Position numbers and translations under genes: made by a program
The notes under the pieces: generated by a model
Told to the model about the DNA's origin: nothing
Seen by the model: the letters and a program-made list of their open reading frames with translations, nothing else
Database searches by the model: none
NCBI GenBank assembly: GCA_963739595.1
Contig: CAVUBA010000007.1
Coordinates: 39,899-103,898, forward strand
Direction of reading: 5' to 3'
Origin: an uncultured Thermoleophilia bacterium
Lineage (GTDB): Bacteria; Actinomycetota; Thermoleophilia; UBA2241
DNA: 64,000 nt
In this document: one piece after another, positions 1 through 64,000 of the stretch
Position numbering within the stretch: position 1 is the stretch's first letter
Layout: the number at the start of each line of letters is the position of its first letter

Positions 1-1300
1 CGGCGAGCAGGTCGACGACGCCCGAGCCGCAGATGCCGATGGGCTCGGCGCCGGTGATGGTCACGATCTCGGTGGCCTCACCGTCGGGAGCGATCTTGAC
101 GCGCTCGATGGCGCCGGCCACGGCCTTCATGCCGTTGCGGATCTGGTAGCCCTCGAACGCCGGGCCGGAGGCGCAGCTCGTCACGGTGACGCGGCCGTCG
201 TGCGCGAGGGCGATCTCGGTGTTGGTGCCGATGTCGATCGCCATGCTCGGCCGCTTCTTGGTGGCGAGCTTCGTGGCGGCGACCACGGCGAGGGCGTCCG
301 AGCCGACGAACCCGGCGATGGGCGGCGGGAAGTGCACGCCGCCGTCCGGGTTCATGTCGATGCCGAGCTCACTCGCCTTGTAGGTGAGCGGCTCGGCCGC
401 GGCCGGGGCGAACGGAGCCTGGCCGAGGCCGACGGGCGACAGGCCGAGGGCGAGGTGATGCATCGCCGTGTTGCCCACCACCGTCATGTCGCAGACGTGC
501 TTGGGGTGGACGTCCTGGCGCTCGTAGAGCACTTTGAGGTTCGCGTTGATGCCGCCCCGGACGGCCTCCGCGAGCGTCGCCGTCGCGTTGTGCTGTGAGG
601 CGTGGGCGATGCGGCTGATGACGTCCTCGCCGTAGCGCATCTGGGGGTTCTCGACCGCCTCCTGGTCGATCAGCGCGCCGCGCCGGAGGTCGAACAGGTA
701 GGCGATGACCTTGGACGTGCCGATGTCGACGGCGACGCCGTAGCACTCGCGGTCACGCTCGCCCGGGTGGACGTCGATGACGCGCTTGCCGTAGCACGTG
801 GCCGTGACCTTCCACTTGCCGTCACGCAGCGTGGCGGGAAGCTCCTCGAGGACGTGCAGCGGTACCTCGACCCCGCCGAGACCCTCGTCGAAGCGCTCCA
901 GGTCGGAGCGCTTGTCGGCCAGCGTCGGCGGCTCGAGCTGGATCGACCGCGTGCTCACCGCGGGATGCGCGGCGCCGTGCGTGAGCTTGGACGTGGTCAG
1001 GATGCGGCGCTGCCCGGCGGTGCCGCGCACCTCGATGCTGACGCGCGCCGAGCGAGGGTACGCCTGGCAGGCCAGGCGCCAGCCCTCGGCGCGCAGCTTC
1101 TCCGGGATGCGCTTGAGCTCACGCTCCGTCGGCGCCGTGAGCTCTCCCGAGCCCAGGCGGACGAGGCACTTGCCGCAGGTACCGCGGCCGGCACAGTCGG
1201 TGGGGATGTCGATCTGGGCGCGCACGAGCCCGTCGAGCAGGTTCTCCTGCTCATCGACGGTCAGCGTGAGGCCGATGGGCTCGACGAAGACTTTCGGCAC
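1..1300 (-). CDS. Corrinoid reductive activator (RamA/RACo family; N-terminal 2Fe-2S ferredoxin + ASKHA ATPase); runs off the window edge
   Basis: Manual minus-strand translation from GTG 1300 (AGGAGAG upstream): CAGRGTCGKC...RLACQ 2Fe-2S motif, then VAVDIGTS, NPQMRYGEDVISR, DIGTNTE, GPAFEG and GICGSG, typical of RACo activators. Confidence 0.9.
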   Translation of the reverse strand, partial: MPKVFVEPIGLTLTVDEQENLLDGLVRAQIDIPTDCAGRGTCGKCLVRLGSGELTAPTERELKRIPEKLRAEGWRLACQAYPRSARVSIEVRGTAGQRRILTTSKLTHGAAHPAVSTRSIQLEPPTLADKRSDLERFDEGLGGVEVPLHVLEELPATLRDGKWKVTATCYGKRVIDVHPGERDRECYGVAVDIGTSKVIAYLFDLRRGALIDQEAVENPQMRYGEDVISRIAHASQHNATATLAEAVRGGINANLKVLYERQDVHPKHVCDMTVVGNTAMHHLALGLSPVGLGQAPFAPAAAEPLTYKASELGIDMNPDGGVHFPPPIAGFVGSDALAVVAATKLATKKRPSMAIDIGTNTEIALAHDGRVTVTSCASGPAFEGYQIRNGMKAVAGAIERVKIAPDGEATEIVTITGAEPIGICGSGVVDLLA

Positions 1301-1356
1301 GTTCTCTCCTGCCTCGGTCCTTCCCCTCAGGCCTCCGCGCTCAGACTCGGGTCCCC

Positions 1357-2653
1357 TCAGACCCTCGCCTCGCCGAACACGTCGGCCATGCGGTTCTTGC
1401 GGTCGACGACCTTCTGCATGCGCGCGTCCCACACCTCGTTGAGCGTCGGGCCGTGGTTGGGCTCGAACATGCCGGCCACGCCCAGCCGCTCGCGGTCGGC
1501 GTCGCAGTTCTCGCAGTGGCACTGGCCCTCGACGTAGTCCTGGGGCTCCGTGTACGCGCTGATCACGCCCTCGTAGTTGCGCAGGATGACCTTGCCCGGC
1601 GCCTGGCTGATGACGTAGTTGGGGAAGACCGGTGTCTTCCCGCCGCCGCCGATGGCGTCGATGATGTAGGTCGGCACGCCGAAGCCGGTGGTGTGGCCGC
1701 GCAGGCTCTCGTAGATCTCGATGCCCTTGGAGACGCTGGTGCGGAAGTGGGCGGTGCCCTGCGCCAGGTCGCACTGGTAGTAGTAGTAGGGCTTGACGCG
1801 GTACTGCAGCAGCCGGTGGGAGAGCTTCTTCATCACGGCGGCGCAGTCGTTGATGCCGCGCATGAGCACCGTCTGGTTGCCCATCGGGATGCCGGCGTCG
1901 TTGAGCCGGTCGCAGGCCAGCTTGCTCTCGGCGGTGAACTCCTGCGGGTGGTTGAAGTGCGTGTTGAAGTAGATCGGCTGGTACTTGCTCAGCATCTCGA
2001 CCAGCTCGGGCGTGATGCGCTGCGGGCACACGACCGGCACGCGCGAGCCGATGCGGATGATCTCGACGTGGTCGATGGCGCGCACGCGCTTGAGGATGCT
2101 CTCGAGCTGCTCGTCGCTGAGGACCAGCGGGTCACCGCCGCTGATGAGCACGTCGCGGACCTCGGGGGAGCGCTCGATGTACTTGATCGCGTTGTCGATC
2201 TCGGTCTGGGCGACGATGTCCTCGGTGCCGCCGACCAGGCGGCGACGGGTGCAGTGGCGGCAGTACATGCTGCACATCTCGGTGACGACGAAGAGCACGC
2301 GGTCCGGGTAGCGGTGCGTGATGCGCGGCGTCGGCGAGTCGAAGTCCTCGGAGACGGCGTCCTCGATGTCCTCGGCGTGGATGACGAGCTCGGCCGGCGT
2401 CGGCACGGCCTGCATGCGCACTGGGTCCGTGCGAGTCGTCGGGATCCATGAGCGACGCGTAGTAGGGCGTGACGCTGACGCGGAACTTGCCCATGCACGC
2501 GTCGAGGTCCTTGCGCTGCGCGTCCGTGAGGTTCAGGACGCCGGCGAAGTCGTCGGTGGTGGTGAGGCGATTGCGCAGCTGCCAGCGGTAGTCGTTCCAC
2601 TCGGCGTCGCTGACGTCTTTGAATCGCGGTATGTCCTTGCGGTCTCTGATCAT
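1357..2653 (-). CDS. kamA: Lysine 2,3-aminomutase (KamA/AblA-type radical SAM, PLP); frameshift near 2425
   Basis: N-terminus MIRDRKDIPRF..WNDYRWQLRNR (ORF 2132..2746) joins ORF 1357..2421: THRYPDR, CSMYCRHCTRRR, LISGGDPL, GGGGKTPV (PLP Lys), C-terminal CHCENC zinc site, closely like clostridial LAM. Confidence 0.9.
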
Positions 2654-2831
2654 GTGAGCGTCTCCTTCTCCGCGAGGCCCCTGACCCCCGCGGCTCCCTG
2701 CTTCACCGCTACGTCCGGCGATCAAGTCGCCGGGACGATGATGCACCCTTGCATACAGAGTTTACAGCGTCGGCCCGTGGGCCGTCGCCGGACTTGTGCG
2801 GCGCGGGCCGTCGCAGGCCCGCCCGCGTCAG

Positions 2832-4252
2832 CTACAGCCCGGGTCCCGCGATGATGCGTTCGATCACGCCGCGAGCCTCGGCGCCGAGCGGCACGGCAGT
2901 GTGCTCGGCGAGCAGCTGACGCCGCGAGGGCGGTCGCCTTCTCGTAGGCGCCTTCCCTGCCGGAGGCGATCCAGGCGTCCCACATGGTGCGGTCGAGCAG
3001 CCGGGGACGCCACACGTCCTTCATGTGCCGGCGCGTGTGGCGCTGGCCGAGGTAGTTGCCGCCGATGCCGACCTGCTTGATCGCGTCCAGCGCGATGGTC
3101 TCGTCGTCGACGTCGATGCCGGCGGCGATCGCCGCGTTCCAGCTGAAGATCTCGCTGTCCATGACCAGCTGCTGCGGGCTGAATGCGGTGGCGGCGCCGA
3201 GGGTGCCGGCTCCGCCGGTCACGTCGGCGCCCGACGCCGTGGTCGTCATGGAGACGAACGCGTCCTGCTGACAGGCCTGCCAGTCGGGCTCGTGGCTGGT
3301 GGTGCGCAGGCCGCCGGCGACGAGCGGCAGGCCCACGTGGGCCGCGAGCTGGGCGGCGGCGAGCTGGAACAGCGACGCCGACGGTCCGCGCCGGCAGGCC
3401 GGCGGCCGCGGGATCGGCGACGTAGAAGAACGGCGCGCCGGGGGCCGCGGCCTGGACGGCCGCGCAGCCGGCGAGCACGCCGGCGTGGTGGCGGATGAGG
3501 GCGGGGCCCAGGTCGGCCGCCTCGGCCGCGCCGGCCTCGCCGGTCATCGCGGACGGAGATGACGGCGGCGCAGGCACGCCGGAGGCCGCGTCGGCCGGCG
3601 CCAGGACCACGCCGACGGGCAGGCCGGCGCGGGCGAAGACCAGCGCCGCCTCCAGCGCGTCGGCGCCGCCGCAGAGCGAGAGCGGCGGGCGGCGGCGCGC
3701 CTCGTCGGCGGAGCCGGCGACGGACGCCGCCATCGACACGGCCGCCTCGGCCTCGGCGGCGGTCGTCAGCAGTCCCGCGATCACGTGCTTGCTGGAGCCC
3801 GCGAAGCAGCGCGCCAGCGCGCCCAGCCCGGGGACGCCGGCCGCGCGCAGCGGCGGGCCGGCGAGCACGCCCACCTGGGGCAGCGCGTCGGCGAGCCGGA
3901 CGGCGTCGTCCAGGTCGGCGGCGGTCGCCGGGACGGAGTCGCCGCCGGCGAGGCGGCGGACCCGCTCGGGGACGCCGGCCGGCCCGGCGGTCGCGGCGCC
4001 GGCGGCCAGCCACACGAGGCCGGCGCCAAGCTGCACGTCGTGCTCCGGCACGCGGCCGGCGAGGACGAAGCTCGACGGCGCCGACTGGGCCGCGGCCTCA
4101 GCCGCGGCGCCGTCGGCGCCAAGCAGCTCCAGCGCCGCCGCGTGCACGCGCGCGACGTCGTCGTCGCTCAGCACGCGCAGGGCGAGGCGCGCCTGGACGG
4201 TCATGATGGGGCGCGCCTCCACGGGCTGCGTCGCGCTCGTCGGCTCGGTCAT
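2832..4252 (-). CDS. Divergent, internally shortened trimethylamine methyltransferase (MttB superfamily, non-Pyl); frameshifted
   Basis: Starts MTEPTSATQP..LSDDDVARVHAAALELL. C-terminal half has EPDWQA, FSPQQLVMDSEI, ETIALDAIKQVGIGGNYLGQRHT. Indels near 3385 and 2920; stop TAG at 2832-2834. Confidence 0.75.
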
Positions 4253-5686
4253 CGGCTGCTCCCTTCTGCCTCGGCGAGCACGGCCTGCAGCCGGTCGCGG
4301 ATCGTCTGCTCCAGCGCGAACGCGCGCGGCTCGTCGCGCAGCTCCTGCGTGCGCACGGCCACGCGCTCCTTGAGCGTCGTCGCGCCGGCGGCGGCCCAGC
4401 GATCGTGGGTCGCGCGGTCGAACAGCGCGCGGCGCCCACGTCTCGCGGTGGTGCTGGCGCGTGTAGCCCCGGCCCAGGTGACTGCCGCCGGGGCCGACGG
4501 CGTCGATCTCGTTGAGCGCCAGCGACTCATCGTCGACGCCGACCTCGACGAGCAGCGCGCGGGCGTAGCCCACCAGCTCGTCGCCGAGGACGATCGTGTC
4601 GTAGCTGCTCTGCAGGCCGCTCTCCAGGTAGCCGACGTCGTGCAGCAGCGTGGCGCGGCTGAGCGCGCCGAGCACCGCGGTGATGCCGGCCTCGGCGGCC
4701 CACTGCTCGTCGAACGTCTTGGCGTCGGCGACCGCCGCGTAGGCGAAGCTCGGCAGGCCGTAGAAGCGCGCCAGGTCGGTCGCGGCGGCGTTGCCGAGGA
4801 AGTGCTCGGGCGCGCCGTACACGTCGACGGCGGTGCGCATGTCGAAGGCGCCGCAGCCGACGCCGTAGACGAACGGCGCGCCGCTGCGCGTCAGCTGATG
4901 GACGACGAGCCCGCTCAGCGTCTCGGCGTTGCCGATGACGATGGTCGCGGTCATGGACGCCGGCGCCGTGGTGCCCGCGGCGGGCGCCGGCGCGTAGACG
5001 AGCGGGATGTCGAGCTCGGCGCAGGCCCGGACCTTGTCCAGCGCCTCGCCGCTGTGGATGAGCGGCGGGTTGGGCATGGCGTAGCAGCCGAAGCTCCTGG
5101 CCTCGCCGCACATGGCGGCCATGTCCTTCATGCGGCGCAGGGAGACTGCGTCGTGCGCCGTGGTCAGCAGCGGCTTGCGCGTGCCGGCGAGCATGGCGGC
5201 GAACTGGGCGAGGTCGCCGATCTCCGCCGCCACGTCGTTCGGCAGGCCCATGCTCATGACGAAGTCGAGGTTGGGCAGCTTCTCCGCGAGCGCGGCCATG
5301 CCCTCGACGTCGGCGGTCGTGCTCTGGCGGCGTTCGCCGGTGTCGGGGTCGGTGACGTAGACACAGTCCGACCCCGTGCCGAAGTAGCTCTTGCCGTCCT
5401 CGAGCTCGAGGCCGCCGAGCTCGCCGCGGCGCGCGTGGCCCTCGCCGCCGGACGCGCCGCGCTCCTTGAGCTTGAAGTGGCGCGGCGCGCTCTGCAGGGC
5501 GGCGTCCACCAGGGCGGCCGGGATGCGGGCGCGCGTCCCTTCGACGCGCGCGCCCGCCTCCGCCAGCTGCTCGCGCGCGCCGGCGTGGCGGACCTCCACG
5601 CCGGTCTCCTCGAGCAGCGCGAGCGTCGCCTCGTGGACGCGCCAGCAGGCGGCGTCGTCCCAGACGGTGAGGCGGGCGGCGGGCAT
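4249..5686 (-). CDS. MttB-superfamily corrinoid methyltransferase (non-Pyl); frameshift near 4435
   Basis: RVHEATLALLEETGV, GTTAPASMTATIVIGNAETLSG, GLPSFAYAAVADAK, LHDVGYLESG, VGPGGSHL. The C-terminus is in ORF 4249..4530. Confidence 0.9.
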
Positions 5687-5708
5687 CAGCGGGTCAGGCG
5701 GCAGGCCA

Positions 5709-7176
5709 TCAGGCCCCCGCCAGCTCCTTGTCGGCGCGCGCGACGATCGCGCGCAGCTCGTTCACCACGTCCTCCGGCAGCGGCTCGGGCTGGTAGTTCG
5801 CCAGGATGTCGTCGGCGATCTCCGTCGCCTTCTCCAGGGCGCCCTTCTTGCCCTCGCGCAGCCAGTTGTCGTAGGGGGTGCGGTCCCAGACCGTGGGGCG
5901 CCAGATCTCCTTCATGTGCTGGCGCGTGTGCTTCTCGGCGAGGTACGTGCCGTTGTGCCCGACCTTCTTGATCACGTCGAGCGCCAGCGTCTCGTCGTCG
6001 ACGACGATGCCGTCCGCGACCTTCTGGACGATGCCGTAGATCTCGGTCTCCATGACCATGTGCGGGTAGCTGAGGATCTTGGAGCCGTTCAGCAGCCCGG
6101 CGCCGTTCATCATGTCGGCGTTGGTCATCACGCTGGCGAAGGTGCTGAGCGAGTCGTCGATGGCGGCCTGCCAGTCGGGCTCCTTGGCGCCGGTGGCCAT
6201 GGTGCCCATCGCCATCGGCACGCCGTAGAAGTGCGCGAGCTGGGTGGAGGCGCCGGCGAGGAGGTAGTCCTCGGGCGAGCCGCCGGTGTAGCCGCCGGTC
6301 TTGAGGTCGATGACGCTCGGGGCGCCGGCGAAGAACGCCGGCACGCCGGGATAGGCGAGCTCGAGGAGCACGACGCCGCTGAGCGCCTCGGCGTTCTGGA
6401 CCACGAGGTTGCCGGCCAGCGTCGCCGGGCCGGTGCCGGCCGCGAGCGGCATGGGCATGAAGCCGCTGGCCAGCCCGTGCTCGGCGGCCACGAGGTTGGC
6501 CTCGAGGTTGGGGCCGTCGTGCGCCGAGCGGGTCGACGGCGCACTGCATGAAGCTGAGGATCGGGCGCTCGCGCAGCTTGTCCGTGCCGCCGGTGATGGC
6601 GGCCGCCATCTCGACGAGGTAGCGGGCGGGCTTCTCGCCGACGGTGGTCACCGTCTGGAAGTGCTTGCTGGTGTTGGTGAACACGGCCTCGGCGTCGTGC
6701 AGCGCCTTGGTCGCCGGCGGCACGTCCTGGCTGGTGACCACGGGGCCCCAGTAGTAGCTGATGCTGGGCAGCGCGTCGACGAAGCGGGCGCTGGTCGCCG
6801 CGTCGGCCTTGGTGCTCGGCCGCTTCTCGCCCGTCTTGTGGTCGAACACGAAGACGCCGGAGCCGTCGTTGCTCAGGTAGCAGTGCTTGCCGTCGATGAG
6901 CATGTCGCAGGCGGGGTCGCGGCCGGCGAGCACGTAGCTGTCGGGCACCTGCGAGACGGCCTCCATGACGACCGCGCGAGGGAGCTTGGCGACCTGCGTC
7001 GCGCGGTCGACCTCACAGCCGTTCTTCTCGAGGACGTCGAGGGCGCGCTCGCTCGGGAACCGGATGCCCACCGTCTCGAGCACGTCGAGCGTGGCCTCGT
7101 GGATGCGCTCGAGCTCGCTGGGGTTCAGCACGTCCCACCAGAGACGGGGGGCGATGGGGTTGATTCGGGAAGTCAT
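5709..7176 (-). CDS. MttB-superfamily corrinoid methyltransferase (non-Pyl); frameshift near 6525
   Basis: RIHEATLDVLETVGIRF, GTGPATLAGNLVVQNAEALSG, DLKTGGYTGGSPE, GAKEPDWQA, ETLALDVIKKVG (ORFs 5686..7176 and 5709..6491). Confidence 0.9.
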
Positions 7177-7426
7177 TGCGGCAACCTCGCAGGGGTCCGA
7201 CGACGGCAGGTCAGGGTGGAGTCGGCAGCGGGCGGGCAGTCGCGGTGTTGCTCAGAAGGAGCCCGTCCGCGGAGGCGGAGGGCTTACAGACCGCAGGAGC
7301 GGTTGATCGTGCTGATGCTGATGTTGGCTGCGTCGGGCACGGGCCGGAGTCTATCACCGGGCCCACGCGCGGCAAACCGCTGCGAGACGCCGCAGAGTGC
7401 CGCACGTGCAGCGGTTTTTGCCGCAC

Positions 7427-8841
7427 TCACGTCCCGGGCCGGCAGGCCTCGACGTCCGCGAGGATCCGGTCGAGGCCCGCCTTCACGTCGTCCGGCAGCT
7501 CGAAGGCGCGCGGCTCGGAGCGCAGCTCCGCGACCCGCGCCCGCAGGCGGTCGAGCAGCGTCTTCGACCCGTCCGCCTCCCAGGCGTCGTGGCGGGTCGT
7601 GTCGAAGAGGTCGCTCTGCCAGATCTGCCGGAAGTGCTTGCGCGTGTACGGCCGGGCCAGGTGGTTGCCGCCCGGCCCCACCGCCTTGATCTCGTCCAGC
7701 GCCAGCGCCTCGTCGTCCACGGCCAGCGGCGCCATGAACGCCTTGGCCCAGCCGAGCAGGTGGTCGCCGAAGACGATCGACTCGTAGCTGCTCTGCAGCC
7801 CGCACTCGAGGTAGCCGACGTCGTGGAGCAGCGTCCCGCGCGAGAGCTTGCCGAGGATCGCCGGTCAGCGCCGCCTCGGCGCTCCACTGCTCGTCGAGCA
7901 CCTTGCTGTCGGTGTGCGCCGCGTAGGCGAAGCTCGGCAGGTCGTACCAGCGCGCGAGGTCCGTCTGCGCCTGGTGGCCGCGGAACACGTCGGCGGACGA
8001 GTACACCTCGTTCATCGTCCGCATGTTCATCGCTCCCACCCCGACGCCCCAGACGAACGGCGCGCCCGGCCTGACGGCCTGGCTCAGCACGAGGCCGGCG
8101 AGCACCTCGGCGTTGGCCACGACGATCACGGCCGCGACGCTCGCCGGCGCCGTGCGTGCCGGCGTTGGGCGCCGGCGCCCAGATCACCGGGATGCCGAGC
8201 TCGGCGCAGGCGATCACCTTGCTGGCGCCGTCCTCGTCGAAGAGCAGCGGCGGCACCGGCATCGCGTAGATGCCGAAGCTGTCGGCCTCGCCGGCCAGCG
8301 CCGCCATCTCCTTCATCTTGGCGAGGATGTGGCCGTCGCGCGGCGCGACCAGCAGCGGCTTGCGCGTGCCGCGCATCATGGCGTCGACCTGGACCAGGTC
8401 GTCGATGGCCTGCGGCGCGTCTTCCGGCAGGCCCATGCTCATCACGAAGTCGATGTTGGGCAGCTTCTCGCAAAGCGCGGCCATGCCCTCGACGTCGGCG
8501 CGGCGGACGCGGCGACGCTCGCGCGTGTCGGGGTCGCACACGTAGAGGACGTCGGAGCCGGTGCCGCAGTAGGTGTGCGCGGCGTCGAGGACGAGCGGCT
8601 CGGTGTCGCCGCCGCGCGGCTTGATCGTCCAGTCGCGCGGCGCACTCCTGATGGCGGCCTCCACGAGCTCGGCCGGGATGCGCACCCGCGTGCCGTCGAC
8701 CTGTGCTCCGGCCTTCGCGAAGATCTCGGCGGCCGGCGCGTACCGCACCTCGATGCCGGTCTCGGCGAGCACGTCGAGCGTCGCTTCGTGGACGCGCCGG
8801 CAGGCGTCGTCGTCCCAGATCGTCAGGCGAGCTGCGTTCAT
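7427..8841 (-). CDS. MttB-superfamily corrinoid methyltransferase (non-Pyl); frameshifts near 8155 and 7860; paralogue of 4249-5686
   Basis: MNAARLTIWDD..RVHEATLDVLAETG, NAEVLAG, DLPSFAYAAHTDSK, VGPGGNHL. GGAGG RBS upstream. Confidence 0.9.
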
Positions 8842-9103
8842 GTCGCCCCCTCCTCGCTCTCGTGATGGCCGGGCCGCGCCGCGCGGGACCGGATGGCGCG
8901 ATGATGGCGCCGGGCTCTGGTTGGACGCCCGAGCGAGGGCAAACCGTCGGCTCGGGCGGGGCGCGACTCTACCACCGGAGCACAGATGCGCCGTCGCGCC
9001 GTCGCGGTCTGATAGAGCGACGGCCCGCACCCGATCACGGGGTGCGGGCCGTCGAAGGAGGCGCCGCGCAAGGGGGATGACGGCGCCCATCGGGCGTCCG
9101 AGC

Positions 9104-10957
9104 CTACTCGTCGACCTCGCGCCCGCCCCGCCGCCGCACTACCAGGAACGCGACCAGCGAGATGACGGCAACGACGATCATCGCCACGACGATCCATGCG
9201 CTCGAACTGCCCGCGCCGGCCGTCTCGCTGGCGGTCGCCGGCTTCAGATTGACGTAGGTGTCGACGTTACCGGCCGTGAAGAACGCGGGGCCGTTGCCGT
9301 CCATGACCCGCGTCCAGCCGGTCCACCTTGAGGTGTTGTAGGCCTGGAAGAAGTCGGGGTAGGCGACGACGATCCACGGCGTCTGCTCGTACATGATCTG
9401 CTGCATGCGCCAGATCGTCTGCTGGCGCTGAAGGGGGTCGAGCTGGCTCGCCTGCTGTTCCCCGAGCTTGTCGTACTCGGCGTTCGACCAGCAGGGTTCG
9501 TTGGTGGCCCCGATCTGCTGTGTGGTGTTCGCAAGCAGCGTCTGGCCCGGGTCCATGTAGCCGAGCCAGCTGTTGATGTACAGGTCGAAGTCGGGCTTGT
9601 ACGTGGCGCCCTCGAAGTTCCAGATGCGGGCGTTCAGCGCCCCGGCGTCGAGCACGGTGAACTCGACCTTGATGCCGAGCTGCTTGAGCCAGCCGGTGAT
9701 CAGCTTGCCCTCGGTCTGGGACGACACGTTGTCCGTGCTCGCGTAGAGGCGGAGCTCGATCGGCTTGCCGCTCTTGTCGACGCGGCTTCCACCCTTGAGC
9801 GGGTAGCCCGCCGCGTCCAGCAGCTGCGCGGCCTTCGCCAGGTCGAAGCCCATCTCCTCGCTCGCCGACGGCTGCCAGTGGAAGTCCGGGTCCTGCCAGG
9901 TCTTGGGCGGCAGGATGGTCGTGCCCGGAGCGGCGAACCCCTGGAACGCGATCGCGCACAGCTTCGCCCGGTCGACCGCGTAGTTCAGCGCGTTGCGGAA
10001 CGTGGAGTCCCTGAGCACGGGGTTGCCCAGCGAATCCGGGCTCTCGTAGCAGTTGAAGTTGAGGTACTCCCAGTTGTAGTAGTGGTAGGCGATCGCCTGG
10101 GTCCCGGGCTCCGACTGCAGCGTGCGGAACTGCGCGACCGGGATGCCCCAGGCCGCGTCAAGGCTCCCCGACTTGTAGTCCATGGTCATCGTGTCCGGGT
10201 TCTCGTAGCTGGCGAAGATGAGCTCGTCCAGGGTCGGCCGCGTACCGTAGTAGTAGGGGTTGCGCGTCATGCGCAGGTACTTGCCCTTCACCCACTCGGT
10301 CACCTGGAACGGGCCGCTCCCGACGATCGGCACCGGATTCGTGAAGCTGGTGGTCGCCGCCTTCGGCGACACCTTGCTCCACACGTGCTCGGGGACGATG
10401 GGGATGAACACGCGCTCCATGTCGGCCTTGGGCCGCGAGCAGGTGATCTGCACCGTCGTCGGGTCCAGTGCCTTGGCGCCGATGATCCCTTGCGTCGCGA
10501 GCGCCAGGTTGAACATGTGGTTCTTGACGATGTAGTTGTAGGTGAAGGCGACGTCGGAGGCGGTCAGCGCCTGACCGTCGCTCCACTTCAGGCCCGGCTT
10601 GAGGTGGATGGTCCACACCTTGCCGTCCGCCGACAGGCCGCCGTTCTCCTTGGTCGGGAACTCGCTCGCCAGGTCGAGGGTCGGCTTGCTCGTCGTGCCG
10701 AACCCGAACAGGAAGCTGTAGTTGATCGACCAGATCTCGTAGTCCTGGTTCTGCCAGCCGACGAACGGGTTCAGGTTGTCCGGCTCGACCGTCCAGCCGA
10801 TCTTGAGCTGGAGAGGAGCGGCGGAACCTGACGGTTCAGGGCTCGACGCCTGCGCCGTCGCCGCGCCCAGCAGACCCAGCGCGAGCGCGACGAGCGCGAG
10901 CAGTGCGAAGCGGCGCACGCTGCCGTGGCGCGCGCTCCCGCGGCGTGCCTTCTTCAT
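9104..10957 (-). CDS. ABC transporter substrate-binding protein (oligopeptide/nickel family 5) with signal peptide and C-terminal membrane anchor
   Basis: MKKARR + hydrophobic signal, PDNLNPF, GLKWSDGQALTASDVAFTY, VGSGPFQV, FRNALNYAVDR. C-terminal hydrophobic helix followed by RRR. Confidence 0.88.
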   Translation of the reverse strand: MKKARRGSARHGSVRRFALLALVALALGLLGAATAQASSPEPSGSAAPLQLKIGWTVEPDNLNPFVGWQNQDYEIWSINYSFLFGFGTTSKPTLDLASEFPTKENGGLSADGKVWTIHLKPGLKWSDGQALTASDVAFTYNYIVKNHMFNLALATQGIIGAKALDPTTVQITCSRPKADMERVFIPIVPEHVWSKVSPKAATTSFTNPVPIVGSGPFQVTEWVKGKYLRMTRNPYYYGTRPTLDELIFASYENPDTMTMDYKSGSLDAAWGIPVAQFRTLQSEPGTQAIAYHYYNWEYLNFNCYESPDSLGNPVLRDSTFRNALNYAVDRAKLCAIAFQGFAAPGTTILPPKTWQDPDFHWQPSASEEMGFDLAKAAQLLDAAGYPLKGGSRVDKSGKPIELRLYASTDNVSSQTEGKLITGWLKQLGIKVEFTVLDAGALNARIWNFEGATYKPDFDLYINSWLGYMDPGQTLLANTTQQIGATNEPCWSNAEYDKLGEQQASQLDPLQRQQTIWRMQQIMYEQTPWIVVAYPDFFQAYNTSRWTGWTRVMDGNGPAFFTAGNVDTYVNLKPATASETAGAGSSSAWIVVAMIVVAVISLVAFLVVRRRGGREVDE

Positions 10958-10974
10958 GGTCTCCCCCTTCTCGT

Positions 10975-11991
10975 TCATGACAGCAGCGCGCGGCCGATGG
11001 CCTCGAGCTCGGGATCCTTGGGCAGGCGGTCGATGCCGACCAGCGCCAGCACGACCGCCTTCTGCAGGTGCTTGCGGTTCTCGGCCATGTCCCAGACCAT
11101 CGAGGCGGGGCCGTCGATGATCGCGTCCGTGACCTCGTCGCCGCGCACCGCCGGCAGGCAGTGCATGAAGCGGGCGCCGGGCTTGGTCTTGGCCCACAGC
11201 GCCTCGTTCACCTGATACGGCTGCATCTTGCGGCGGACGTCGGCGACGTACTCCGCCGAGTCCTCCCACCACCAGAGCGAGGTGTAGACGTAGTCGGCGT
11301 CGGCGACGACCTCCTCGGGCGACTCGGCGATCAGGAGTCGCGTCCCGTGCTCGCCGCAGTTGTCCTCGACCAGCCGGCGCACCTCGTCCGAGAGCGGGAA
11401 GTGCGCCGGCGTGACCACGTTCACGTTCATCCCGAGGCGCGAGGCCGTGAGCAGCACGGAGTTGCACATGCAGTCGCCGTGACCGAGCCACGCCATGGTC
11501 TCGCCCTCGAGCCGGCCGCCGTACTCGAGGATCGTGAGGGCGTCGCTGAGCGACTGGATCGGGTGGTCCCAGTCGCCGGCCTCGCCGTTGATGACCGGGA
11601 CGGTCGCGGCGTCCGCCAGCTCGCGCAGCACGGCGACCGTCTGCGTGCGCGCCATGATCGCGTGCAGGAAGCGACTGAGCACGCGCCCGGTGTCGGCTAC
11701 GCTCTCGCGGCCGGGCAGGTGCATCTCGCCCGGCCGCAGATAGACCGCGTGGCCGCCCAGCTCAGTCATGCCGGTCTCGAAGCTCACCCGGGTCCGCGTC
11801 GAGGGGTCGTCGAAGATCATGCCGAGGTGCCGCCCGGGCAGGAACGGCGTCACGTGCATCTCGCGGTGCAGGTCCTTGAGCGCCAGCGCGAGCTGGATCG
11901 AGCTCGAGCAGCTCCTCGCGCGAGTAGGCCTGGTCGGTCACGAAGTCGCGCCCGCGGAACTTGGCCGAGCGGCGGCAAGCTCACGGCTCAT
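10975..11991 (-). CDS. Ornithine/putrescine carbamoyltransferase family protein; N-terminal frameshifts
   Basis: STRTRVSFE carbamoyl-phosphate motif, HPIQ and HCLP motifs. N-terminus (MSRE..FRGRDFVTDQAYSREEL) recovered across indels. Divergent from agmatine deiminase, which favours putrescine carbamoyltransferase. Confidence 0.85.
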
Positions 11992-12089
11992 GCAGCTCCT
12001 GCGCTACGATTCATCGTCTCTCAGGACCTCCCCCTAGCGGAGGCGCGTTCCGGTAGCATCCGGACAGCCGCGGACCAGACAGGAGGGGC

Positions 12090-12335
12090 TCATGATCGCA
12101 CGTTCGGTAGCGGAGACCTGGAGCGCGCGCCGTCCTCCTCGACGAGCCCCTGCTTGCTCCCGAAGTAGTAGGCGACGAGGGCCCGGTACTCGCCGGATTC
12201 CTCTTCGACCGCCTGCAGCGTGAGCTTCGAGTAGCCCCTCTCCGAGAGGATCCGCTTGGCCGCCGCGAGGATGCGCATGGCGGTCGCCGACTCGGTGATG
12301 TCCCTGCCTTGCGCCGGCTTTGCCCGCACCGCCAT
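12090..12335 (-). pseudogene. TetR-family regulator, HTH domain only (truncated)
   Basis: RILAAAKRILSERGYSKLTLQAVEEESG..ALVAYYFGSKQGL after a GAGGAGG RBS. There is no room for a ligand-binding domain before the next gene. Confidence 0.7.
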
Positions 12336-12466
12336 CTCAAGCCTCCTCGTAGACGACGACAGGTCTTGCGTCCGTGGTTTGTTTGGTCGTACAGTAAACT
12401 CACAGTCCGCCAAATGCAAGGGCCGTCCGATGTCTTCGGCCGTGGCCCGTCCGCAAAGGAGCAGCG

Positions 12467-13540
12467 ATGCCGTCAGCCACCGAGCCCTCACTGGTCGAGG
12501 GGGAGCAAGAGTCGACTCCCGCAGCCGGGCTTCCACATGCCCGCCGAGTGGGAGCCCCATGAGCGCTGCATCATGGGCTGGCCCACGCGAGATCCGCATC
12601 GGCTCCGTCTGGAACGAGCACTACCTGCTGGCCATGGCGAGCTACGCGGCCGTCGCCCACGCGATCGCGCGCTTCGAACCCGTCCTCATGCTCGCCCGCC
12701 CGGGCGAGGGCGCCGTCGCGCGCAGCTACCTGGGTCGCGACGTCGAGGTCGTGGAGATGCCGATCGACGACTCGTGGCTGCGCGACAGCGGGCCGATCTT
12801 CGTCACCCACCCGGACGGCACGCTTGCGATGAGCGACTTCGTCTTCAACTCCTGGGGCGAGAAGTACCTGCCCTACGACAACGACGCCGCCATCGGCAGC
12901 CGCCTGGCCGAGCACTTCGGCGTGGAGCGGTTCGCCGCCCCGATGGTCCTCGAGGGGGGCGGCATCACCGTCGACGGCGAGGGCACGCTGATCACCACGG
13001 AGAGCTGCCTGCTGCATCCGTCCCGCAATCCCGGACTCACCAAGGACGAGATGACCCAGGTGCTCAAGGACTACCTCGGCGTCGAGAAGGTCATCTGGCT
13101 CATCTCCGGCCTGGGGCTCGACGAGGACCCCGACACCGACGGGCACGTGGACGGCGTCGGGGCGTTCGTCGGGCCGGGCAGGGTGCTGCTGCACATGGTG
13201 CGCGACCCGCAGCACCCCGACTACGACAACCTGCATGGAGAACCGCCGGCGCCTGGAGACCACCGACGCGCGCGGCCGCGAGCTCGAGGTGCTCGAGTTC
13301 GACGCGCGGAGCCGGCCGGTCCTCATCGGCGACACGCCGATCGTGGAGACCTACATCAACTCCTACTTCGCCAACGGCGCGCTCATCGTGCCCACCGGCG
13401 GCACCGCCGACGACGAAGCCGCGCTCGAGCAGCTGCAGGAGATCGTGCCCGGGCACGAGGTCGTCGGCGTCCCGTGCCCGGTCATCGGCTACGGCGGCGG
13501 CGGCATCCACTGCATCACGCAGCAGGTGCCGCTGACCTAG
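12467..13540 (+). CDS. aguA: Agmatine deiminase family protein; several frameshifts
   Basis: HMPAEWEPHE, DDSWLRDSGP, FNSWGEKY, LEGGGITVDGEGT, DTDGHVD, YINSY, GGGGIHCITQQ (catalytic Cys) across ORFs 12309, 12256 and 13235. Confidence 0.9.
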
Positions 13541-13571
13541 CGGCCACCCCGGGACCGGGAGCCAGGCGCCG

Positions 13572-14159
13572 TCAGATCCAGAAGCCTGGCGGCTCCGCGA
13601 GGTCCGGATGCTCACGCTCGAACGCGAGCGCGTCGTCGAGCGTGCGCACCCAGTCGTAGTAGACGCCCTTGCAGTGGACGAGGTCGACGCCGAGGTCACG
13701 CAGGCGGGCGAGGCCGCAGGCCTGCGCGCCCGCCGGCGAGTAGACGGCGTCGACGGCCACGACGACGCGGTAGCCGGCCTCCATGAGACCGACGGCCGAG
13801 TGCGTCACGCACACGTCGGTCTCGAACCCGCAGAGGACGGCCGTCCGGCGGCCGGTCGCCTCGATCGCCGCCATGATCTCCGGGCAGGCGGCGAGGTCGA
13901 AGACCGGCTTCTTGAACACCGGCGCGCGCCGGCCGACGGCCAGCAGCACCCCCACGGCCGTCGGCCCGTTCCGCTCCGGGCTCTCCTCGGTGAGCACGGC
14001 GGGCACGTCCAGGGCCATCGCCGTGCCGGCCAGCCAGGCGGCGCGCGCGGCCGCCCTGCTCACTTCTTCCGCGTCGCTCTTGTCGAGCCTGTCGCTCCAG
14101 AACTTGGGCTGCAGATCGATGACGATGAGGATGGAGTCGTCGCGTTCGAGCAGCGGCAT
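13572..14159 (-). CDS. Isochorismatase/cysteine hydrolase family protein
   Basis: LIVIDLQ (Asp), FKKPVF (Lys), GFETDVCV (Cys) catalytic triad pattern. Confidence 0.85.
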   Translation of the reverse strand: MPLLERDDSILIVIDLQPKFWSDRLDKSDAEEVSRAAARAAWLAGTAMALDVPAVLTEESPERNGPTAVGVLLAVGRRAPVFKKPVFDLAACPEIMAAIEATGRRTAVLCGFETDVCVTHSAVGLMEAGYRVVVAVDAVYSPAGAQACGLARLRDLGVDLVHCKGVYYDWVRTLDDALAFEREHPDLAEPPGFWI

Positions 14160-14470
14160 GGTCGCCTCCACGGCGTTGACGGATCCAGGTGCGCCCGGCC
14201 ATTCCGGACCGCATCTCACGGCACGATACCATGGTCAACTTGCACGAACTTCGCACGCCGACGCGCACCGCGCGTGACGGATTGCTCGGCGAAGTTGCGC
14301 GCGCCCGGCCGCGACGCTTTACTCGCGCGCGCCCCGCCCATACGCTCGGGCTCTGCGAGCGGCGGGGCGCTCCTGCGACCACGCCCGTGGGGCCGGGCGA
14401 CCTGACACCGTTCCGCCCCACCCGTCGTCTCGCCGGCCGACACACATCGCCAGCCAGCGGAGGTGCTCCA

Positions 14471-15939
14471 GTGAAGCGAAACCTGCACGCCGGGCGGCCC
14501 AGCTCGGGCGGGCTCAGCCTGAACGTGTTCACGGAGGCCGAGCTCAACGACATCCATCTCGGCTCGCTCGAGGTCCTCGAGCGGACCGGGATGTGGGTCG
14601 AGGCCGACGATGCGCTGGACATCTTCAGCGACGGCGGCTGCGTCGTGGACCGCGAGACGCGCATGGTGCGCATCCCGCCGTACCTGGTCGAGGATGCGAT
14701 CCGCTCGGCGCCGCCCAAGAGCTTCCTCTGCGGCCGCGACCCGGAGCAGGACATCGTCCTCGAGTCCGGCCGCGTCTACGTCTCCAACTTCGACGAGGGC
14801 ATCATGATCGTCGATCCGCGCACCGGCGAGTACCGGCACCCCGTGCTGCAGGACGTGCACGAGGCGGCGCGCCTGGTCGACGCCCTCAGCGACATCGACA
14901 CCTACGAGTCGGCGGTGCACCCGGGCGACGTCCCGGAGGCGACCGCCAGTCTCCACAAGTGGGAAGCGGCCATCCACAACACCGGCAAGCCCGTCGGCAC
15001 CGAGGCCACCAGCGCCTACGACTGCCGGAAGCTCATCGAGATGGCCACGGTCGTCGCGGGCGGCGAGGACGAGTTCCGCCGCCGCCCGCTCATCGGCTTC
15101 GGGGTCTGCCCGGTGAGCCCGCTCAAGCTGCCGCGCGACGCCACCGAGGTCATCATCGAGTCGGCGCGCGCCTGGTGTCCCGACACGATCCTCAGCATGG
15201 CCATGTCCGGCGGATCGTCGCCGGTGACGCTCGCCGGCACGCTGGTGCTGCACAACGCCGAGGTGCTCTCCGGCATCGTGCTCGCCCAGCTGGTCGAGCG
15301 CGGCTGCCCGGTCACCTACGGCTCGTCGACGACGGCGATGGACCTGAAGCTGGCGGCGGCGTGCGTGGGCTCGCCGGAGCTCGCCCTCTTCTCCGCCGCC
15401 TGCGCCCAGATCGCCCGCCACTACCTGCTGCCGAGCTTCGTGGCGGGGTTGTAGGCAGACTCCAAGCTCGGTGACGCGCAGACCGGTCACGAGAAGACCC
15501 TCACCGGACTCCTTCCTGCGTTGGCAGGCGCCAACCAGATCTACGGGGCGGGGATGATCGAATCGGGCGTCACCTTCGACCTTGGCCAGCTGGTCATGGA
15601 CAACGAGATCGCGCGCATGATCAAGTTCGCCGTCGGCGGCATCGCCGTCACCGACGAGACGATGGCGTCGACGACATCGCCAAGGTCGGCGCGTTCGGCG
15701 ACTTCCTCTCGCTGGACGCCACGCTCAAGCACATGCGCGAGCTGAGCCAGCCGGAGGTCCTCGACCGCCGCGTGCGCGAGGACTGGGAGAGCAGGGGCGC
15801 GACCGACCTCGCCACGCGGACGCGCGCCCGGGCGCTGGAGCTAGTAGAGTCCCACCAGCCCCTGCCCATCGACCCGGACGTGGCCGAGCAGGTGCGCCGC
15901 ATCATCGAAGCTGCCGACCGTGAGAAGGGCGTGGCATGA
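14471..15939 (+). CDS. mttB: Pyrrolysine-containing trimethylamine:corrinoid methyltransferase (in-frame TAG 15452-15454; indel near 15668)
   Basis: GTG start after [96 protein letters not shown]. Conserved MttB sequence continues in frame past the TAG to the TGA that overlaps the corrinoid gene start. Confidence 0.93.
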
Positions 15940-16580
15940 ACGAACCGCTCAAGCAAGCCATCATCGACGGCAACGCCGACACGGCGCTGGCCCTGACGCA
16001 GGCCCTGCTGGCCAGCGGCGCCTCCGCCCGCGAGATCCTCGACGAGGCCCTGCTCCCCGGCATGGAGGTGGTCGGCGTGCGCATGCGCGAGGGCGACTGC
16101 TTCATCCCCGAGGTGCTGCTCAGCGCGCGTCATGCAGAGCTGCCTCGACCTGCTGCGCCGCACATGGCCGCCGGCGACGAGGCCGGCGGCGGCACCGTCG
16201 TCATCGGCACCGTCGAGGGCGACCTGCACGACATCGGCAAGAACCTGGTCGGCATGCTGCTCCAGGGCGCCGGCTTCAGCGTGGTCAACCTCGGCACCGG
16301 GGTCTCGGCCGCCGACTTCGTCGCCGCGGTCAGGGAGCACGCGCCGGCGATCATCGGCATGAGCGCCCTGCTCACGACCACCCTGCCGCACATGAGCGAG
16401 ACCATCGCCGCGCTCAAGGACGCGGGCCTGCGCGACTCGGTCAAGGTGATGGTCGGCGGCGCCCCGGTCACGGCCGCCTACGCCGACGAGATCGGCGCCG
16501 ACGGCTACGGCGCCAACGCCGGCATGGCGGTGGAGCGGGCGAAGGAGCTGACGGAACTAGTCTGGGCCTGCGGGTCCTGA
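15936..16580 (+). CDS. mttC: Methyltransferase cognate corrinoid protein (MttC/MtbC family)
   Basis: GTVEGDLHDIGKNLV (DxHxxG cobalamin motif), SALLTTT, VMVGGAPVT, GADGY. ATGA overlap with mttB; short compensating frameshift near 16130-16160. Confidence 0.92.
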   Translation: MNEPLKQAIIDGNADTALALTQALLASGASAREILDEALLPGMEVVGVRMREGDCFIPEVLLSARHAELPRPAAPHMAAGDEAGGGTVVIGTVEGDLHDIGKNLVGMLLQGAGFSVVNLGTGVSAADFVAAVREHAPAIIGMSALLTTTLPHMSETIAALKDAGLRDSVKVMVGGAPVTAAYADEIGADGYGANAGMAVERAKELTELVWACGS

Positions 16581-16594
16581 AGGGGGAGGGCCTC

Positions 16595-17956
16595 ATGACC
16601 GCGACCATCGACCGCGAGCGGCTCGCGGCGCTCAAGGCGCGCGAGGACGACGACTTCGTCGCGCGCCATCCCCGCTCCCGCGCGCTCTTCGAGCGGGCGC
16701 AGGCGCACCTGCTCGACGGCGTCCCCATGAACTGGATGACGCGCTGGTCGAGCCCGTTCCCGCCCTACGTCGCCGAAGCGCACGGCGCCCGGTTCACCTG
16801 CGTCGACGGGCACGAGTACGTCGACTTCTGCCTGGGTGACACCGGCGCGATGACCGGCCACTCTCCCGAGGGGCCGGCCTCCGCCATCGCCGCCCAGGCC
16901 GCCCGGGGCATCACCACGATGCTGCCGACCGAAGACTCGCTCTGGGTGGCCGACGAGCTCTCCCGCCGCTTCGGCCTGCAGTACTGGCAGCTGGCGCTCA
17001 CGGCGACCGACGCCAACCGCTTCGCCATCCGGCTGGCCCGCCACGTCACCCGCCGGCCCAAGATCCTCGTCTACAACTACTGCTACCACGGCTCGGTGGA
17101 CGAGACGATCATCACCATCAACGACGGCGTGCCGGGCCCCAAGCCGGGCAACGCCGGCCCGCCGGTCGACCCCACCGTCACGACCAAGGTGATCGAGTGG
17201 AACGACCTCGAGGCGCTGGAGCGGGCGCTCGAGCCCGGCGACGTGGCCTGCGTCCTCGCCGAGCCCGCCCTCACCAACATCGGCATCATCCTGCCGGACG
17301 ACGGCTACCACGACGCGCTCCGCCGCCTGACGCGCGAGACCGGCACGCTGCTCATCATCGACGAGACGCACACGATCTGCGCGGGTGTGGGGGGCTGCAC
17401 CCGCGCCTGGGGACTCGAGCCCGACATGGTGACCCTCGGCAAGCCGATCGGCAGCGGAGTGCCCGCGGCCGTGTACGGCTTCGGCCAGGCGCTCGCCGAC
17501 CGCATCCACCGCGACTGGGACTACCACGCCGCGGACGAGTGCGGCATCGGCGGCACCCTGGCGGGCAACGCTCTCAGCGTCGCGGCAGTCCGAGCGACGC
17601 TGGGCGAAGTCCTCACGGACGAGGCCTACGAGCGGATGATCCCGCTCGCCGGCCGCTGGGCCGACGGCGTGCAGGGCGTCATCGACGAGTTCGCCCTGCC
17701 GTGGGTGGTCAAGCGCCTCGGCTGCCGGGCGGAGTACTGGCCGCGGCCCGTGCCGCCGCACAACGGCGGCGAGGCGGCCGCGGCCGAGGACGAGCAGCTC
17801 GACCGCTTCCTGCACCTCTTCATGCTGAACCGCGGCATCCTGATGACGCCGTTCCACAACATGGCGCTCATGGCGCCGCAGACGACCGCGGCGGACGTCG
17901 ACCGGCACACCGCGGTGCTGCGCGAGGCTGCGCAGGCGCTCGTCACACAGGCCTAG
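16595..17956 (+). CDS. Class III PLP aminotransferase (glutamate-1-semialdehyde aminomutase-like)
   Basis: DVDG-like CVDGHEYVDFCLGDTG, YHGSVDE, EPALTN, IIDETHT, TLGKPIGSG (PLP Lys), GGTLAGN. GGAGG RBS. Confidence 0.88.
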   Translation: MTATIDRERLAALKAREDDDFVARHPRSRALFERAQAHLLDGVPMNWMTRWSSPFPPYVAEAHGARFTCVDGHEYVDFCLGDTGAMTGHSPEGPASAIAAQAARGITTMLPTEDSLWVADELSRRFGLQYWQLALTATDANRFAIRLARHVTRRPKILVYNYCYHGSVDETIITINDGVPGPKPGNAGPPVDPTVTTKVIEWNDLEALERALEPGDVACVLAEPALTNIGIILPDDGYHDALRRLTRETGTLLIIDETHTICAGVGGCTRAWGLEPDMVTLGKPIGSGVPAAVYGFGQALADRIHRDWDYHAADECGIGGTLAGNALSVAAVRATLGEVLTDEAYERMIPLAGRWADGVQGVIDEFALPWVVKRLGCRAEYWPRPVPPHNGGEAAAAEDEQLDRFLHLFMLNRGILMTPFHNMALMAPQTTAADVDRHTAVLREAAQALVTQA

Positions 17957-18522
17957 TCGGCGCGCAGCGGCTGCCAGCCGCTCGGGTCCGCCCCCGAGTC
18001 GGTGTGGGAGCGAGCGCGGCCCTCGAGCCCGGCGCCGGGCCCCGCCCGCGAGACGTCGACGGCGATCGTCCCATGCAGCGAGCCGTTGAAATGGTAGGGC
18101 GGCAGGGCGTAGTTGCGGCCGGTCGCGTCGTCGACGAGGTCGAGCCTGCTCTCGCGGAACTTGTCGTCGGCCGTGAGCTGGACCGTCACCGTCGCGCCGG
18201 CGGCCACCCTGGGAACGACGGCGTGCCCCGCCCCGTCGACCTGGTCGAGGCTCAGGCTGTCGAGCGGCGTCGATCCGCCGTTGTGGATGGTCACCGTCAC
18301 CTGCAATGGCGGCGTGAAGCAGCCCTGAGCGCGGAGCACGAGGTAGGTCGCGAGCGCCGCCACAACGATCAGGACGGCGACGAGGACCCAGAGGCGCCGC
18401 CTCCGGCGGCGCCGGCTCAGCCTTTCGGTCACCGGTGCGCTCCCGTCCTCATGCGCCGTCGCTCGACTCGAAGCGGATGCGCCAGCTCGCCATCGACGCT
18501 CGATCTCGGCTCGCACGCTCAC
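17953..18522 (-). CDS. Hypothetical membrane-anchored protein
   Basis: Arg-rich stretch, one transmembrane helix, then a beta-rich domain. Overlaps the stop of the upstream mttB-like gene. Confidence 0.55.
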   Translation of the reverse strand: MSVRAEIERRWRAGASASSRATAHEDGSAPVTERLSRRRRRRRLWVLVAVLIVVAALATYLVLRAQGCFTPPLQVTVTIHNGGSTPLDSLSLDQVDGAGHAVVPRVAAGATVTVQLTADDKFRESRLDLVDDATGRNYALPPYHFNGSLHGTIAVDVSRAGPGAGLEGRARSHTDSGADPSGWQPLRAD

Positions 18523-20005
18523 GGTCGCTCAGGCCCCGCGAGCTCGGCGTCGGCGGCCGCGACGAGCCGCCGGAGCTCGGCGCTGCACGTCTGCGGCAGC
18601 GGGTCGGGCGCGTGGGACGCGAGGATCTCTCGCGCCCGTTCCTCCGCGTTCTCCAGCGCACCGCTTCTTGCCGCGCCGCCAGCCAGGCGTCGTAGGACGT
18701 CCGGTCCCAGACACCCGGGCGCCAGATCTCGCCCATGTGCGCCCGCGTGTGCTTCTCGGCCAGGTACGTGCCGTTCGGCCCGACCTTGCGGATGACGTCG
18801 AGCGCCAGCGTCTCGTCGTTCACTTCGATGCCGCCGGCCGTCTTCTGCACGATGCCGTAGACCTCGGCCTCCATCAGCAGATGCGCGTAGCTCAGGGTCT
18901 TCGAGCCGTCGAGCAGGCCGCAGCCGCTCATCATCTCGGCGCCGGCCGAGACGCTGGCCAGCGTCGAGAGCGCGTCGTCCACGGCTGCCTGCCAGCCCGG
19001 CTCCTTGGCCCCGCTCGCCATGGTGCCCATGTTCATGGCGAAGCCGAAGTGGTGGGCGAGCTGCGTGGCGGCCGCGGCCAGGACGTAGTCCTCGGGGCTG
19101 CCGCCGGTGTAGCCGCCGGTCTTGAGGTCCATCACGGAGGGCGCGCCGGCCAGAAACACCGGCGCGCCCGGATGCGCCAGCTGCAGCAGGACGATCCCCG
19201 CGAGCACGGCCGCCATGTTGACCACGAGGTTGCCGGCCATGGTCGCCGGCGCGGACGCACAGGCGAGCGTGAGCGAGAGGAAGCCGACCGGAACGCCGGC
19301 CTCCGCGCAGACGAGCGCCGCCTCGAGGCTCACGGCCTCGTTGCTCAGCGGATCGATCGGGCAGGCGATGAGGCTCATGATGGGCCGGCGCCGGAGCTCG
19401 TCGGCCCCGCCGGCCACCACCCGCGCCATCTCGACCGCGCGTCGCGCCATCGCCTCGCCCACCACGTCGACCGCCTGGAAGTGCTTGCTCGTGTTCGCGA
19501 AGATCGCCTCGAGCTCGTGCAGCGGCCGGGTGGCCAGGGGTACGTCCTCCGCGGTCACCACGGGACCCCAGTAGAAGCTGACCTGCGGGACGGCGTCGAC
19601 GAAGCGGGCGGAGTCGGCGACGTCCGCCTTGGTGCTGGGGCGCAGCTCGCCGGTGTCCGGATCGAGAACGCGCACGCCGCACCCGTCGTTGCTGAGGTGG
19701 CAGGCAGCTCCGTCGAGGACGATGTCGCAGCGGGGGTCGCGGGCGGCGAGGAGCGGCGCCTTCGGCGCCGCCTGCAGCGCCGCCCGCACGACGGACTCGG
19801 GCAGGCGCGCGACCTGCGACGCGCGATCGACGCGGCAGCCGCCGCGTTCCAGCGCGTCGAGCGCGCGCTCCAGCGGGAAGCGCACGCCGACCTCGGCGAG
19901 CGTCTGGAGGATGCCCGCCTCCAGCCGCTCCAGGTCGGTCGCGCTCAGCACGTCCCAGCGCAGGCGCGGCCTGATCGGATCGATACGCAGGGCTGCGTCC
20001 GCCAT
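18519..20005 (-). CDS. MttB-superfamily corrinoid methyltransferase (non-Pyl); frameshift near 18670; paralogue of 5709-7176
   Basis: HLSNDGCG, FYWGPVVT, NTSKHFQ, APATMAGNLVV, DLKTGGYTGGSPED, GAKEPGWQA, VGPNGTYLAEKHT. The C-terminus is in ORF 18519..19682. Confidence 0.9.
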
Positions 20006-20225
20006 CGCTCCTCCTCGTCGCCGCGCCTGATGCTACCCGGCGGCCGCGGCCCGCGTCATCCGGCCTCCGCAGGAGATGCGCAGCCGGGCAGATCCGGGGT
20101 CCACGTCAACATCCAGCCCTGCAGCCTTCGCGAGCCCGGGCGACCTTCCCCGTACGCGAACGGGGCGGCGAGGCGCTCAGCGCCTCGCCGCCCCGGCTCT
20201 TGTCCATGGCCTTCCGGCCGGTCCC

Positions 20226-21233
20226 TTACAGGTTCTCGTCGCCCGGAGGCAGGGGCGTCTCGCCCTGGGGCCGCTCCGAGAGAGGGATCTCGGGTAGGGC
20301 CGTGTCCTGGAAGTTGCCCTCGTCGAGCGCCGCGCCGACCGCGCCCTGCGGCGGACCGTCGGCGGCGTCCGGGTCCGGCAGTTCCTGGTCGACCTCGACG
20401 ATGCCGAGCTCCTTGGCGTGCTCGGGCTCCTTCTCCGGCAGGATGTGCCGCAGGAAGCGCTTGGTGCGGTCGTCCTTGGGATGGAAGAAGACCTCGCTCG
20501 GCGGGCCCTGCTCGATGAAGTAGCCGTCGTCCATGTACACGACGCGGTCGGCCACGTCACGGCTGAAGCCCATCTCGTGGCTGACGACGATCATGGTCAT
20601 GCCGCCCTCGGCGAGCTCCTTCATGACCTTGAGCACCTCGCCGATGAGCTCGGGGTCGAGGGCGCTGGTCGGCTCGTCGAAGAGCATCAGCACCGGGTCC
20701 ATCGCCATGGCGCGGGCGATGGCGACGCGCTGCTTCTGGCCGCCGGAGAGCTGGCTGGGGAAGAAGTCCATGCGCTCGGCCAGGCCGACCTTGGTGAGCA
20801 GCTCGTGCGCCTTGCGGATGGCTTCTTCCTTCTTCACGCCCTTCACCAGGATCGGACCCTCGGTCACGTTCTCGGTCGCGTCCTTGTGCGGGAAGAGGTT
20901 GAACTCCTGGAAGACCATGCCGCACTTCATGCGGATCTCGTGCACGTCCTTCTTGAAGCCGCCGCCGTGGCTGCCGCAGGTGACGTGCACGTCCCCCACT
21001 CTGATCTCCCCGACGGTGGGATCCTCGAGGAAGTTCAAGCAGCGCAGGAACGTGCTCTTGCCTGAGCCGGACGGCCCGATGAGCACCAGCACCTCACCCT
21101 TGTAGACTTCGAGGTCGATGCCCTTGAGCACGTGGTTCTTGCCGAAGTACTTCTGCAGGCCCTCGACCTTGACGACGAGCTCGCGGCCCTTCTCGTCGGT
21201 GACCGTCTCGTGTGCGTACGTCTGTGTGCCCAT
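20226..21233 (-). CDS. Polar amino-acid ABC transporter ATP-binding protein (GlnQ-like)
   Basis: [38 protein letters not shown]; acidic C-terminal tail. Confidence 0.93.
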
Positions 21234-21234
21234 C

Positions 21235-22524
21235 CTACTTCGCCCTCCCCTTCTCCTTCTCGCGGGCCTTGTCGCGCGCCATGCGCGTCTCGAGCTTGGC
21301 CTGCCAGAAGCTGAAGAAGATCGTCAGGGCCCAGTAGAACGCGGCCGCGACGATCAGTGTGGACATGAAGCTGAAGGTCGCGGCGCCGGCGAGCTGGGAG
21401 CGGCGCAGCAACTCCTCGACGGTGATGACCGACACCAGCGAGGTGTCCTTGATCAGGGCGATGAAGTCGTTGCCCACCGCGGGGATGACGATCTTGAGCG
21501 CCTGCGGCAAGATGATGCGCCGCTGCGTCTGCCAGCCGCTGAGGCCGATGGCCCAGGCCGCTTCGTTCTGGCCCTTGGGCACCGCCTGGATGCCGGCGCG
21601 GAACACTTCGGTGAGGTAGGCGCCGTAGTTGAGCGACAGCGCCGCGACGCCGGACCAGAACGCCGGCGGGTTGAGCGTGTTCGGCAGGCCGAAGGCCCTG
21701 ATGATCTCCGGGGTCACCTGGTAGATGAAGATGATCTGCAGCAGAAGCGGCGTCCCTCGGAAGAGAGACGTGTAGAACGTCGCGACCCAGTACGGGATGC
21801 GACCGATGACCATGCGCCACATGTAGCCCCAGCTCTGGTACCGGTCCCACGCCTGCTTGAAGGTCATCTTCTTGGAGAGCCGGCCCAGCGAGCCGAACAG
21901 GGCAAGGATGCTGGCGAAGAGGATCGAGATGACGGTGAGCTCGACGGTGACGATGGCGCCCCTGGCGATGTACTTCCACCAGTTCTTGATCACGCTCCAC
22001 TTGACCAACTGGCCGCCGGCCTGACCCTGGGAGTCGTACTTCCAGGTCTTCTCGACGGAGACGCCCTTGGTCGTGACCATCACGACCTTGAAGTCGTACT
22101 TGCCCGCGGCGTAGGTGTTCGACAGCGAGAAGTGCAGCGTCGGCGTCGCCGGCGAGAGGTACTGGACGACGGCTGGGCCGGCCAGCTTCTGGAGAGCGCC
22201 GTTGATGAACACCTGGCACTTGGCGACGTCGATCCCGGCGTTCGGCAAGGGCTTGCCGTTGGGACCGATGTCCGAGCCGTTCGGCGCGAAGTTGACCTCG
22301 ACGACGTCGCCGTTCCACAGCTTGCCGTTACCGGAGGTGATCACAGCGTTCGGATCGGGGATCACGCCGACGGGGATGGGCGTGCCCTCGGGCGCCGTCG
22401 CGGCGGCGGCCGACGGCGACGCCGCAGGCGAGGCCGCCGACGCGACAGGCGTCAGCGCGGTCACCACCAGGACGAGCAGCGCCGCCATCAGCGCGATGCC
22501 CATAAGCCTTGACCGTGTTCGCAT
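21235..22524 (-). CDS. Polar amino-acid ABC permease with extra N-terminal exported domain
   Basis: [42 protein letters not shown], preceded by a signal peptide and a ~150-aa soluble domain. Confidence 0.88.
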
Positions 22525-22644
22525 GAGGGAGAACCTTCCTGTCATAAAGGCCGCGGCGAGAGGCCTGCCCTGCAAGCCCCTCGCCGCGGTCCGCTCATGA
22601 GACGCGAGTGATCGCGTCATCCTGACGACGCGTGGAGCAGATCG

Positions 22645-23538
22645 CTACTGCTTCACCGTCAGGTCCATGCCGTTGTACCACTGCTTGCTCATCGCGGTGA
22701 GCGAGCCGTCAGAATGCATCGTCTGGACGGTGTAGTTGAGCATGGCCAGCCAGTCGGCCTCGCCCAGCTTGAGGGCCATGGCGAGGTCCTCGTAGTAGAG
22801 CGGCTTGCCCGAGAACTCGAACGGCTGACCCGAGAGGATCGCCTGCTGGCCCGTCGGGCCGGCGGTCATCACGAAGTCGAGGTTGCCGTTGGCGAGATCC
22901 GGGAAGGCGTCGGCGTCGGTGGTGTAGGTCTTGACGATCGCCTTGGTGTTCTTCTTGAGGTAGTCGTAGTAGGTCGTCGCGGCGCCCACGCCGACCTTCT
23001 TGCCGGCGAGATCGGCGAGGCCGGTGATCTGCGGGCCGCCCTTCTTCACGAAGATCTGGCCCGAGGTGTAGTAGTACGGATCGGTGAAGGCGAGGACCTT
23101 CTGGCGCTCAGGCGTGATGGTCATCGAACCGATCGAGACGTCGTACTTGCCCTGCTGCAGGCCGGCCGGGATGGTCTCCCACGCGGGGTTCTTGAAGTCG
23201 ACTGTGAGGCCGAGGAGCTGGCCCATCTTGTTGGCGACGTCGACGTCGAAGCCGACGAGCTTGCCGGTGGCCTGGTCGACCGAGCTCTGCGGCGGGTAGT
23301 TGGCGTCGTTGGCGACGATGACCGAGCCGCGGTTGACGATCGTCTGCGGCGAGGCCCGTCGGCGCGTGGCCGAGGATCTTCGTCGCGATGTCCATCGGCG
23401 CTGGTGGCCGCGGCACTCGCGCTCGCAGCTGGAGCTCGAGCCGCTACTGCTGCTCCCGCACGCGGCGACGATGCCCGCGAGCGCGATGATCGCGATCAGG
23501 AGCACAGCTGCCAGAATGTAGGTCTTGCCCTTTCTCAT
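22645..23538 (-). CDS. Polar amino-acid ABC substrate-binding lipoprotein; compensating frameshifts near the N-terminus
   Basis: Lipobox IVAAC, NYPP, GFDVDVA, MTITPERQK..FTDPYY, SKQWY. Confidence 0.9.
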   Translation of the reverse strand: MRKGKTYILAAVLLIAIIALAGIVAACGSSSSGSSSSCERECRGHQRRWTSRRRSSATRRRASPQTIVNRGSVIVANDANYPPQSSVDQATGKLVGFDVDVANKMGQLLGLTVDFKNPAWETIPAGLQQGKYDVSIGSMTITPERQKVLAFTDPYYYTSGQIFVKKGGPQITGLADLAGKKVGVGAATTYYDYLKKNTKAIVKTYTTDADAFPDLANGNLDFVMTAGPTGQQAILSGQPFEFSGKPLYYEDLAMALKLGEADWLAMLNYTVQTMHSDGSLTAMSKQWYNGMDLTVKQ

Positions 23539-23670
23539 GCCTCCGTCCTTTCCGGCTGACTTTTCCCGACGGCCGCGATACCCACGGGCGTGGACTTCTA
23601 CGGATGGCGGCCCCCACCGCCTGTCAGGACGATCAGCGTCGCACTCCCCCGGCGCGACGTGTTGAGTTGG

Positions 23671-23699
23671 ATTTATACAGCACCGCCCCCAAAAGACAA
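23671..23699 (-). promoter_or_regulatory. Sigma70-like promoter for the amino-acid ABC operon
   Basis: Minus strand reads TTGTCT-16 nt-TATAAA, with TG before the -10, in an AT-enriched intergenic patch. Confidence 0.55.
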
Positions 23700-23779
23700 C
23701 CCTCCCGGAGGCTGGCGACGTAGGGTCTCGACCCGAGTCTGTGAGTATCTGCGCGCGCTCGCGTCGCAGGAGCGGCGGC

Positions 23780-25161
23780 TCAGTCGATCTGGGCCAGCCG
23801 CCTCAGCTCGGCGTCCACGCGCCGGATCGAGGGCGGGCGGGCGGTGCGAGGCGACCGCGGCGGCGATGCGCTCGTGGGCACGGTCGATCGCCGTCTCGCG
23901 CCCTCCGGCAGTCCAGTGACGGTGCGCCTTGTCGACGGCCAGGGAGGGGCCGGCGGCGGGCGAAGCCTGCCCGCCGGCCGAACCGCCGGCAGAAGTCAGG
24001 TCCACGCCTGCAGCGATACTGCGCGCATGTGAGAGCGCCTCGACCCCGAGCGCCATCTCCTCGTAGCTGAAGATCCGGCCGCCGGAGACCATGCCCACCC
24101 CGGTGAGCATGTCGACGCCGGCGGCGAGCGACAGGTACGTGGTGGTCGTGTCGTCCAGCGCCGACTGCCAGCTCGGCTCCTTGGCGCCGCTCGAGTTGAC
24201 GCCGCACTGCGTCGGGAGGCCGTAGAAGTGGCCGACGTCGCCGACGGCCGCGGCCATGATCGTGTCCTCGGGAGCCCCGCCGGTGAAGTCGCCGCTCTTG
24301 AGGTCCATGACGCTCGGGATGAAGCAGATGAAGACCGGCGCGCCCGGGAAGGCGGCCTGGATGGCGCACACCGAGCTCAGCGCCTCGGCGATGCCGATGA
24401 CGAGCGAGCCGGCCATCGTGATCGGCGTGGTGGAGCCGCCCATCGGCATGGTCACGAAGCCGATCGGGATGCCCGGCCTCGGCGAAGACCAGGCCGGCCT
24501 CCAGCGTCCCCTCGTCGTTGCCCAGAGGCGTGACCGTGCCGAGCAGCGCGCTGATCGGCGGCTCGGCACGGAGCTTCTCCTCCGAGCCGCTCACCGCGAG
24601 CGCCATCTGCACGGCGACCTCGGCGAGGTCCGGCTCGACGACGGTCACCGTCTGCACGTGCTTGCCGGTGTTGGCGATCGCCAGGTAGAGCTCGTGCAGT
24701 CCCCGCACCGAGACCGGCCGGTCCTGCGCGCTCACGGCCGGCCAGCAGAAGTCGACCTCGGGCAGCGCGTCGACGACGCGGCTGATGGTCGCGACGTCGT
24801 CGGCCGTGGTGCCGCGCTTCTCGCCCGTCTCGAGGTCGTAGATCTCGACGCAGCAGCCATCGGTCGTGACCAGCGAGCGCTCGCCGGTGACGATCGGCGC
24901 GCCGGCACGGGCGCCCAGCGTCAGGTGCGCCGGCGCGAGGCCGACGAGCCGGCGGACGAGCTCCGCCGGCATGGTGACGCGCACGCCGTCTGCCGTCGCG
25001 CCCTGCGCGACGAGCGCCGCGCGTGCGCGCTCGGATGGAATCGCCACGCCGACCTCGGCGAGCACCTCGAGCGCCGCGGCGTCCAGTCGCTCCAGGTCCT
25101 CCCGCGAGAGGATGGCCAGGCGCCCGGCCGAGCCGATGGTGTGGGTGAGGGTCTCCGTCAT
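23780..25161 (-). CDS. MttB-superfamily corrinoid methyltransferase (non-Pyl); frameshifts near 24475 and 23820
   Basis: LSREDLERLDAAALEVLAEVGV, NTGKHVQ, GSTTPITMAGSLV, DLKSGDFTGGAPE, GAKEPSWQS; ends ..DAELRRLAQID*. Confidence 0.87.
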
Positions 25162-25296
25162 CGTCGCGCTCTCCACTTCGTCCGCTGGTGTCCACTTCTG
25201 ACGCACGGCGCGCGGCCGTCCGTCGGCCCGGATCGCCGCGGCGCGCCAGTCTAGCACGGTGTGGCACCCCTCCTCTGCCGCGAGTACCATCCGTAA

Positions 25297-26049
25297 ATGG
25301 ACCAGACTGACCCCACGGTCGAGAAGCCGACGACCGGTCGCAAGCACGGCGGGAGGTCTCGCTGGCTGCGGCTCGCCGGCGACCTGCTCCTCATCGCCGG
25401 CGGGCTCGTGCTCGCCTACCCCTTCTGGTCGGCGGCGTACGCCCAGGTCCAGCAGTCGCGCCTCGACTCGGCGTACCGCCAGCAGAGCGCGGCGTTCGCG
25501 GCCGCCGTGGTCAGCGGCAACCTCGACACGCACAAACGCACCATCTCCGATGCGGAGATGGTGCGCCGCATGGCCGTGGTGTACGCCCGCGGCCTCAAGA
25601 CCGGAGACCCCATCGGCCGGCTGCGCATCCCGCGCATCAAGCTCGACCGGCTGGTCCAGCAGGGCGTGGGAGGCCGCAAGGGACTCGATCCCAATGGAGA
25701 CAGCTCGCTGCTTCGCAACGGGCCGGTCCACTACGCGCTGACGCCTCTGCCGGGGGCCGGCGAGCCGTTCGCCGTCGCCGGCCACCGCACCACCTACGGC
25801 GCCCCGTTCTACGAGCTGGACAAGCTGCGCGAGGGCGACCCCATCTACGTCGACACGCCGTATGCGAAGTTCCGGTACGCGGTGGCCAAAGAGACCACCG
25901 TCGACCCGACGGACATCAGCGTGCTGAACGACCGTGGCTACGGCCTGGTGCTCACGACCTGTACGCCGCCGTACAGCGCCGCGCACCGCCTGGTCGTGTG
26001 GGCGACGCTCGAGAAAGCGAAGCCGCTGCCGCGGGCCCGCGGCCACTGA
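25297..26049 (+). CDS. Sortase (class E/D-like)
   Basis: N-terminal TM helix, RLRIPRI, AGHRTTYGAPF (His), LTTCTP (Cys), HRLVV (Arg). Confidence 0.9.
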   Translation: MDQTDPTVEKPTTGRKHGGRSRWLRLAGDLLLIAGGLVLAYPFWSAAYAQVQQSRLDSAYRQQSAAFAAAVVSGNLDTHKRTISDAEMVRRMAVVYARGLKTGDPIGRLRIPRIKLDRLVQQGVGGRKGLDPNGDSSLLRNGPVHYALTPLPGAGEPFAVAGHRTTYGAPFYELDKLREGDPIYVDTPYAKFRYAVAKETTVDPTDISVLNDRGYGLVLTTCTPPYSAAHRLVVWATLEKAKPLPRARGH

Positions 26050-26096
26050 CGGTCGACCGGGCGAGGCCGACTGCCGCGGCCGCGCGGCATCCGCGC

Positions 26097-27337
26097 TCAG
26101 CCCGCCGTCGCGCCCCCGGGAACGGCGGGCGCTCGGACGACGTGCCCCCGAGCAGCATGACCAGCAGTTCCGTCCCGATCTCGCCGCCGGGGTACTCGGG
26201 CGGGACGAAGAACAGCCCCTCGGCGCCGGCCATCGAGCTCAGGATCCCTGAACCCTGCGGGCCGGTGGTGGTGAAGCGGATCGCGCCGCCATCGTGGGTG
26301 AGGCGGCAGCGGCGCGCCTCGGTGCGCCCCTTCGTGCGCCGCACCGGCTCCGCCGAATCGGCGTAGAACCAGGGGCGGTACACATCGGGCCGGCCCTGCA
26401 TGGCCAGGAGGGCCGGCCGCACGTACATCTCGAAGCTGACCATCGCCGCCACGGGGTTGCCGGGGACGCCGAAGACGAGCGTGTCGCCGCGCGTGCCGAA
26501 GGCCATCGGCTTGCCCGGCTTGGTGGCGATGCCCCAGAAGCGGCGCTCGACGCCAAGCTCGTCCTGCACCTGCTTGACGAAGTCGTAGTCGCCGACGGAG
26601 ACGCCGCCCGAGGTGATGACGACGTCGTTCTCGAGCGCTGCGGCGAGCAGCCGCCGGGTCTCGTCGGGGTCGTCGCGCGCGATCCCGAGCAGGATGGGGT
26701 CGCCGCCGGCCGCGAGCACCTGGCCGTAGGCGGTGTACGAGTTGGAGTTGCGGATCTGCCCCGGCGCGAGCGGCTGCCCGGCGGCCACCAGTTCGCTGCC
26801 GGTGGCGAGGACGGCGACGCGCGGCCGGCGGGCGACGCGGACGCGCTCGACGCCGACGGCCGCGAGCAGGCCCACCTCAGCGGCGCCGAGGTGGGCGCCG
26901 CGCTCGAAGAGGACGTCGCCGACGGTGACGTCCTCGCCGGCGCGGCGCACGTTCGCACCGGTCTCGGGGACCGTCTCGACGGTCATCGAGTCGCCATCAG
27001 CCGTCGTGTGCTCGACCTGCACCACGGTGTCTGTGCCGGCCGGCACCGGGGCGCCCGTCATGATGCGCGCCGCGTCTCCCGGCCCCACGGTCTCGGACAC
27101 GAAGCGGCCGGCGGGGATGTCGAACGTGATGCGGAACTCGCGGCGGCCGGCCTCGAGCTCCGCGCCGGAGACGGCAAAGCCGTCCATGGCGGAGTTGGCG
27201 AACGTCGGCACCTGCTCGGGCGAGATGATGCGCTCTGCCGCGGCGCGCCCGAGCGCCTGCAGCAGCGGGACCTCTTCTGCGGGCAGCGGGCGGACCGCCG
27301 CAAGCACCGAGTCGAGGGCTTCGTGGATGCTGATCAC
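26097..27337 (-). CDS. moeA: Molybdopterin molybdotransferase
   Basis: NSAMDGFA, IMTGAPVP, NVRRAGED, ATGSEL, SGGVSVGDYD, KPGKP, PGNPVA. The 3' end is probably shifted (ORF as given runs to 25952). Confidence 0.92.
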
Positions 27338-27438
27338 GTGTGTCTCCCAGGTGGAGTCATATCTGCTTACGCATCTTAGTAAACTCCGCGGCCTCCCGGC
27401 CCGATTCACTTCCTCGAGAGAGGACCGAGGAGGCTGAG

Positions 27439-27618
27439 GTGGCAAGAGATCAGCAGCAGAGCCGTGTTGATCGTGATCCCACCGGGTCGCGGGAACGCCG
27501 CGTCGACATCCTGAGGGACCTTGTCGCGGAGCGCGGCTACGACGTGCCGGCGGAGGACGTCGCCGCGAGCATCATCCGCGACGCGATCGTGATCGCGTCG
27601 CCCGTGCCGCAGCACTGA
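27439..27618 (+). CDS. Small FlgM-like anti-sigma factor domain protein
   Basis: GTG after GGAGG; RVDILRDLVAERGYDVPAEDVAASII resembles the FlgM C-terminal sigma-binding motif. Confidence 0.55.
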   Translation: MARDQQQSRVDRDPTGSRERRVDILRDLVAERGYDVPAEDVAASIIRDAIVIASPVPQH

Positions 27619-27968
27619 AGACCGCGAGTCCGGCCGCGGCGCCGGCGACGTCGACGAGGAAGTCGGCGAGTTGCATGTCGCGGTAGGGCAGCGGTCCCTG
27701 TATGAGTTCGATCGCCCCCCCGAGCACAGCCGCGAGCGCCAGGCCCAGGGCCAACTGCCGCAGATCGACCCTCCACCCGCCGAGCGCGACGCCGAGCAAG
27801 AACCCCAGCAGCGCGTACGCGACGAAGTGCCCGACCGTGGTCGTGACCGTGTCGTGCCCCGCCGGAGACGGCCTTCACCGCGCCCGCGGTCGGGAGCATC
27901 CCGCTGATGAAGATGATGACGGCCCACCCTGCGGCGGCCCAGCGCCAGAACGCCGAGGTGGCCCTCAC
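27572..27968 (-). CDS. VanZ-family membrane protein; frameshift near 27860
   Basis: WAVIIFISG.., GHFVAYALLG, IELIQGPLPYR..DFLVD. Confidence 0.75.
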
Positions 27969-28676
27969 TCCTCATGCCCCGCGGCGAGCGGCGCGAACGA
28001 CTCGTCGCCGCGGTCGACCAGCAGGACGACCGTCCCCTCGTGAAGGACGATGCGGGCGTCGCCCGCGGCCGCGACATGGTTGCCGAGTCCCAGGCAGGCG
28101 TCGGCCGGGAGCGTCCCGCGTTCGAGCGGGTACTCAAGGCCGGTGAGCGTCACCGTCGCGGCCTCGCCGACGGCTGAGAGCGAGACGCGCGCGCCGGCCG
28201 GCGCGCCGAGCGCCACGGCGGCCGGCGCGATGAGCACCGTGACGGCGAGGTCGGGCGCCACGAGGCGCGCGGCGATGCCGCGGGACGCCAGGCGCCGGAG
28301 GATCGCCAGATGCCCGAGCGTGTGGTCGAGCGCGCCGGTCGCGCCGGCGAGCAGGACTTCGCCGGCCCCCCGGCGCAGCGCCTCGTCGACGGCGAGCTCG
28401 CCGTCGGTGACGTCCTTGCGCACCGGGTGGCGCACGAACTCGACGCCGGCGGCTCGCAGGACCTCGGCGGTCGCCTCATCCAGTGAGTCGAAGTCGCCGA
28501 TCACCGCCGCCGGCGTCAGTCCGAGACCGGCGAGAAACCGGGCTCCGCCGTCGGCGGCCAGCAGGATGTCGGCCCGGGCGGCGAGGTCGCGGTGCCAGCC
28601 GGGGTCGCGGTACTCGCCGTCAAGAAAGACGACCGCCAGCGGATGAGCCCTCGTCTCGGGGCCCGGACTCCGTCAT
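27965..28676 (-). CDS. thiN: Thiamine pyrophosphokinase; N-terminal frameshift
   Basis: AADGGA, IGDFDS, KDVTDGELA, DHTLG, GLEYPL, GLGN. ATGA overlap with thiT. Confidence 0.88.
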
Positions 28677-29314
28677 CCGGCCACCCGGCGGTCGCCGGGG
28701 AACGCCACGTCGTAGGCGCGCAGCAGCGGCCAGAGACAGATGGCGGTGACGATGGCCGACGGCAGCAGGTAGAGCAGGTTGTAGGTGATCGAGTAGAGCC
28801 AGGGCGCCTCCCACCCGGGCGCGTACGCGGCGAAGAAGATCAGGCCGGACAGGAAGTGGAAGACGAGCCGCGCGCCGGCCCCGACGGTGACGGCGGCGAT
28901 GAGCCGCGGGAGGTTGTCGACATCCTCCATGCTCCCGACGGGGACGAGGCCCGCCAGACCGAGCGCGGCGAACGCGAGCGGGTAGTCGAGCAGCGCCTGC
29001 AGCGGGTGGTAGATGTACGGCGTGCCGGCGATGCCGGTCAGCTGCAGCAAGCCGAAGAGGCCGCCGGCGACGATGCCGGGGACCACACCGCGACGGATGG
29101 CGATGAACAGGATCGGCAGCATCTCGAGGCCGAAGGACCCGCCCTGCGGCATGCGCAGCGGGAAGGCCTGGGCGAGCCAGCTGAGGACGGCCGCCAGGGC
29201 GATCGCGACACCGATCTCGGCGATCGCCCGCACTCCCCAGTGCGCCGGATTGAGATTCAGGCGGTCGCGCACGTCGGGCGTCGCGCCCTCTGGGTGGACG
29301 AGTGGTGTGCTCAC
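28673..29314 (-). CDS. thiT: Energy-coupling-factor thiamine transporter S component
   Basis: MPQGGS, MLPILFIAIRRG, HPLQALLDYPLAF, HFLSGLIFF, YSITYN. Downstream of a TPP riboswitch. Confidence 0.9.
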   Translation of the reverse strand: MSTPLVHPEGATPDVRDRLNLNPAHWGVRAIAEIGVAIALAAVLSWLAQAFPLRMPQGGSFGLEMLPILFIAIRRGVVPGIVAGGLFGLLQLTGIAGTPYIYHPLQALLDYPLAFAALGLAGLVPVGSMEDVDNLPRLIAAVTVGAGARLVFHFLSGLIFFAAYAPGWEAPWLYSITYNLLYLLPSAIVTAICLWPLLRAYDVAFPGDRRVAG

Positions 29315-29325
29315 GATGACATCTC

Positions 29326-29447
29326 TCCCTTCGCTGGCATTACCCAGCAGCGCCTCAACGGCGCCGCCGCCCCGCAGGGCGGTCAGGTTCGACGCGTCGG
29401 CGCCAGGAAGCGCCATCTCAGCTCCTCACACGGGAGCTCCGCAGGGA
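29326..29447 (-). ncRNA. TPP riboswitch (with 35-nt insertion)
   Basis: Minus strand: UCCCU-GCGGAGC..GCUGAGA..GAACCUGA-[insert]-CUGGGUAAUGCCAGCGAAGGGA. The 3' P1 strand overlaps the thiT Shine-Dalgarno sequence. Confidence 0.88.
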
Positions 29448-29514
29448 CAGACACCAGTGTAGCGCAGCCCGACAGGAGGAACGGAGGGCCGACGGCGTTT
29501 CAATCCTCGGCCCG

Positions 29515-29860
29515 TCCGTTCACAGGCGCCTGTGGAGAATGTGGATAAGTAGCTTTTCTCATGCTCTCAGGCTCACAATCGCCGTGGAAAAGGCGTTCAC
29601 GAAGAAATGCTCCCTTGACACCGCCTTCACAAGATACTAACCCGCGGAAATGAGGTTTTTGCAGGTAAGTCGGTCCTCCACAGGTGTCTGCACTTTGGGG
29701 TTGACAGCGGCGACGCGAAGAGGTTCGGCGGGGTGCCGGGGGTGCCGGGCGGTCTAGGGGTCCTGAAACCGCGGTTTCCACAACGGCCGCAAATTGGGCA
29801 TCTTTCGGCGTCCTGCCCGGAGAACTTTCCACAATTCGTGAACAGGCTGTGGACAACTCC
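29515..29860. promoter_or_regulatory. Upstream DnaA-box cluster (part of a bipartite oriC)
   Basis: Perfect TGTGGATAA at 29540-29548; near-matches TGTGGAGAA 29531, TCCTCCACA 29674, GTTTCCACA 29774, CTTTCCACA 29825, TGTGGACAA 29848. Lower GC, non-coding. Confidence 0.8.
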
Positions 29861-29937
29861 CGGCTTTCACCTGCAAAACCACGTTTCGCGAGGCCCCATG
29901 GAGGGTTCCGGCATGCCCTGCTATACTCGGCGCCCCT

Positions 29938-30844
29938 ATGGACTCGTTCCTCGACAGGCTGCTCGCCGACGAGGGGGCCGCCGTCCGGCAGTCCGCATCG
30001 CGGACTGAGCCAGCGGCCGCCCCGCGATCACGAGGAGCGACAGACAGCCGCGCGCGAGCCTGACGGCGGCGCCCCGGACGCCACGGTGACTCCTGCCGCG
30101 GGCCCGGCTCCCGACGGCCCGCTCCCCGATGTCCCCCTGGGTCTCGAGGCCCCGCGCATCGCCATCTACGACACCCTCACCAGCCCGCCGCGGGTGATCG
30201 CGGTCGAAGAGGGGGACCTGCCGGCCCTCATCGCCTCGCTCGCCGAGAAGACCTACCACTACTGTCGCGAGCAAGGCGGCCAGGTGCCCTATTCGGTCAT
30301 CCAGGAGTTGATCGAGAACCTCCTGCACGCCTACTTCCGCGACGTGGTCATCACCATCCTCGACAACGGCCAGACCATCCGGATCTCCGACCACGGCCCG
30401 GGCGTCGACGACAAGGACCGCGCGTTCCAGCCGGGCTTCACCACCGCGACGGCGTACCAGCGACAGATCATCCGCGGCGTCGGCTCCGGCCTGCCTCTCG
30501 CGCGCGAGTCGCTCCAGTTCCTGCGCGGCATCCTGACGGTGGAGGACAACCTCGGCGGCGGCGCCGTGTTCACCATCAAGATGCCGTCCGCGGCGGAGGC
30601 TCCGGCAGCCGCGGCCGGCGCGCCGGAGATCAAGCTCACCACCCGCCAGACCAAGGTCCTGGTGCTGCTGATGGAACTCGGTTCGGCCGGTCCGACGGCC
30701 ATCGCCAAGGAGCTCGGATTCTCGCCGGCGACGGTGTTCCGGGAACTCGTTGTACTGCAAGACATGGGGTTGATACACTCGCTGGGGGACGGCAAGCGAG
30801 CCTTGCGCGAGGAAGGCCTCCGCCTCCTCGAGAGCATCCTCTGA
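29938..30844 (+). CDS. HATPase_c (GHKL ATP-binding) + C-terminal winged-HTH protein upstream of dnaA; start uncertain
   Basis: ELIENLLHA (N box), ISDHGPG (G1), GVGSGLP (G2), C-terminal LTTRQ..IAKELGFSPATVFREL. Extended -10 TGCTATACT at 29919-29927 precedes ATG 29938, which needs an indel to join the main frame. Confidence 0.8.
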
Positions 30845-32323
30845 CCGACGATCACCAAGCACCCCGACGGGCCGCTGCATCCCCGGGGTCGAGCTGGCGG
30901 GGCACCCACGGACGACGAACTCACACGCATCTGGGAAGAGGCGAAGAAGCACCTTCGCGGGCGCATCGCCGACTCCGCGTTCCAGTTCTGGTTCGACAGG
31001 ACCGTGCCCCTGGGCCTCGATGACGGCGCCTTCGTCATCGGCGTGCCCAACGACTTCGCCCGCGAGTGGATCGAGCGGCGGCTGGCGACACAGGTCGCCG
31101 AGGCGCTCGAGGAAGTCCTCGGCGACACCGTGGAGGTCCGCGTCGTGGTCGACGCGCGCGCGGCGGAGTCTGCCGATGAGAGCCGGCCGCTGAGCCGGCC
31201 GGCGGCGTCGAGCCTGCGGAGCAGGCCCCGCCGCCGCCCAAGCGCCGCGCCGGCCGCGGGAACTCCAACCGGCCGCCGCTCGACCGGCGACCTGAACCCG
31301 CGCTACGTCTTCGACCGCTTCGTCACGGGTCCCAACAACGAGTACGCCACCGCCGTCGCGCGCAGCGTCGCCGAGACCCCGGCCGGCGCCTACAACCCGG
31401 TGTTCATCTACGCCGACACCGGCCTCGGCAAGACGCACCTCACGCAGGCGATCGCGCACGCGGCGCTCGACCAGCACCCGGACCTCCAGGTCCGCTACGT
31501 CACCTGCGAGCGCTTCACGGACGACTTCATCAACGCGGTCACGGACAAGGGACGCATCGAGGGCTTCAAGCAGACCTACCGCGACAACGACGTGCTCATC
31601 GTCGACGACGTCCAGTTCCTCGCCGAGAAGCAGCAGACGCAGGTGGAGTTCTTCCACACGTTCAACGCGCTCTACGAGGCCGGCAAGCAGATCGTGATCA
31701 CCAGCGACCGGCCGCCGCGCGAGCTGGAGGAGCTCGAGGAGCGCCTGCGCTCGCGCTTCGGCCAGGGCGTCGTCGTCGACATCGGCCGGCCTGACCTCGA
31801 GACCCGCATCGCCATCTTGCGCAAGCAGGTCAAGTGGGAGGGCTACGACATCGCCGAGCCCGAGGCGCTCGAGTGGATCGCCCAGAAGGTGACGACCAAC
31901 ATCCGCGAACTGTACGGCGCCCTCACGCGCGTCGTCGGCTTCGCCTCGATCCGCGGCACCGATGTCACGCTCGAGATCACCAAGGAGGCGCTCAAGGACA
32001 TCGTCCCCAAGGCCTACCAGCACCCGGTGACCATCGAGATGGTCCAGGGCGAGGTCGCCCGCCAGTTCGGCATGCACGTCAACGACCTGCGCGGCAACCG
32101 GCGCACCCAGGACGTGGCCTACGCCCGCCACATCGCCATGTACCTCTCGCGCGAGCTCACCGAGGCTTCCCTGCCGCAGATCGGCACCCGCTTCGGCGGC
32201 CGCCACCACACGACCGTCATGCACGGCATCGAGAAGATCGACCGGCAACTCAAGGACGGTCACGACACCCAGTTGCAGGACCTCGTGGCGCTCATCGGCG
32301 CCCGCCTCAAGACCCCGCGCTGA
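30841..32323 (+). CDS. dnaA: Chromosomal replication initiator DnaA; non-canonical start likely
   Basis: Domain I (IWEEAKKHL..FQFWF..VPNDFAREW), YNPVFIY..GLGKTHL, DDVQFL, RLRSRF, FGGRHHTTVMH. Confidence 0.95.
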
Positions 32324-32329
32324 CCCCTC

Positions 32330-32570
32330 CACGACCCCTGTGGACGGCACTGTCGTCACCTGTGGACGATCCCCAAAAGAGCGTTGAAATCGGCTATGCT
32401 TCGCTGAACATCGGAGCCGTCGCGGGGAGGAGCGCCACGTTCTGCACACACCGTCCACAGCACTGTGCAGAAGCTCTCTCCCTCGCTGTGCAGCGACAAG
32501 ACCGTTTCTCCACATCGTCAACAGGGGCTGTGATGACGGCGAGGAGTATCTACTTCTCTTTTAATTCATA
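32330..32570. promoter_or_regulatory. oriC unwinding region between dnaA and dnaN
   Basis: DnaA-box-like TGTGGACGA 32361, TGTGCAGAA 32464, tandem TTCTCCACA/TCGTCAACA 32506-32523, then GGGGC, trio-like GAT-GAC-GGC-GAG-GAG-TAT and an AT-rich CTTCTCTTTTAATTCATAA. Confidence 0.8.
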
Positions 32571-32580
32571 AGGAGCCGGG

Positions 32581-33693
32581 ATGAAGTTCACGTGTGATCG
32601 CTCTGCGCTGGTCGACAAGCTTGGCGTCCTTGCGCGGGGCGTCTCCACGCGCAGCGCCCTCCCCGTGCTGTCGGGCATCCTCCTGCAGGCGGGAGAGGGT
32701 CGTCTCGACCTCTTCTCCACCGACATGGAACTCTCGATCAAGGCGAACCTGGCGACGCCGGTGGAGCGCGAGGGCGAGATCGTGGTGCCGGCGCGCCTCT
32801 TCAGCGACGTCGTCCGCAACCTTCCCGACGAGGAGGTGGTCATCGAGGCCGGCGAGGCGGCGGTCAAGGTGAGCGCCGGGCGCGCCGCGTTCTCGCTCAA
32901 CGCCTGGGCGGCGGCGGACTTCCCGCAGACGTCGACCTTCGACATGACCGGCGCCTTCACCGTCGGCCGGGAGCCGTTCGTCGAGACGCTCAACAAGGCG
33001 GGCCGCGCGGCTTCTCGCGACGAGACGCGGCCGATCCTCACCGGCGTCCTCATGACCATCATGGGCGACACCCTCAAGATGGTCGCCACCGACAGCTACC
33101 GGCTGGCCGTCAAGGAGACGAAGCTCGACCATTCGCTCGAGACCGAGGTCCAGGCCATCGTCCCGGTCAAGGCGCTCGGCGAGGTGACGCGCCTGGCCGC
33201 AGCTCTCGGCCACGGCGACATCGAGGTCGCCATCGGCGAGAACCAGGCCGTCTTCAAGCTCAGCGATCCGGCGGGTGACGTCTGGATCGCCTCGCGCCTC
33301 ATCGAGGGACAGTTCCCGAACTACAAGCAACTGCTGCCCGACACGTTCGAGCACGAGGTCACCATCGACCGCGGGCAACTCATGGCCACCGCGCGGCGCG
33401 TCAGCCTGCTCGCGCAGAAGAACGCGCCGCTGCGCCTGTCGTTCGCCGAGAACCACCTCACGATGAAGGCGCTGACGCAGGACGTCGGCCAGGCGGAGGA
33501 GACGCTGGACGTGGAGTTCTCCGGCGAGCCGTTCGAGATCGGCTTCAACCCCGGGTATCTCATCGAGGGCGTGGACGCCATCGACGACGCCGCGACGGTG
33601 CTGCGCTTCACCAGCCCGCTGCGTCCCGGCCTCATCTGCGGCCCGGGCGACGACTTCACGTATCTCATCATGCCGATCCGCCTGAGCAGCTGA
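32581..33693 (+). CDS. dnaN: DNA polymerase III beta sliding clamp
   Basis: STDMELSI, DETRPILTG, ATDSYRLA, RLIEGQFPNY, GFNPGYL, LIMPIR. Confidence 0.97.
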   Translation: MKFTCDRSALVDKLGVLARGVSTRSALPVLSGILLQAGEGRLDLFSTDMELSIKANLATPVEREGEIVVPARLFSDVVRNLPDEEVVIEAGEAAVKVSAGRAAFSLNAWAAADFPQTSTFDMTGAFTVGREPFVETLNKAGRAASRDETRPILTGVLMTIMGDTLKMVATDSYRLAVKETKLDHSLETEVQAIVPVKALGEVTRLAAALGHGDIEVAIGENQAVFKLSDPAGDVWIASRLIEGQFPNYKQLLPDTFEHEVTIDRGQLMATARRVSLLAQKNAPLRLSFAENHLTMKALTQDVGQAEETLDVEFSGEPFEIGFNPGYLIEGVDAIDDAATVLRFTSPLRPGLICGPGDDFTYLIMPIRLSS

Positions 33694-33723
33694 CCGCTGC
33701 TCCCTGACCGGGACCGTCGCGAC

Positions 33724-33939
33724 ATGGATGACGTCGCCGTCAACGGCCCATTGCCTCTCGGGGCGTTCCTGAAGCTCGCCGGGGTGGCCTCGACCGGTGG
33801 CCACGCCAAGATCATCGTGCAGTCAGGCGACGTCACCGTGAACGGCGAGGTCGAGACCAGACGTGGACGGACGCTCCAGGCCGGCGATGTCGTGGGCGTG
33901 GCCGGCCGGGAGTACCGCGTGTGGTCGTCTCCGGCCTGA
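33724..33939 (+). CDS. S4-domain RNA-binding protein (YaaA-like)
   Basis: LGAFLKLAGVASTGGHAK..V.VNGEVETRRGR.L..GD, located between dnaN and recF. Confidence 0.88.
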   Translation: MDDVAVNGPLPLGAFLKLAGVASTGGHAKIIVQSGDVTVNGEVETRRGRTLQAGDVVGVAGREYRVWSSPA

Positions 33940-35186
33940 GACTCGTCAACTTCCGTTCGTACTGCGACGCCGAGGTCGTCTTCGGACCGGGGCTCAACGT
34001 CGTGGTGGGCGAGAACGCCACCGGCAAGACGAACCTCCTGGAGGCGGCCTGGTTCGCGCTCCGTGGGAGCTCGCCGCGCACACGGCGCGACGAGAAGCTG
34101 ATCACCTGGGGCGAGCGCTTCGCCCGGGTGGAGCTGCAGCTGGACACACCGGATGCCGGCACGCAGCAGGTCGACGTGGGCTTCGCGCCGAGCCAGGGCA
34201 AGCGCGTCCGCTGGGGCGGCCTCGAGATGACGTCTCTGGACGACCTGCGCGGACGCAGCCAGGTGTTCATCTTCGTGCCCGAGAGCCTGCTGCTGGTCAA
34301 GGGGAGTCCGGCGCGGCGGCGCGCGCATCTCGACGCCTTCGCCGCCGCGCTCGACCCGCAGTACGCCGCCGCCGCACGCGAGCTGCAGGGCGTCCTGCGC
34401 CAGCGCAACGCCCAGCTCGGGGCCGTCAAGCACGGCGCCGATCCGGCCGCGCTCGACCCGTGGGACGCGCAGTTCGCCCGGGTCGCGGCCGAACTGGGGC
34501 GCCGCCGCCGCGACCTCGTCGCCGAGCTCGCGACCGGCTATGCGGAGACCGCCGCGGCCCTGGCGCCCTCCTCCGCGCGCTTCGCGCTCAAGCTGGTCGC
34601 GCAACTCGAGGGTGTGGGCTACGACGAGGCGGCCCTCCTGGACGAGTTGCGCGCGCGCCGGCCCGGAGAGGTCGGGCGCGGCCTGTCGCTCTTCGGACCG
34701 CACCGCGACGACCTCAAGTTCCTGGAGGTCGGGCCGGAGAAGGTGAAGACGCCGGCCCGGGATGGCGACGGCGACGGCGGAGCCGGGGAAGCTCCCGCGA
34801 CCGTCGTGACGCCCCTCATCCCGACGGTCTCCGGCGGCCCGGTGTGCGGCCCGGTGGAGTTGCCGCGCGGCGGCCGCGATCTGCGGCTCTTCGGCTCGCA
34901 GGGCGAACAGCGCGCCGCAGTGCTGGCGCTGCTCCTTGCGGAGCAGCGCCTCGCCGCGGCGCGCACAGGCCAGCAGGGACCACTCTTCCTCGATGACGTC
35001 ATGAGCGAACTGGACGACGCCCGGCGGCGCCTGCTGGTGCGCATGCTCGGGACGGCCGGGCAGGCGATCATCACGACGACCAACCGGCACTACTTCACCG
35101 ACGAGGAACTCTCGCGGGCGACGGTGGTGGAGCTTGCCGCTGGACGGCTCGCTCGCCGCGGGGGAGGCCGCGCCGCCGCCGGATGA
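33921..35186 (+). CDS. recF: DNA replication/repair protein RecF
   Basis: NFRSY, GENATGKTNLLEA, GSPARRR, GPHRDDL, GSQGEQR, LDDVMSELD. Confidence 0.95.
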   Translation: MVVSGLRLVNFRSYCDAEVVFGPGLNVVVGENATGKTNLLEAAWFALRGSSPRTRRDEKLITWGERFARVELQLDTPDAGTQQVDVGFAPSQGKRVRWGGLEMTSLDDLRGRSQVFIFVPESLLLVKGSPARRRAHLDAFAAALDPQYAAAARELQGVLRQRNAQLGAVKHGADPAALDPWDAQFARVAAELGRRRRDLVAELATGYAETAAALAPSSARFALKLVAQLEGVGYDEAALLDELRARRPGEVGRGLSLFGPHRDDLKFLEVGPEKVKTPARDGDGDGGAGEAPATVVTPLIPTVSGGPVCGPVELPRGGRDLRLFGSQGEQRAAVLALLLAEQRLAAARTGQQGPLFLDDVMSELDDARRRLLVRMLGTAGQAIITTTNRHYFTDEELSRATVVELAAGRLARRGGGRAAAG

Positions 35187-35222
35187 CGAGGCCCCGCCGG
35201 CCCCGCCGGAGCTCGACGCGCT

Positions 35223-35870
35223 GTGAGCGGCCCCGCCGACCAGAAGAGCGGCGGCGCGGACGGCGGCGGCAAGAAGCGCCGCCGACGCTCCAGCGCCGGC
35301 GGGAGCAGGGACGACCTCCCGCGCCGTCTCGGCGACATCATCACGCCGTCTCTCGACAAGCTCGCCGGGGGCGACGAGGCGCGCGCCTACGCCGCGTGGG
35401 CGCGCGCCGTGGGCGACCCGGTGAGCGGGGGCACGCGGCCCAAGGCCTTCCGCCGCGGGCAGCTCACCGTGGAGTGCGCCTCTTCCGTGTGGGCCAACGA
35501 GCTCACCTATCTCGGCCCACAGATCCTGAGGCGCATGGACGAGGTGGCGCCGGGGCACCCGGTCATGAAGTTCCGCTTCATCGTCGGCCGCTTGCCGGCG
35601 CCTCAGGACGCCGGCTTTGGAGGTCTCGGGCCGGGCGGCGGCGGTGGCCGGCAGGGAGGCGCCGAGGGGCCGCACGGGCAGGAATCGGAGCCCTCCGCGG
35701 CGAAGGAGAATCGTCGGCACGAACGGCCCGCACCGGACGCGCACGATGAGGCGCGGGCCCAGGCGGAGGGAGTCCAGGACGGACGACTCCGGGCGGCCAT
35801 CGAAGCCGCTCTGCGGCGGTCATCCGAGGAGCCTCCCGAGGCTCCCGGCGGCGGCACCCCAGCTGGTTGA
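35223..35870 (+). CDS. DciA (DUF721) family protein with low-complexity tail
   Basis: W..AVG....TRP....G.LTVECASSVWANELTY; canonical position between recF and gyrB. Confidence 0.8.
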   Translation: MSGPADQKSGGADGGGKKRRRRSSAGGSRDDLPRRLGDIITPSLDKLAGGDEARAYAAWARAVGDPVSGGTRPKAFRRGQLTVECASSVWANELTYLGPQILRRMDEVAPGHPVMKFRFIVGRLPAPQDAGFGGLGPGGGGGRQGGAEGPHGQESEPSAAKENRRHERPAPDAHDEARAQAEGVQDGRLRAAIEAALRRSSEEPPEAPGGGTPAG

Positions 35871-36000
35871 CGAAAACAGGCCGTTTGCTGGGGTTTTCGC
35901 AGTGGTCTCAGGGTCGCCCTGAGCCTCACGTTTTGATATACTCAGGCAGGCAGGTCCTGCCTGCCTCCTGCTACCCTGCCCAGCCCCTCGGCCACTGTGA

Positions 36001-40877
<4,877 letters not shown>

Positions 40878-41064
40878 CCATCGCCAGGCGGGTCAGCGTC
40901 GGGGCGGCGTGAGCTGCACCGACAGTGACCGCCGCAGCGGGCCAGCGTGCGGGGCGCCGTGAGGCGACCGCATACTGACCGTGCGCCCCGGCGCTCTTCT
41001 CTCTGGTCGGTGACGCGCGCTTCCGAGGATCCACGCGACGACACAGGGTCGCGCCAAGAGCCCG

Positions 41065-42238
41065 TCAGCTCGGGGATCGAAGGGTCCGGAGGGTCTCGAG
41101 CACCGCGTTCCTGTCGATTGTCGCGCTCGTCCCCGCCTCCGTGTTCGCGCCGAACAGCGGCGCGAGCGACGGCTCGTCGGTCAGAGCGCTGGCCGGCTCT
41201 CCGAGGTGCATCTCGCAGCACAGCACGAGGGCGGCGAGCTGGCTGACCGGCAACCGCGAGGCCGCCTGGTCACCTGCCGGGGTCGGCCAGCAGCTGCGAC
41301 ACGCTGCGCGACGAGGGCGGGCGTCAAGTCGAGCCCCGCGCCCTTGCGCGCGTACGTTTCGCAGGGAGGCCAGGGCGAGGGTGCCGACGAGCAGGTCCTC
41401 GCGCCGCCGCCTCTCGGCCTCCGGGTACTCGGCAGGAGAGATCCGCGCCGCGTACGACTCCGTCTGGAGGCGCGTGAGCACGCCCTTCTCGCCGGCGAGG
41501 TGGCGGCGGAGCACCGTCACTGGAGGCAACTCGGGCAGGCCCTTCTCGCCGAGCACGACGGTGCTGTCGACGGCGTCGAGGACGGCCGCCTCCAGGACGC
41601 CGATGACGTCGTCGTGAAGGATCGCATCCGTTTCCGCCAGGTCGAGGAAGCAGGTGACGGCCCACTCCCGGGCGGTCGCCCGCAGCACCTCCTCGGTCTG
41701 TTCGACCGAGATGGTCTGCTCGCCCAGGGAGATCGGCATGAGGATGTGTCCACTGGGGACAGGCTGGCGGTTCACCCGCGCGTCGCGCGTGTCGCGGACC
41801 TCCAGGCAGGCCTCCGCGCGCCGGCGCCAGGGCCCCTCGCCGGCGACCAGGGAAGCGACGTCGTCCTGGGACGCGGGTCCGATGGCGGCGACGGCCACGC
41901 TCCCAGTACCGCAGCGTGCCGGGGACGTCGTCCGCGAGCAGCGTGTCCGGAGACATGACCGCCGCGGTGACCCACTCGGAGGCGGGCGCGCCCATGGCCT
42001 TGAACGACGGCCCACGCGCCGCGGCGAGCGTCGTCGCTCGTCGGAGCGAGGCAGCGTCGCCGCGACGACGGCAGAGATCGTCTCTGGCCCAAAGGAAGCC
42101 AGCGCCGCCGCCGCGGCGGAGCGTCGCCGAGCGTCACCGTTGTGCAGTTCGTCGGCGAGGCCGTGCGAAGTCGCGCGCGGCCGTCAGCCGGGCGATCTCG
42201 TCCGCGATCCTCTCGTCGCTCCATTTGAACAGGCCCAT
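41065..42238 (-). CDS. Hypothetical protein (frameshifted)
   Basis: ATG 42238 after GGAGG (MGLFKWSDERIADEIARL). Coding-like segments in ORFs 41324..41995 and 41065..42015; no recognisable motif. Confidence 0.5.
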
Positions 42239-42304
42239 GGGTCCCTCCAGCGATGATTCTAGGAGACGCGGCGTCTCGGTGGCGAGGGGCCGGGCGCGGG
42301 AGCG

Positions 42305-43078
42305 TCAGGCGCGGCGGGCGCGGACGAGCACGCCGCCGAGCACGCCGGCCCGGACCATCTCGAGGATGCCGGCGTATTCCCTCGCGACGAAGTCGTACCA
42401 GTCGCGGCCGAACTCGCGCGTGATCTCGTGCCGCTTGTCGGCGATGCGCGCGCAGAGCCGCGCGTACCAGTGCACGAACTCCGGCTGGAGGTCGCGGATG
42501 GAGACGGCCGCCCAGCCGGCGGCCGTCAGGCGCTCCGGCAGCTCGCGCGGGCGGAGCGGATGCCACCAGCCCCAGCTGGGATCGCCCGCGGTGGCGCCTG
42601 CGAAGCGGCCGTGCGGGTCCGCGTACTCGAGCAGGCGGAGCTCGGCGCCGGGCGCAGCCAGCGCGCCGAGCTCACGGAAGACGGCCGTCTGGTCGGGCGC
42701 GGCGTAGATGGCCGTCATCGAGTAGATGAGGTCGAACGGGCCGGCCAGCGCCCGGCCGGCCTCCTGGAGGTCGCCCTCGACGACGGTCACCTCGGGGTGG
42801 CGCTCGCGGGCGAGCCGGGCGGTCGCGGCGTCGATCTCGACGCCGGTCACCGCCCCGAGCCCCCGAGCCTGCACCCAGGCGGCCGTGCCCGCGCCGCCGC
42901 AGCCCGCGTCGAGGACGCGGCGGCGCGGGTCGGGCCGCACCCCGGCGAAGAGCAGCTCGTTGGCCTCCTCTTCGCCGGGGTGCGCGTAGTCGGCGTCGCG
43001 GACCAGGGCGAGCACCCGCTTGCCCGTGGCGTTGTTCATCGCCGTCGGGCGGTCCGGCGGGTCCACGACGCTCGTCAT
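42305..43078 (-). CDS. Class I SAM-dependent methyltransferase
   Basis: VLDAGCGGAG motif I, TGVEID, FDLIYS. Last gene of the glycine-riboswitch operon. Confidence 0.85.
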   Translation of the reverse strand: MTSVVDPPDRPTAMNNATGKRVLALVRDADYAHPGEEEANELLFAGVRPDPRRRVLDAGCGGAGTAAWVQARGLGAVTGVEIDAATARLARERHPEVTVVEGDLQEAGRALAGPFDLIYSMTAIYAAPDQTAVFRELGALAAPGAELRLLEYADPHGRFAGATAGDPSWGWWHPLRPRELPERLTAAGWAAVSIRDLQPEFVHWYARLCARIADKRHEITREFGRDWYDFVAREYAGILEMVRAGVLGGVLVRARRA

Positions 43079-43091
43079 CCGCCGCTCCCTC

Positions 43092-45800
43092 TCAGATCAG
43101 GTCGTGCAGGCGCTGCAGCAAGGGGTCGAACTCAGGACCCTTGAAGCAGTAGCCCATCTCGGTGAACGGGCCGCGCAGCGACCGCACTTCGGCGGCGACG
43201 CCGCGGCCCTCGAGGATCACCGCGGCCATGAGCTGGGCGACCTGGGCGAACTGCTCCGGCCCCATGCCGAAGCGGGTCATCTCGGCGACGCCGAGGCGAA
43301 GCGCGCCGGCCGCGGTGAAGCCCTCCTCGTCGGGCGCCGCCTGGTAGTTGACGATGATGCCGCTGTCCTCGAGCCGGCCGGCGACCTCCGGACCTTGCCC
43401 GTAGCCCACGCGCACCACGACCTGGTGCGTCTCGGTGTACTGGACGTCCGGGTCTCCGGCGACGTCGAGCCCGGCGTCGTGCAGCGCAACGGCGAACGAC
43501 TTGGCGTTGGCGATCACGGCCTGCTGCCAGGCGTCCTTGAAGTGGTTCATCTCGAACGCCGCCATGAGCAGGCCGAGCAGCGTCCCCAGGTGGTGGTTGC
43601 TGACCGAGCCCGGGAACGTGCGACGCTCGATCGCCTCCCAGAGGTCGTACTTCTCGTCGTTCTTGGCCCAGCGCGCGGCGACGACGCCGCGCTGGGTGCC
43701 GAAGAACGTCTTGTGCGTGGAGCCCGTGACGATGTCCGCGCCTTCCACGAACGGCTCCTGGAAGTGCGGACCGGCCAGGCCGAGCACGTGCGCCATGTCG
43801 TACATGAGCACGGCGGGGATGTCCGCCGCGTCGAGGAACTGGCGCACCTCGTACACGGGCTCGGGGTGCAGCACCATGCTCTTGCCGAGGATGACGAGCT
43901 CCGGGCGCTCCTGCTCGAGTACGTCGAGGAGCGCCGCCAGGTCCGCCTTGTAGGGGTTCTCGCGCAGCACCGGGATGTCGACCACCGCCGGCAGTTCGGT
44001 GCGCGGGTCGCGGGCGACGTAGTCGCGCAGCGCGCCCATGGGCTGGGCGCTCAGATGCCCGCCCTTGCCGATGTGGTTGTTCACCACCTTGCCGATGCGT
44101 CGCGGCTCCGCCTTGCGGTCGGCCCGGTTGAGGTAGTCGACCAGCGCGCTGAAGACGGCGGTGTTGGCCATCTGCCCGCTGACGGTGCGCGTCTCGACCT
44201 CGGGGCAGCCGAGGTAGGCGCGGAACTCGCTCACCAGCAGCCGCTCGACTTCGTGGATGAAGGTCGTTCCCTGGTAGTAGAAGACGTCGGCGTCGTAGAA
44301 GGCCTCGGTCTTCTTGTGCTCGGCGTAGCGGCCCGAGGGGTCGGTGATGCTGAGCAGCCGCGCCGCCGGCGATGCGGTCATCTCGCTGGGGATCAGGTCG
44401 ATGCACTCCTGCTGGCGCCACTCGTGGTTGGCGATGGCCTTGCCGAGCAGGCGCAGCGCCTTCTCGCCGGCCTCGCCGCCCTGGAGCTCCGTGAGGTGGG
44501 GCACGTAGTCCCAGATGATGGCGCGGGCGCAGGGCGGCGCGTCGCTTCTCAGGTGGTGAGGCACGATGAGCCCGGGGATGCGGCGGCCGCGCACGTCGAT
44601 CTCGACCTCGTCGTCTTCGAGCACGCGGCTGTCGAGGTAGGCGAGCGCGATCGAGCGCAGCTGGTGCTCCTCGGTCTGCAGTGAGCAGAGGCCGGCCCCG
44701 TCGACGCCCCAGTAGGGGACGGCGGTGCCGCTGGTGACCCAGCCGAGAAGGGTCTCGCCGCCGAACCGGTCGGCGCCCGGCTCGGCGTGGACGGGCGCGC
44801 CCTCCCGGGCGATGCCGCGGCCGGTCACGGCCACCGGCCGTGTGAGCCGCGGCAGATCGTCCAGCAGCGAGTAGTCGCGCTGCAGGATGCGGGCATAGGC
44901 CTTCTGCTGCCGCTCCAGCGGATGGCGGCCGATGAAGTCGCCCTTGCGCGGCGAGAAGCTGACCGCGAACGTGGCCAGCGGGCAGCTGAAGATCGGGATC
45001 TCGTTGCCGTCGGGGTCGACGCCGAGCTCGTGGCCGTAGAGCGGCAGGCCCGCCTCCAGACGCAGGGTGTCGCGGGCGCCGAGGCCGACGGGCACGGCGC
45101 CGGCGCCGACCAGCGCGTCCCACAGGGCCGGCCCGTCGTGCGTCGCGACGAAGAGCTCGAACGCGACGGGCTCGCCCGTGTAGCCGGTGCGGGCGATGCG
45201 CGCCTCCACGAGGCGTCCGTCGCCCGGCAGCCGCAGCGTGGCGACGCTCAGCTCGTTGCGCAGCGGCTCCGGCAGGCCGCCGTCCTCGATGAGCCCGCCG
45301 AGGATGTCCCGGGACGCCTTTCCTTGCAGGGCCACCATGGCGATCTCGCCGGTCTCGTCGCTCATCTCCACGTCGGGGAAGTGCGCGAGGTGGTCGCGGA
45401 AGTGGTCCCAGTCCTTGTGCCGGTTGGAGGCGTTGACCACGAGGAGGTACTCGCCGTCGACGAAGCGGTAGAGGTAGGCGTCGTCGACTGCCCCGCCGGT
45501 CTCGGTGGGCACCATCGTGTACTGCGCCTGGAGCAGGTCGAGAGCCTCGGCGTTGTTGGTGAGGACGTGCTGCAGGAAGGCCGCCGAGCCGGGACCGCGC
45601 AGCACGAAGCGGCCCATGTGCGAGACGTCGAAGAGGCCGGCGCCGCTGCGGGTGGCGAGGTGCTCGGCGATGATGCCGCTCGGGTACTGGACCGGCATGT
45701 CCCAGCCGCCGAAGTCGACCATCCTGGCGCCGGCGGCGACGTGCTGCGCGTGGAAGGGCGTGCGGAGGAGCGGCGAGGTCGTGCCCGCGTCGCCGCTCAC
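43092..45800 (-). CDS. GcvT aminomethyltransferase fused to serine hydroxymethyltransferase
   Basis: GTG overlapping the upstream TGA. GcvT motifs RTPFH, FGGWDMPVQY, FDVSHMG, VNASN, RTGYTGE, GLGARDTLRLEAG run in frame into SHMT motifs LIPSE, SGQMAN, GGHLS, DMAHVLGL, STHKT, FPG..SNHH. Confidence 0.88.
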   Translation of the reverse strand: MSGDAGTTSPLLRTPFHAQHVAAGARMVDFGGWDMPVQYPSGIIAEHLATRSGAGLFDVSHMGRFVLRGPGSAAFLQHVLTNNAEALDLLQAQYTMVPTETGGAVDDAYLYRFVDGEYLLVVNASNRHKDWDHFRDHLAHFPDVEMSDETGEIAMVALQGKASRDILGGLIEDGGLPEPLRNELSVATLRLPGDGRLVEARIARTGYTGEPVAFELFVATHDGPALWDALVGAGAVPVGLGARDTLRLEAGLPLYGHELGVDPDGNEIPIFSCPLATFAVSFSPRKGDFIGRHPLERQQKAYARILQRDYSLLDDLPRLTRPVAVTGRGIAREGAPVHAEPGADRFGGETLLGWVTSGTAVPYWGVDGAGLCSLQTEEHQLRSIALAYLDSRVLEDDEVEIDVRGRRIPGLIVPHHLRSDAPPCARAIIWDYVPHLTELQGGEAGEKALRLLGKAIANHEWRQQECIDLIPSEMTASPAARLLSITDPSGRYAEHKKTEAFYDADVFYYQGTTFIHEVERLLVSEFRAYLGCPEVETRTVSGQMANTAVFSALVDYLNRADRKAEPRRIGKVVNNHIGKGGHLSAQPMGALRDYVARDPRTELPAVVDIPVLRENPYKADLAALLDVLEQERPELVILGKSMVLHPEPVYEVRQFLDAADIPAVLMYDMAHVLGLAGPHFQEPFVEGADIVTGSTHKTFFGTQRGVVAARWAKNDEKYDLWEAIERRTFPGSVSNHHLGTLLGLLMAAFEMNHFKDAWQQAVIANAKSFAVALHDAGLDVAGDPDVQYTETHQVVVRVGYGQGPEVAGRLEDSGIIVNYQAAPDEEGFTAAGALRLGVAEMTRFGMGPEQFAQVAQLMAAVILEGRGVAAEVRSLRGPFTEMGYCFKGPEFDPLLQRLHDLI

Positions 45801-47006
45801 TGGGCCCACTCCTTGAGCCGGCCGAGCCCCTCCCGGATCTGCTCGACGCTGATGCCGGAGTAGGCGAAGCGCACGTACCGTCGCTCTTCGCCGGGGAGCG
45901 CGCGGCCGAAGTGCAGGCGGGTGCAGAAGCTGATGCCCGTCTGCTCCAGCGCCGCGCGCCGCAGTCTCGTCGTAGGTCGCGAGGCCCTTGCGCTCCATCA
46001 GCCCGGTGACGTCCGGGTACAGGTAGAAGGTCGCCTCCGGGCGGTAGCAGCTGACGCCCGGGATCTCGTTCAGCAGGTCGACCGCCACGTCCCGGCGCTC
46101 CTTCAGCACGCGGAGGATCTCCTCCGCGCCGGACTGGTCACCGGTGAGCGCCTCGACGCCCGCCCACTGGATGAAGTGCGTCGTGCACGACTCCTGGTTG
46201 ACGTTCAGGGTGGCGATGTGCGCGATGAGGTCCTTGGGTCCGAGCGCGGCGCCCAGCCGCCAGCCCGTCATCGCGTACTTCTTGCTGAACGTGTACAGGA
46301 TGACGGTGCGCTCGGCCATCCCGGGGAGGGACGCGATCGATCGGCTCCGCCCCGAGTAGCGCACGTCCCAGTAGGCCTCGTCCGAGAGCACGTACAGATC
46401 GTGCTTGAGGGCCAGTTCGGCCAGCGCGGCGATCTCCTCGTCGGGACTCTCGGCACCGGTGGGGTTGTGGAGGTTGTTGAAGATGAGCAGCTTCGTCCGA
46501 GGGGTGATCGCCGCTTCGATGGCGTCGAAGTCGAGCAGGAAGTTCTTCTCGCCCGGCACGAAGCCGTACGGCTTGGCGACGCCGCCGAGGAACTCGATCT
46601 GGCTCTCGTAGATCGGGAACCCGGGGCTGGGGTAGAGGACTTCGTCGCCGGGGTCCATCAGCGTGAGCAGGAACTTCTCGATGACCGGCTTGCCGCCGGG
46701 TTGGATGGCGACGTTCTCGAGCGCGAGCCCGAGCCCGTGCGAGGCGGCCACATCGGCGGCCAGCGCCTCGCGCAGTTCGGGGATGCCGGCGTTGGGGCAG
46801 TAGCCGGTCTTGCCGTCGCGGATGGCGCGGAAGGCCGCCTCGACGATGTTCCCCGGCGTCGGCAGGTCCAGGTCTCCGAGGTGGAACGGATAGACGGTGT
46901 GGCCGAGCTCTCTCCACTCGTTCGCCTCGGCGGAGACGGCGAACGCCGTCTCGGTCCCGAGGCGGCTGATCCGCTCGGCCACCGGACTCGTCCTTGGTGC
47001 GCTCAT
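45797..47006 (-). CDS. Class I/II PLP aminotransferase (aspartate aminotransferase-like); frameshift near 45960
   Basis: GYCPNAGIPELREA, NNLHNPTG, LSDEAY, FSKKYAMTGWRLG, PEATFYLY. True C-terminus ..VRFAYSG..LKEWAQ* is in the shifted frame. Confidence 0.9.
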
Positions 47007-47030
47007 GCAGCTCACCCCTTAAACGTCGAG

Positions 47031-47060
47031 GGACAGGGTGATGTCCCCATCACCCTGTCC
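47031..47060 (-). promoter_or_regulatory. Perfect 13-bp hairpin in the leader (riboswitch expression platform or terminator-like)
   Basis: GGACAGGGTGATG-tccc-CATCACCCTGTCC between the glycine aptamer and the RBS; no clear U tract. Confidence 0.6.
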
Positions 47061-47100
47061 GTCACGGACCGTGTCCGTGTACTCCAGGGGCCCGTCCGGT

Positions 47101-47196
47101 CGCGTTCCGTTGGCCTGAGAGTTTCGGCGGCGCATCTGGCGCCATCCTTGCCCCTTCGGCGCCCGCCCATTCCTTCGAGCGGCGGGCTCTCACGCG
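47101..47196 (-). ncRNA. Glycine riboswitch (single aptamer)
   Basis: Minus strand: CGCGU-GAGAG..GCCGAAGGGGCAA..GAAACUCUCAGGC..ACGCG, upstream of the gcvT-glyA-containing operon. Confidence 0.88.
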
Positions 47197-47328
47197 GTCA
47201 TCCACCGGGCATCCTCGGTTCTCAGGCACTGTAGCACCGGGTTTCCGGCGGTGGCAACGTCCACGGCCGGACGGGAGCCCACGGCCGGCCGTCAGTCGTC
47301 CCCGCGAGCCAGCGGCTCAACGCCGAGC

Positions 47329-47693
47329 TCAGGAGGCTGGCTCCTGGTCCGGCAACCCGGCCGGCAGCGCGAACGAGAAGGCGGCGCCTGCGCCCGGCGC
47401 GCTCTCGGCCCAGACGCGTCCGCCGTGCGCTTCCACGGCTCGCCGGACGATCGCGAGGCCGATGCCGGATCCCTCGAACTCCCCGCCGTGGAGGCGCTCG
47501 AACACCTGGAAGAGCTTGCCGGCGTGGTCCATATCGAACCCGGGGCCGTTGTCGGAGACGGTGTAGACGGCCTCTTCGCCCGCTCGTCGTCCGTCGATCA
47601 CGATGCTGGGTTCGTCCTCGTCCGACGTGAACTTGAGTGCGTTGGACAGACTGTGCCGATGAGGCCGATGAGGGCCTCGTCGATGATCCGCAC
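47329..47693 (-). pseudogene. Stand-alone or remnant histidine-kinase ATPase domain
   Basis: LSNALKF, DNGPGF, FQVFERLH, GSGIGLAIV, GAAFSF. No HisKA or sensor domain fits before trpS. Confidence 0.7.
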
Positions 47694-47801
47694 GTCGCTC
47701 AAGATCCTCCCCGTAAGCTCTCCGCTCGCACAGATTACCTATTCGCGCGCTGCGGAGCACGCGGTGGCCGGTCCCTACGCGCTTCTGTAGACTCCGGAGC
47801 C

Positions 47802-48826
47802 GTGAGCACTCAGGAACAGACATCGGCACGGCGCCCCCGCGTCTTCAGCGGCAGTCAGCCGTCGGGCACGCTGCACCTCGGCAACTACCTCGGCGCCATC
47901 CGCAACTACGTCGCCATGCAGGAAAGCCACGACTGCCTCTACTGCGTCGTCGACCTGCACGCCATCACCGTGCGCCAGGTGCGCGCCGATCTCCGCCGCA
48001 ACACCATCGACGTCGCGAACGCGTATCTTCGCCGCCGGCGTCGATCCGGAGCACTCCATCGTCTTCGTCCAGAGCCACGTGCCGGCGCACACGGAGCTGA
48101 TGTGGATCCTGAACACCATCACGTACATGGGCGAGTTGCGGCGCATGACGCAGTTCAAGGACAAGACGGCCGGCGCCGAAGGCGAGAGCGTCGGCGTCGG
48201 GCTGTTCGACTATCCGGTGCTCATGGCGGCGGACATCCTGCTGTACCGTGCGGACGCCGTGCCTGTGGGCGAGGACCAGAAGCAGCACGTCGAGCTCACG
48301 CGTGACGTGGCCGAGCGGTTCAACCACGCCTTCGGCAAGACGTTCGTGGTCCCCGAGCCGATCATCCGCAGCGAGGGCAGGCGGGTCATGAGCCTGGACG
48401 ACCCGGCGAAGAAGATGAGCAAGAGCGCCGGGTCGGAGAACAGCTACATCGCGCTCATGGACGCGCCGGACGTCATCCGCAGGAAGATCCGGCGCGCCGT
48501 CACCGACTCGGGCACCGAGGTCCGGGGCGGTCCGGACAAGCCGGCGCTCACCAACCTGCTCGACATCTACAGCATCCTGTCCGGCGCCACCGTCCTCGAC
48601 GATCGAGCAGCGCTACGAGGGCAGGGGCTACGCGGACTTCAAGGTCGATCTGGCCGAGGTCGTCGTCGAGGCCCTCGCGCCCATCCAGGCGCGCATCCGG
48701 GAGCTCGAGGCCGACAAGAGCTACACGCTGGACGTCCTCAAGACCGGCGCCGAGCGCGCCGAGGCGATCGCCGAGCGCACCCTTGCCAAGGTGCGCGAGC
48801 GCGTCGGGCTGGTGCCGCGGCCGTAG
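47802..48826 (+). CDS. trpS: Tryptophanyl-tRNA synthetase; frameshifts near 48025 and 48600
   Basis: [46 protein letters not shown]. Confidence 0.95.
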
Positions 48827-48863
48827 CCGCCTTCGGCGCCGGCCTGTGCCGCCCACCATCGCC

Positions 48864-49789
48864 GTGACCTCCCTGACTCCATCGGCGGACCGCAGCCGGC
48901 AGATCCGCACGGTCCTCTGGGTCGTGCTGGCGCTGAACATCGCCGTGGCGCTGGCGAAGCTCTCCTACGGCATCATCAGCCACTCCGCGGCGATGGAGGC
49001 CGACGGCTTCCACTCGCTCTTCGACGGCGCCTCGAACATCATCGGGCTCGTCGGCATGTGGTTCGCGTCGCGACCTGCCGACGAGGGTCACCCCTATGGC
49101 CACGCGAAGTTCGAGACCGTGGCCGCCGCGGTGATCGGGATCCTGCTGGCCTTCGCCGGCTACACGGTGGGCAAAGGCGCCATCGACAGCCTCACCGGCA
49201 GCGGTGTGCCCACGGAGGTCACGACCATCTCCTTCGTGATCATGCTGGGCACGCTCGCCGTCAACCTCTTCGTCACCACCTGGGAGCGCCGCGCCGGCAA
49301 GCGCCTGGGCAGCGAGATCCTCATCGCCGACGCGAGTCACACGCTCAGCGACGTGATGGTCAGCTCGGGCGTCATCGTCAGCCTCATCCTGGTCAAGGTG
49401 GGCTTCGAGGCGGCCGACGGCGTGGTCGCGCTTCTCGTCGCCGTCGTCATCTTCCACACCGCGTGGGGCATCTTCCGCGGCGTCCTGCACACGCTCGGCG
49501 ACGCCGCCCGCCTGCCGGCCGACGAGGTCGCCGCCGTTGCGGCCGCCGTGCCCGGCGTCGTGGGGCGCACAGCGTGCGCACGCGCGGTCCGGAGAGCCAG
49601 GTCGCGGTCGACCTGCACGTGCAGGTCGATCCCGAGACCACGGTCGCGCGCGGTCACGCCATCACGCACGAGGTGGAGGACGCGTTGCGCAAGGCCTACG
49701 GACAGATCACCGACGTCGTCGTCCACCTCGAGCCGGCGGCCACCGGACAGGCGGGCGCTCGTCAGCCGGCCTCGCGCCCGGTAGACTAG
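48864..49789 (+). CDS. Cation diffusion facilitator transporter; frameshift near 49565
   Basis: ADGFHSLFD, HPYGHAKFE, ADASHTLSD, C-terminal DLHVQV..VVVHLEP. Confidence 0.9.
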
Positions 49790-49816
49790 CCGTCTGCAGC
49801 GCCCGCCGGAGGACCA

Positions 49817-50221
49817 ATGATCACGATCGAAACGATGAAGTTCCGCACCGCCGACATGGTCGGCGAGGAGTTCCCCCTCGTGTTCTGGCGCGGCAAGGGC
49901 CGCATCGTGGCGTCGGACGACACCAGCCTGTCGCTCCTGGTCCGCGGCTTGCGCGTCGACCTCACCTGGGACCGGCTCGTCACCACCTGGGCGCGGACGC
50001 TCTCCAATCACACGCTCACCGTCGACGAACTCGGCGGCGGCGCCGACGCGGTCGGCGTCGTGAGTCTGTTCGCCCTCATGCAGGCCGACGCCGTGTCCGT
50101 GCTGGACACTGACGGGCTCCTGGTGGTCGACGACACCGTCGGCACGCCGGTGCATCAGTTCGCCGACATGTCACGCCCCACCTCGTGGGCTCCGTGGCGT
50201 CGCAAGATCCACGGCGACTGA
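49817..50221 (+). CDS. Hypothetical protein
   Basis: GGAGG RBS, 134-aa ORF with host-like codon usage; no motif recognised. Confidence 0.65.
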   Translation: MITIETMKFRTADMVGEEFPLVFWRGKGRIVASDDTSLSLLVRGLRVDLTWDRLVTTWARTLSNHTLTVDELGGGADAVGVVSLFALMQADAVSVLDTDGLLVVDDTVGTPVHQFADMSRPTSWAPWRRKIHGD

Positions 50222-50270
50222 GCGGCCTGCTCCACCCCCTCGTCTCTGCTTCGCGAAAGGGAGGTCTGCT

Positions 50271-51167
50271 GTGATCCGGGTATCCCGAGACCAGAGCGTC
50301 TTCAGCCTGTCCGCCGACGCCGCCCCGGTGGCGCGCGTCCAGCCCGGTGAGAGCTTCGTGCTCGAGACGGCGGACTGCTTCAGCGACCAGGTCCAGTCCG
50401 CCGACGCTGCGCTCGGTGGCGTCGACTGGGAGCAGATCAATCCGGCCACCGGGCCAGTCTACGTCGAGGGTGTGGGGCCGGGAGACGTCCTGGTCGTGCG
50501 CATCGACCGCATCGAAGTGGCCGCGCGTGGAGTGATGGCGGTCAGCGGCGACTTCGGCGTCCTGCGCGACAAGTTCGAAGGCATCGCCTTCGAGATGATC
50601 CCGCTCGAGGACGGCTACGCACGCGTCGCCGGCGCGCGGGTCCCCGTCCGGCCGATGATCGGCGTCATCGGTGTCGCTCCCGCGGGCGCCGCTGTGCCGT
50701 GCGGCTCGCCGGGTCCTCACGGCGGCAACATGGACACGCGGATCATCGGCGAGGGCGCGACGGTCTACTTCCCTGTCTCCGCGCCCGGAGCGCTGCTCTC
50801 GGCCGGCGATCTGCACGCTGCCATGGGCGACGGTGAGATCTGCGGCACCGGCGTGGAGATCCAGGGCAGCATCCAGCTGACCGTGGACGTCCGCCGCGAC
50901 CTGGAGCTCAGCGAGCCCGTGGTCGAGACCGATGACGTGGTCGCCGCCGTCGCCTCCGCTGAGACGCTCGACGCGGCGGCCGAACAGGCGACGCGTCACA
51001 TGGCCGACCTCCTCATGGGGCGCCTCGGCCTGACGGCGACGCAGGCGGCGACGCTGATGAGCGCCGCCGGGCAACTGCAGGTGTCCCAGATCGTGGATCC
51101 TCTGAAGACGGCGCGGTTCTCGATGTCCAAGGAGCTGCTGGCGCCGTACGGCCGCGACCTCCTCTGA
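50271..51167 (+). CDS. Acetamidase/formamidase family protein
   Basis: ETADC, NPATGPVYVEG..PGD, PMIGVIG, HGGNMD, GDLHAAMGDGE. Confidence 0.9.
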   Translation: MIRVSRDQSVFSLSADAAPVARVQPGESFVLETADCFSDQVQSADAALGGVDWEQINPATGPVYVEGVGPGDVLVVRIDRIEVAARGVMAVSGDFGVLRDKFEGIAFEMIPLEDGYARVAGARVPVRPMIGVIGVAPAGAAVPCGSPGPHGGNMDTRIIGEGATVYFPVSAPGALLSAGDLHAAMGDGEICGTGVEIQGSIQLTVDVRRDLELSEPVVETDDVVAAVASAETLDAAAEQATRHMADLLMGRLGLTATQAATLMSAAGQLQVSQIVDPLKTARFSMSKELLAPYGRDLL

Positions 51168-51217
51168 CCGTCTGCCGGGGCCCCGCTCGGCCCGACAAGA
51201 GACCGGAAGGATGCACG

Positions 51218-52096
51218 ATGGCTGAGGGATACGGCGCGCAGAGCATGGTGGGTCGGCTTCGGCGCGTGGTGATGCGGCGGCCCGGCGCGGCCATGGCCGC
51301 CGCCGACCCTCGGACATGGCACTACACCGGCGCGATCGACGTCGAGGCTGCGCGCGAAGCGCACGACGCCTTCGCCGACGCGCTGCGCGCCTGGGACGTC
51401 GAGGTCCTCTACCACGAGGAGCCGCTGCCGGACCACAGCGACAGCGTCTTCGTCTTCGACCCGGTCCTCGTCACCGACCGGGGCACGCTCGTGCTCAGCA
51501 TGGGCAAGGAGCTACGCCGCGGCGAAGAGGAGCCGCTCGGCGCGGACGCTGCAGGAATGCGGCGTGCCGGTCTACGGCCGCCTGGAGGGCGAACGCCCGC
51601 GCCGAGGGCGGCGACACCATGTGGCTCGACCACGACACCCTCGCGGTCGGCCGCGGCTTTCGCACGAACGCCGAGGGCGTCCGTCAGCTCCGCGGCCTCC
51701 TCGAGCCGCTCGGGCGCCGCGGTCCTCGACTACGACCTGCCGTACTTCACCGGTCCGGAGGCGTGCCTCCACCTGCTCAGCCTGATCAGCCCCGTGGACG
51801 TCGACCTCGCCGTCGCCTACCCGCCGCTCATGCCGACCGCGTTCTGGGCTGAGCTGAGGCGTCGCGGGGTCCGCCTGCTCGAGGTCCCCGAGGAGGAGTT
51901 CCTGCAGACGCAGGCCACCAACGTCCTCACCGTCGCCCCGCGCAAGTGCATCATGCTGGAGGGCAGTCCGGTGACGAAGCAGCTGCTCGAGATGGCCGAC
52001 TGCGAGGTCGTCACCTTCCCCGGCGAGCCGCTCTCGCTCAAGGCGGAGGGCGGGCCCACCTGCCTCACGCGGCCGGTGCTGCGCGACCCGGAGTGA
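51218..52096 (+). CDS. Dimethylarginine dimethylaminohydrolase / arginine-deiminase-like pentein; compensating frameshifts
   Basis: DSVFVFD, RRGEE, EGGD, RTN, CLHL, GGPTCLT (catalytic Cys). Confidence 0.85.
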   Translation: MAEGYGAQSMVGRLRRVVMRRPGAAMAAADPRTWHYTGAIDVEAAREAHDAFADALRAWDVEVLYHEEPLPDHSDSVFVFDPVLVTDRGTLVLSMGKELRRGEEEPLGADAAGMRRAGLRPPGGRTPAPRAATPCGSTTTPSRSAAAFARTPRASVSSAASSSRSGAAVLDYDLPYFTGPEACLHLLSLISPVDVDLAVAYPPLMPTAFWAELRRRGVRLLEVPEEEFLQTQATNVLTVAPRKCIMLEGSPVTKQLLEMADCEVVTFPGEPLSLKAEGGPTCLTRPVLRDPE

Positions 52097-52107
52097 AGGG
52101 CGCCGCG

Positions 52108-53460
52108 ATGGGCGACCGAGCTCACGTCGGCCGAACGCGGCGCGCTGGAAGCGCTCGACCTCGACGGCCTGGTCGCCTTTCTCCGCGAGCTGATCGCGAT
52201 CCCCAGCCTCGACGGCGGCGAGTCGCCGGCACAGCGTCGGGTCGCCGCCTGGATGCAGGAGGCCGGCCTCGAGACCGATGTCTGGCCGATCGACCTCGAC
52301 GAGCTGGCGCGTCACCCCGACTGGTGCCACGAGGTCGATCGCGACGAGGCGCTCGGGGTGGTCGGCTGGTATGGCGAGCGCGCGGCCGGCCGAGCTGCCG
52401 CCGGCAGGGGCGCCGGCCGCGACCTGCTCCTGAACGGCCACATCGACGTCGTGCCCGCCGGCGACCTGGCGGCGTGGACGACGCCGCCGTGGGACCCGGC
52501 CGTCAGGGACGGCCGGGTCTACGGCCGGGGCGCCGTCGACATGAAGGGCGGCCTCTGCTGCGCGCTCTTCGCCGCTCAAGGCCGTCCGCGACGCCGGCGT
52601 GCGCCTGCGCGGCCGCCTGAGCGTCGCCAGCGTGGTCGGCGAGGAGGACGGCGGCACCGGCACGCTGGCGACGATCCTGCGCGGCCACACGGCCGACGGC
52701 GCCGTGGTCGTGGAGCCGACGAGGCTGCACGTGGTCCGGCGCAGGCCGGCTCGCTGATGTTCCGCCTCGTCGTCCACGGGCTCTCCGCGCACGGCTGCGT
52801 GCGCGAGGAGGGCGTCAGCGCCGTCGAGAAGTTCGTGCCGCTGCTCGCGGCGCTGCGGCGGCTCGAGGCGGAGCGCTGCGGAGTCGCCGGCGATCCGGGC
52901 ACCGGCGCCGAGGCTTTCCGCGTCCGTCGCGGGGGACCCGCAGTCGCCGCTCTTCGCCGGCTACCGTCTGCCGTGGCCCATCGAGGTCGGCACGGTGCGC
53001 GCCGGCGACTGGGCCTCGCAGCGTCCCCGACACGCTGGTGGCGGAGGGACGCTACGGCGTCGCGGTCGGCGAGGACGTCGCCGCAGCCCGGCGGGCGTTC
53101 GAGGACGCGATCGCCCGCGCTGCCGCGGCCGACCCCTGGCTCGCCGAGCACCCGCCCGAGGTCGAGTGGTGGGGCGGACGCTTCGACCCGGCGGTCACCG
53201 ACCCGGACGATCCGATCGTCGCCGCCGTGACCGGCGCCGCGGCGGACGTCACCGGTTCGGCGCCTCCGGTCGAGGGCGTCACCTACGGCGCCGACATGCG
53301 TCTGCTCGTCAACGTCGGGCGCATCCCGACGGTGCTGTTCGGCCCCGGCGACGTGCGTGTCGCGCACATGCCCGACGAGCACGTCCCGATCGAGGAGCTT
53401 CGCGCGGCCGCCGAGGCGCTCGTGCTCGTCGCGCTGCGCTTCTGCGGTGTCGAGGAGTAG
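52108..53460 (+). CDS. ArgE/DapE family M20 deacylase; multiple frameshifts
   Basis: NGHIDVVP, GRGAVDMKGG, GEEDGG, SAHG, YGADMR, FGPGD..AH.PDE. Confidence 0.88.
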
Positions 53461-53726
53461 CCCGCCGCTCCGATTCGCCGCCGCCGCGGCACGCCGGGGA
53501 TATGTCTAGACAAGACCTTGGCTCCGCCTGCCTGGCGACGTATAGTTGGCCCGCTCTTGGCCGGCTCGGGCCCGTGCGCCGACTCACGCAGGCTTTGCCG
53601 GGAGGGAGCAGCAGGCAGCCACCGGCGCGCGTCCGGGTCGGGGTACCCGGGCGACGGGACTCAGGTAGGCGTACTTTCGCGCCCCGGTGGTAACTCGGCA
53701 GGTACAACTAGTCGAAAGGAACTCAC

Positions 53727-55197
53727 GTGTCAGAACCAGGTCCCGTCGCCCAGCTGGAGCGGAACGCGGTCGGCTTGACCGACGTGCTGTTCCAGTCCAT
53801 CACGTCGATGGCCCCCGGCGCCGCCATCGCCGCTTCCATCCCCCTCGGCGCCGCGTTCGCCGGCGGCGCGCTTCCGCTCTCGGTGTTCATCGCGTTCATC
53901 GGCATGCTGTTCACCGCCGTGAGCATCGGACAGCTCGCCAAGCACATCCCGGCCGCCGGCTCTGTGGCCACCTACAACGCCGTCGGCCTCGCCCCGTGGG
54001 TCGGGTTCCTCGTCGGCTGGGCCTACGCCGCGGTCGAGGTGCTCATCGTCCCGCTCGTCATGCTGCAGCTCGGCTACACCGTCGCCGGCGAGTGGAACAG
54101 CGAGCAGTCGTCCTTCCCGATCGGCCTGTGGTGGATCTTCATGGTCGCCGGCACGCTGCTGATCTGCTTCCTCGTCTACCGCGGCGTGAAGACGTCGACC
54201 CGCACCGGCGTCGTGCTCGGCTTCATCGAGATCACCGTCTTTCTCGCCTTGTCGATCGTGCTGGTGATCAAGGCGGGGAACCACAACACGCTGTCGGTCT
54301 TCACGCCGCACTTCGCGAACGCCGAGGGCTACAAGGGCATGACCGGCGTGATCGCCGGAGCGGTGGGCGCGCTGCTCGCCTTCTCCGGGTTCGAGGCGGC
54401 CGCGCCCCTGGCGGAGGAGACCAAGAATCCGCGCAAGAACGTGCCGCGCGCGGTCATCCTGTCGACGATCCTCATCGGCGCTCTCTACATCTTCACCACC
54501 TACGCGGCCGACCGTCTACTACGGCCCGGAGAGGTTCTCCGGCTTCGCCGCCTACGCGAACGGCGTGCCGTGGGACGGGCTCGCCCGCTCGGTGTCGATG
54601 GTGTTCTGGGCGCTCGTCCTGTTCGCGATCATCAACTCGACGCTCGCGAACGCTAACGCCGGGGCGAACGTGTTCACGCGCACGGCCTACGCGTTCGGTC
54701 GCGTCGGCGCGTTCCCGCGCTGGTTCGCCGACCTGCACCCCAAGTACAAGTCACCGCGGGTCGGCCTCCTCGTCGAGCTGCTCCTGAGCCTCGCCGTCGG
54801 CCTGGCGCTCGGCTTCAAGTACACCCCGCAGGTCGCGTTCGGCATCATCGGCACGGCGCTCGTCGTGATCGTCGTGCCGGTGTACATCGCCACCAACATC
54901 GCCTGCATCGGCTTCTTCGCCCGGCACCGCAAGGAGGAGCAGCACTGGGTGCTGCACATCATCGTGCCGATCATCGGCGCCCTGCTCCTGATCCCCGGCT
55001 TCTTCAGCGTCGCCGGCATCACCGGCGTTCCGGGGCTCTCGTTCATCTCGGCGCTCACGTCGCCGTACAAGTACGCGCCCTACGTGATGGCCGCCTGGCT
55101 GGTCTTCGGCATCGTCATCCTCTTCTGGCTGCGTTCGCGCCGGCCGGAGGCGGTCGACAAGGTCGCCCACGTCTACCTCGAAGACGAAGGCATGTGA
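53727..55197 (+). CDS. APC-family amino acid/polyamine permease; frameshift near 54510
   Basis: SMAPG, PAAGS, GFEAAAPLAEETKNP, LHPKYKSP; about 12 hydrophobic segments. Confidence 0.9.
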
Positions 55198-55247
55198 GTC
55201 AGAGGCGCTAGCGACGTCCGGCTGTGAAGCGGCCGGAGCACTGGATG

Positions 55248-55290
55248 GAGGGCCGGGGCGGCGCATGTCGCCCCGGCCCTCTTCGTTTCT
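55248..55290 (+). terminator. Rho-independent terminator after the APC permease
   Basis: GAGGGCCGGGGCGGC-gcat-GTCGCCCCGGCCCTC followed by TTCGTTTCT. Confidence 0.7.
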
Positions 55291-55339
55291 GGCGTCGGGT
55301 ACTAGACTGAGCGGTGTCCGGCGACTCGAAGGGAGGCGG

Positions 55340-56281
55340 GTGCCGCTGCCGGTGGGCTACATCCTGCGCCACCCGACGGAGGCCGATGTTCCGGGGGCTC
55401 AGGCCGTACTTGATGCGGCAGAGAGTCACGACGCGGGTGAGGCGCGCACTCACGACGACGACCTGGCGACGGAATGGAAGGACCCGGGGAGTCATCCGGA
55501 GACGGACTGGTGGGTGATCGTCGGACCGGCCGACCGGATCGTCGCCGTCGGCTGGCTGCGGCCGGAGACGGCAGGCGAGGTCACGGCCGACCACTACGTT
55601 CACCCCGGGCATCGCGGACTCGGGCTCGGCGACGTGCTGCTGGACCTGATCGTCGCGCGCGCCGCGCAGCTGCCTTCCCGACGGCCCGATGGCGGCGTCC
55701 GCATGCTGGTCGCCTGGTCTGAGGACCACGACCATGTTCGGCGGGCGGCATTGGAGACGCGTGGCTTCGAGCGAGTCAGGCAGTTCTACGAGATGGCGGT
55801 GGATCTCGATGAGGAGCCGGCGCCGGCGCAGTGGCCCCCGGGACTCGAGCCACGATCGTTCCGGCCGGACCTCGACGAGCAGTACGTGTGGCAGGCGGAC
55901 AACGAGGCGTTCTCGGAGCACTACCTCTACCAGATGCGCACGCTGGAGGAATGGCGCCTGCATCATCTGGAGACCGCGGACGCTGATCCGACGCTCTGGT
56001 GGCTCGCCTGGGACGGCGAGGAGTTGACCGGCTACGTCACCGCGGTCAGCGGCGAACACGGCGCCGTGGTCGGCGACCTCGCCGTCCGCAAGCCGTGGCG
56101 CGGGCGCGGGATCGGGCGCGCGCTGCTGTTGGCCGTGTTCCGGACGCTGCGTGAGCGCGGCCAGCCGGGCGTCCGCCTCATGGTCGACGCCCAGAACATC
56201 ACCAACGCCGTCCGCGTCTACGAGGCGGCCGGCATGCACGTCTCCCGCCGCTTCGACGTGCTGGAGAAGCCGCTCGCCTGA
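55340..56281 (+). CDS. Tandem GNAT acetyltransferase (MshD-like fold)
   Basis: VHPGHRGLGLG and VRKPWRGRGIGRALL acetyl-CoA motifs; A.RVYE.AG. Confidence 0.85.
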   Translation: MPLPVGYILRHPTEADVPGAQAVLDAAESHDAGEARTHDDDLATEWKDPGSHPETDWWVIVGPADRIVAVGWLRPETAGEVTADHYVHPGHRGLGLGDVLLDLIVARAAQLPSRRPDGGVRMLVAWSEDHDHVRRAALETRGFERVRQFYEMAVDLDEEPAPAQWPPGLEPRSFRPDLDEQYVWQADNEAFSEHYLYQMRTLEEWRLHHLETADADPTLWWLAWDGEELTGYVTAVSGEHGAVVGDLAVRKPWRGRGIGRALLLAVFRTLRERGQPGVRLMVDAQNITNAVRVYEAAGMHVSRRFDVLEKPLA

Positions 56282-56326
56282 CGGTCGCGGCCAGCCCGGC
56301 GTCTTCGGGCGTCGCGTCGCTCCGGC

Positions 56327-56371
56327 GAAGAGAAGGGGCCGGGGCGGCCTGGCCTCGCCGCCCCGGCCCTT
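56327..56371 (-). terminator. Terminator between convergent genes
   Basis: 15-bp GC hairpin (56334-56371) followed on the minus strand by TCTCTTC. Confidence 0.6.
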
Positions 56372-56418
56372 GGCGCTCCCGGCAGTCGAGAGCGTCCCAG
56401 GGAGTTCTGTCGCCGCTG

Positions 56419-57664
56419 TCAGTTGGCCGCGACGGTCTCCTTGCGGAAGGTCGGCATGTTGCGCACGCCCATCTCGGCGATGAACGCGTCGCGCACCTCG
56501 CGCGGTGAGCTCCTCCGGGCAGACCATGCCCTTCTGGGCGATCTTGTCCTCGACGATGAACTCGGCGTAGATGCTCGCCGGGGTGCTGGTGCCGTAGCTG
56601 ACGCAGGTGGCGCCGGGGATCCGGCCGTTGACCCACTTGATGTCCGGCGGGAAGACGTAGTAGCCGATGCTGGCGGGCTTGCCGTCCTTCTCGCCGATGC
56701 AGTCGACGGTGACGACGCCGTAGTCGGTGATCTCGCCGGCGAGGGCGAGCCTGGCCAGCTCGTCGGCCGGCGGGTTGGGCGCCAGTGTGGCGACGAACAC
56801 GTCGATCGGCCGCACCTCGCTGCCGTCCTTGAGCTTGACCGGGTACTTGCTGGTCATGCCGGAGCCGACGAGGGCGAGGTCGGCGTCGATGCCGCTGCCG
56901 TCCGCGTCGCCGCCCATCTTGAAGTCGACGTAGCGGAGGCCCTTGTCGCCGAGCGCCTTGGGGAGCAGGCGCGGCAGCGTGGTGACCTCTTCGTGGTCGT
57001 GGCAGATGACGGTGCCGAGGCCGAACGGCTCGGGGAACTCGTACTTCTCGCGGCGGCCGAAGATCTCCACGCGCTTGAACTCGCCGTCCTCGTAGAGCAG
57101 CGGCGGCTGCGAGCAGTCGGTGTAGTAGGTCTCCTGCGACCACACCTGGAGCGGCACCGGCGAGTCGAACAGGGCGAAGTCCTTGATGCGGATCTCGAAG
57201 CACTTGTCGAGGTCCTCGTAGCCGTTGGCGGCGAAGGTGTTGGTGACGCCCGGGTCCATGCCCGTGCTGAGCAGCGCCAGCTGGCCCTGCTTCTCGAACT
57301 CCGGGGCCAGCGTCATCTGGTCGAGGTAGGCCTCGTCGATGGTCTGCGTGCGCGTCTGGCCCTGAGCCATGTCGATGTAGGCGGCGCCGCACTTGAGGCA
57401 CGCGGTCATGATCGACTTGTTGAACTCGGGGATGACGGCGTTGACGATGAGCTTGCAGCCCTCGCCGGCTTTGGCGACGGCGTCGCTGTCGGAGGCGTTG
57501 ATGAACGTGGACAGCGCCTTGCCGTTGCCGACCTGGCCGGCGACGAACGCGGCGCGCTCCTCGTCGTAGTCGGCGACGATGATCTCGGTGACGGCCGGAT
57601 TGCGGCCCAGGTTCCAGGTGAGGACCTGGCCCTGCATGCCGGCGCCGACGATAAGGACCTTCAT
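56419..57664 (-). CDS. Saccharopine dehydrogenase / carboxy(nor)spermidine dehydrogenase family; frameshift near 56500
   Basis: IVGAGMQG, YIDMA, GMDPGVTN, HEEV, G...PEE; true end ..RKETVAAN*. Confidence 0.82.
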
Positions 57665-58012
57665 GGTGTTCTCCCTCCTCGAGACCGCGCCCGAGAGGGC
57701 GCGGACGACTGCCTTTCACAGGTCCGGTTCTACCACGCGAACGGAGGAGAGACAAGCGTCGCGAAGACGATTATCGCAGAATCAGCTCATTCGATGTCCG
57801 GAAGTCGCGTCACTGCTGGCGATTGAGCGTGTATTCGCGGTCCCGAGGAGCCGCGGCCGAGCAGGCTCGGTGCCCAGCTCCGCTTGGCTCGCTGCGCGGG
57901 TCCGGTGCGGAGCTCCGCTGCGGAACCTCGGGCTCGGCCGCCTGCGTGCGCACGAGTATACGACCGGCGTGGTAGAACAAAGGAGGAGTGACCACGACGC
58001 GGAGGCGATGAC

Positions 58013-58381
58013 GTGCACGAGCTTGGCATCACGCAGGGGATCATCGACAGGGCCCGCGAGACTGCGGTCGCCAACGGCGCCCGCGCGGTCACGGGCCTCT
58101 ACCTGGTGATGACCCCCGCCGCCGACTTCACCCAGGACTCCATCGAGATGTACTTCGAGATGCTCACGAGTGAGGACGAGTTCTTCAAGGGCGCCAAGCT
58201 GCACTTCGAGCACCGGCCGGTCGCCGCGACCTGCCTGAGCTGCAGCGACGAGTTCAGCACCGACGCGCCGCAGCCGATCTGCCCGCAGTGCGGCTCGCTG
58301 CTGGTCCAGCTCGACCCGGAGGCGCCGATGGTGCAGCTCACCGACGTCGACATCGACGACGGACCGGACGAGTCCGCCTGA
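58013..58381 (+). CDS. hypA: HypA/HybF-family nickel metallochaperone
   Basis: N-terminal MHE nickel motif, CLSC and CPQCGS zinc pairs. Confidence 0.88.
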   Translation: MHELGITQGIIDRARETAVANGARAVTGLYLVMTPAADFTQDSIEMYFEMLTSEDEFFKGAKLHFEHRPVAATCLSCSDEFSTDAPQPICPQCGSLLVQLDPEAPMVQLTDVDIDDGPDESA

Positions 58382-58417
58382 CGACGCGGCGCGAGACCGG
58401 TGGAGAAGAGGAAGAAG

Positions 58418-58493
58418 TGGTGGAGCATAGCGGAATCGAACCGCTGACCTCCTGGGTGCGATCCAGGCGCTCTCCCAGCTGAGCTAATGCCCC
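58418..58493 (-). tRNA. tRNA-Ala (anticodon CGC)
   Basis: GGGGCATTAGCTCAGCTGGGAGAGCG CCTGG-ATCGCAC-CCAGG AGGTCAGCGGTTCGATTCCGCTATGCTCCACCA; 76 nt, G3:U70, encoded CCA. Confidence 0.96.
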
Positions 58494-58562
58494 ACGCAGG
58501 TCCGGGACGTCCCGGGACAACGTAGTATGCGGCATTCCCAGGGCTCGGGCAAGTCAGTCGCC

Positions 58563-59514
58563 TCACGGCTGCGGCGGCGACTCCGGAGGCGGCGGCGCAG
58601 CCGGCGGCCCGGGCGGCGGAGAGGCCGGGGACTGCGGCGCCGGGGGCTGCGGTGGCGGCGTCTGGGGAGCGGGCGGCGGCGTCGCCGGCGCCTCCGGCCA
58701 CGTGGCCGTCATCGGCGGCGGCGGCGGCGGCACGGCTCCGGATGCGCCGGCTCCTCCAGCCGAGAGCGACGGGCTCATCGAGAACGGCGGGTAGCGGTCG
58801 ACGAGCCCCAGCGCGTAGGCGGTCACGCGCGTGTACCAGCGCACGTAGCCGGCCTCGATGTCCCACATGCCGCGAGGGAAGCGCGCCACGAAGAGGATCA
58901 CCCACTGCACGACGATCCACAGCACGAACACGGCGATGCCGACGAAGGCGAGGACGATGTAGTGCGGGATCGCGGCCAGCTGCCGCAGCAGCGAGGCCGC
59001 TGCCGCCGAACGACGGGACGTTGAACTGGTAGCTCGTGGTGCCGTTCTGAGAGGTCGAGGTGAACGTGTCTGCGTGGCCGATCAGCCAGACGGCGAACCA
59101 GATGCCGCCGGCGATCGCGAGCACCTGGACGATGATGGTGAAGACGGCGTAGGCGCGGCTGGGCTCCGCCGGCCGCTCCACGACGACGTCGACGGGGTAG
59201 TCGTCGATCGGCCGGAGGCTGAACGGCGGGTAGCGGTCGTTGACGGAGAGGATGAACGCCGTCACCCTCGTCTGCCAGCGCAGCACGCCGGTCACGAACT
59301 CGTGCATGCCCGCGGGATACTCGCCCTTGAACGCCACGACGAACTGGGCGATGAAGGCGACGATCCACTGGGCGATCCCGAGGAAGATCAGGATGATGAC
59401 GTGCGGGATGAGGGCGAAGAACTTGATCCAGAAGATCGTCAGTACGGCCCAGAGGCGGGAGCTCCGCTCCGGGTAGTCCGCACGGACGTCTGCCGGGTAG
59501 TCGATGGGTTCCAT
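58563..59514 (-). CDS. DUF4389 tandem-domain membrane protein with Pro-rich tail; frameshift near 58990
   Basis: Two repeats of IPH..IL...G..RW..RVTA....DRYPPFS. Confidence 0.82.
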
Positions 59515-59545
59515 TGAGGTCATCTCCTGGTGGTGGACTTGCCTG

Positions 59546-60606
59546 TCAGCTCCCAAGCAGTGTTCGCAGCCGCGCCGCCATCTCCTCGGGCGCGGCGAAC
59601 ATGAGCTCGCCGCCGAGCTGCTTCTGCAGGAAGTAGTCGTCCGTGCGGTAGTCCTGCTTGAAGGCCGTGCGGGCGATCACGCGCAGGACCACCGGGAACC
59701 CGGTCTCGCGGCCGTCGAGCGCGCCGCCGAAGACGGTGAAGTTGAACGCCGAGAGGCCCTCGGACTCGTACCAGGCCAGGACCTTGGAGAGGCCCGCCGA
59801 GAGCGCGGCGACCTGGGGGGCGCCGAGCTGCGAGAGCCGCTCGGCGCCGGGCACCACTGCGATCGCCTCGCGGGCGCCGGCCGGCGCGAACGGCGACCAG
59901 CCAGTGGACGCCGTCCGCACTGCCAGATGGCGCGGTCGCCGGTCGTCTCCTCTTGCGCGACGAGCGTGTCCCAGTAGCTCGCGCCGTGCGCCGCCTTCCA
60001 CTCGGCGGAGCGGCGCCAGTAGAGCTCGACCTGCCAGGGCACGGTCTCGCCGCCGAACACCTGCAGGTGCGGATGCGCGAGGCTGGCCCCGGCCGGAAGC
60101 ATGTGGTTGCAGCTCACCTGCAGGTGCGTCATCCGGGGGTAGAAGCGCTCGGCGCGGCCGGCGAAGTCGAACGCCGCGCCGAGCGCCTCCTCCAGCAGCT
60201 CCGGGGTGAACTGGCTCGGCCGCAGGTAGTGCCTCTCGGGGAACGTGACGACGGCGTGGACGGCGGCGAGCGGGAAGAGGTTGGGGAACACGAGCGCGCC
60301 GCCGTGCTCGAGCCGGCCGCCGGGCAGGAGTTCCTCCGGGTACCGCGGCGTCGCCTCGAGCACCTTCTCGGGGCAGAAGAAGCAGCCCTCGCGGGTGCGC
60401 GCGGCCAAGGCCTCCGCGTAGTCCCAGTCGGTCTTGCCGAGGAACATCTCTTCCTTGGCCTCGAGGCCGGCGGAGGCGACGGCGGTCATGCCGGTGAGCG
60501 GGTCGGTGCGCACCTCGACGCGGTCCTCGGCGAACTCCATCCCCGCCAGCGGGCTGAAGAACCCGGCGGTCTCGGTGCGACGCTCGAACTGGATGGCGTC
60601 CGTCAT
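59546..60606 (-). CDS. GalT-like HIT-superfamily nucleotidyltransferase; frameshift near 59920
   Basis: RTDPLTG, CFFCP, FPNLFP, NH..PAGASLAHPHLQ, PEEMA. Confidence 0.8.
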
Positions 60607-60789
60607 GACCCGTCTCCTCTCGTCGTCCCGCGTGCCCCCTCCGGGCCTGTGGGCGGCCCGATGATACGGCCGCCCTCCGGACCCGACAAGGTAGACGCCG
60701 CGCCGCGCGGGCCCTTCTCGCGACCTCGCCGCGACCGGCCCATGACATAGACTGAGGGCACCTCGCTCACGACCCGCGGAGCGTCACAG

Positions 60790-61923
60790 ATGAAGATCAC
60801 CGCCGTGCACGTCGACACGCTCGAGCTGACCATGGAGGAGCCCTTCGTGATCGCCTCGTCGGCCATGGCCTACGGCCCCTGCGACCTGGTCCGCGTGGAG
60901 ACCGACGAGGGCGTCACGGGCATCGGCGAGGCGTGCCCGGCCTACGAGTTCACCGGCGAGACGCTGTGGTCGGTCGCGGATGTGATCGGGGAGTACCTCG
61001 GGCCGGCGGTGATCGGCAGGGACCCCTTCGACCTCGAGGCGATCCACCACGTCTGGGACCGGGAGCTGTACACGGTCGGCAACCAGGCGGCCAGGGCCGC
61101 CGTGGAGATGGCGCTCTGGGACATCCAGGGCAAGGCGCTGGGCAAGCCGCTCTGCGATCTCATCGGCGGCCGCGCCCGGCCGGGGCTCCAGGAGGTCGTG
61201 GCGTTCGGCTGGGACGACCCCGAGGCCCTGGCGGCGGACACGCTCGCGATGAAGGACCTCGGCGTCCACATCTTCAAGATCAAGGTGGGCGACTCGCCGG
61301 AGCGGGACGAGCAGCGAGTCGCCGCCGTGCGCGAGGCCGCAGGCCCAGGCGCGCGCATCACCGTCGACGCCAACCAGGGCTGGTGGGACGCCAAGACGGC
61401 GGTCCGCGCCATCAAGCTGCTCGAGCGCCACAACATCGAGTTCGCCGAGCAGCCGGTGCGCATGGACGACCTCGAGGCGGCGCGCTTCGTGCGCGAGCAC
61501 GTGGACGTGCCCATCGCGCTCGACGAGAGCGTGCGCGGCCCGCGCGAGGCGCTCGCGTGCGCCAAGGCAGGCGCTTGCGACATGTTCGTGGTCAAGCTGA
61601 TGAAGACCGGCGGCATCCTGAACGCCCTCAAGGTCAACGCGATCGCCGAGGCGGCCGGCATCACCGTGATGGTGGGCAACATGGGCGAGAGCTCGGTCGC
61701 GATGTCGGCGCACTTCCACGTCAACATCGCGCTGGCCAACGCCGTCCACGGCGACGCCGACCTGCCCTGGCGGCCGGGCGCCCTGGAGCACGACCTCGGG
61801 CGCGGCATCAGGCAGGAAGTGGTGGACGGCGTCTCGTGGATCGACGTGCCGGCCGGGCCGGGTCTCGGCATCGAGCTCATCGAGGAGAACGTCGAGCTGC
61901 AGCGGGTCGAGCGTCGCTGGTGA
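60790..61923 (+). CDS. Enolase-superfamily dipeptide epimerase / muconate cycloisomerase-like
   Basis: ALWDIQGK, FKIKVG, DANQG, EQP, LDES, KLMKTGG, GPGLGI. Confidence 0.88.
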   Translation: MKITAVHVDTLELTMEEPFVIASSAMAYGPCDLVRVETDEGVTGIGEACPAYEFTGETLWSVADVIGEYLGPAVIGRDPFDLEAIHHVWDRELYTVGNQAARAAVEMALWDIQGKALGKPLCDLIGGRARPGLQEVVAFGWDDPEALAADTLAMKDLGVHIFKIKVGDSPERDEQRVAAVREAAGPGARITVDANQGWWDAKTAVRAIKLLERHNIEFAEQPVRMDDLEAARFVREHVDVPIALDESVRGPREALACAKAGACDMFVVKLMKTGGILNALKVNAIAEAAGITVMVGNMGESSVAMSAHFHVNIALANAVHGDADLPWRPGALEHDLGRGIRQEVVDGVSWIDVPAGPGLGIELIEENVELQRVERRW

Positions 61924-61930
61924 CGGCCTG

Positions 61931-62838
61931 ATGGAGCCGGAAGAACTCAGGAGACTGTGGGATGCGGCGGGCGGCGGAGGGTCCGCTCCGCGAGGCGCCG
62001 GCCTGCTCGGCCTGCACATCGTCGACGACCCGGCGGCGCTCGCCGGCATGGCGCTGGCCGTCCTCGGGCTGCCGCTCGACGATGCCGGCGACGGCCCGGC
62101 GGACGTGCGGCGCGCGTCGCTGCGGTACGCGGACTGGCTGCCGGCGCTGGCCGGCGGGTTCCGGGCCGCGGACTACGGCGACGTGGAGGTCGTCACGGAC
62201 GATCCGGCGGTCGCCTTCATGCAGGCGCACGAGCGGCTGGCCGACATCGTCGCCGCCGGCGCGGCTCCACTGGTGCTCGGCGGCGATGCGCTCGTCAGCG
62301 TGCCGGTGCTGCAGGTGCTCACCGGCAAGCTCCAGCGGCCGGCTCGGCGTGGTCGCCTTCACGCCGGCCTACGACATAGCTCCCGAGCCACTGTACGCGC
62401 CGTCGTCACGCTGGGCGCGGGCGCTCGAGCTCGGCGTGGTCTCGCCGGCGAACCTGGCGCTCGTCGGCGGACGGACGGCTCCCTCGGACGGGCCCGCCCG
62501 TCGCGTGCTCGACGGCCTCGGCGCCACCACCTTCTCGCTCGAGGACGTCCTGCGCGACGGCATGGCCACCATCGCGCAGGAGGCGCTCGAGACGGCCGCC
62601 TCCGGGACCGAGGCCGTGTACCTCTCGGTCGACCTCGCCGTCCTCGCCGGTATCGGCGATCCCGTAGGGCTCGAGGCGAGAGAGCTCGCCACCGGCGTCG
62701 CCACCGTGTCGAGCGCGCTGCTCGCGGCGGCGGATGTCTGCGCCCCTCGGGCGACGCCCGGATCGGCGGCGGGTGTCGCCGCCGCGCGCCCGCGTCGCCG
62801 CGGAGATCATCGCCGGCGTGGCTCGCCGGCTCGCCTGA
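61931..62838 (+). CDS. Arginase/agmatinase-fold protein lacking metal ligands; frameshifts near 62335 and 62790
   Basis: GPADVRRAS, DYGDV, PLVLGGD(A), LGVVAFTPAYD, VYLSVDLAVL. GGDH, DAHxD and DxD are degenerate. Confidence 0.72.
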
Positions 62839-62866
62839 GACACCATCGCGCCCGCAAGGAGGAACC

Positions 62867-63961
62867 GTGGAGCAGCACAGCTCATCCACCCCCGTCGTGA
62901 ACGCCTTCAACGAGTGGGACCCTCTCGAGGAGATCGTCGTCGGGCGCGTGGACGAGAACACCCTGGTGCCGCCGTGGGACGTCATCATGCCCGCCGTGGT
63001 CCACGACAAGACGCAGTGGGACTTCTTCAAGCAGCACGGCGGCACGCCGTGGCCGGTCGAGATGCTGAAGAAGGCGGAGCGCGACCTGGACGCCTTCATC
63101 GACGTCCTCCAGCAGGCGGGCGTCACGGTGCGGCAGCCCGAGCCGTATCCGTATGAGCGTCCGCTCGCCTCGCCCGACTGGGAGGTCGCGAGCAGCTGCT
63201 ACGCGCTCATGCCGCGCGACGTGCTGTTCGTGATCGGCGACCAGATCATCGAGGCCCCGATGGGCTGGAGGACCCGGTCGACGGAGCGGCTCGCGTACCG
63301 CGAGCTCTGCAAGGAGTACTTCCGCGGCGGCGCCCGCTGGGTCGCCGCGCCGCCGCCGCGTCTCTCGGACGCGAGCTACACGCCGGGGTTCGTGGCCCCT
63401 GAAGAGGACGAACCCCAGCGGTTCCTGCCCACGGAGTACGAGCCGATGTTCGACGCGGCCGACGCCATCAAGTGCGGCCGCGACGTCTTCATCGCCCGAT
63501 CGAGCTGCTGCAACCGCTTCGGCATCGAGTGGCTGCAGCGCCACCTCGGCGACGAGTACGCGGTGCACGAGATCGAGGTCCACGACACCCACCCGATGCA
63601 CATCGACGCGACGTTCCAGCCGCTCGCACCGGGCAAGCTCCTCATCAACCCCGAGAGGGTCGTGAAGGTGCCGGAGATGTTCGAGAAGTCAGGCTGGGAT
63701 GTCCTGGTCTGTCCCGAGCCGGAGATGCCCGAGTCACACCCGATGTACAACTGCAGCCGCTGGATCATGATGAACGTCGTCATGCTCGACGAGAAGCGGG
63801 TCGTCGTCTCGGCCGGCGAGAAGCGCTTCGTGCGGCGACTCAAGGAGTGGGGTTTCGAGCCGATCGAGTGCCCCTTCTGGGATTTCGAGACGATCGGCGG
63901 CGGGTTTCACTGCGCCAGCGTCGATATCCGGCGCCGCGGAACGCTCAGGTCGTACTTCTGA
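62867..63961 (+). CDS. Glycine amidinotransferase / inosamine-phosphate amidinotransferase family
   Basis: NEWDPLEEIVVG, MPRD, FDAAD, GIEWLQRH, MHIDAT, GGGFHCAS (catalytic Cys). GGAGG RBS. Confidence 0.9.
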   Translation: MEQHSSSTPVVNAFNEWDPLEEIVVGRVDENTLVPPWDVIMPAVVHDKTQWDFFKQHGGTPWPVEMLKKAERDLDAFIDVLQQAGVTVRQPEPYPYERPLASPDWEVASSCYALMPRDVLFVIGDQIIEAPMGWRTRSTERLAYRELCKEYFRGGARWVAAPPPRLSDASYTPGFVAPEEDEPQRFLPTEYEPMFDAADAIKCGRDVFIARSSCCNRFGIEWLQRHLGDEYAVHEIEVHDTHPMHIDATFQPLAPGKLLINPERVVKVPEMFEKSGWDVLVCPEPEMPESHPMYNCSRWIMMNVVMLDEKRVVVSAGEKRFVRRLKEWGFEPIECPFWDFETIGGGFHCASVDIRRRGTLRSYF

Positions 63962-64000
63962 GCAGGGATTCTTGCGTCTTCCCGGCGGGTGTGGGTACGC

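Follow-up and report, generated by a model that had tools for sequence, protein, structure and literature searches.

Gene content of the first 25 kb

The window, a stretch of 64,000 nucleotides, belongs to a 66.6%-complete MAG of the class Thermoleophilia (Actinomycetota), an uncultured wetland actinobacterium. Its first 25 kb carry seven MttB-family genes, here called g1 to g7, together with the genes listed in Table 1. An initial annotation had placed the seven genes, and PF06253 matched all of them at those positions; the single MttC and RACo genes that it had also named were found in the window, as were kamA and the genes for agmatine deiminase, the carbamoyltransferase and the class III aminotransferase. 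It had further counted two ABC systems, and here the polar-amino-acid system is complete whereas the other is an orphan SBP_bac_5 protein. The residues at the pyrrolysine (Pyl) position were read from a MAFFT alignment of 27 of the 28 MttB loci of the genome, anchored by a HMMER alignment of g6 with Methanosarcina barkeri MttB (7xcl), and the series R, V, A, H, TAG, A and S was reproduced exactly.

Table 1. Features in the first 25 kb of the window.
Feature	Position	Strand	Family evidence	Pyl position and frame breaks
RACo-type ATP-dependent reductive activase of corrinoid proteins	2..1285	-	PF00111, PF17650, PF17651, PF14574	
Lysine 2,3-aminomutase, kamA	1360..2690	-	TIGR03820 513 bits (broken copy)	break near 2431
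g1 MttB	2832..4270	-	PF06253, 2850-4186	R; breaks near 2918, 3390
g2 MttB	4249..5690	-	PF06253, 4276-5677	V; break near 4426
g3 MttB	5709..7200	-	PF06253, 5742-7137	A; break near 6526
g4 MttB	7427..8850	-	PF06253, 7460-8832	H; breaks near 7863, 8155
Strain-variable insert (next four rows)	9107..13537			
SBP_bac_5, orphan	9107-10900	-	Pfam/NCBIfam	
Ornithine/putrescine-type (OTC-type) carbamoyltransferase	10978-11937	-	Pfam/NCBIfam	
TetR HTH fragment	12093-12620	-	Pfam/NCBIfam	
Agmatine deiminase	about 12480-13537	+	Pfam/NCBIfam	frame breaks
Isochorismatase-family hydrolase	13575..14234	-	PF00857	
g5 MttB, Pyl-type	14471..15912	+	PF06253, 14516-15909	TAG 15452-15454; break near 15666
MttC-type corrinoid protein	15936..16577	+	PF02310, PF02607 (B12-binding, B12-binding_2); DLHDIG motif	
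Class III aminotransferase, PRK07046 type	16562..17953	+	NF005453 672 bits (cut-off 425)	
ORF of 191 codons, downstream of g6	17956..18528	-	no Pfam or NCBIfam match	
g6 MttB	18519..20032	-	PF06253, 18561-19963	A; break near 18663
Polar-amino-acid-type ABC importer (stop-to-stop frames)	20229..23802	-	Pfam	
Importer ATPase	20229-21323	-	Pfam	
Importer permease	21238-22644	-	Pfam	
Importer SBP_bac_3	22648-23802	-	Pfam	
g7 MttB	23780..25170	-	PF06253, 23814-25122	S; break near 24470

KamA is encoded once in the source genome. It scored 536 bits against PDB 2A5H with D293, D330 and K337 retained, and its orthologue in the related locus L113 reached 568 bits with TIGR03820, over the cut-off of 525.4. 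The RACo gene extends past the window start to G000:C7:39411, so that the window holds its Fer2, linker and middle domains plus the beginning of ASKHA; the four domains are all present in an intact orthologue (L043:11104-12990). For the importer SBP the nearest NCBIfam and PDB matches were binders of cystine, Lys/Arg/Orn and Gln/Arg. No corrinoid:folate methyltransferase was found in the window, and a genome-wide PF00809 search gave only a MetH-like match and a weak one of 74 bits. In some relatives the isochorismatase-family hydrolase adjoins g5, and the PRK07046-type aminotransferase recurs beside MttC or g3 in several.

Frame breaks in the assembled genes

As assembled, the reading frame shifts within every one of the seven MttB genes, at nine breaks with one or two per gene, and kamA and the agmatine deiminase gene are likewise broken, none of which had been mentioned in the initial annotation. 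For comparison at the break sites 6 of the 80 related loci were used. At six sites all 6 are one base shorter than the window, near 3390 5 of the 6 have two bases more, and the extra base near 2431 in kamA is missing from all 6 relatives. In Logan contigs from four runs the same one-base differences occur at seven of the eight MttB break sites within positions 1 to 20,000. Each difference is seen in only part of the contig depth (at 6526, 11.1 of 11.1, 83.4 of 267.7, 5.0 of 17.1 and 15.5 of 33.1 in the four runs), which counts against an assembly error.

The number of breaks as assembled could suggest a pseudogene graveyard, in which the breaks are real and the paralogues dead. This is scarcely credible, as the breaks are missing from the relatives and from contigs of other runs, the codon-position GC signature runs on across every break, genes outside the MttB family are struck too (kamA, agmatine deiminase, UPF0182, pylS and others), and the orthologues, which are unbroken, show purifying selection. 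The related locus L043 carries intact orthologues of g1 to g4, KamA and RACo. Very probably the breaks are errors of single bases that only the source assembly carries.

The MttB paralogues and their expansion in the genus

The two paralogue pairs proposed earlier were recovered, with amino-acid identities of 58.8% (g2/g4) and 61.4% (g3/g6) and a DNA identity of about 72% within each pair; both pairs are sisters in the tree, and g1, g7, g3 and g6 fall into a single clade (UFboot/SH-aLRT 90/77, 92/83, 98/94). The best-conserved MttB of the island is g3, while g1 is fast-evolving (dN/dS 0.24-0.36 vs 0.08-0.12 for g3), Ala-rich and about 30 residues short at the N-terminus. In relatives g1 runs into the upstream MttB gene, its start codon forming a 4-nt overlap with that gene's stop codon at 21 of 30 loci, and translational coupling of the g1-type MttB to this gene is predicted. 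The C-terminus of g7 is divergent, and an intact g7-type orthologue is found at L113:1746-3158. With TIGR02369 g6 reached 399.6 bits, under the cut-off of 525.

Of the seven paralogues only g5 has an in-frame TAG. The codon aligns with Pyl of 7xcl, TIGR02369 matched with 435 bits over model positions 2-312, and g5 clusters with the two further MttBs of the genome that carry a TAG (support 100/100); the genome also encodes pylT and pylSBCD. By these sequence features g5 is classed as a pyrrolysine-type trimethylamine methyltransferase MttB. The MttC of the window is 94% identical to the MttC adjoining a Pyl-MttB on contig C31.

Profile searches found 28 MttB loci over 11 contigs and 5 MttC genes in the source genome. 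All 24 same-genus genomes share the expansion, with 17-98 candidate MttB pieces each, whereas in the 16 genomes from the class's other families the number is zero in 9 and 1-3 in 7. RACo is a single copy in the source genome and in the 98%-complete relative G002. Being the sole copy in G002, it is taken as the genome-wide activase, and its location beside kamA therefore need not imply a lysine-specific role. The initial annotation had described a closed set of seven enzymes, one MttC and one activator; given the genome-wide counts this does not hold, and the MttC belongs to the g5 module while RACo serves the whole genome. Nor is it a new design that MttBs have a corrinoid protein and an activase in common, as several of E. 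limosum do according to the available text of PMC8604678.

A conserved core with lysine-fermentation genes

Synteny was examined in 70 loci whose KamA is at least 66% identical, and each count is limited to loci with room to see the gene concerned. RACo lies at most 600 bp downstream of KamA in 62 of 64 loci, and an MttB gene at most 900 bp upstream in 57 of 60, with g1 the best match in 54. The suspected link with lysine genes thus recurs, in the order MttB (g1), kamA, RACo. Among more distant KamA loci (at most 61% identity) none of 10 has MttB or RACo nearby.

In distant relatives the ABC importer sits between g7-type and g3-type MttB genes, and compact core clusters were found in L113 and G007. 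As seen in distant relatives, the ancestral core very probably ran on one strand from a g7-type MttB over the polar-amino-acid ABC importer, a g3/g6-type and a g1-type MttB to lysine 2,3-aminomutase, RACo, one or more EamA permeases, a HemL-like class III aminotransferase and a Kce-like beta-keto-acid cleavage enzyme (BKACE; 372 bits vs a cut-off of 382). With similar confidence, the duplicates g2/g4 and g6, the g5/MttC module, the second aminotransferase and the agmatine-deiminase/carbamoyltransferase insert are later additions in the source genome. Compared among relatives, the island gains and loses modules freely. In all likelihood the first 25 kb are the edge of a syntenic island with intact genes and assembly-private breaks, in a genus with an MttB expansion throughout.

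The core resembles the Kat variant of lysine fermentation (kamA, kamDE, kdd, kce, kat) of 'Candidatus Cloacamonas acidaminovorans', in which Kat is a HemL-like class III enzyme, as far as the accessible part of PMC3149608 describes it. The island joins KamA, the Kce-like BKACE and a class III aminotransferase likened to Kat by its HemL-like family. KamDE, Kdd and thiolase are present as well but encoded outside the island: in G002 a separate operon encodes KamD, KamE and Kdd, each scoring over its cut-off, and KamD of the source genome lies on contig C35. Here, unlike in the described variant, the pathway is split over two loci, and MttB genes and RACo lie among the genes of its kamA/kce half.

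The initial annotation had instead seen one dedicated system for N-methylated polyamines, agmatine or guanidines that included the deiminase and carbamoyltransferase. These genes are physically interleaved with the MttB genes in the window and more arginine/amidino-type genes lie at 50-64 kb. However, of the 39 related loci whose sequence reaches at least 9 kb upstream of kamA, only 5 contain agmatine deiminase, carbamoyltransferase or SBP5. Two relatives, G013 and G022, have no insert between g4 and g5 and carry its genes elsewhere, in G022 with the carbamoyltransferase and deiminase homologues together on another contig. In addition, agmatine deiminase and a carbamoyltransferase form a self-contained known pathway. 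The insert is most likely strain-variable and unrelated to the methyltransferases; synteny largely refutes the polyamine system, which we regard as very improbable.

Substrates of the non-Pyl enzymes

All characterised non-Pyl members act on quaternary amines and conserve an Arg equivalent to R312 of MtgB, as stated in the available text of PMC13080624. None of the six non-Pyl paralogues has this Arg, which bears out the earlier view that they differ from the characterised betaine enzymes. In g1, g2, g3, g4, g6 and g7 the R312 equivalents are V, F, A, F, N and Q and the F356 equivalents A, G, S, G, S and G. Among the 27 aligned loci both Arg and Phe are found only in G000:C7:50-1427, outside the window. 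That the six are ordinary demethylases of known substrates (glycine betaine, proline betaine, carnitine, gamma-butyrobetaine, phosphocholine) gains some support from g2 and g4, which retain the His equivalent to H348, and from a g2 orthologue that scores slightly higher to MtgB (9yce, 172 bits) than to MttB (7xcl, 148 bits) with R312 replaced by F and H348 retained. With the replaced residues and no BCCT- or OpuA-type betaine transporter found in the island, this is unlikely.

From the gene context we tentatively propose N-methylated lysine or a close relative as the substrate class of the core non-Pyl enzymes. Several points count against it: MttC is missing from the L113 core cluster, the window has no corrinoid:folate methyltransferase, with at least 28 MttB genes chance places some beside any pathway, and we know of no precedent for full demethylation of a tertiary or secondary amine by non-Pyl MttBs. 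Since the 70 supporting loci all belong to a single actinobacterial lineage, the order could be kept by shared ancestry alone. It is a serious possibility, though short of an even chance, that the neighbours have no common pathway, are co-located by descent and include MttBs that demethylate unrelated methylated amines. The confinement of the association to Thermoleophilia and its absence from the distant KamA loci fit this, as do the single genome-wide RACo, the free exchange of modules and the spread of MttB loci over 11 contigs. On the other hand, the order of MttB, KamA and RACo holds to 66% KamA identity despite reshuffled flanks, the genes are tightly spaced on the same strand, KamA and Kce are held in the island apart from kamDE-kdd, and the importer is of an amino-acid, not a betaine type. 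Of the earlier interpretation, the non-betaine character and the lysine link are retained, whereas the polyamine/guanidine link, the closed system and the novelty of sharing are not.

Comparison with known systems and proposed function

The g5 module matches MttB-MttC of M. barkeri (PDB 7XCL/7XCN) in its TAG at the Pyl position, high TIGR02369 score, adjacent MttC and the pyl genes of the genome; the host here is bacterial, and R, V, A, H, A and S stand at the Pyl position of the other six. Two of these, g3 and g6, score higher against MttB (226 bits) than against MtgB (194 bits) although they lack Pyl. With the glycine betaine methyltransferase MtgB of Desulfitobacterium hafniense (PDB 2QNE/9YCE) the paralogues share sequence similarity (g2 172 bits, g6 194 bits) and, in a predicted model of a g1 orthologue (pLDDT 85.6), the MttB/MtgB fold (TM 0.77-0.78). 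Of the MtgB binding residues, whose roles are given in the accessible text of PMC13080624, Y97, R312 and F356 are retained in none of the six and H348 only in g2 and g4.

The closest parallel as a network is the quaternary-amine:THF system of E. limosum (MtpB, MtcB, MtyB and MthB with one MtqC, RamQ and MtqA), where, in the available part of PMC8604678, many diverged non-Pyl MttBs likewise are substrate-specific spokes around a separately encoded corrinoid protein and activase. Here, in contrast, the genes belong to an actinobacterium, the conserved substrate Arg is missing from the paralogues, the core is set among lysine-fermentation genes and an amino-acid-type importer, and no MtqA-type gene was found in the island. 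A further comparison comes from Ellenbogen et al. 2023 (PMC10805028), with Actinobacteriota MAGs of a thawing permafrost mire that are also wetland organisms with versatile corrinoid methyltransferases and that express mtbB as well as Pyl and non-Pyl mttB; the available text of that study says nothing of an island of this structure, a link to lysine fermentation or the residue patterns.

The favoured reading is a hub-and-spoke corrinoid demethylase panel, and taken as a whole, the island, the panel and the proposed substrate class are probably the best explanation. Judged by family, each MttB-fold TIM barrel would bind one N-methylated substrate, trimethylamine in the case of g5, and hand one methyl group over to Co(I) in an MttC-type corrinoid protein that they share. 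At the expense of ATP, RACo would re-reduce inactive Co(II), and the methyl group may move onward to a folate-type acceptor encoded elsewhere. The ABC system could take up N-methylated lysine, and its demethylation would yield lysine for Kat-variant fermentation, with KamA for the first step and the Kce-like enzyme and HemL-like aminotransferase for late steps in the island, while the middle steps (KamDE, Kdd, thiolase) would be supplied from elsewhere in the genome.

Location and Kinship of the MttB Genes

As the window has a G+C content of about 70%, reading frames were picked by codon-position G+C. MttB genes were counted by searching all six frames of the entire assembly with Pfam PF06253, which gave 39 pieces belonging to 28 MttB loci. 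The limits of the seven MttB genes in the window (g1 to g7) were set by a local HMM made from 17 paralogues without breaks. All seven match PF06253 (a 500-position model) significantly and cover most of it when their frame pieces are summed, which confirms the positions in the initial annotation.

Table. Coordinates of the MttB genes and of further features in the window and in related contigs
Feature	Location	Strand	Basis or content
RACo	window 2-1285	-	
g1	window 2850-4186	-	local HMM
g2	window 4276-5677	-	local HMM
g3	window 5742-7137	-	local HMM
g4	window 7460-8832	-	local HMM
g5	window 14516-15909	+	local HMM
TAG codon of g5	window 15452-15454		
MttC	window 15936-16577		DLHDIG motif
Mid-MttC stretch	window 16100-16320		Pro/Ala-rich translation
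g6	window 18561-19963	-	local HMM
g7	window 23814-25122	-	local HMM
Origin genes	window 30845-40874		dnaA, dnaN, recF, gyrB, gyrA
Fused open frame	window 43095-47018	-	1308 codons; Aminotran_1_2, GCV_T, SHMT
Amidase to arginase-family group	window 50064-63958		see text
Arg/Phe paralogue	G000:C7:50-1427		MttB gene
Second MttB cluster (L032)	G000:C7:50-7770		see text
EamA array	G000:C7:33775-39290		tandem permease genes
Pyrrolysine genes (L031)	G000:C14:29154-36824		see text
Dimethylamine methyltransferase gene	L040:2629-4371		TAG-split, Dimeth_Pyl

Residues were compared in a MAFFT alignment of 27 of the 28 loci (a 135-residue fragment on contig C34 was left out), anchored on the HMMER alignment of g6 with the M. 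barkeri MttB 7xcl. At the position equivalent to pyrrolysine, g1 to g7 carry R, V, A, H, TAG, A and S, respectively, the same list as had been read before. The sole Pyl-type among the seven is thus g5, with an in-frame UAG at this position. The two paralogue pairs that had been noticed also hold, with protein identities of 58.8% for g2/g4 and 61.4% for g3/g6 and a DNA identity of about 72% for both. In a tree of the MttB paralogues of this genome (G000), g1, g7, g3 and g6 form one clade (support 90/77, 92/83 and 98/94), g2 and g4 group with a paralogue on contig C37 (100/99), and g5 groups with two other TAG-bearing MttB genes (100/100). Against TIGR02369 (cut-off 525 bits) the piece of g5 before the TAG reaches 435 bits over 312 of 469 positions and g6 reaches 399.6 bits, below the cut-off, while g2 and g4 give no match at 1e-8. 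No NCBIfam model tells the non-Pyl MttB types apart, and in a protein homologue search with a g3 orthologue all of the matches listed (at least 120) are at least 61% identical and carry generic names only.

Frame Changes in the Assembled Genes

As assembled, all seven MttB genes contain frame changes, with nine breaks in total. Frame changes are likewise present in kamA and the agmatine deiminase gene and, elsewhere in the genome, in genes for a UPF0182 protein, a BKACE, an aminotransferase and in pylS. The coding G+C signature is unbroken across each of them. Window positions 1-20000 were compared with Logan contigs of four public runs (three DNA libraries and one RNA library; at least 90% alike). 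Among the matches listed, these contigs are shorter than the window by one base at 2431, 2918, 4426, 6526, 7863, 8155, 12589 and 18663, carry an additional G after 15666, and differ at seven of the eight MttB break sites of this region; each one-base difference is carried by part of the contig depth only.

Six of the 80 related loci (L034, L035, L041, L043, L046 and L092) were compared directly. All six are one base shorter than the window at six break sites, and at about 3390 five of them have two bases more. In L043 the orthologues of g4, g3, g2, g1, kamA and RACo are all unbroken. Since the relatives lack the breaks, these are private to this assembly and most simply consensus errors. A pseudogene reading was ruled out, as the G+C signature is continuous, the contigs of other runs differ and the relatives are intact.

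The Island Core Is Conserved Around kamA

The genes described before among the MttB genes are all present, namely kamA, agmatine deiminase, an OTC-type carbamoyltransferase, a class III aminotransferase and a complete polar-amino-acid ABC system; the window also holds an orphan SBP_bac_5. To follow this neighbourhood, the best 80 of 129 KamA loci among genome contigs were scanned by tblastn with the window proteins, and the counts refer to the 70 loci in which KamA is at least 66% identical to that of the window. The loci with 66-98% identity belong to uncultured Thermoleophilia, Actinomycetota or Actinomycetes MAGs, one being labelled Deltaproteobacteria. RACo lies at most 600 bp downstream of kamA in 62 of the 64 loci with room to see it. 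EamA genes, a class III aminotransferase and a BKACE come after RACo. An MttB gene ends at most 900 bp upstream of kamA on the same strand in 57/60 loci with room, and its best match is g1 in 54. MttC (above 50% identity) was found in 8 and any of OTC, agmatine deiminase or SBP5 in 5 of 39 loci with room. At ten more distant KamA loci from other phyla (at most 61% identity) neither MttB nor RACo was found nearby.

In L113, a distant relative, the whole core stands on one strand with MoeA on one side and a GGDEF gene on the other, the same flanks as in G000. Its order is g7-type MttB, SBP_bac_3, permease, ATPase, g3/g6-type MttB, g1-type MttB, KamA, RACo, EamA, aminotransferase and BKACE, and this core lacks MttC. 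In the related genome G007, kamA, RACo, the aminotransferase and BKACE form one compact unit.

Five congeners were searched at the DNA level for the window genes. G013 carries RACo, kamA and g1 to g4, then directly g5, MttC, the aminotransferase and g6, and lacks the 5.4 kb with SBP5, carbamoyltransferase, TetR, deiminase and an isochorismatase-family gene. G022 also lacks SBP5, the carbamoyltransferase and the deiminase there, with the isochorismatase-family gene kept beside g5 and homologues of the carbamoyltransferase and the deiminase together on another contig. The agmatine deiminase pathway consists of agmatine deiminase and putrescine carbamoyltransferase, together with carbamate kinase and an antiporter. 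In the window, PF04371 matches the agmatine deiminase in two frames, and the carbamoyltransferase scores above the cut-off of the OTC model (282.9 bits against 280.85) and below that of the putrescine model (299 bits against 500). Of the lysine and polyamine genes among which the MttB genes had been placed, kamA belongs to the conserved neighbourhood and the polyamine genes do not. The suggestion that polyamines or guanidines are the substrates is not supported, as the insert genes are rare among the loci and absent from the island in G013 and G022.

Several other features were seen in and around the island. Just before the window, five or six tandem EamA-family permease genes separate RACo from the HemL-like aminotransferase, against one to four such genes in relatives. 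In one relative, L040, a TAG-split gene for a dimethylamine methyltransferase is part of the same island, upstream of g3. The set of dnaA, dnaN, recF, gyrB and gyrA places the MttB island about 5 kb from chromosomal replication-origin genes. Further along, one open frame joins an aminotransferase domain to a folate-binding aminomethyltransferase (GCV_T) and SHMT; relatives encode the aminotransferase on its own and GCV_T-SHMT in one frame of about 965 codons, which has an in-frame TGA once in G022 and three times in G002. G000 has a tRNA-Sec. The amidase to arginase-family group of the table adds genes related to nitrogen compounds, namely those for an acetamidase/formamidase, an arginine-deiminase-fold protein, an amino-acid permease, a GNAT protein, a saccharopine-dehydrogenase-like protein, an enolase-superfamily enzyme and an arginase-family protein.

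Lysine Genes and Importer

KamA is encoded by a single-copy gene in G000. The L113 KamA scores 568 bits against TIGR03820 (cut-off 525.4), and the window copy, with its frame break, 513 bits. Compared with the Clostridium lysine 2,3-aminomutase 2A5H, a KamA orthologue reaches 536 bits, its radical-SAM CxxxCxxC motif aligns as CSMYCRHC, and D293, D330 and K337 are kept; we take the two Asp to hold the epsilon-amine and K337 to be the PLP lysine. The island BKACE scores 372 bits with the Kce model (cut-off 382). The neighbouring aminotransferase is a HemL-like class III enzyme and the only candidate for Kat; Kat of the variant lysine fermentation is also HemL-like (PMC3149608). KamD, KamE, a thiolase and Kdd are encoded in a separate operon in G002, with KamD, KamE and Kdd above their cut-offs, and KamD of G000 is on contig C35. 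With kamA and the Kce-like and HemL-like genes in the island and kamDE-kdd apart, the first and the putative late steps of a lysine fermentation are encoded here and the middle steps elsewhere. The nearest solved relatives of the importer bind Gln/Arg and Lys/Arg/Orn, at an identity at which this is a hint only.

The lysine link is real inside this lineage. Literature searches gave, among the papers listed, no report that ties MttB to lysine aminomutase or beta-lysine, none on corrinoid demethylation of trimethyllysine, and no relevant report on BKACE with aminomutase or on pyrrolysine in Thermoleophilia.

MttC, RACo and Pyrrolysine Genes at the Genome Scale

The single MttC and the single RACo of the initial annotation were both found in the window. 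MttC contains the B12-binding and cap domains (PF02310 and PF02607) with DLHDIG as its DxHxxG motif, and scores 170.8 bits against TIGR02370, under the cut-off of 215.3. Its odd Pro/Ala-rich middle stretch may stem from two consensus errors that compensate each other, which could account for this score; at 16309 a minority of the contigs of one run has one base fewer. As MttC is 94% identical to an MttC on contig C31 that adjoins another TAG-bearing MttB gene, whose product is 69% identical to g5, it is regarded as part of a trimethylamine module.

G000 (2.31 Mb, 39 contigs, 66.6% complete), of which the window is C7:39899-103898, has five MttC-like genes by tblastn. RACo, with 2Fe-2S ferredoxin, linker, middle and ASKHA domains, is present once in G000 and in G002 (98% complete), twice in G007 and in G013 and four times in G015. 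MttB matches occur in all 24 sampled genomes of the same genus, with 17-98 candidate pieces each. Among 16 genomes of other families of the class, nine have no MttB and seven have one to three candidate pieces. 'Seven enzymes, one carrier' is therefore the local view of a genome-wide hub-and-spoke system. In addition, a second cluster with five MttB genes, an IclR regulator and MttC (L032) was seen 32 kb before the window.

The full pyrrolysine set of G000 comprises tRNA-Pyl, PylB, PylC, PylD and the PylS C-domain. On contig C14 (L031) the PylS C-domain gene (frame-shifted as assembled), tRNA-Pyl, pylD, pylC and pylB lie beside a corrinoid protein gene. CdhD (PF03599) was not found in G000, which at its completeness is no sign of true absence. 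A survey of read runs found a fraction of 0.28-0.34 of the sampled words in common with river, sediment, peat and wetland runs, meaning close relatives only, and contigs of the RNA-library run X15 match g2 to g6 at 90-99%, although such contigs cannot show transcription of this organism.

Active-Site Residues of the Non-Pyl Paralogues

Compared with PDB entries, g6 reaches 226 bits with MttB (7xcl) against 194 bits with MtgB (2qne/9yce); for a g2 orthologue the values are 172 bits with MtgB and 148 bits with MttB. The glycine betaine site of MtgB is formed by Y97, R312, H348 and F356, and R312, which makes a salt bridge to the acid group of the substrate, is described as conserved in all members of known function (PMC13080624). 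In g1, g2, g3, g4, g6 and g7 the equivalent Arg is absent and replaced by V, F, A, F, N and Q, respectively, and the F356 position is occupied by A, G, S, G, S and G. None of the six has an aromatic residue at the Y97 position, with MAFFT and HMMER disagreeing on the loop for g2 and g4, and an equivalent of H348 is retained solely in g2 and g4. Outside the window, a member of the second cluster (L032), the paralogue at C7:50-1427, is the only one of G000 with Arg and Phe at the R312 and F356 positions and is, judged by these residues, a candidate for a true betaine enzyme.

The g1-Type Genes

Most members of the g1 type lack about 30 N-terminal residues and carry an Ala/Pro-rich insert, disordered in the model, while the C-terminal third is strongly conserved. 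The alignment (A1) contains 32 of the 37 g1 ORFs, five having been dropped for stops or odd length, and three paralogues. Among eight of the 80 loci, the two closest pairs gave dN/dS values of 0.24-0.36 for g1 compared to 0.08-0.12 for g3. A g1 orthologue, the sole paralogue folded, was modelled as an MttB barrel (pLDDT 85.6, pTM 0.85) with TM scores of 0.77-0.78 and a probability of 1.0 to 7xcl, 2qne and 9yce. An upstream ORF was called in 30 loci; in 21 of these the g1 start and the stop of the MttB gene before it share a 4-nt overlap, and in 25 the two are no more than 4 nt apart.

Discussion

Most likely, the island encodes a panel of substrate-specific MttBs that transfer methyl groups in a corrinoid-dependent manner. 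Such a design, with many MttBs on a common corrinoid protein and activase, is already published for Eubacterium limosum, where MttB paralogues, one corrinoid protein, the activase and the folate methyltransferase are separately encoded (PMC8604678). Actinobacteriota MAGs that express Pyl-type mttB and mtbB have also been reported (PMC10805028).

What the core clade acts on is less certain. That its substrate is an N-methylated lysine is possible but less likely than not, and that the core as a whole is an undescribed anaerobic pathway for N-methylated lysine, e.g., N-epsilon-tri-, di- or mono-methyl-lysine, is slightly less likely still. In such a pathway the amino-acid ABC importer would take up the compound, clade-specific non-Pyl MttBs would move the methyl groups onto the corrinoid protein, which RACo would keep reduced, and the Kat-variant route would ferment the freed lysine. 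The g1-type, fast-evolving and translationally coupled to the preceding MttB gene, would be a specialised or non-catalytic partner subunit. The main rival, that the lysine, RACo and MttB genes are neighbours by descent only, is rated slightly above the N-methylated lysine reading, though likewise short of probable; the arrangement recurs in MAGs of one lineage and was missing at the ten distant KamA loci, and in that lineage it is kept together with the importer and the entry and putative exit enzymes of lysine fermentation. A lysine-specific role of RACo, activating KamA or KamDE, came to mind from the compact unit in G007 and is left as speculation, because RACo is the sole activase for all corrinoid systems in G000 and G002.

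According to the 2026 paper on the MtgB active site (PMC13080624), most clades of the very large MttB superfamily are without a known substrate, and this is the main obstacle to reading metagenomes. The island offers a concrete candidate, a non-Pyl MttB clade without the betaine-binding Arg whose genes stay beside those for an amino-acid importer and for the entry and putative exit steps of lysine fermentation across an abundant actinobacterial lineage of wetlands and soils. Even if methyl-lysines are not the substrates, the polyamine reading is shown to be wrong and the hub-and-spoke picture is shown. If the methyl-lysine pathway is true, an amino acid would for the first time be a substrate in the MttB superfamily, and non-Pyl members would for the first time work past the quaternary step. 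Methyl groups of protein-derived compounds would also have a new way into the one-carbon metabolism of anoxic soils, one that competes with methylotrophic methanogens.

What the first reader, a model, noticed from the sequence alone, without database searches (positions are those of the whole stretch)
14471..16580. Pyrrolysine-encoding mttB (in-frame UAG) plus mttC in an apparently actinobacterial genome
Seen: the ORF caller stops at TAG 15452-15454, codon 328 from the GTG start. The same frame continues [49 protein letters not shown] and, after one indel, runs to a TGA overlapping the corrinoid-protein ATG. Known: methanogen MttB carries pyrrolysine at about residue 334 in the context P.FVAG.-O-.D.K..D.Q.GHEKT, and Pyl is needed for trimethylamine activation. 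Bacterial Pyl use is mostly described in Firmicutes and Deltaproteobacteria. Inference: this organism decodes UAG as the 22nd amino acid for anaerobic methylamine demethylation, in a lineage where this is little described. Errors in this contig are mostly indels, so a chance stop at exactly this codon is unlikely.
Basis: partly seen in the sequence, partly recalled or inferred. Interest (0 to 1): 0.93.

Follow-up and report, generated by a model that had tools for sequence, protein, structure and literature searches.

The report
Pyrrolysine-type mttB in a Thermoleophilia genome
An uncultured actinobacterium of the class Thermoleophilia carries a trimethylamine-methyltransferase gene whose in-frame UAG sits exactly where methanogens insert pyrrolysine, and its genome holds the machinery to read that codon; the finding is real, but pyrrolysine genes in Actinobacteria have been reported before.

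Summary
Confirmed. The TAG at 15452-15454 is codon 328 of an mttB starting at GTG 14471. It aligns exactly to pyrrolysine-334 of the solved Methanosarcina barkeri MttB. The TAG is present in all 33 orthologous loci from other genomes. DNA downstream of it evolves like coding sequence.

On another contig the genome (66.6% complete) holds tRNA-Pyl(CUA), pylSn, pylSc and pylBCD. It also holds two more TAG-mttB and seven TAG-mtbB genes.

The frameshift in mttB and two compensating indels in mttC are private to this assembly. rpoB is frameshifted too, so they are most likely assembly errors.

The nearest relatives are titled "uncultured Thermoleophilia bacterium". PylSc was found in 70 of 75 sampled genomes of the same family, but in only 1 of 400 genomes sampled across the phylum. 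TAG remains a common stop codon, and RF1 is present in congeners.

Novelty is moderate. PylRS genes in two Actinobacteria, and expressed Pyl-mttB in Actinobacteriota genomes, are already in print (PMC9630628, PMC10805028). One oddity: the "invariant" Gly110 is Asp here.

The parts
14471..15939 (+). mttB, a pyrrolysine-type [trimethylamine--corrinoid protein] Co-methyltransferase. Intact orthologues have 489 codons. This copy has one private 1-base deletion.
   Evidence: PDB 7xcm/7xcl MttB, E about 1e-98. TIGR02369 scores 577.5 bits against a cut-off of 525 for the first 401 residues alone. PF06253 matches both halves. Orthologues read TAG at codon 328 and stop at codon 490.
15452..15454 (+). 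In-frame TAG, the predicted pyrrolysine codon (residue 328)
   Evidence: Aligns to X334 of 7xcl_A. TAG in 33 of 33 orthologous loci and in 82 of 82 TAG-type mttB copies found in 79 of 80 loci. The codon-position divergence pattern continues downstream.
15666..15667 (+). Site of the 1-base deletion (third base of an Ala codon) that shifts the frame of the last 91 codons
   Evidence: The window is the only one of 34 aligned sequences with this gap. Contigs of runs X2 and X4 carry an extra base at 15665-15667.
15936..16580 (+). mttC, the cognate corrinoid protein (cap domain plus B12-binding domain with DLHDIG = DxHxxG). Its ATG overlaps the mttB TGA.
   Evidence: PF02607 and PF02310. TIGR02370 pyl_corrinoid at 170.9 bits, below its cut-off of 215.3; the best NCBIfam matches are MtgC/MtbC-type corrinoid proteins, all below cut-off. 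Translation.
16125..16157 (+). Stretch of mttC read out of frame because of two compensating deletions (2 bases after 16125, 1 base after 16157)
   Evidence: Orthologue alignment. The insertions relative to the window are seen in contigs of all four runs laid.
16595..17956 (+). Class-III aminotransferase (PRK07046-type transaminase), 14 nt after mttC; a conserved neighbour
   Evidence: PF00202. NF005453 at 671.6 bits against a cut-off of 425. Found downstream in 18 of 33 orthologous loci; 5 of the other 15 loci end too early to tell.
13572..14219 (-). Isochorismatase-family hydrolase, divergent upstream neighbour
   Evidence: PF00857. Found upstream in most orthologous loci.
18449..20005 (-). 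Second MttB-superfamily gene with no in-frame stop (non-Pyl type, substrate probably a quaternary amine)
   Evidence: PF06253, E 4.6e-82. TIGR02369 at 399.7 bits, below the cut-off of 525. 36% identical to the Pyl-type copy, with no stops.
20226..23802 (-). ABC transporter (ATPase, permease, family-3 solute-binding protein) next to the non-Pyl MttB homologue
   Evidence: PF00005, PF00528, PF00497.
1..247 (-). End of a RamA/RACo-type corrinoid reductive activase gene that starts before the window (G000:C7:39411-40145)
   Evidence: PF14574, E 1.9e-79. A homologue lies 7-15 kb from the orthologous mttB in G003, G015, G022 and G023.
2864..7864 (-). Two or three further MttB-superfamily genes, fragmented in this assembly
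   Evidence: PF06253 matches in three open frames.

Best explanation
This is a functional pyrrolysine-dependent methylamine methyltransferase operon (mttB-mttC) in an uncultured, high-G+C, probably anaerobic member of the class Thermoleophilia that reads some UAG codons as pyrrolysine.

Proposed mechanism. The roles below are taken from the families named; they are inferred, not shown here.
- PylB, PylC and PylD make pyrrolysine from lysine.
- The split synthetase PylSn + PylSc charges tRNA-Pyl (anticodon CUA).
- This tRNA competes with release factor 1 at UAG 328 of mttB, giving a 489-residue MttB with Pyl in the active site beside the conserved Tyr and Met.
- The pyrroline ring binds and activates trimethylamine.
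- The methyl group passes to Co(I) of the corrinoid on MttC, which is kept active by a RamA-type activase encoded 14 kb upstream.
- From there it goes, by a methyltransferase not identified here, to tetrahydrofolate and the Wood-Ljungdahl pathway that congeners encode.
- Dimethylamine would be handled by the seven TAG-containing mtbB genes elsewhere in the genome.

The frameshifts in mttB and mttC are errors of this assembly, not gene decay.
For: Shown:
- The TAG aligns to Pyl334 of solved M. barkeri MttB, with Tyr364 and Met249 conserved.
- The curated equivalog TIGR02369 is passed.
- TAG is present in 33 of 33 orthologous loci. In 30 intact orthologues the mean pairwise difference at codon positions 1/2/3 is 0.079/0.052/0.275 upstream of the TAG and 0.100/0.067/0.241 downstream. 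The part after the TAG is therefore under the same protein-level constraint.
- GC3 phase continues across the TAG.
- The machinery lies in the same genome on contig C14: pylSc 198.7 bits (cut-off 178), pylSn 126.5 (51), pylB 438.5 (348), pylC 305.4 (248), pylD 198.7 (150), and a 73-nt tRNA-Pyl(CUA) with a 6-bp anticodon stem and short variable loop.
- This is not a binning artefact. In G013 and G007, pylSc and a TAG-mttB lie on one contig.
- TAG-mttB and pylS occur together. All 24 congeners searched have TAG-mttB and 48 of 53 have pylSc. The two near-complete congeners without pylSc (G048, G049) have only MttB homologues without a stop.
- The genome holds 3 TAG-mttB and 7 TAG-mtbB genes.
- RamA-type activase was found in 13 of 13 genus genomes and CdhC (acetyl-CoA synthase) in 10 of 12 congeners.
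- The indels are private to the window and rpoB is frameshifted too.
Against: - There is no direct evidence of translation. No proteomics is available, no RNA run held more than 14% of the sampled words, and none was laid.
- The raw reads of this assembly were not available.
- In this assembly mttB, mttC, pylSc and pylC all carry frameshifts, which by itself would also fit decay.
- Gly110, reported as 100% conserved in 66 Pyl-MttB sequences (PMC9842639, passages read), is Asp in all 34 sequences of this orthologue group. The substrate may therefore not be trimethylamine.
- CdhC and RF1 were not found in this 66.6%-complete genome.
- The methylcorrinoid:THF methyltransferase was not identified. 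There is one weak URO-D match on C35, and none beside the clusters looked at.
- TAG ends about 21% of long high-GC3 open frames. How unwanted read-through is limited is unknown.
Confidence: 0.9

Rival explanations
1. Same Pyl-decoded enzyme, but this orthologue group is not a trimethylamine enzyme. With Asp in place of the active-site Gly110 and a conserved class-III aminotransferase downstream, it demethylates another methylated amine.
For: - NFDEGI occurs in 34 of 34 sequences of the group.
- Paralogues in the same genome have Ser (C31) or Gly (C17) at this column.
- Among 82 TAG-mttB copies the column reads DE 48, SE 19, AE 5, GE 3, CE 1 and 6 unmatched. The loci were picked by likeness to the query, so DE is over-represented.
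- The aminotransferase follows mttB(-mttC) in 18 of 33 orthologous loci, and in some directly after mttB.
- Up to a dozen mttB matches per congener suggest subfunctionalisation.
Against: - The protein passes NCBI's equivalog model for the trimethylamine enzyme.
- The role of Gly110 is played by its main-chain carbonyl (PMC9842639), so a side chain may be tolerated.
- Bacterial homologues such as that of Ca. Formimonas warabiya already differ at Thr111.
- Gene neighbourhood alone is weak evidence.
Confidence: 0.2
2. The methylamine and pyrrolysine genes of this particular strain are decaying pseudogenes. The frameshifts in mttB, mttC, pylSc and pylC are real.
For: Frameshifts are seen in four genes of the pathway in this assembly, and three of the seven mtbB genes are in pieces.
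Against: - rpoB, an essential gene, is also split between two frames, and so is agmatine deiminase. Indels are therefore genome-wide.
- All the indels looked at are single or double G/C bases, and none is shared with any of 33 orthologous loci or with contigs from four metagenome runs.
- Two deletions in mttC restore the frame after 11 codons, as expected of random errors in an otherwise constrained gene.
Confidence: 0.05
3. The TAG is a true stop. The gene makes a 327-residue truncated protein, or two separate products, and pyrrolysine is not inserted here.
For: TAG is a common stop in this genome, ending about 21% of long coding-like frames, and RF1 is present in 14 of 14 congeners searched. 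Some termination at this codon is therefore expected.
Against: - There is no start codon context after the TAG.
- The downstream 161 codons keep frame, the third-position divergence pattern and 87% mean amino-acid identity across 30 orthologues.
- They also carry the catalytic Tyr.
- The TAG is invariant while neighbouring codons vary synonymously.
- The full Pyl machinery co-occurs with TAG-mttB.
Confidence: 0.02
4. UAG is reassigned genome-wide (all TAG = Pyl), as recently described for some archaea.
For: A Pyl system is present. RF1 was not found in this incomplete genome.
Against: - TAG ends 196 of 951 long high-GC3 frames in G000. It ends 36-41% of them in 400 kb of the Pyl-positive congener G007, no fewer than in the pylS-less congener G048 (18-21%).
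- RF1 is over its cut-off in 14 of 14 congeners.
- A crude screen for TAGs with coding signal on both sides gave 26 candidates. Only the methyltransferase genes among them looked like read-through.
Confidence: 0.01

Closest known systems
Methanosarcina barkeri MttB-MttC (PDB 7XCL/7XCM/7XCN; Li et al. 2023, PMC9842639)
   Same: Same fold family, aligned over residues 2-399 (E about 1e-98). UAG sits at the Pyl334 column, Tyr364 and Met249 are conserved, and the adjacent corrinoid protein has the DxHxxG motif.
   Different: The host is bacterial with about 70% G+C. Gly110-Thr111 is Asp-Glu. The methyl acceptor downstream is presumably tetrahydrofolate rather than coenzyme M (inferred).
Bacterial pyrrolysine systems of Firmicutes and Deltaproteobacteria (split PylSn + PylSc; survey in Guo et al. 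2022, PMC9630628)
   Same: pylSn and pylSc are separate genes; pylBCD and pylT(CUA) are present; use is in methylamine methyltransferases; TAG is kept as a stop codon.
   Different: - Host phylum: that survey found only two Actinobacteria among 81 bacterial genomes.
- The genes here are loosely arranged over 7.5 kb. pylB-C-D-T lie on one strand and pylSn further on, with a Germane/Gmad2 gene and a radical-SAM gene between them. pylSc is on the other strand.
- The nearest MttB outside the class among the 80 loci is 56-57% identical (Ca. Formimonas warabiya, a Coriobacteriaceae MAG).
Actinobacteriota MAGs of a thawing permafrost mire that express Pyl-encoding mttB and mtbB (Ellenbogen et al. 2023, PMC10805028)
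   Same: Same phylum, same gene types and same kind of habitat. MAGs titled fen_672, bog_752 and palsa_647 are among the relatives found here, at 67-72% identity. The paper names the genera Bog-752 and RBG-16-64-13 among the most active methylotrophs.
   Different: In the passages read, that paper infers Pyl from truncation at the amber codon and does not mention pylS/pylT (0 occurrences of 'pylS') or Thermoleophilia (0 occurrences). Its supplements could not be seen, so whether the same genus is covered is unknown.
Non-pyrrolysine MttB superfamily (MtgB glycine betaine methyltransferase, PDB 2QNE/9YCE)
   Same: Same superfamily. The window holds such a gene at 18449-20005 and others at 2864-7864.
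   Different: Those genes have no in-frame UAG, score below the TIGR02369 cut-off (399.7 against 525) and are only 36% identical to the Pyl-type copy.

Membership tests
Pyl-dependent trimethylamine methyltransferase MttB (TIGR02369 / PF06253) | Sequence match above the curated equivalog cut-off | tested here: met
   577.5 bits against 525 with only the first 401 residues. PF06253, E 3.3e-72, with the C-terminal piece at 2.2e-11.
Pyl-dependent trimethylamine methyltransferase MttB (TIGR02369 / PF06253) | In-frame UAG at the pyrrolysine column (Pyl334 of M. barkeri) | tested here: met
   Codon 328 aligns to X334 of 7xcl_A. TAG in 33 of 33 orthologous loci.
Pyl-dependent trimethylamine methyltransferase MttB (TIGR02369 / PF06253) | Active-site Tyr364 and Met249 | tested here: met
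   GANQIYGA and LSMAMS are conserved. The role of these residues is taken from PMC9842639.
Pyl-dependent trimethylamine methyltransferase MttB (TIGR02369 / PF06253) | Gly110(-Thr111), stated to be 100% conserved in 66 Pyl-MttB sequences | tested here: not met
   Asp-Glu in the window and in all 33 orthologous loci. Other paralogues in the clade have Ser, Ala, Gly or Cys.
Pyl-dependent trimethylamine methyltransferase MttB (TIGR02369 / PF06253) | Adjacent cognate corrinoid protein with His-on DxHxxG motif | tested here: met
   mttC 15936-16580 has PF02607 + PF02310 and the motif DLHDIG. mttC is found after mttB in 24 of 33 orthologous loci.
Pyl-dependent trimethylamine methyltransferase MttB (TIGR02369 / PF06253) | Trimethylamine-dependent methylation of the corrinoid protein | not testable with these tools
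   Needs an enzyme assay.
Pyrrolysine-decoding organism (pylTSBCD trait) | tRNA-Pyl with CUA anticodon and its unusual shape | tested here: met
   ARAGORN finds tRNA-Pyl(cta) at C14 c[33408,33480]. It has one base between the acceptor and D stems, a 6-bp anticodon stem and a short variable loop. There is no match to Rfam families at E<=0.01. That these are the hallmarks of tRNA-Pyl is recalled.
Pyrrolysine-decoding organism (pylTSBCD trait) | Pyrrolysyl-tRNA synthetase (PylSc, with PylSn) | tested here: met
   TIGR02367 at 198.7 bits (cut-off 178.15), in two frames. TIGR03912 at 126.5 bits (cut-off 51.15).
Pyrrolysine-decoding organism (pylTSBCD trait) | Biosynthesis genes pylB, pylC, pylD | tested here: met
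   438.5 bits (cut-off 348.2), 305.4 (248.3) and 198.7 (150.05), adjacent on C14.
Pyrrolysine-decoding organism (pylTSBCD trait) | Pyrrolysine residue detected in the protein | not testable with these tools
   Needs mass spectrometry.
Genome-wide UAG = Pyl code (archaeal 'Pyl code') | TAG no longer used as a stop | tested here: not met
   TAG ends about 21% of long high-GC3 frames in G000. RF1 is present in 14 of 14 congeners.

The most novel reading that the evidence does not exclude
A whole family of uncultured soil and wetland Thermoleophilia (PylSc in 70 of 75 sampled genomes) has made pyrrolysine a core trait and has multiplied Pyl-methyltransferases into paralogue groups that differ at the active-site Gly110 position (Asp, Ser, Ala, Gly). 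The window's Asp-type group, coupled to a conserved class-III aminotransferase, would then be a pyrrolysine enzyme for a substrate other than trimethylamine. That would be the first new substrate class for genetically encoded pyrrolysine since the three methylamines.
Probability: 0.15. Interest if true: 0.75.

Novelty: new member of a known kind. Interest (0 to 1): 0.5.

Why it matters
Pyrrolysine use by bacteria is documented mainly for Firmicutes and Deltaproteobacteria. Here it is shown with sequence-level controls to be near-universal in one family of high-G+C Thermoleophilia that occurs in sediment, wetland, peat, river and soil metagenomes.

- Ecology: these bacteria would compete with methylotrophic methanogens for methylamines, and so bear on methane budgets of wetlands.
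- Annotation: standard gene callers split every one of these genes at the TAG, so their methylamine metabolism is invisible in automatic annotation.
- Genetic-code biology: a 70% G+C genome keeps TAG as a frequent stop and keeps RF1, yet carries ten or more UAG-Pyl genes. This makes it a good case for asking how read-through is controlled.

Tried and rejected
- **Raw-read check.** No public run holds more than 36% of the sampled words, so only contigs of related strains could be laid.
- **PYLIS-like structure after the TAG.** The 119 nt from the TAG fold no better than shuffles (z = +1.09, 174 of 200 shuffles as good).
- **Promoter and terminator scan of 14100-18700.** Nothing found.
- **Rfam on the pylT region.** No match at E<=0.01. 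ARAGORN's call stands alone.
- **Other Pyl proteins.** A crude screen for TAGs flanked by coding signal gave 26 candidates. Apart from mtbB and mttB they look like adjacent genes in one frame. The screen missed the window's own gene, so it is not sensitive.
- **mtmB.** The MtmB-family match on C5 has no in-frame TAG and scores low (106.8 + 98.7 bits), so it is not counted as a Pyl gene.
- **Methylcorrinoid:THF methyltransferase.** Only one weak URO-D match, on C35. None was among the ten neighbours of the C31 and C17 clusters scanned. Pterin-binding families were not searched.
- **Not found in G000 (66.6% complete).** CdhC and prfA. This is not evidence of absence.
- **TAG avoidance.** None is seen in Pyl-positive against pylS-less congeners. 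This rests on a crude stop-to-stop gene call over 400 kb of each genome.
- **Origin by transfer.** No tree with outgroups was built, so no donor is claimed.
- **Literature.** 'pyrrolysine' + 'Thermoleophilia' gave 1 paper, seen as a listing only: a soil survey. Searches with Actinobacteria/-ota/-mycetota gave the two relevant papers cited. 'Thermoleophilia' with Wood-Ljungdahl and trimethylamine terms gave nothing on this topic. Supplements were closed.
- **Earlier findings of this scan.** They were not open to the session.
Full report
**1. The observation**

The window is G000:C7:39899-103898, from a draft genome of 2.31 Mb in 39 contigs. The genome is 66.6% complete, 0.6% contaminated and about 71% G+C.

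- An open frame starts at GTG 14471, behind a GGAGG, and meets TAG at 15452-15454, which is codon 328.
- Read through, the same frame continues [15 protein letters not shown]...QLVMDNEI.
- At 15666/15667 one base is missing. The next frame then carries the rest of the protein to TGA 15937-15939, which overlaps the ATG (15936) of a 214-residue corrinoid protein ending at 16580.
- A frame plot shows third-position G+C of 0.82-0.94 in unchanged phase across the TAG and a phase change near 15670.

**2. Is the TAG the pyrrolysine codon?**

The first 401 residues match the solved Methanosarcina barkeri trimethylamine methyltransferase (7xcm/7xcl, E about 1e-98). Codon 328 falls on the X at position 334 of 7xcl_A, in the context PSYVAGS-X-SDAKVPDDQAGHEKT. 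The N-terminal part alone passes NCBI's equivalog model TIGR02369 (577.5 bits, cut-off 525).

I took 33 orthologous loci from other genomes (77-98% amino-acid identity).

- All 33 have TAG at this column, while the flanking Ala and Gly codons vary synonymously.
- Thirty of them are intact: 489 codons, TAG at 328, true stop at 490 or 491. The three left out were L048 (cut by a contig end) and L058 and L105 (frameshifted).
- In these 30, the mean pairwise difference at codon positions 1/2/3 is 0.079/0.052/0.275 before the TAG and 0.100/0.067/0.241 after it. Amino-acid identity is 89% before and 87% after.

The part after the TAG is therefore translated in that frame.

**3. The decoding machinery**

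All of it lies on contig C14, and every gene below is over its curated cut-off.

| Gene | Position on C14 | Strand |
|---|---|---|
| pylSc | 29154-29880 (two frames) | + |
| pylSn | 32028-32288 | - |
| tRNA-Pyl(CUA) | 33408-33480 | - |
| pylD | 33572-34354 | - |
| pylC | 34426-35587 | - |
| pylB | 35634-36629 | - |

The tRNA has one base between the acceptor and D stems, a 6-bp anticodon stem and a short variable loop. That these are the hallmarks of tRNA-Pyl is recalled, not tested. It is the only CUA tRNA among the 28 found. Unrelated genes (radical SAM, Germane/Gmad2) are interspersed in the cluster.

Binning error is excluded by congeners in which pylSc and a TAG-mttB share one contig: G013 contig C3 and G007 contig C1.

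**4. The frameshifts**

- The window is the only one of 34 aligned sequences that lacks the base at 15666/15667.
- In mttC it alone lacks CC after 16125 and C after 16157, which puts 11 codons out of frame.
- Contigs from four metagenome runs that hold related strains carry the extra bases at all three sites: runs X2 and X4 at the first, and all four runs at the other two.
- rpoB on C34 is also split between two frames, and so is agmatine deiminase in the window.

The indels are therefore best read as assembly errors at short G/C runs, not as gene decay. The same contigs list no change at 15452-15454, although 236 lower-ranked differences were not displayed. No run holds more than 36% of the sampled words, so the assembly's own reads were not seen.

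**5. Who is it, and how widespread is the trait?**

The closest loci, up to 98% identical, come from records titled "uncultured Thermoleophilia bacterium". Some are titled Actinomycetota or Actinomycetes bacterium, including fen_672, bog_752 and palsa_647. The nearest hits outside this group among the 80 loci kept are Ca. Formimonas warabiya (56%) and a Coriobacteriaceae MAG (57%).

| Sample searched | Feature | Found |
|---|---|---|
| Same-genus species | At least one TAG-mttB, often several (up to 12 matches) | 24 of 24 |
| Genomes of other families in the class | TAG-mttB | 1 of 16 |
| Congeners | PylSc | 48 of 53 |
| Same family, class sample | PylSc | 70 of 75 |
| A second family, class sample | PylSc | 9 of 53 |
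| The other ten families sampled | PylSc | 0 of 272 |
| Even sample of the phylum (which drew only one congener) | PylSc | 1 of 400 |

Two near-complete small congeners without pylSc (G048, G049) have only MttB homologues without a stop. That is a useful internal control.

**6. The rest of the pathway**

- G000 holds two more TAG-mttB genes (C31, C17) and seven mtbB genes, each with one TAG; three of the mtbB genes are in pieces.
- An MtmB-family gene on C5 has no TAG.
- A RamA/RACo-type activase gene ends at window positions 1-247, and it is syntenic with this mttB in several congeners.
- Acetyl-CoA synthase (CdhC) was found in 10 of 12 congeners but not in G000.
- The methylcorrinoid:tetrahydrofolate methyltransferase was not identified.

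The picture, inferred from the families, is an anaerobic methylotroph that feeds methyl groups from tri- and dimethylamine into the Wood-Ljungdahl pathway.

**7. UAG as stop and sense**

TAG ends 196 of 951 long high-GC3 frames in G000. It ends 36-41% of them in 400 kb of the Pyl-positive G007, and 18-21% in the pylS-less G048. The gene call is crude. RF1 is over its cut-off in 14 of 14 congeners, but was not found in G000. No special RNA fold follows the TAG.

UAG is thus ambiguous, as in other Pyl-using bacteria, and not reassigned genome-wide.

**8. What departs from the textbook**

Li et al. 2023 (PMC9842639, passages read) state that Gly110 and Tyr364 are 100% conserved in 66 Pyl-MttB sequences.

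- Tyr364 and Met249 are kept here, but the Gly110-Thr111 column reads Asp-Glu in the window and in all 33 orthologues.
- The two paralogues in G000 have Ser and Gly at this position.
- Among 82 TAG-mttB copies in 79 of the 80 loci the column reads DE 48, SE 19, AE 5, GE 3, CE 1, with 6 not matched. The sample is biased toward the query's group.
- A PRK07046-type class-III aminotransferase follows mttB(-mttC) in 18 of 33 orthologous loci. Five of the other 15 loci end too early to tell.

This leaves room for a different substrate in this orthologue group, but it is no more than a lead.

**9. Comparison with what is known**

- Guo et al. 2022 (PMC9630628, passage read) found PylRS genes in 81 bacterial genomes. 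[quoted passage not shown]
- Ellenbogen et al. 2023 (PMC10805028, passages read) report Actinobacteriota MAGs in a permafrost mire that express Pyl-encoding mttB and mtbB, judged by truncation at the amber codon. The passages do not mention pylS or pylT or Thermoleophilia.
- No paper in the held library links pyrrolysine with Thermoleophilia in substance.

The finding is thus a well-supported new member of a known kind.

**10. Verdict**

- Observation: confirmed.
- Interpretation: supported.
- Confidence that this is a Pyl-decoded MttB-type methyltransferase gene in a Pyl-decoding Thermoleophilia: 0.9.
- Confidence that trimethylamine is the substrate of this particular orthologue group: about 0.7.
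- Interest: 0.5.

Noticed in passing
window 30845-40798: Chromosomal origin region: dnaA, dnaN, recF, gyrB and gyrA in the usual order. The Pyl-type mttB therefore lies about 15 kb from dnaA.
   Followed up: partly
window 43092-47018 (-): A single stop-to-stop frame of 1308 codons carries three enzyme domains in a row: class I/II aminotransferase, GCV_T aminomethyltransferase and SHMT. It may be a real fusion, or neighbouring genes merged by an assembly indel. All three are folate or one-carbon enzymes.
   Followed up: no
window 1357-2532 (-) and 2864-7864 (-): A lysine-2,3-aminomutase-like radical SAM gene (TIGR03820 at 513 bits, just under the cut-off of 525.4) lies beside two or three more MttB-superfamily genes and the RamA-type activase. 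The first 24 kb of the window is an island of corrinoid methyltransferase genes.
   Followed up: partly
window 10975-13540: A putrescine/ornithine carbamoyltransferase-type gene (-) and an agmatine deiminase gene (+, frameshifted near 13200) lie upstream of mttB. These are polyamine catabolism genes next to the methylamine operon.
   Followed up: no
G000 contig C37 c[59926,60023]: A tRNA-Sec(UCA) is present, so the organism may use both selenocysteine and pyrrolysine. Selenoprotein genes and selA/selB were not searched.
   Followed up: no
G000 contig C34 5939-9302 (-): rpoB is split between two frames near 8300-8400. This is evidence that the assembly carries indel errors throughout, so any frameshift in this genome needs checking before it is called a pseudogene.
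   Followed up: partly
G000 contig C31 60001-84295 and C17 33402-35973: Second and third methylamine islands. On C31, mttB(TAG)-mttC lies beside a divergent TetR-family regulator, with four mtbB(TAG) genes nearby. On C17, mttB(TAG) lies directly beside mtbB(TAG).
   Followed up: partly
G048 and G049 (same genus, 1.7-1.8 Mb, 98% complete, 1-2 contigs): Two much smaller congeners lack pylSc and have only MttB homologues without a stop. This could be loss of the Pyl trait together with genome reduction, or a misplaced genus boundary.
   Followed up: partly
congeners G001, G002, G003, G021, G022 (and G007 at about 73 kb): prfA (RF1) lies about 43 kb from pylSc on the same contig in five congeners. 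This is probably plain synteny.
   Followed up: no
orthologous loci L034, L040, L041, L044, L052, L065: In some species mttC after this mttB orthologue is shortened or missing, and the aminotransferase gene follows almost directly. The corrinoid partner may be supplied from another locus there.
   Followed up: no
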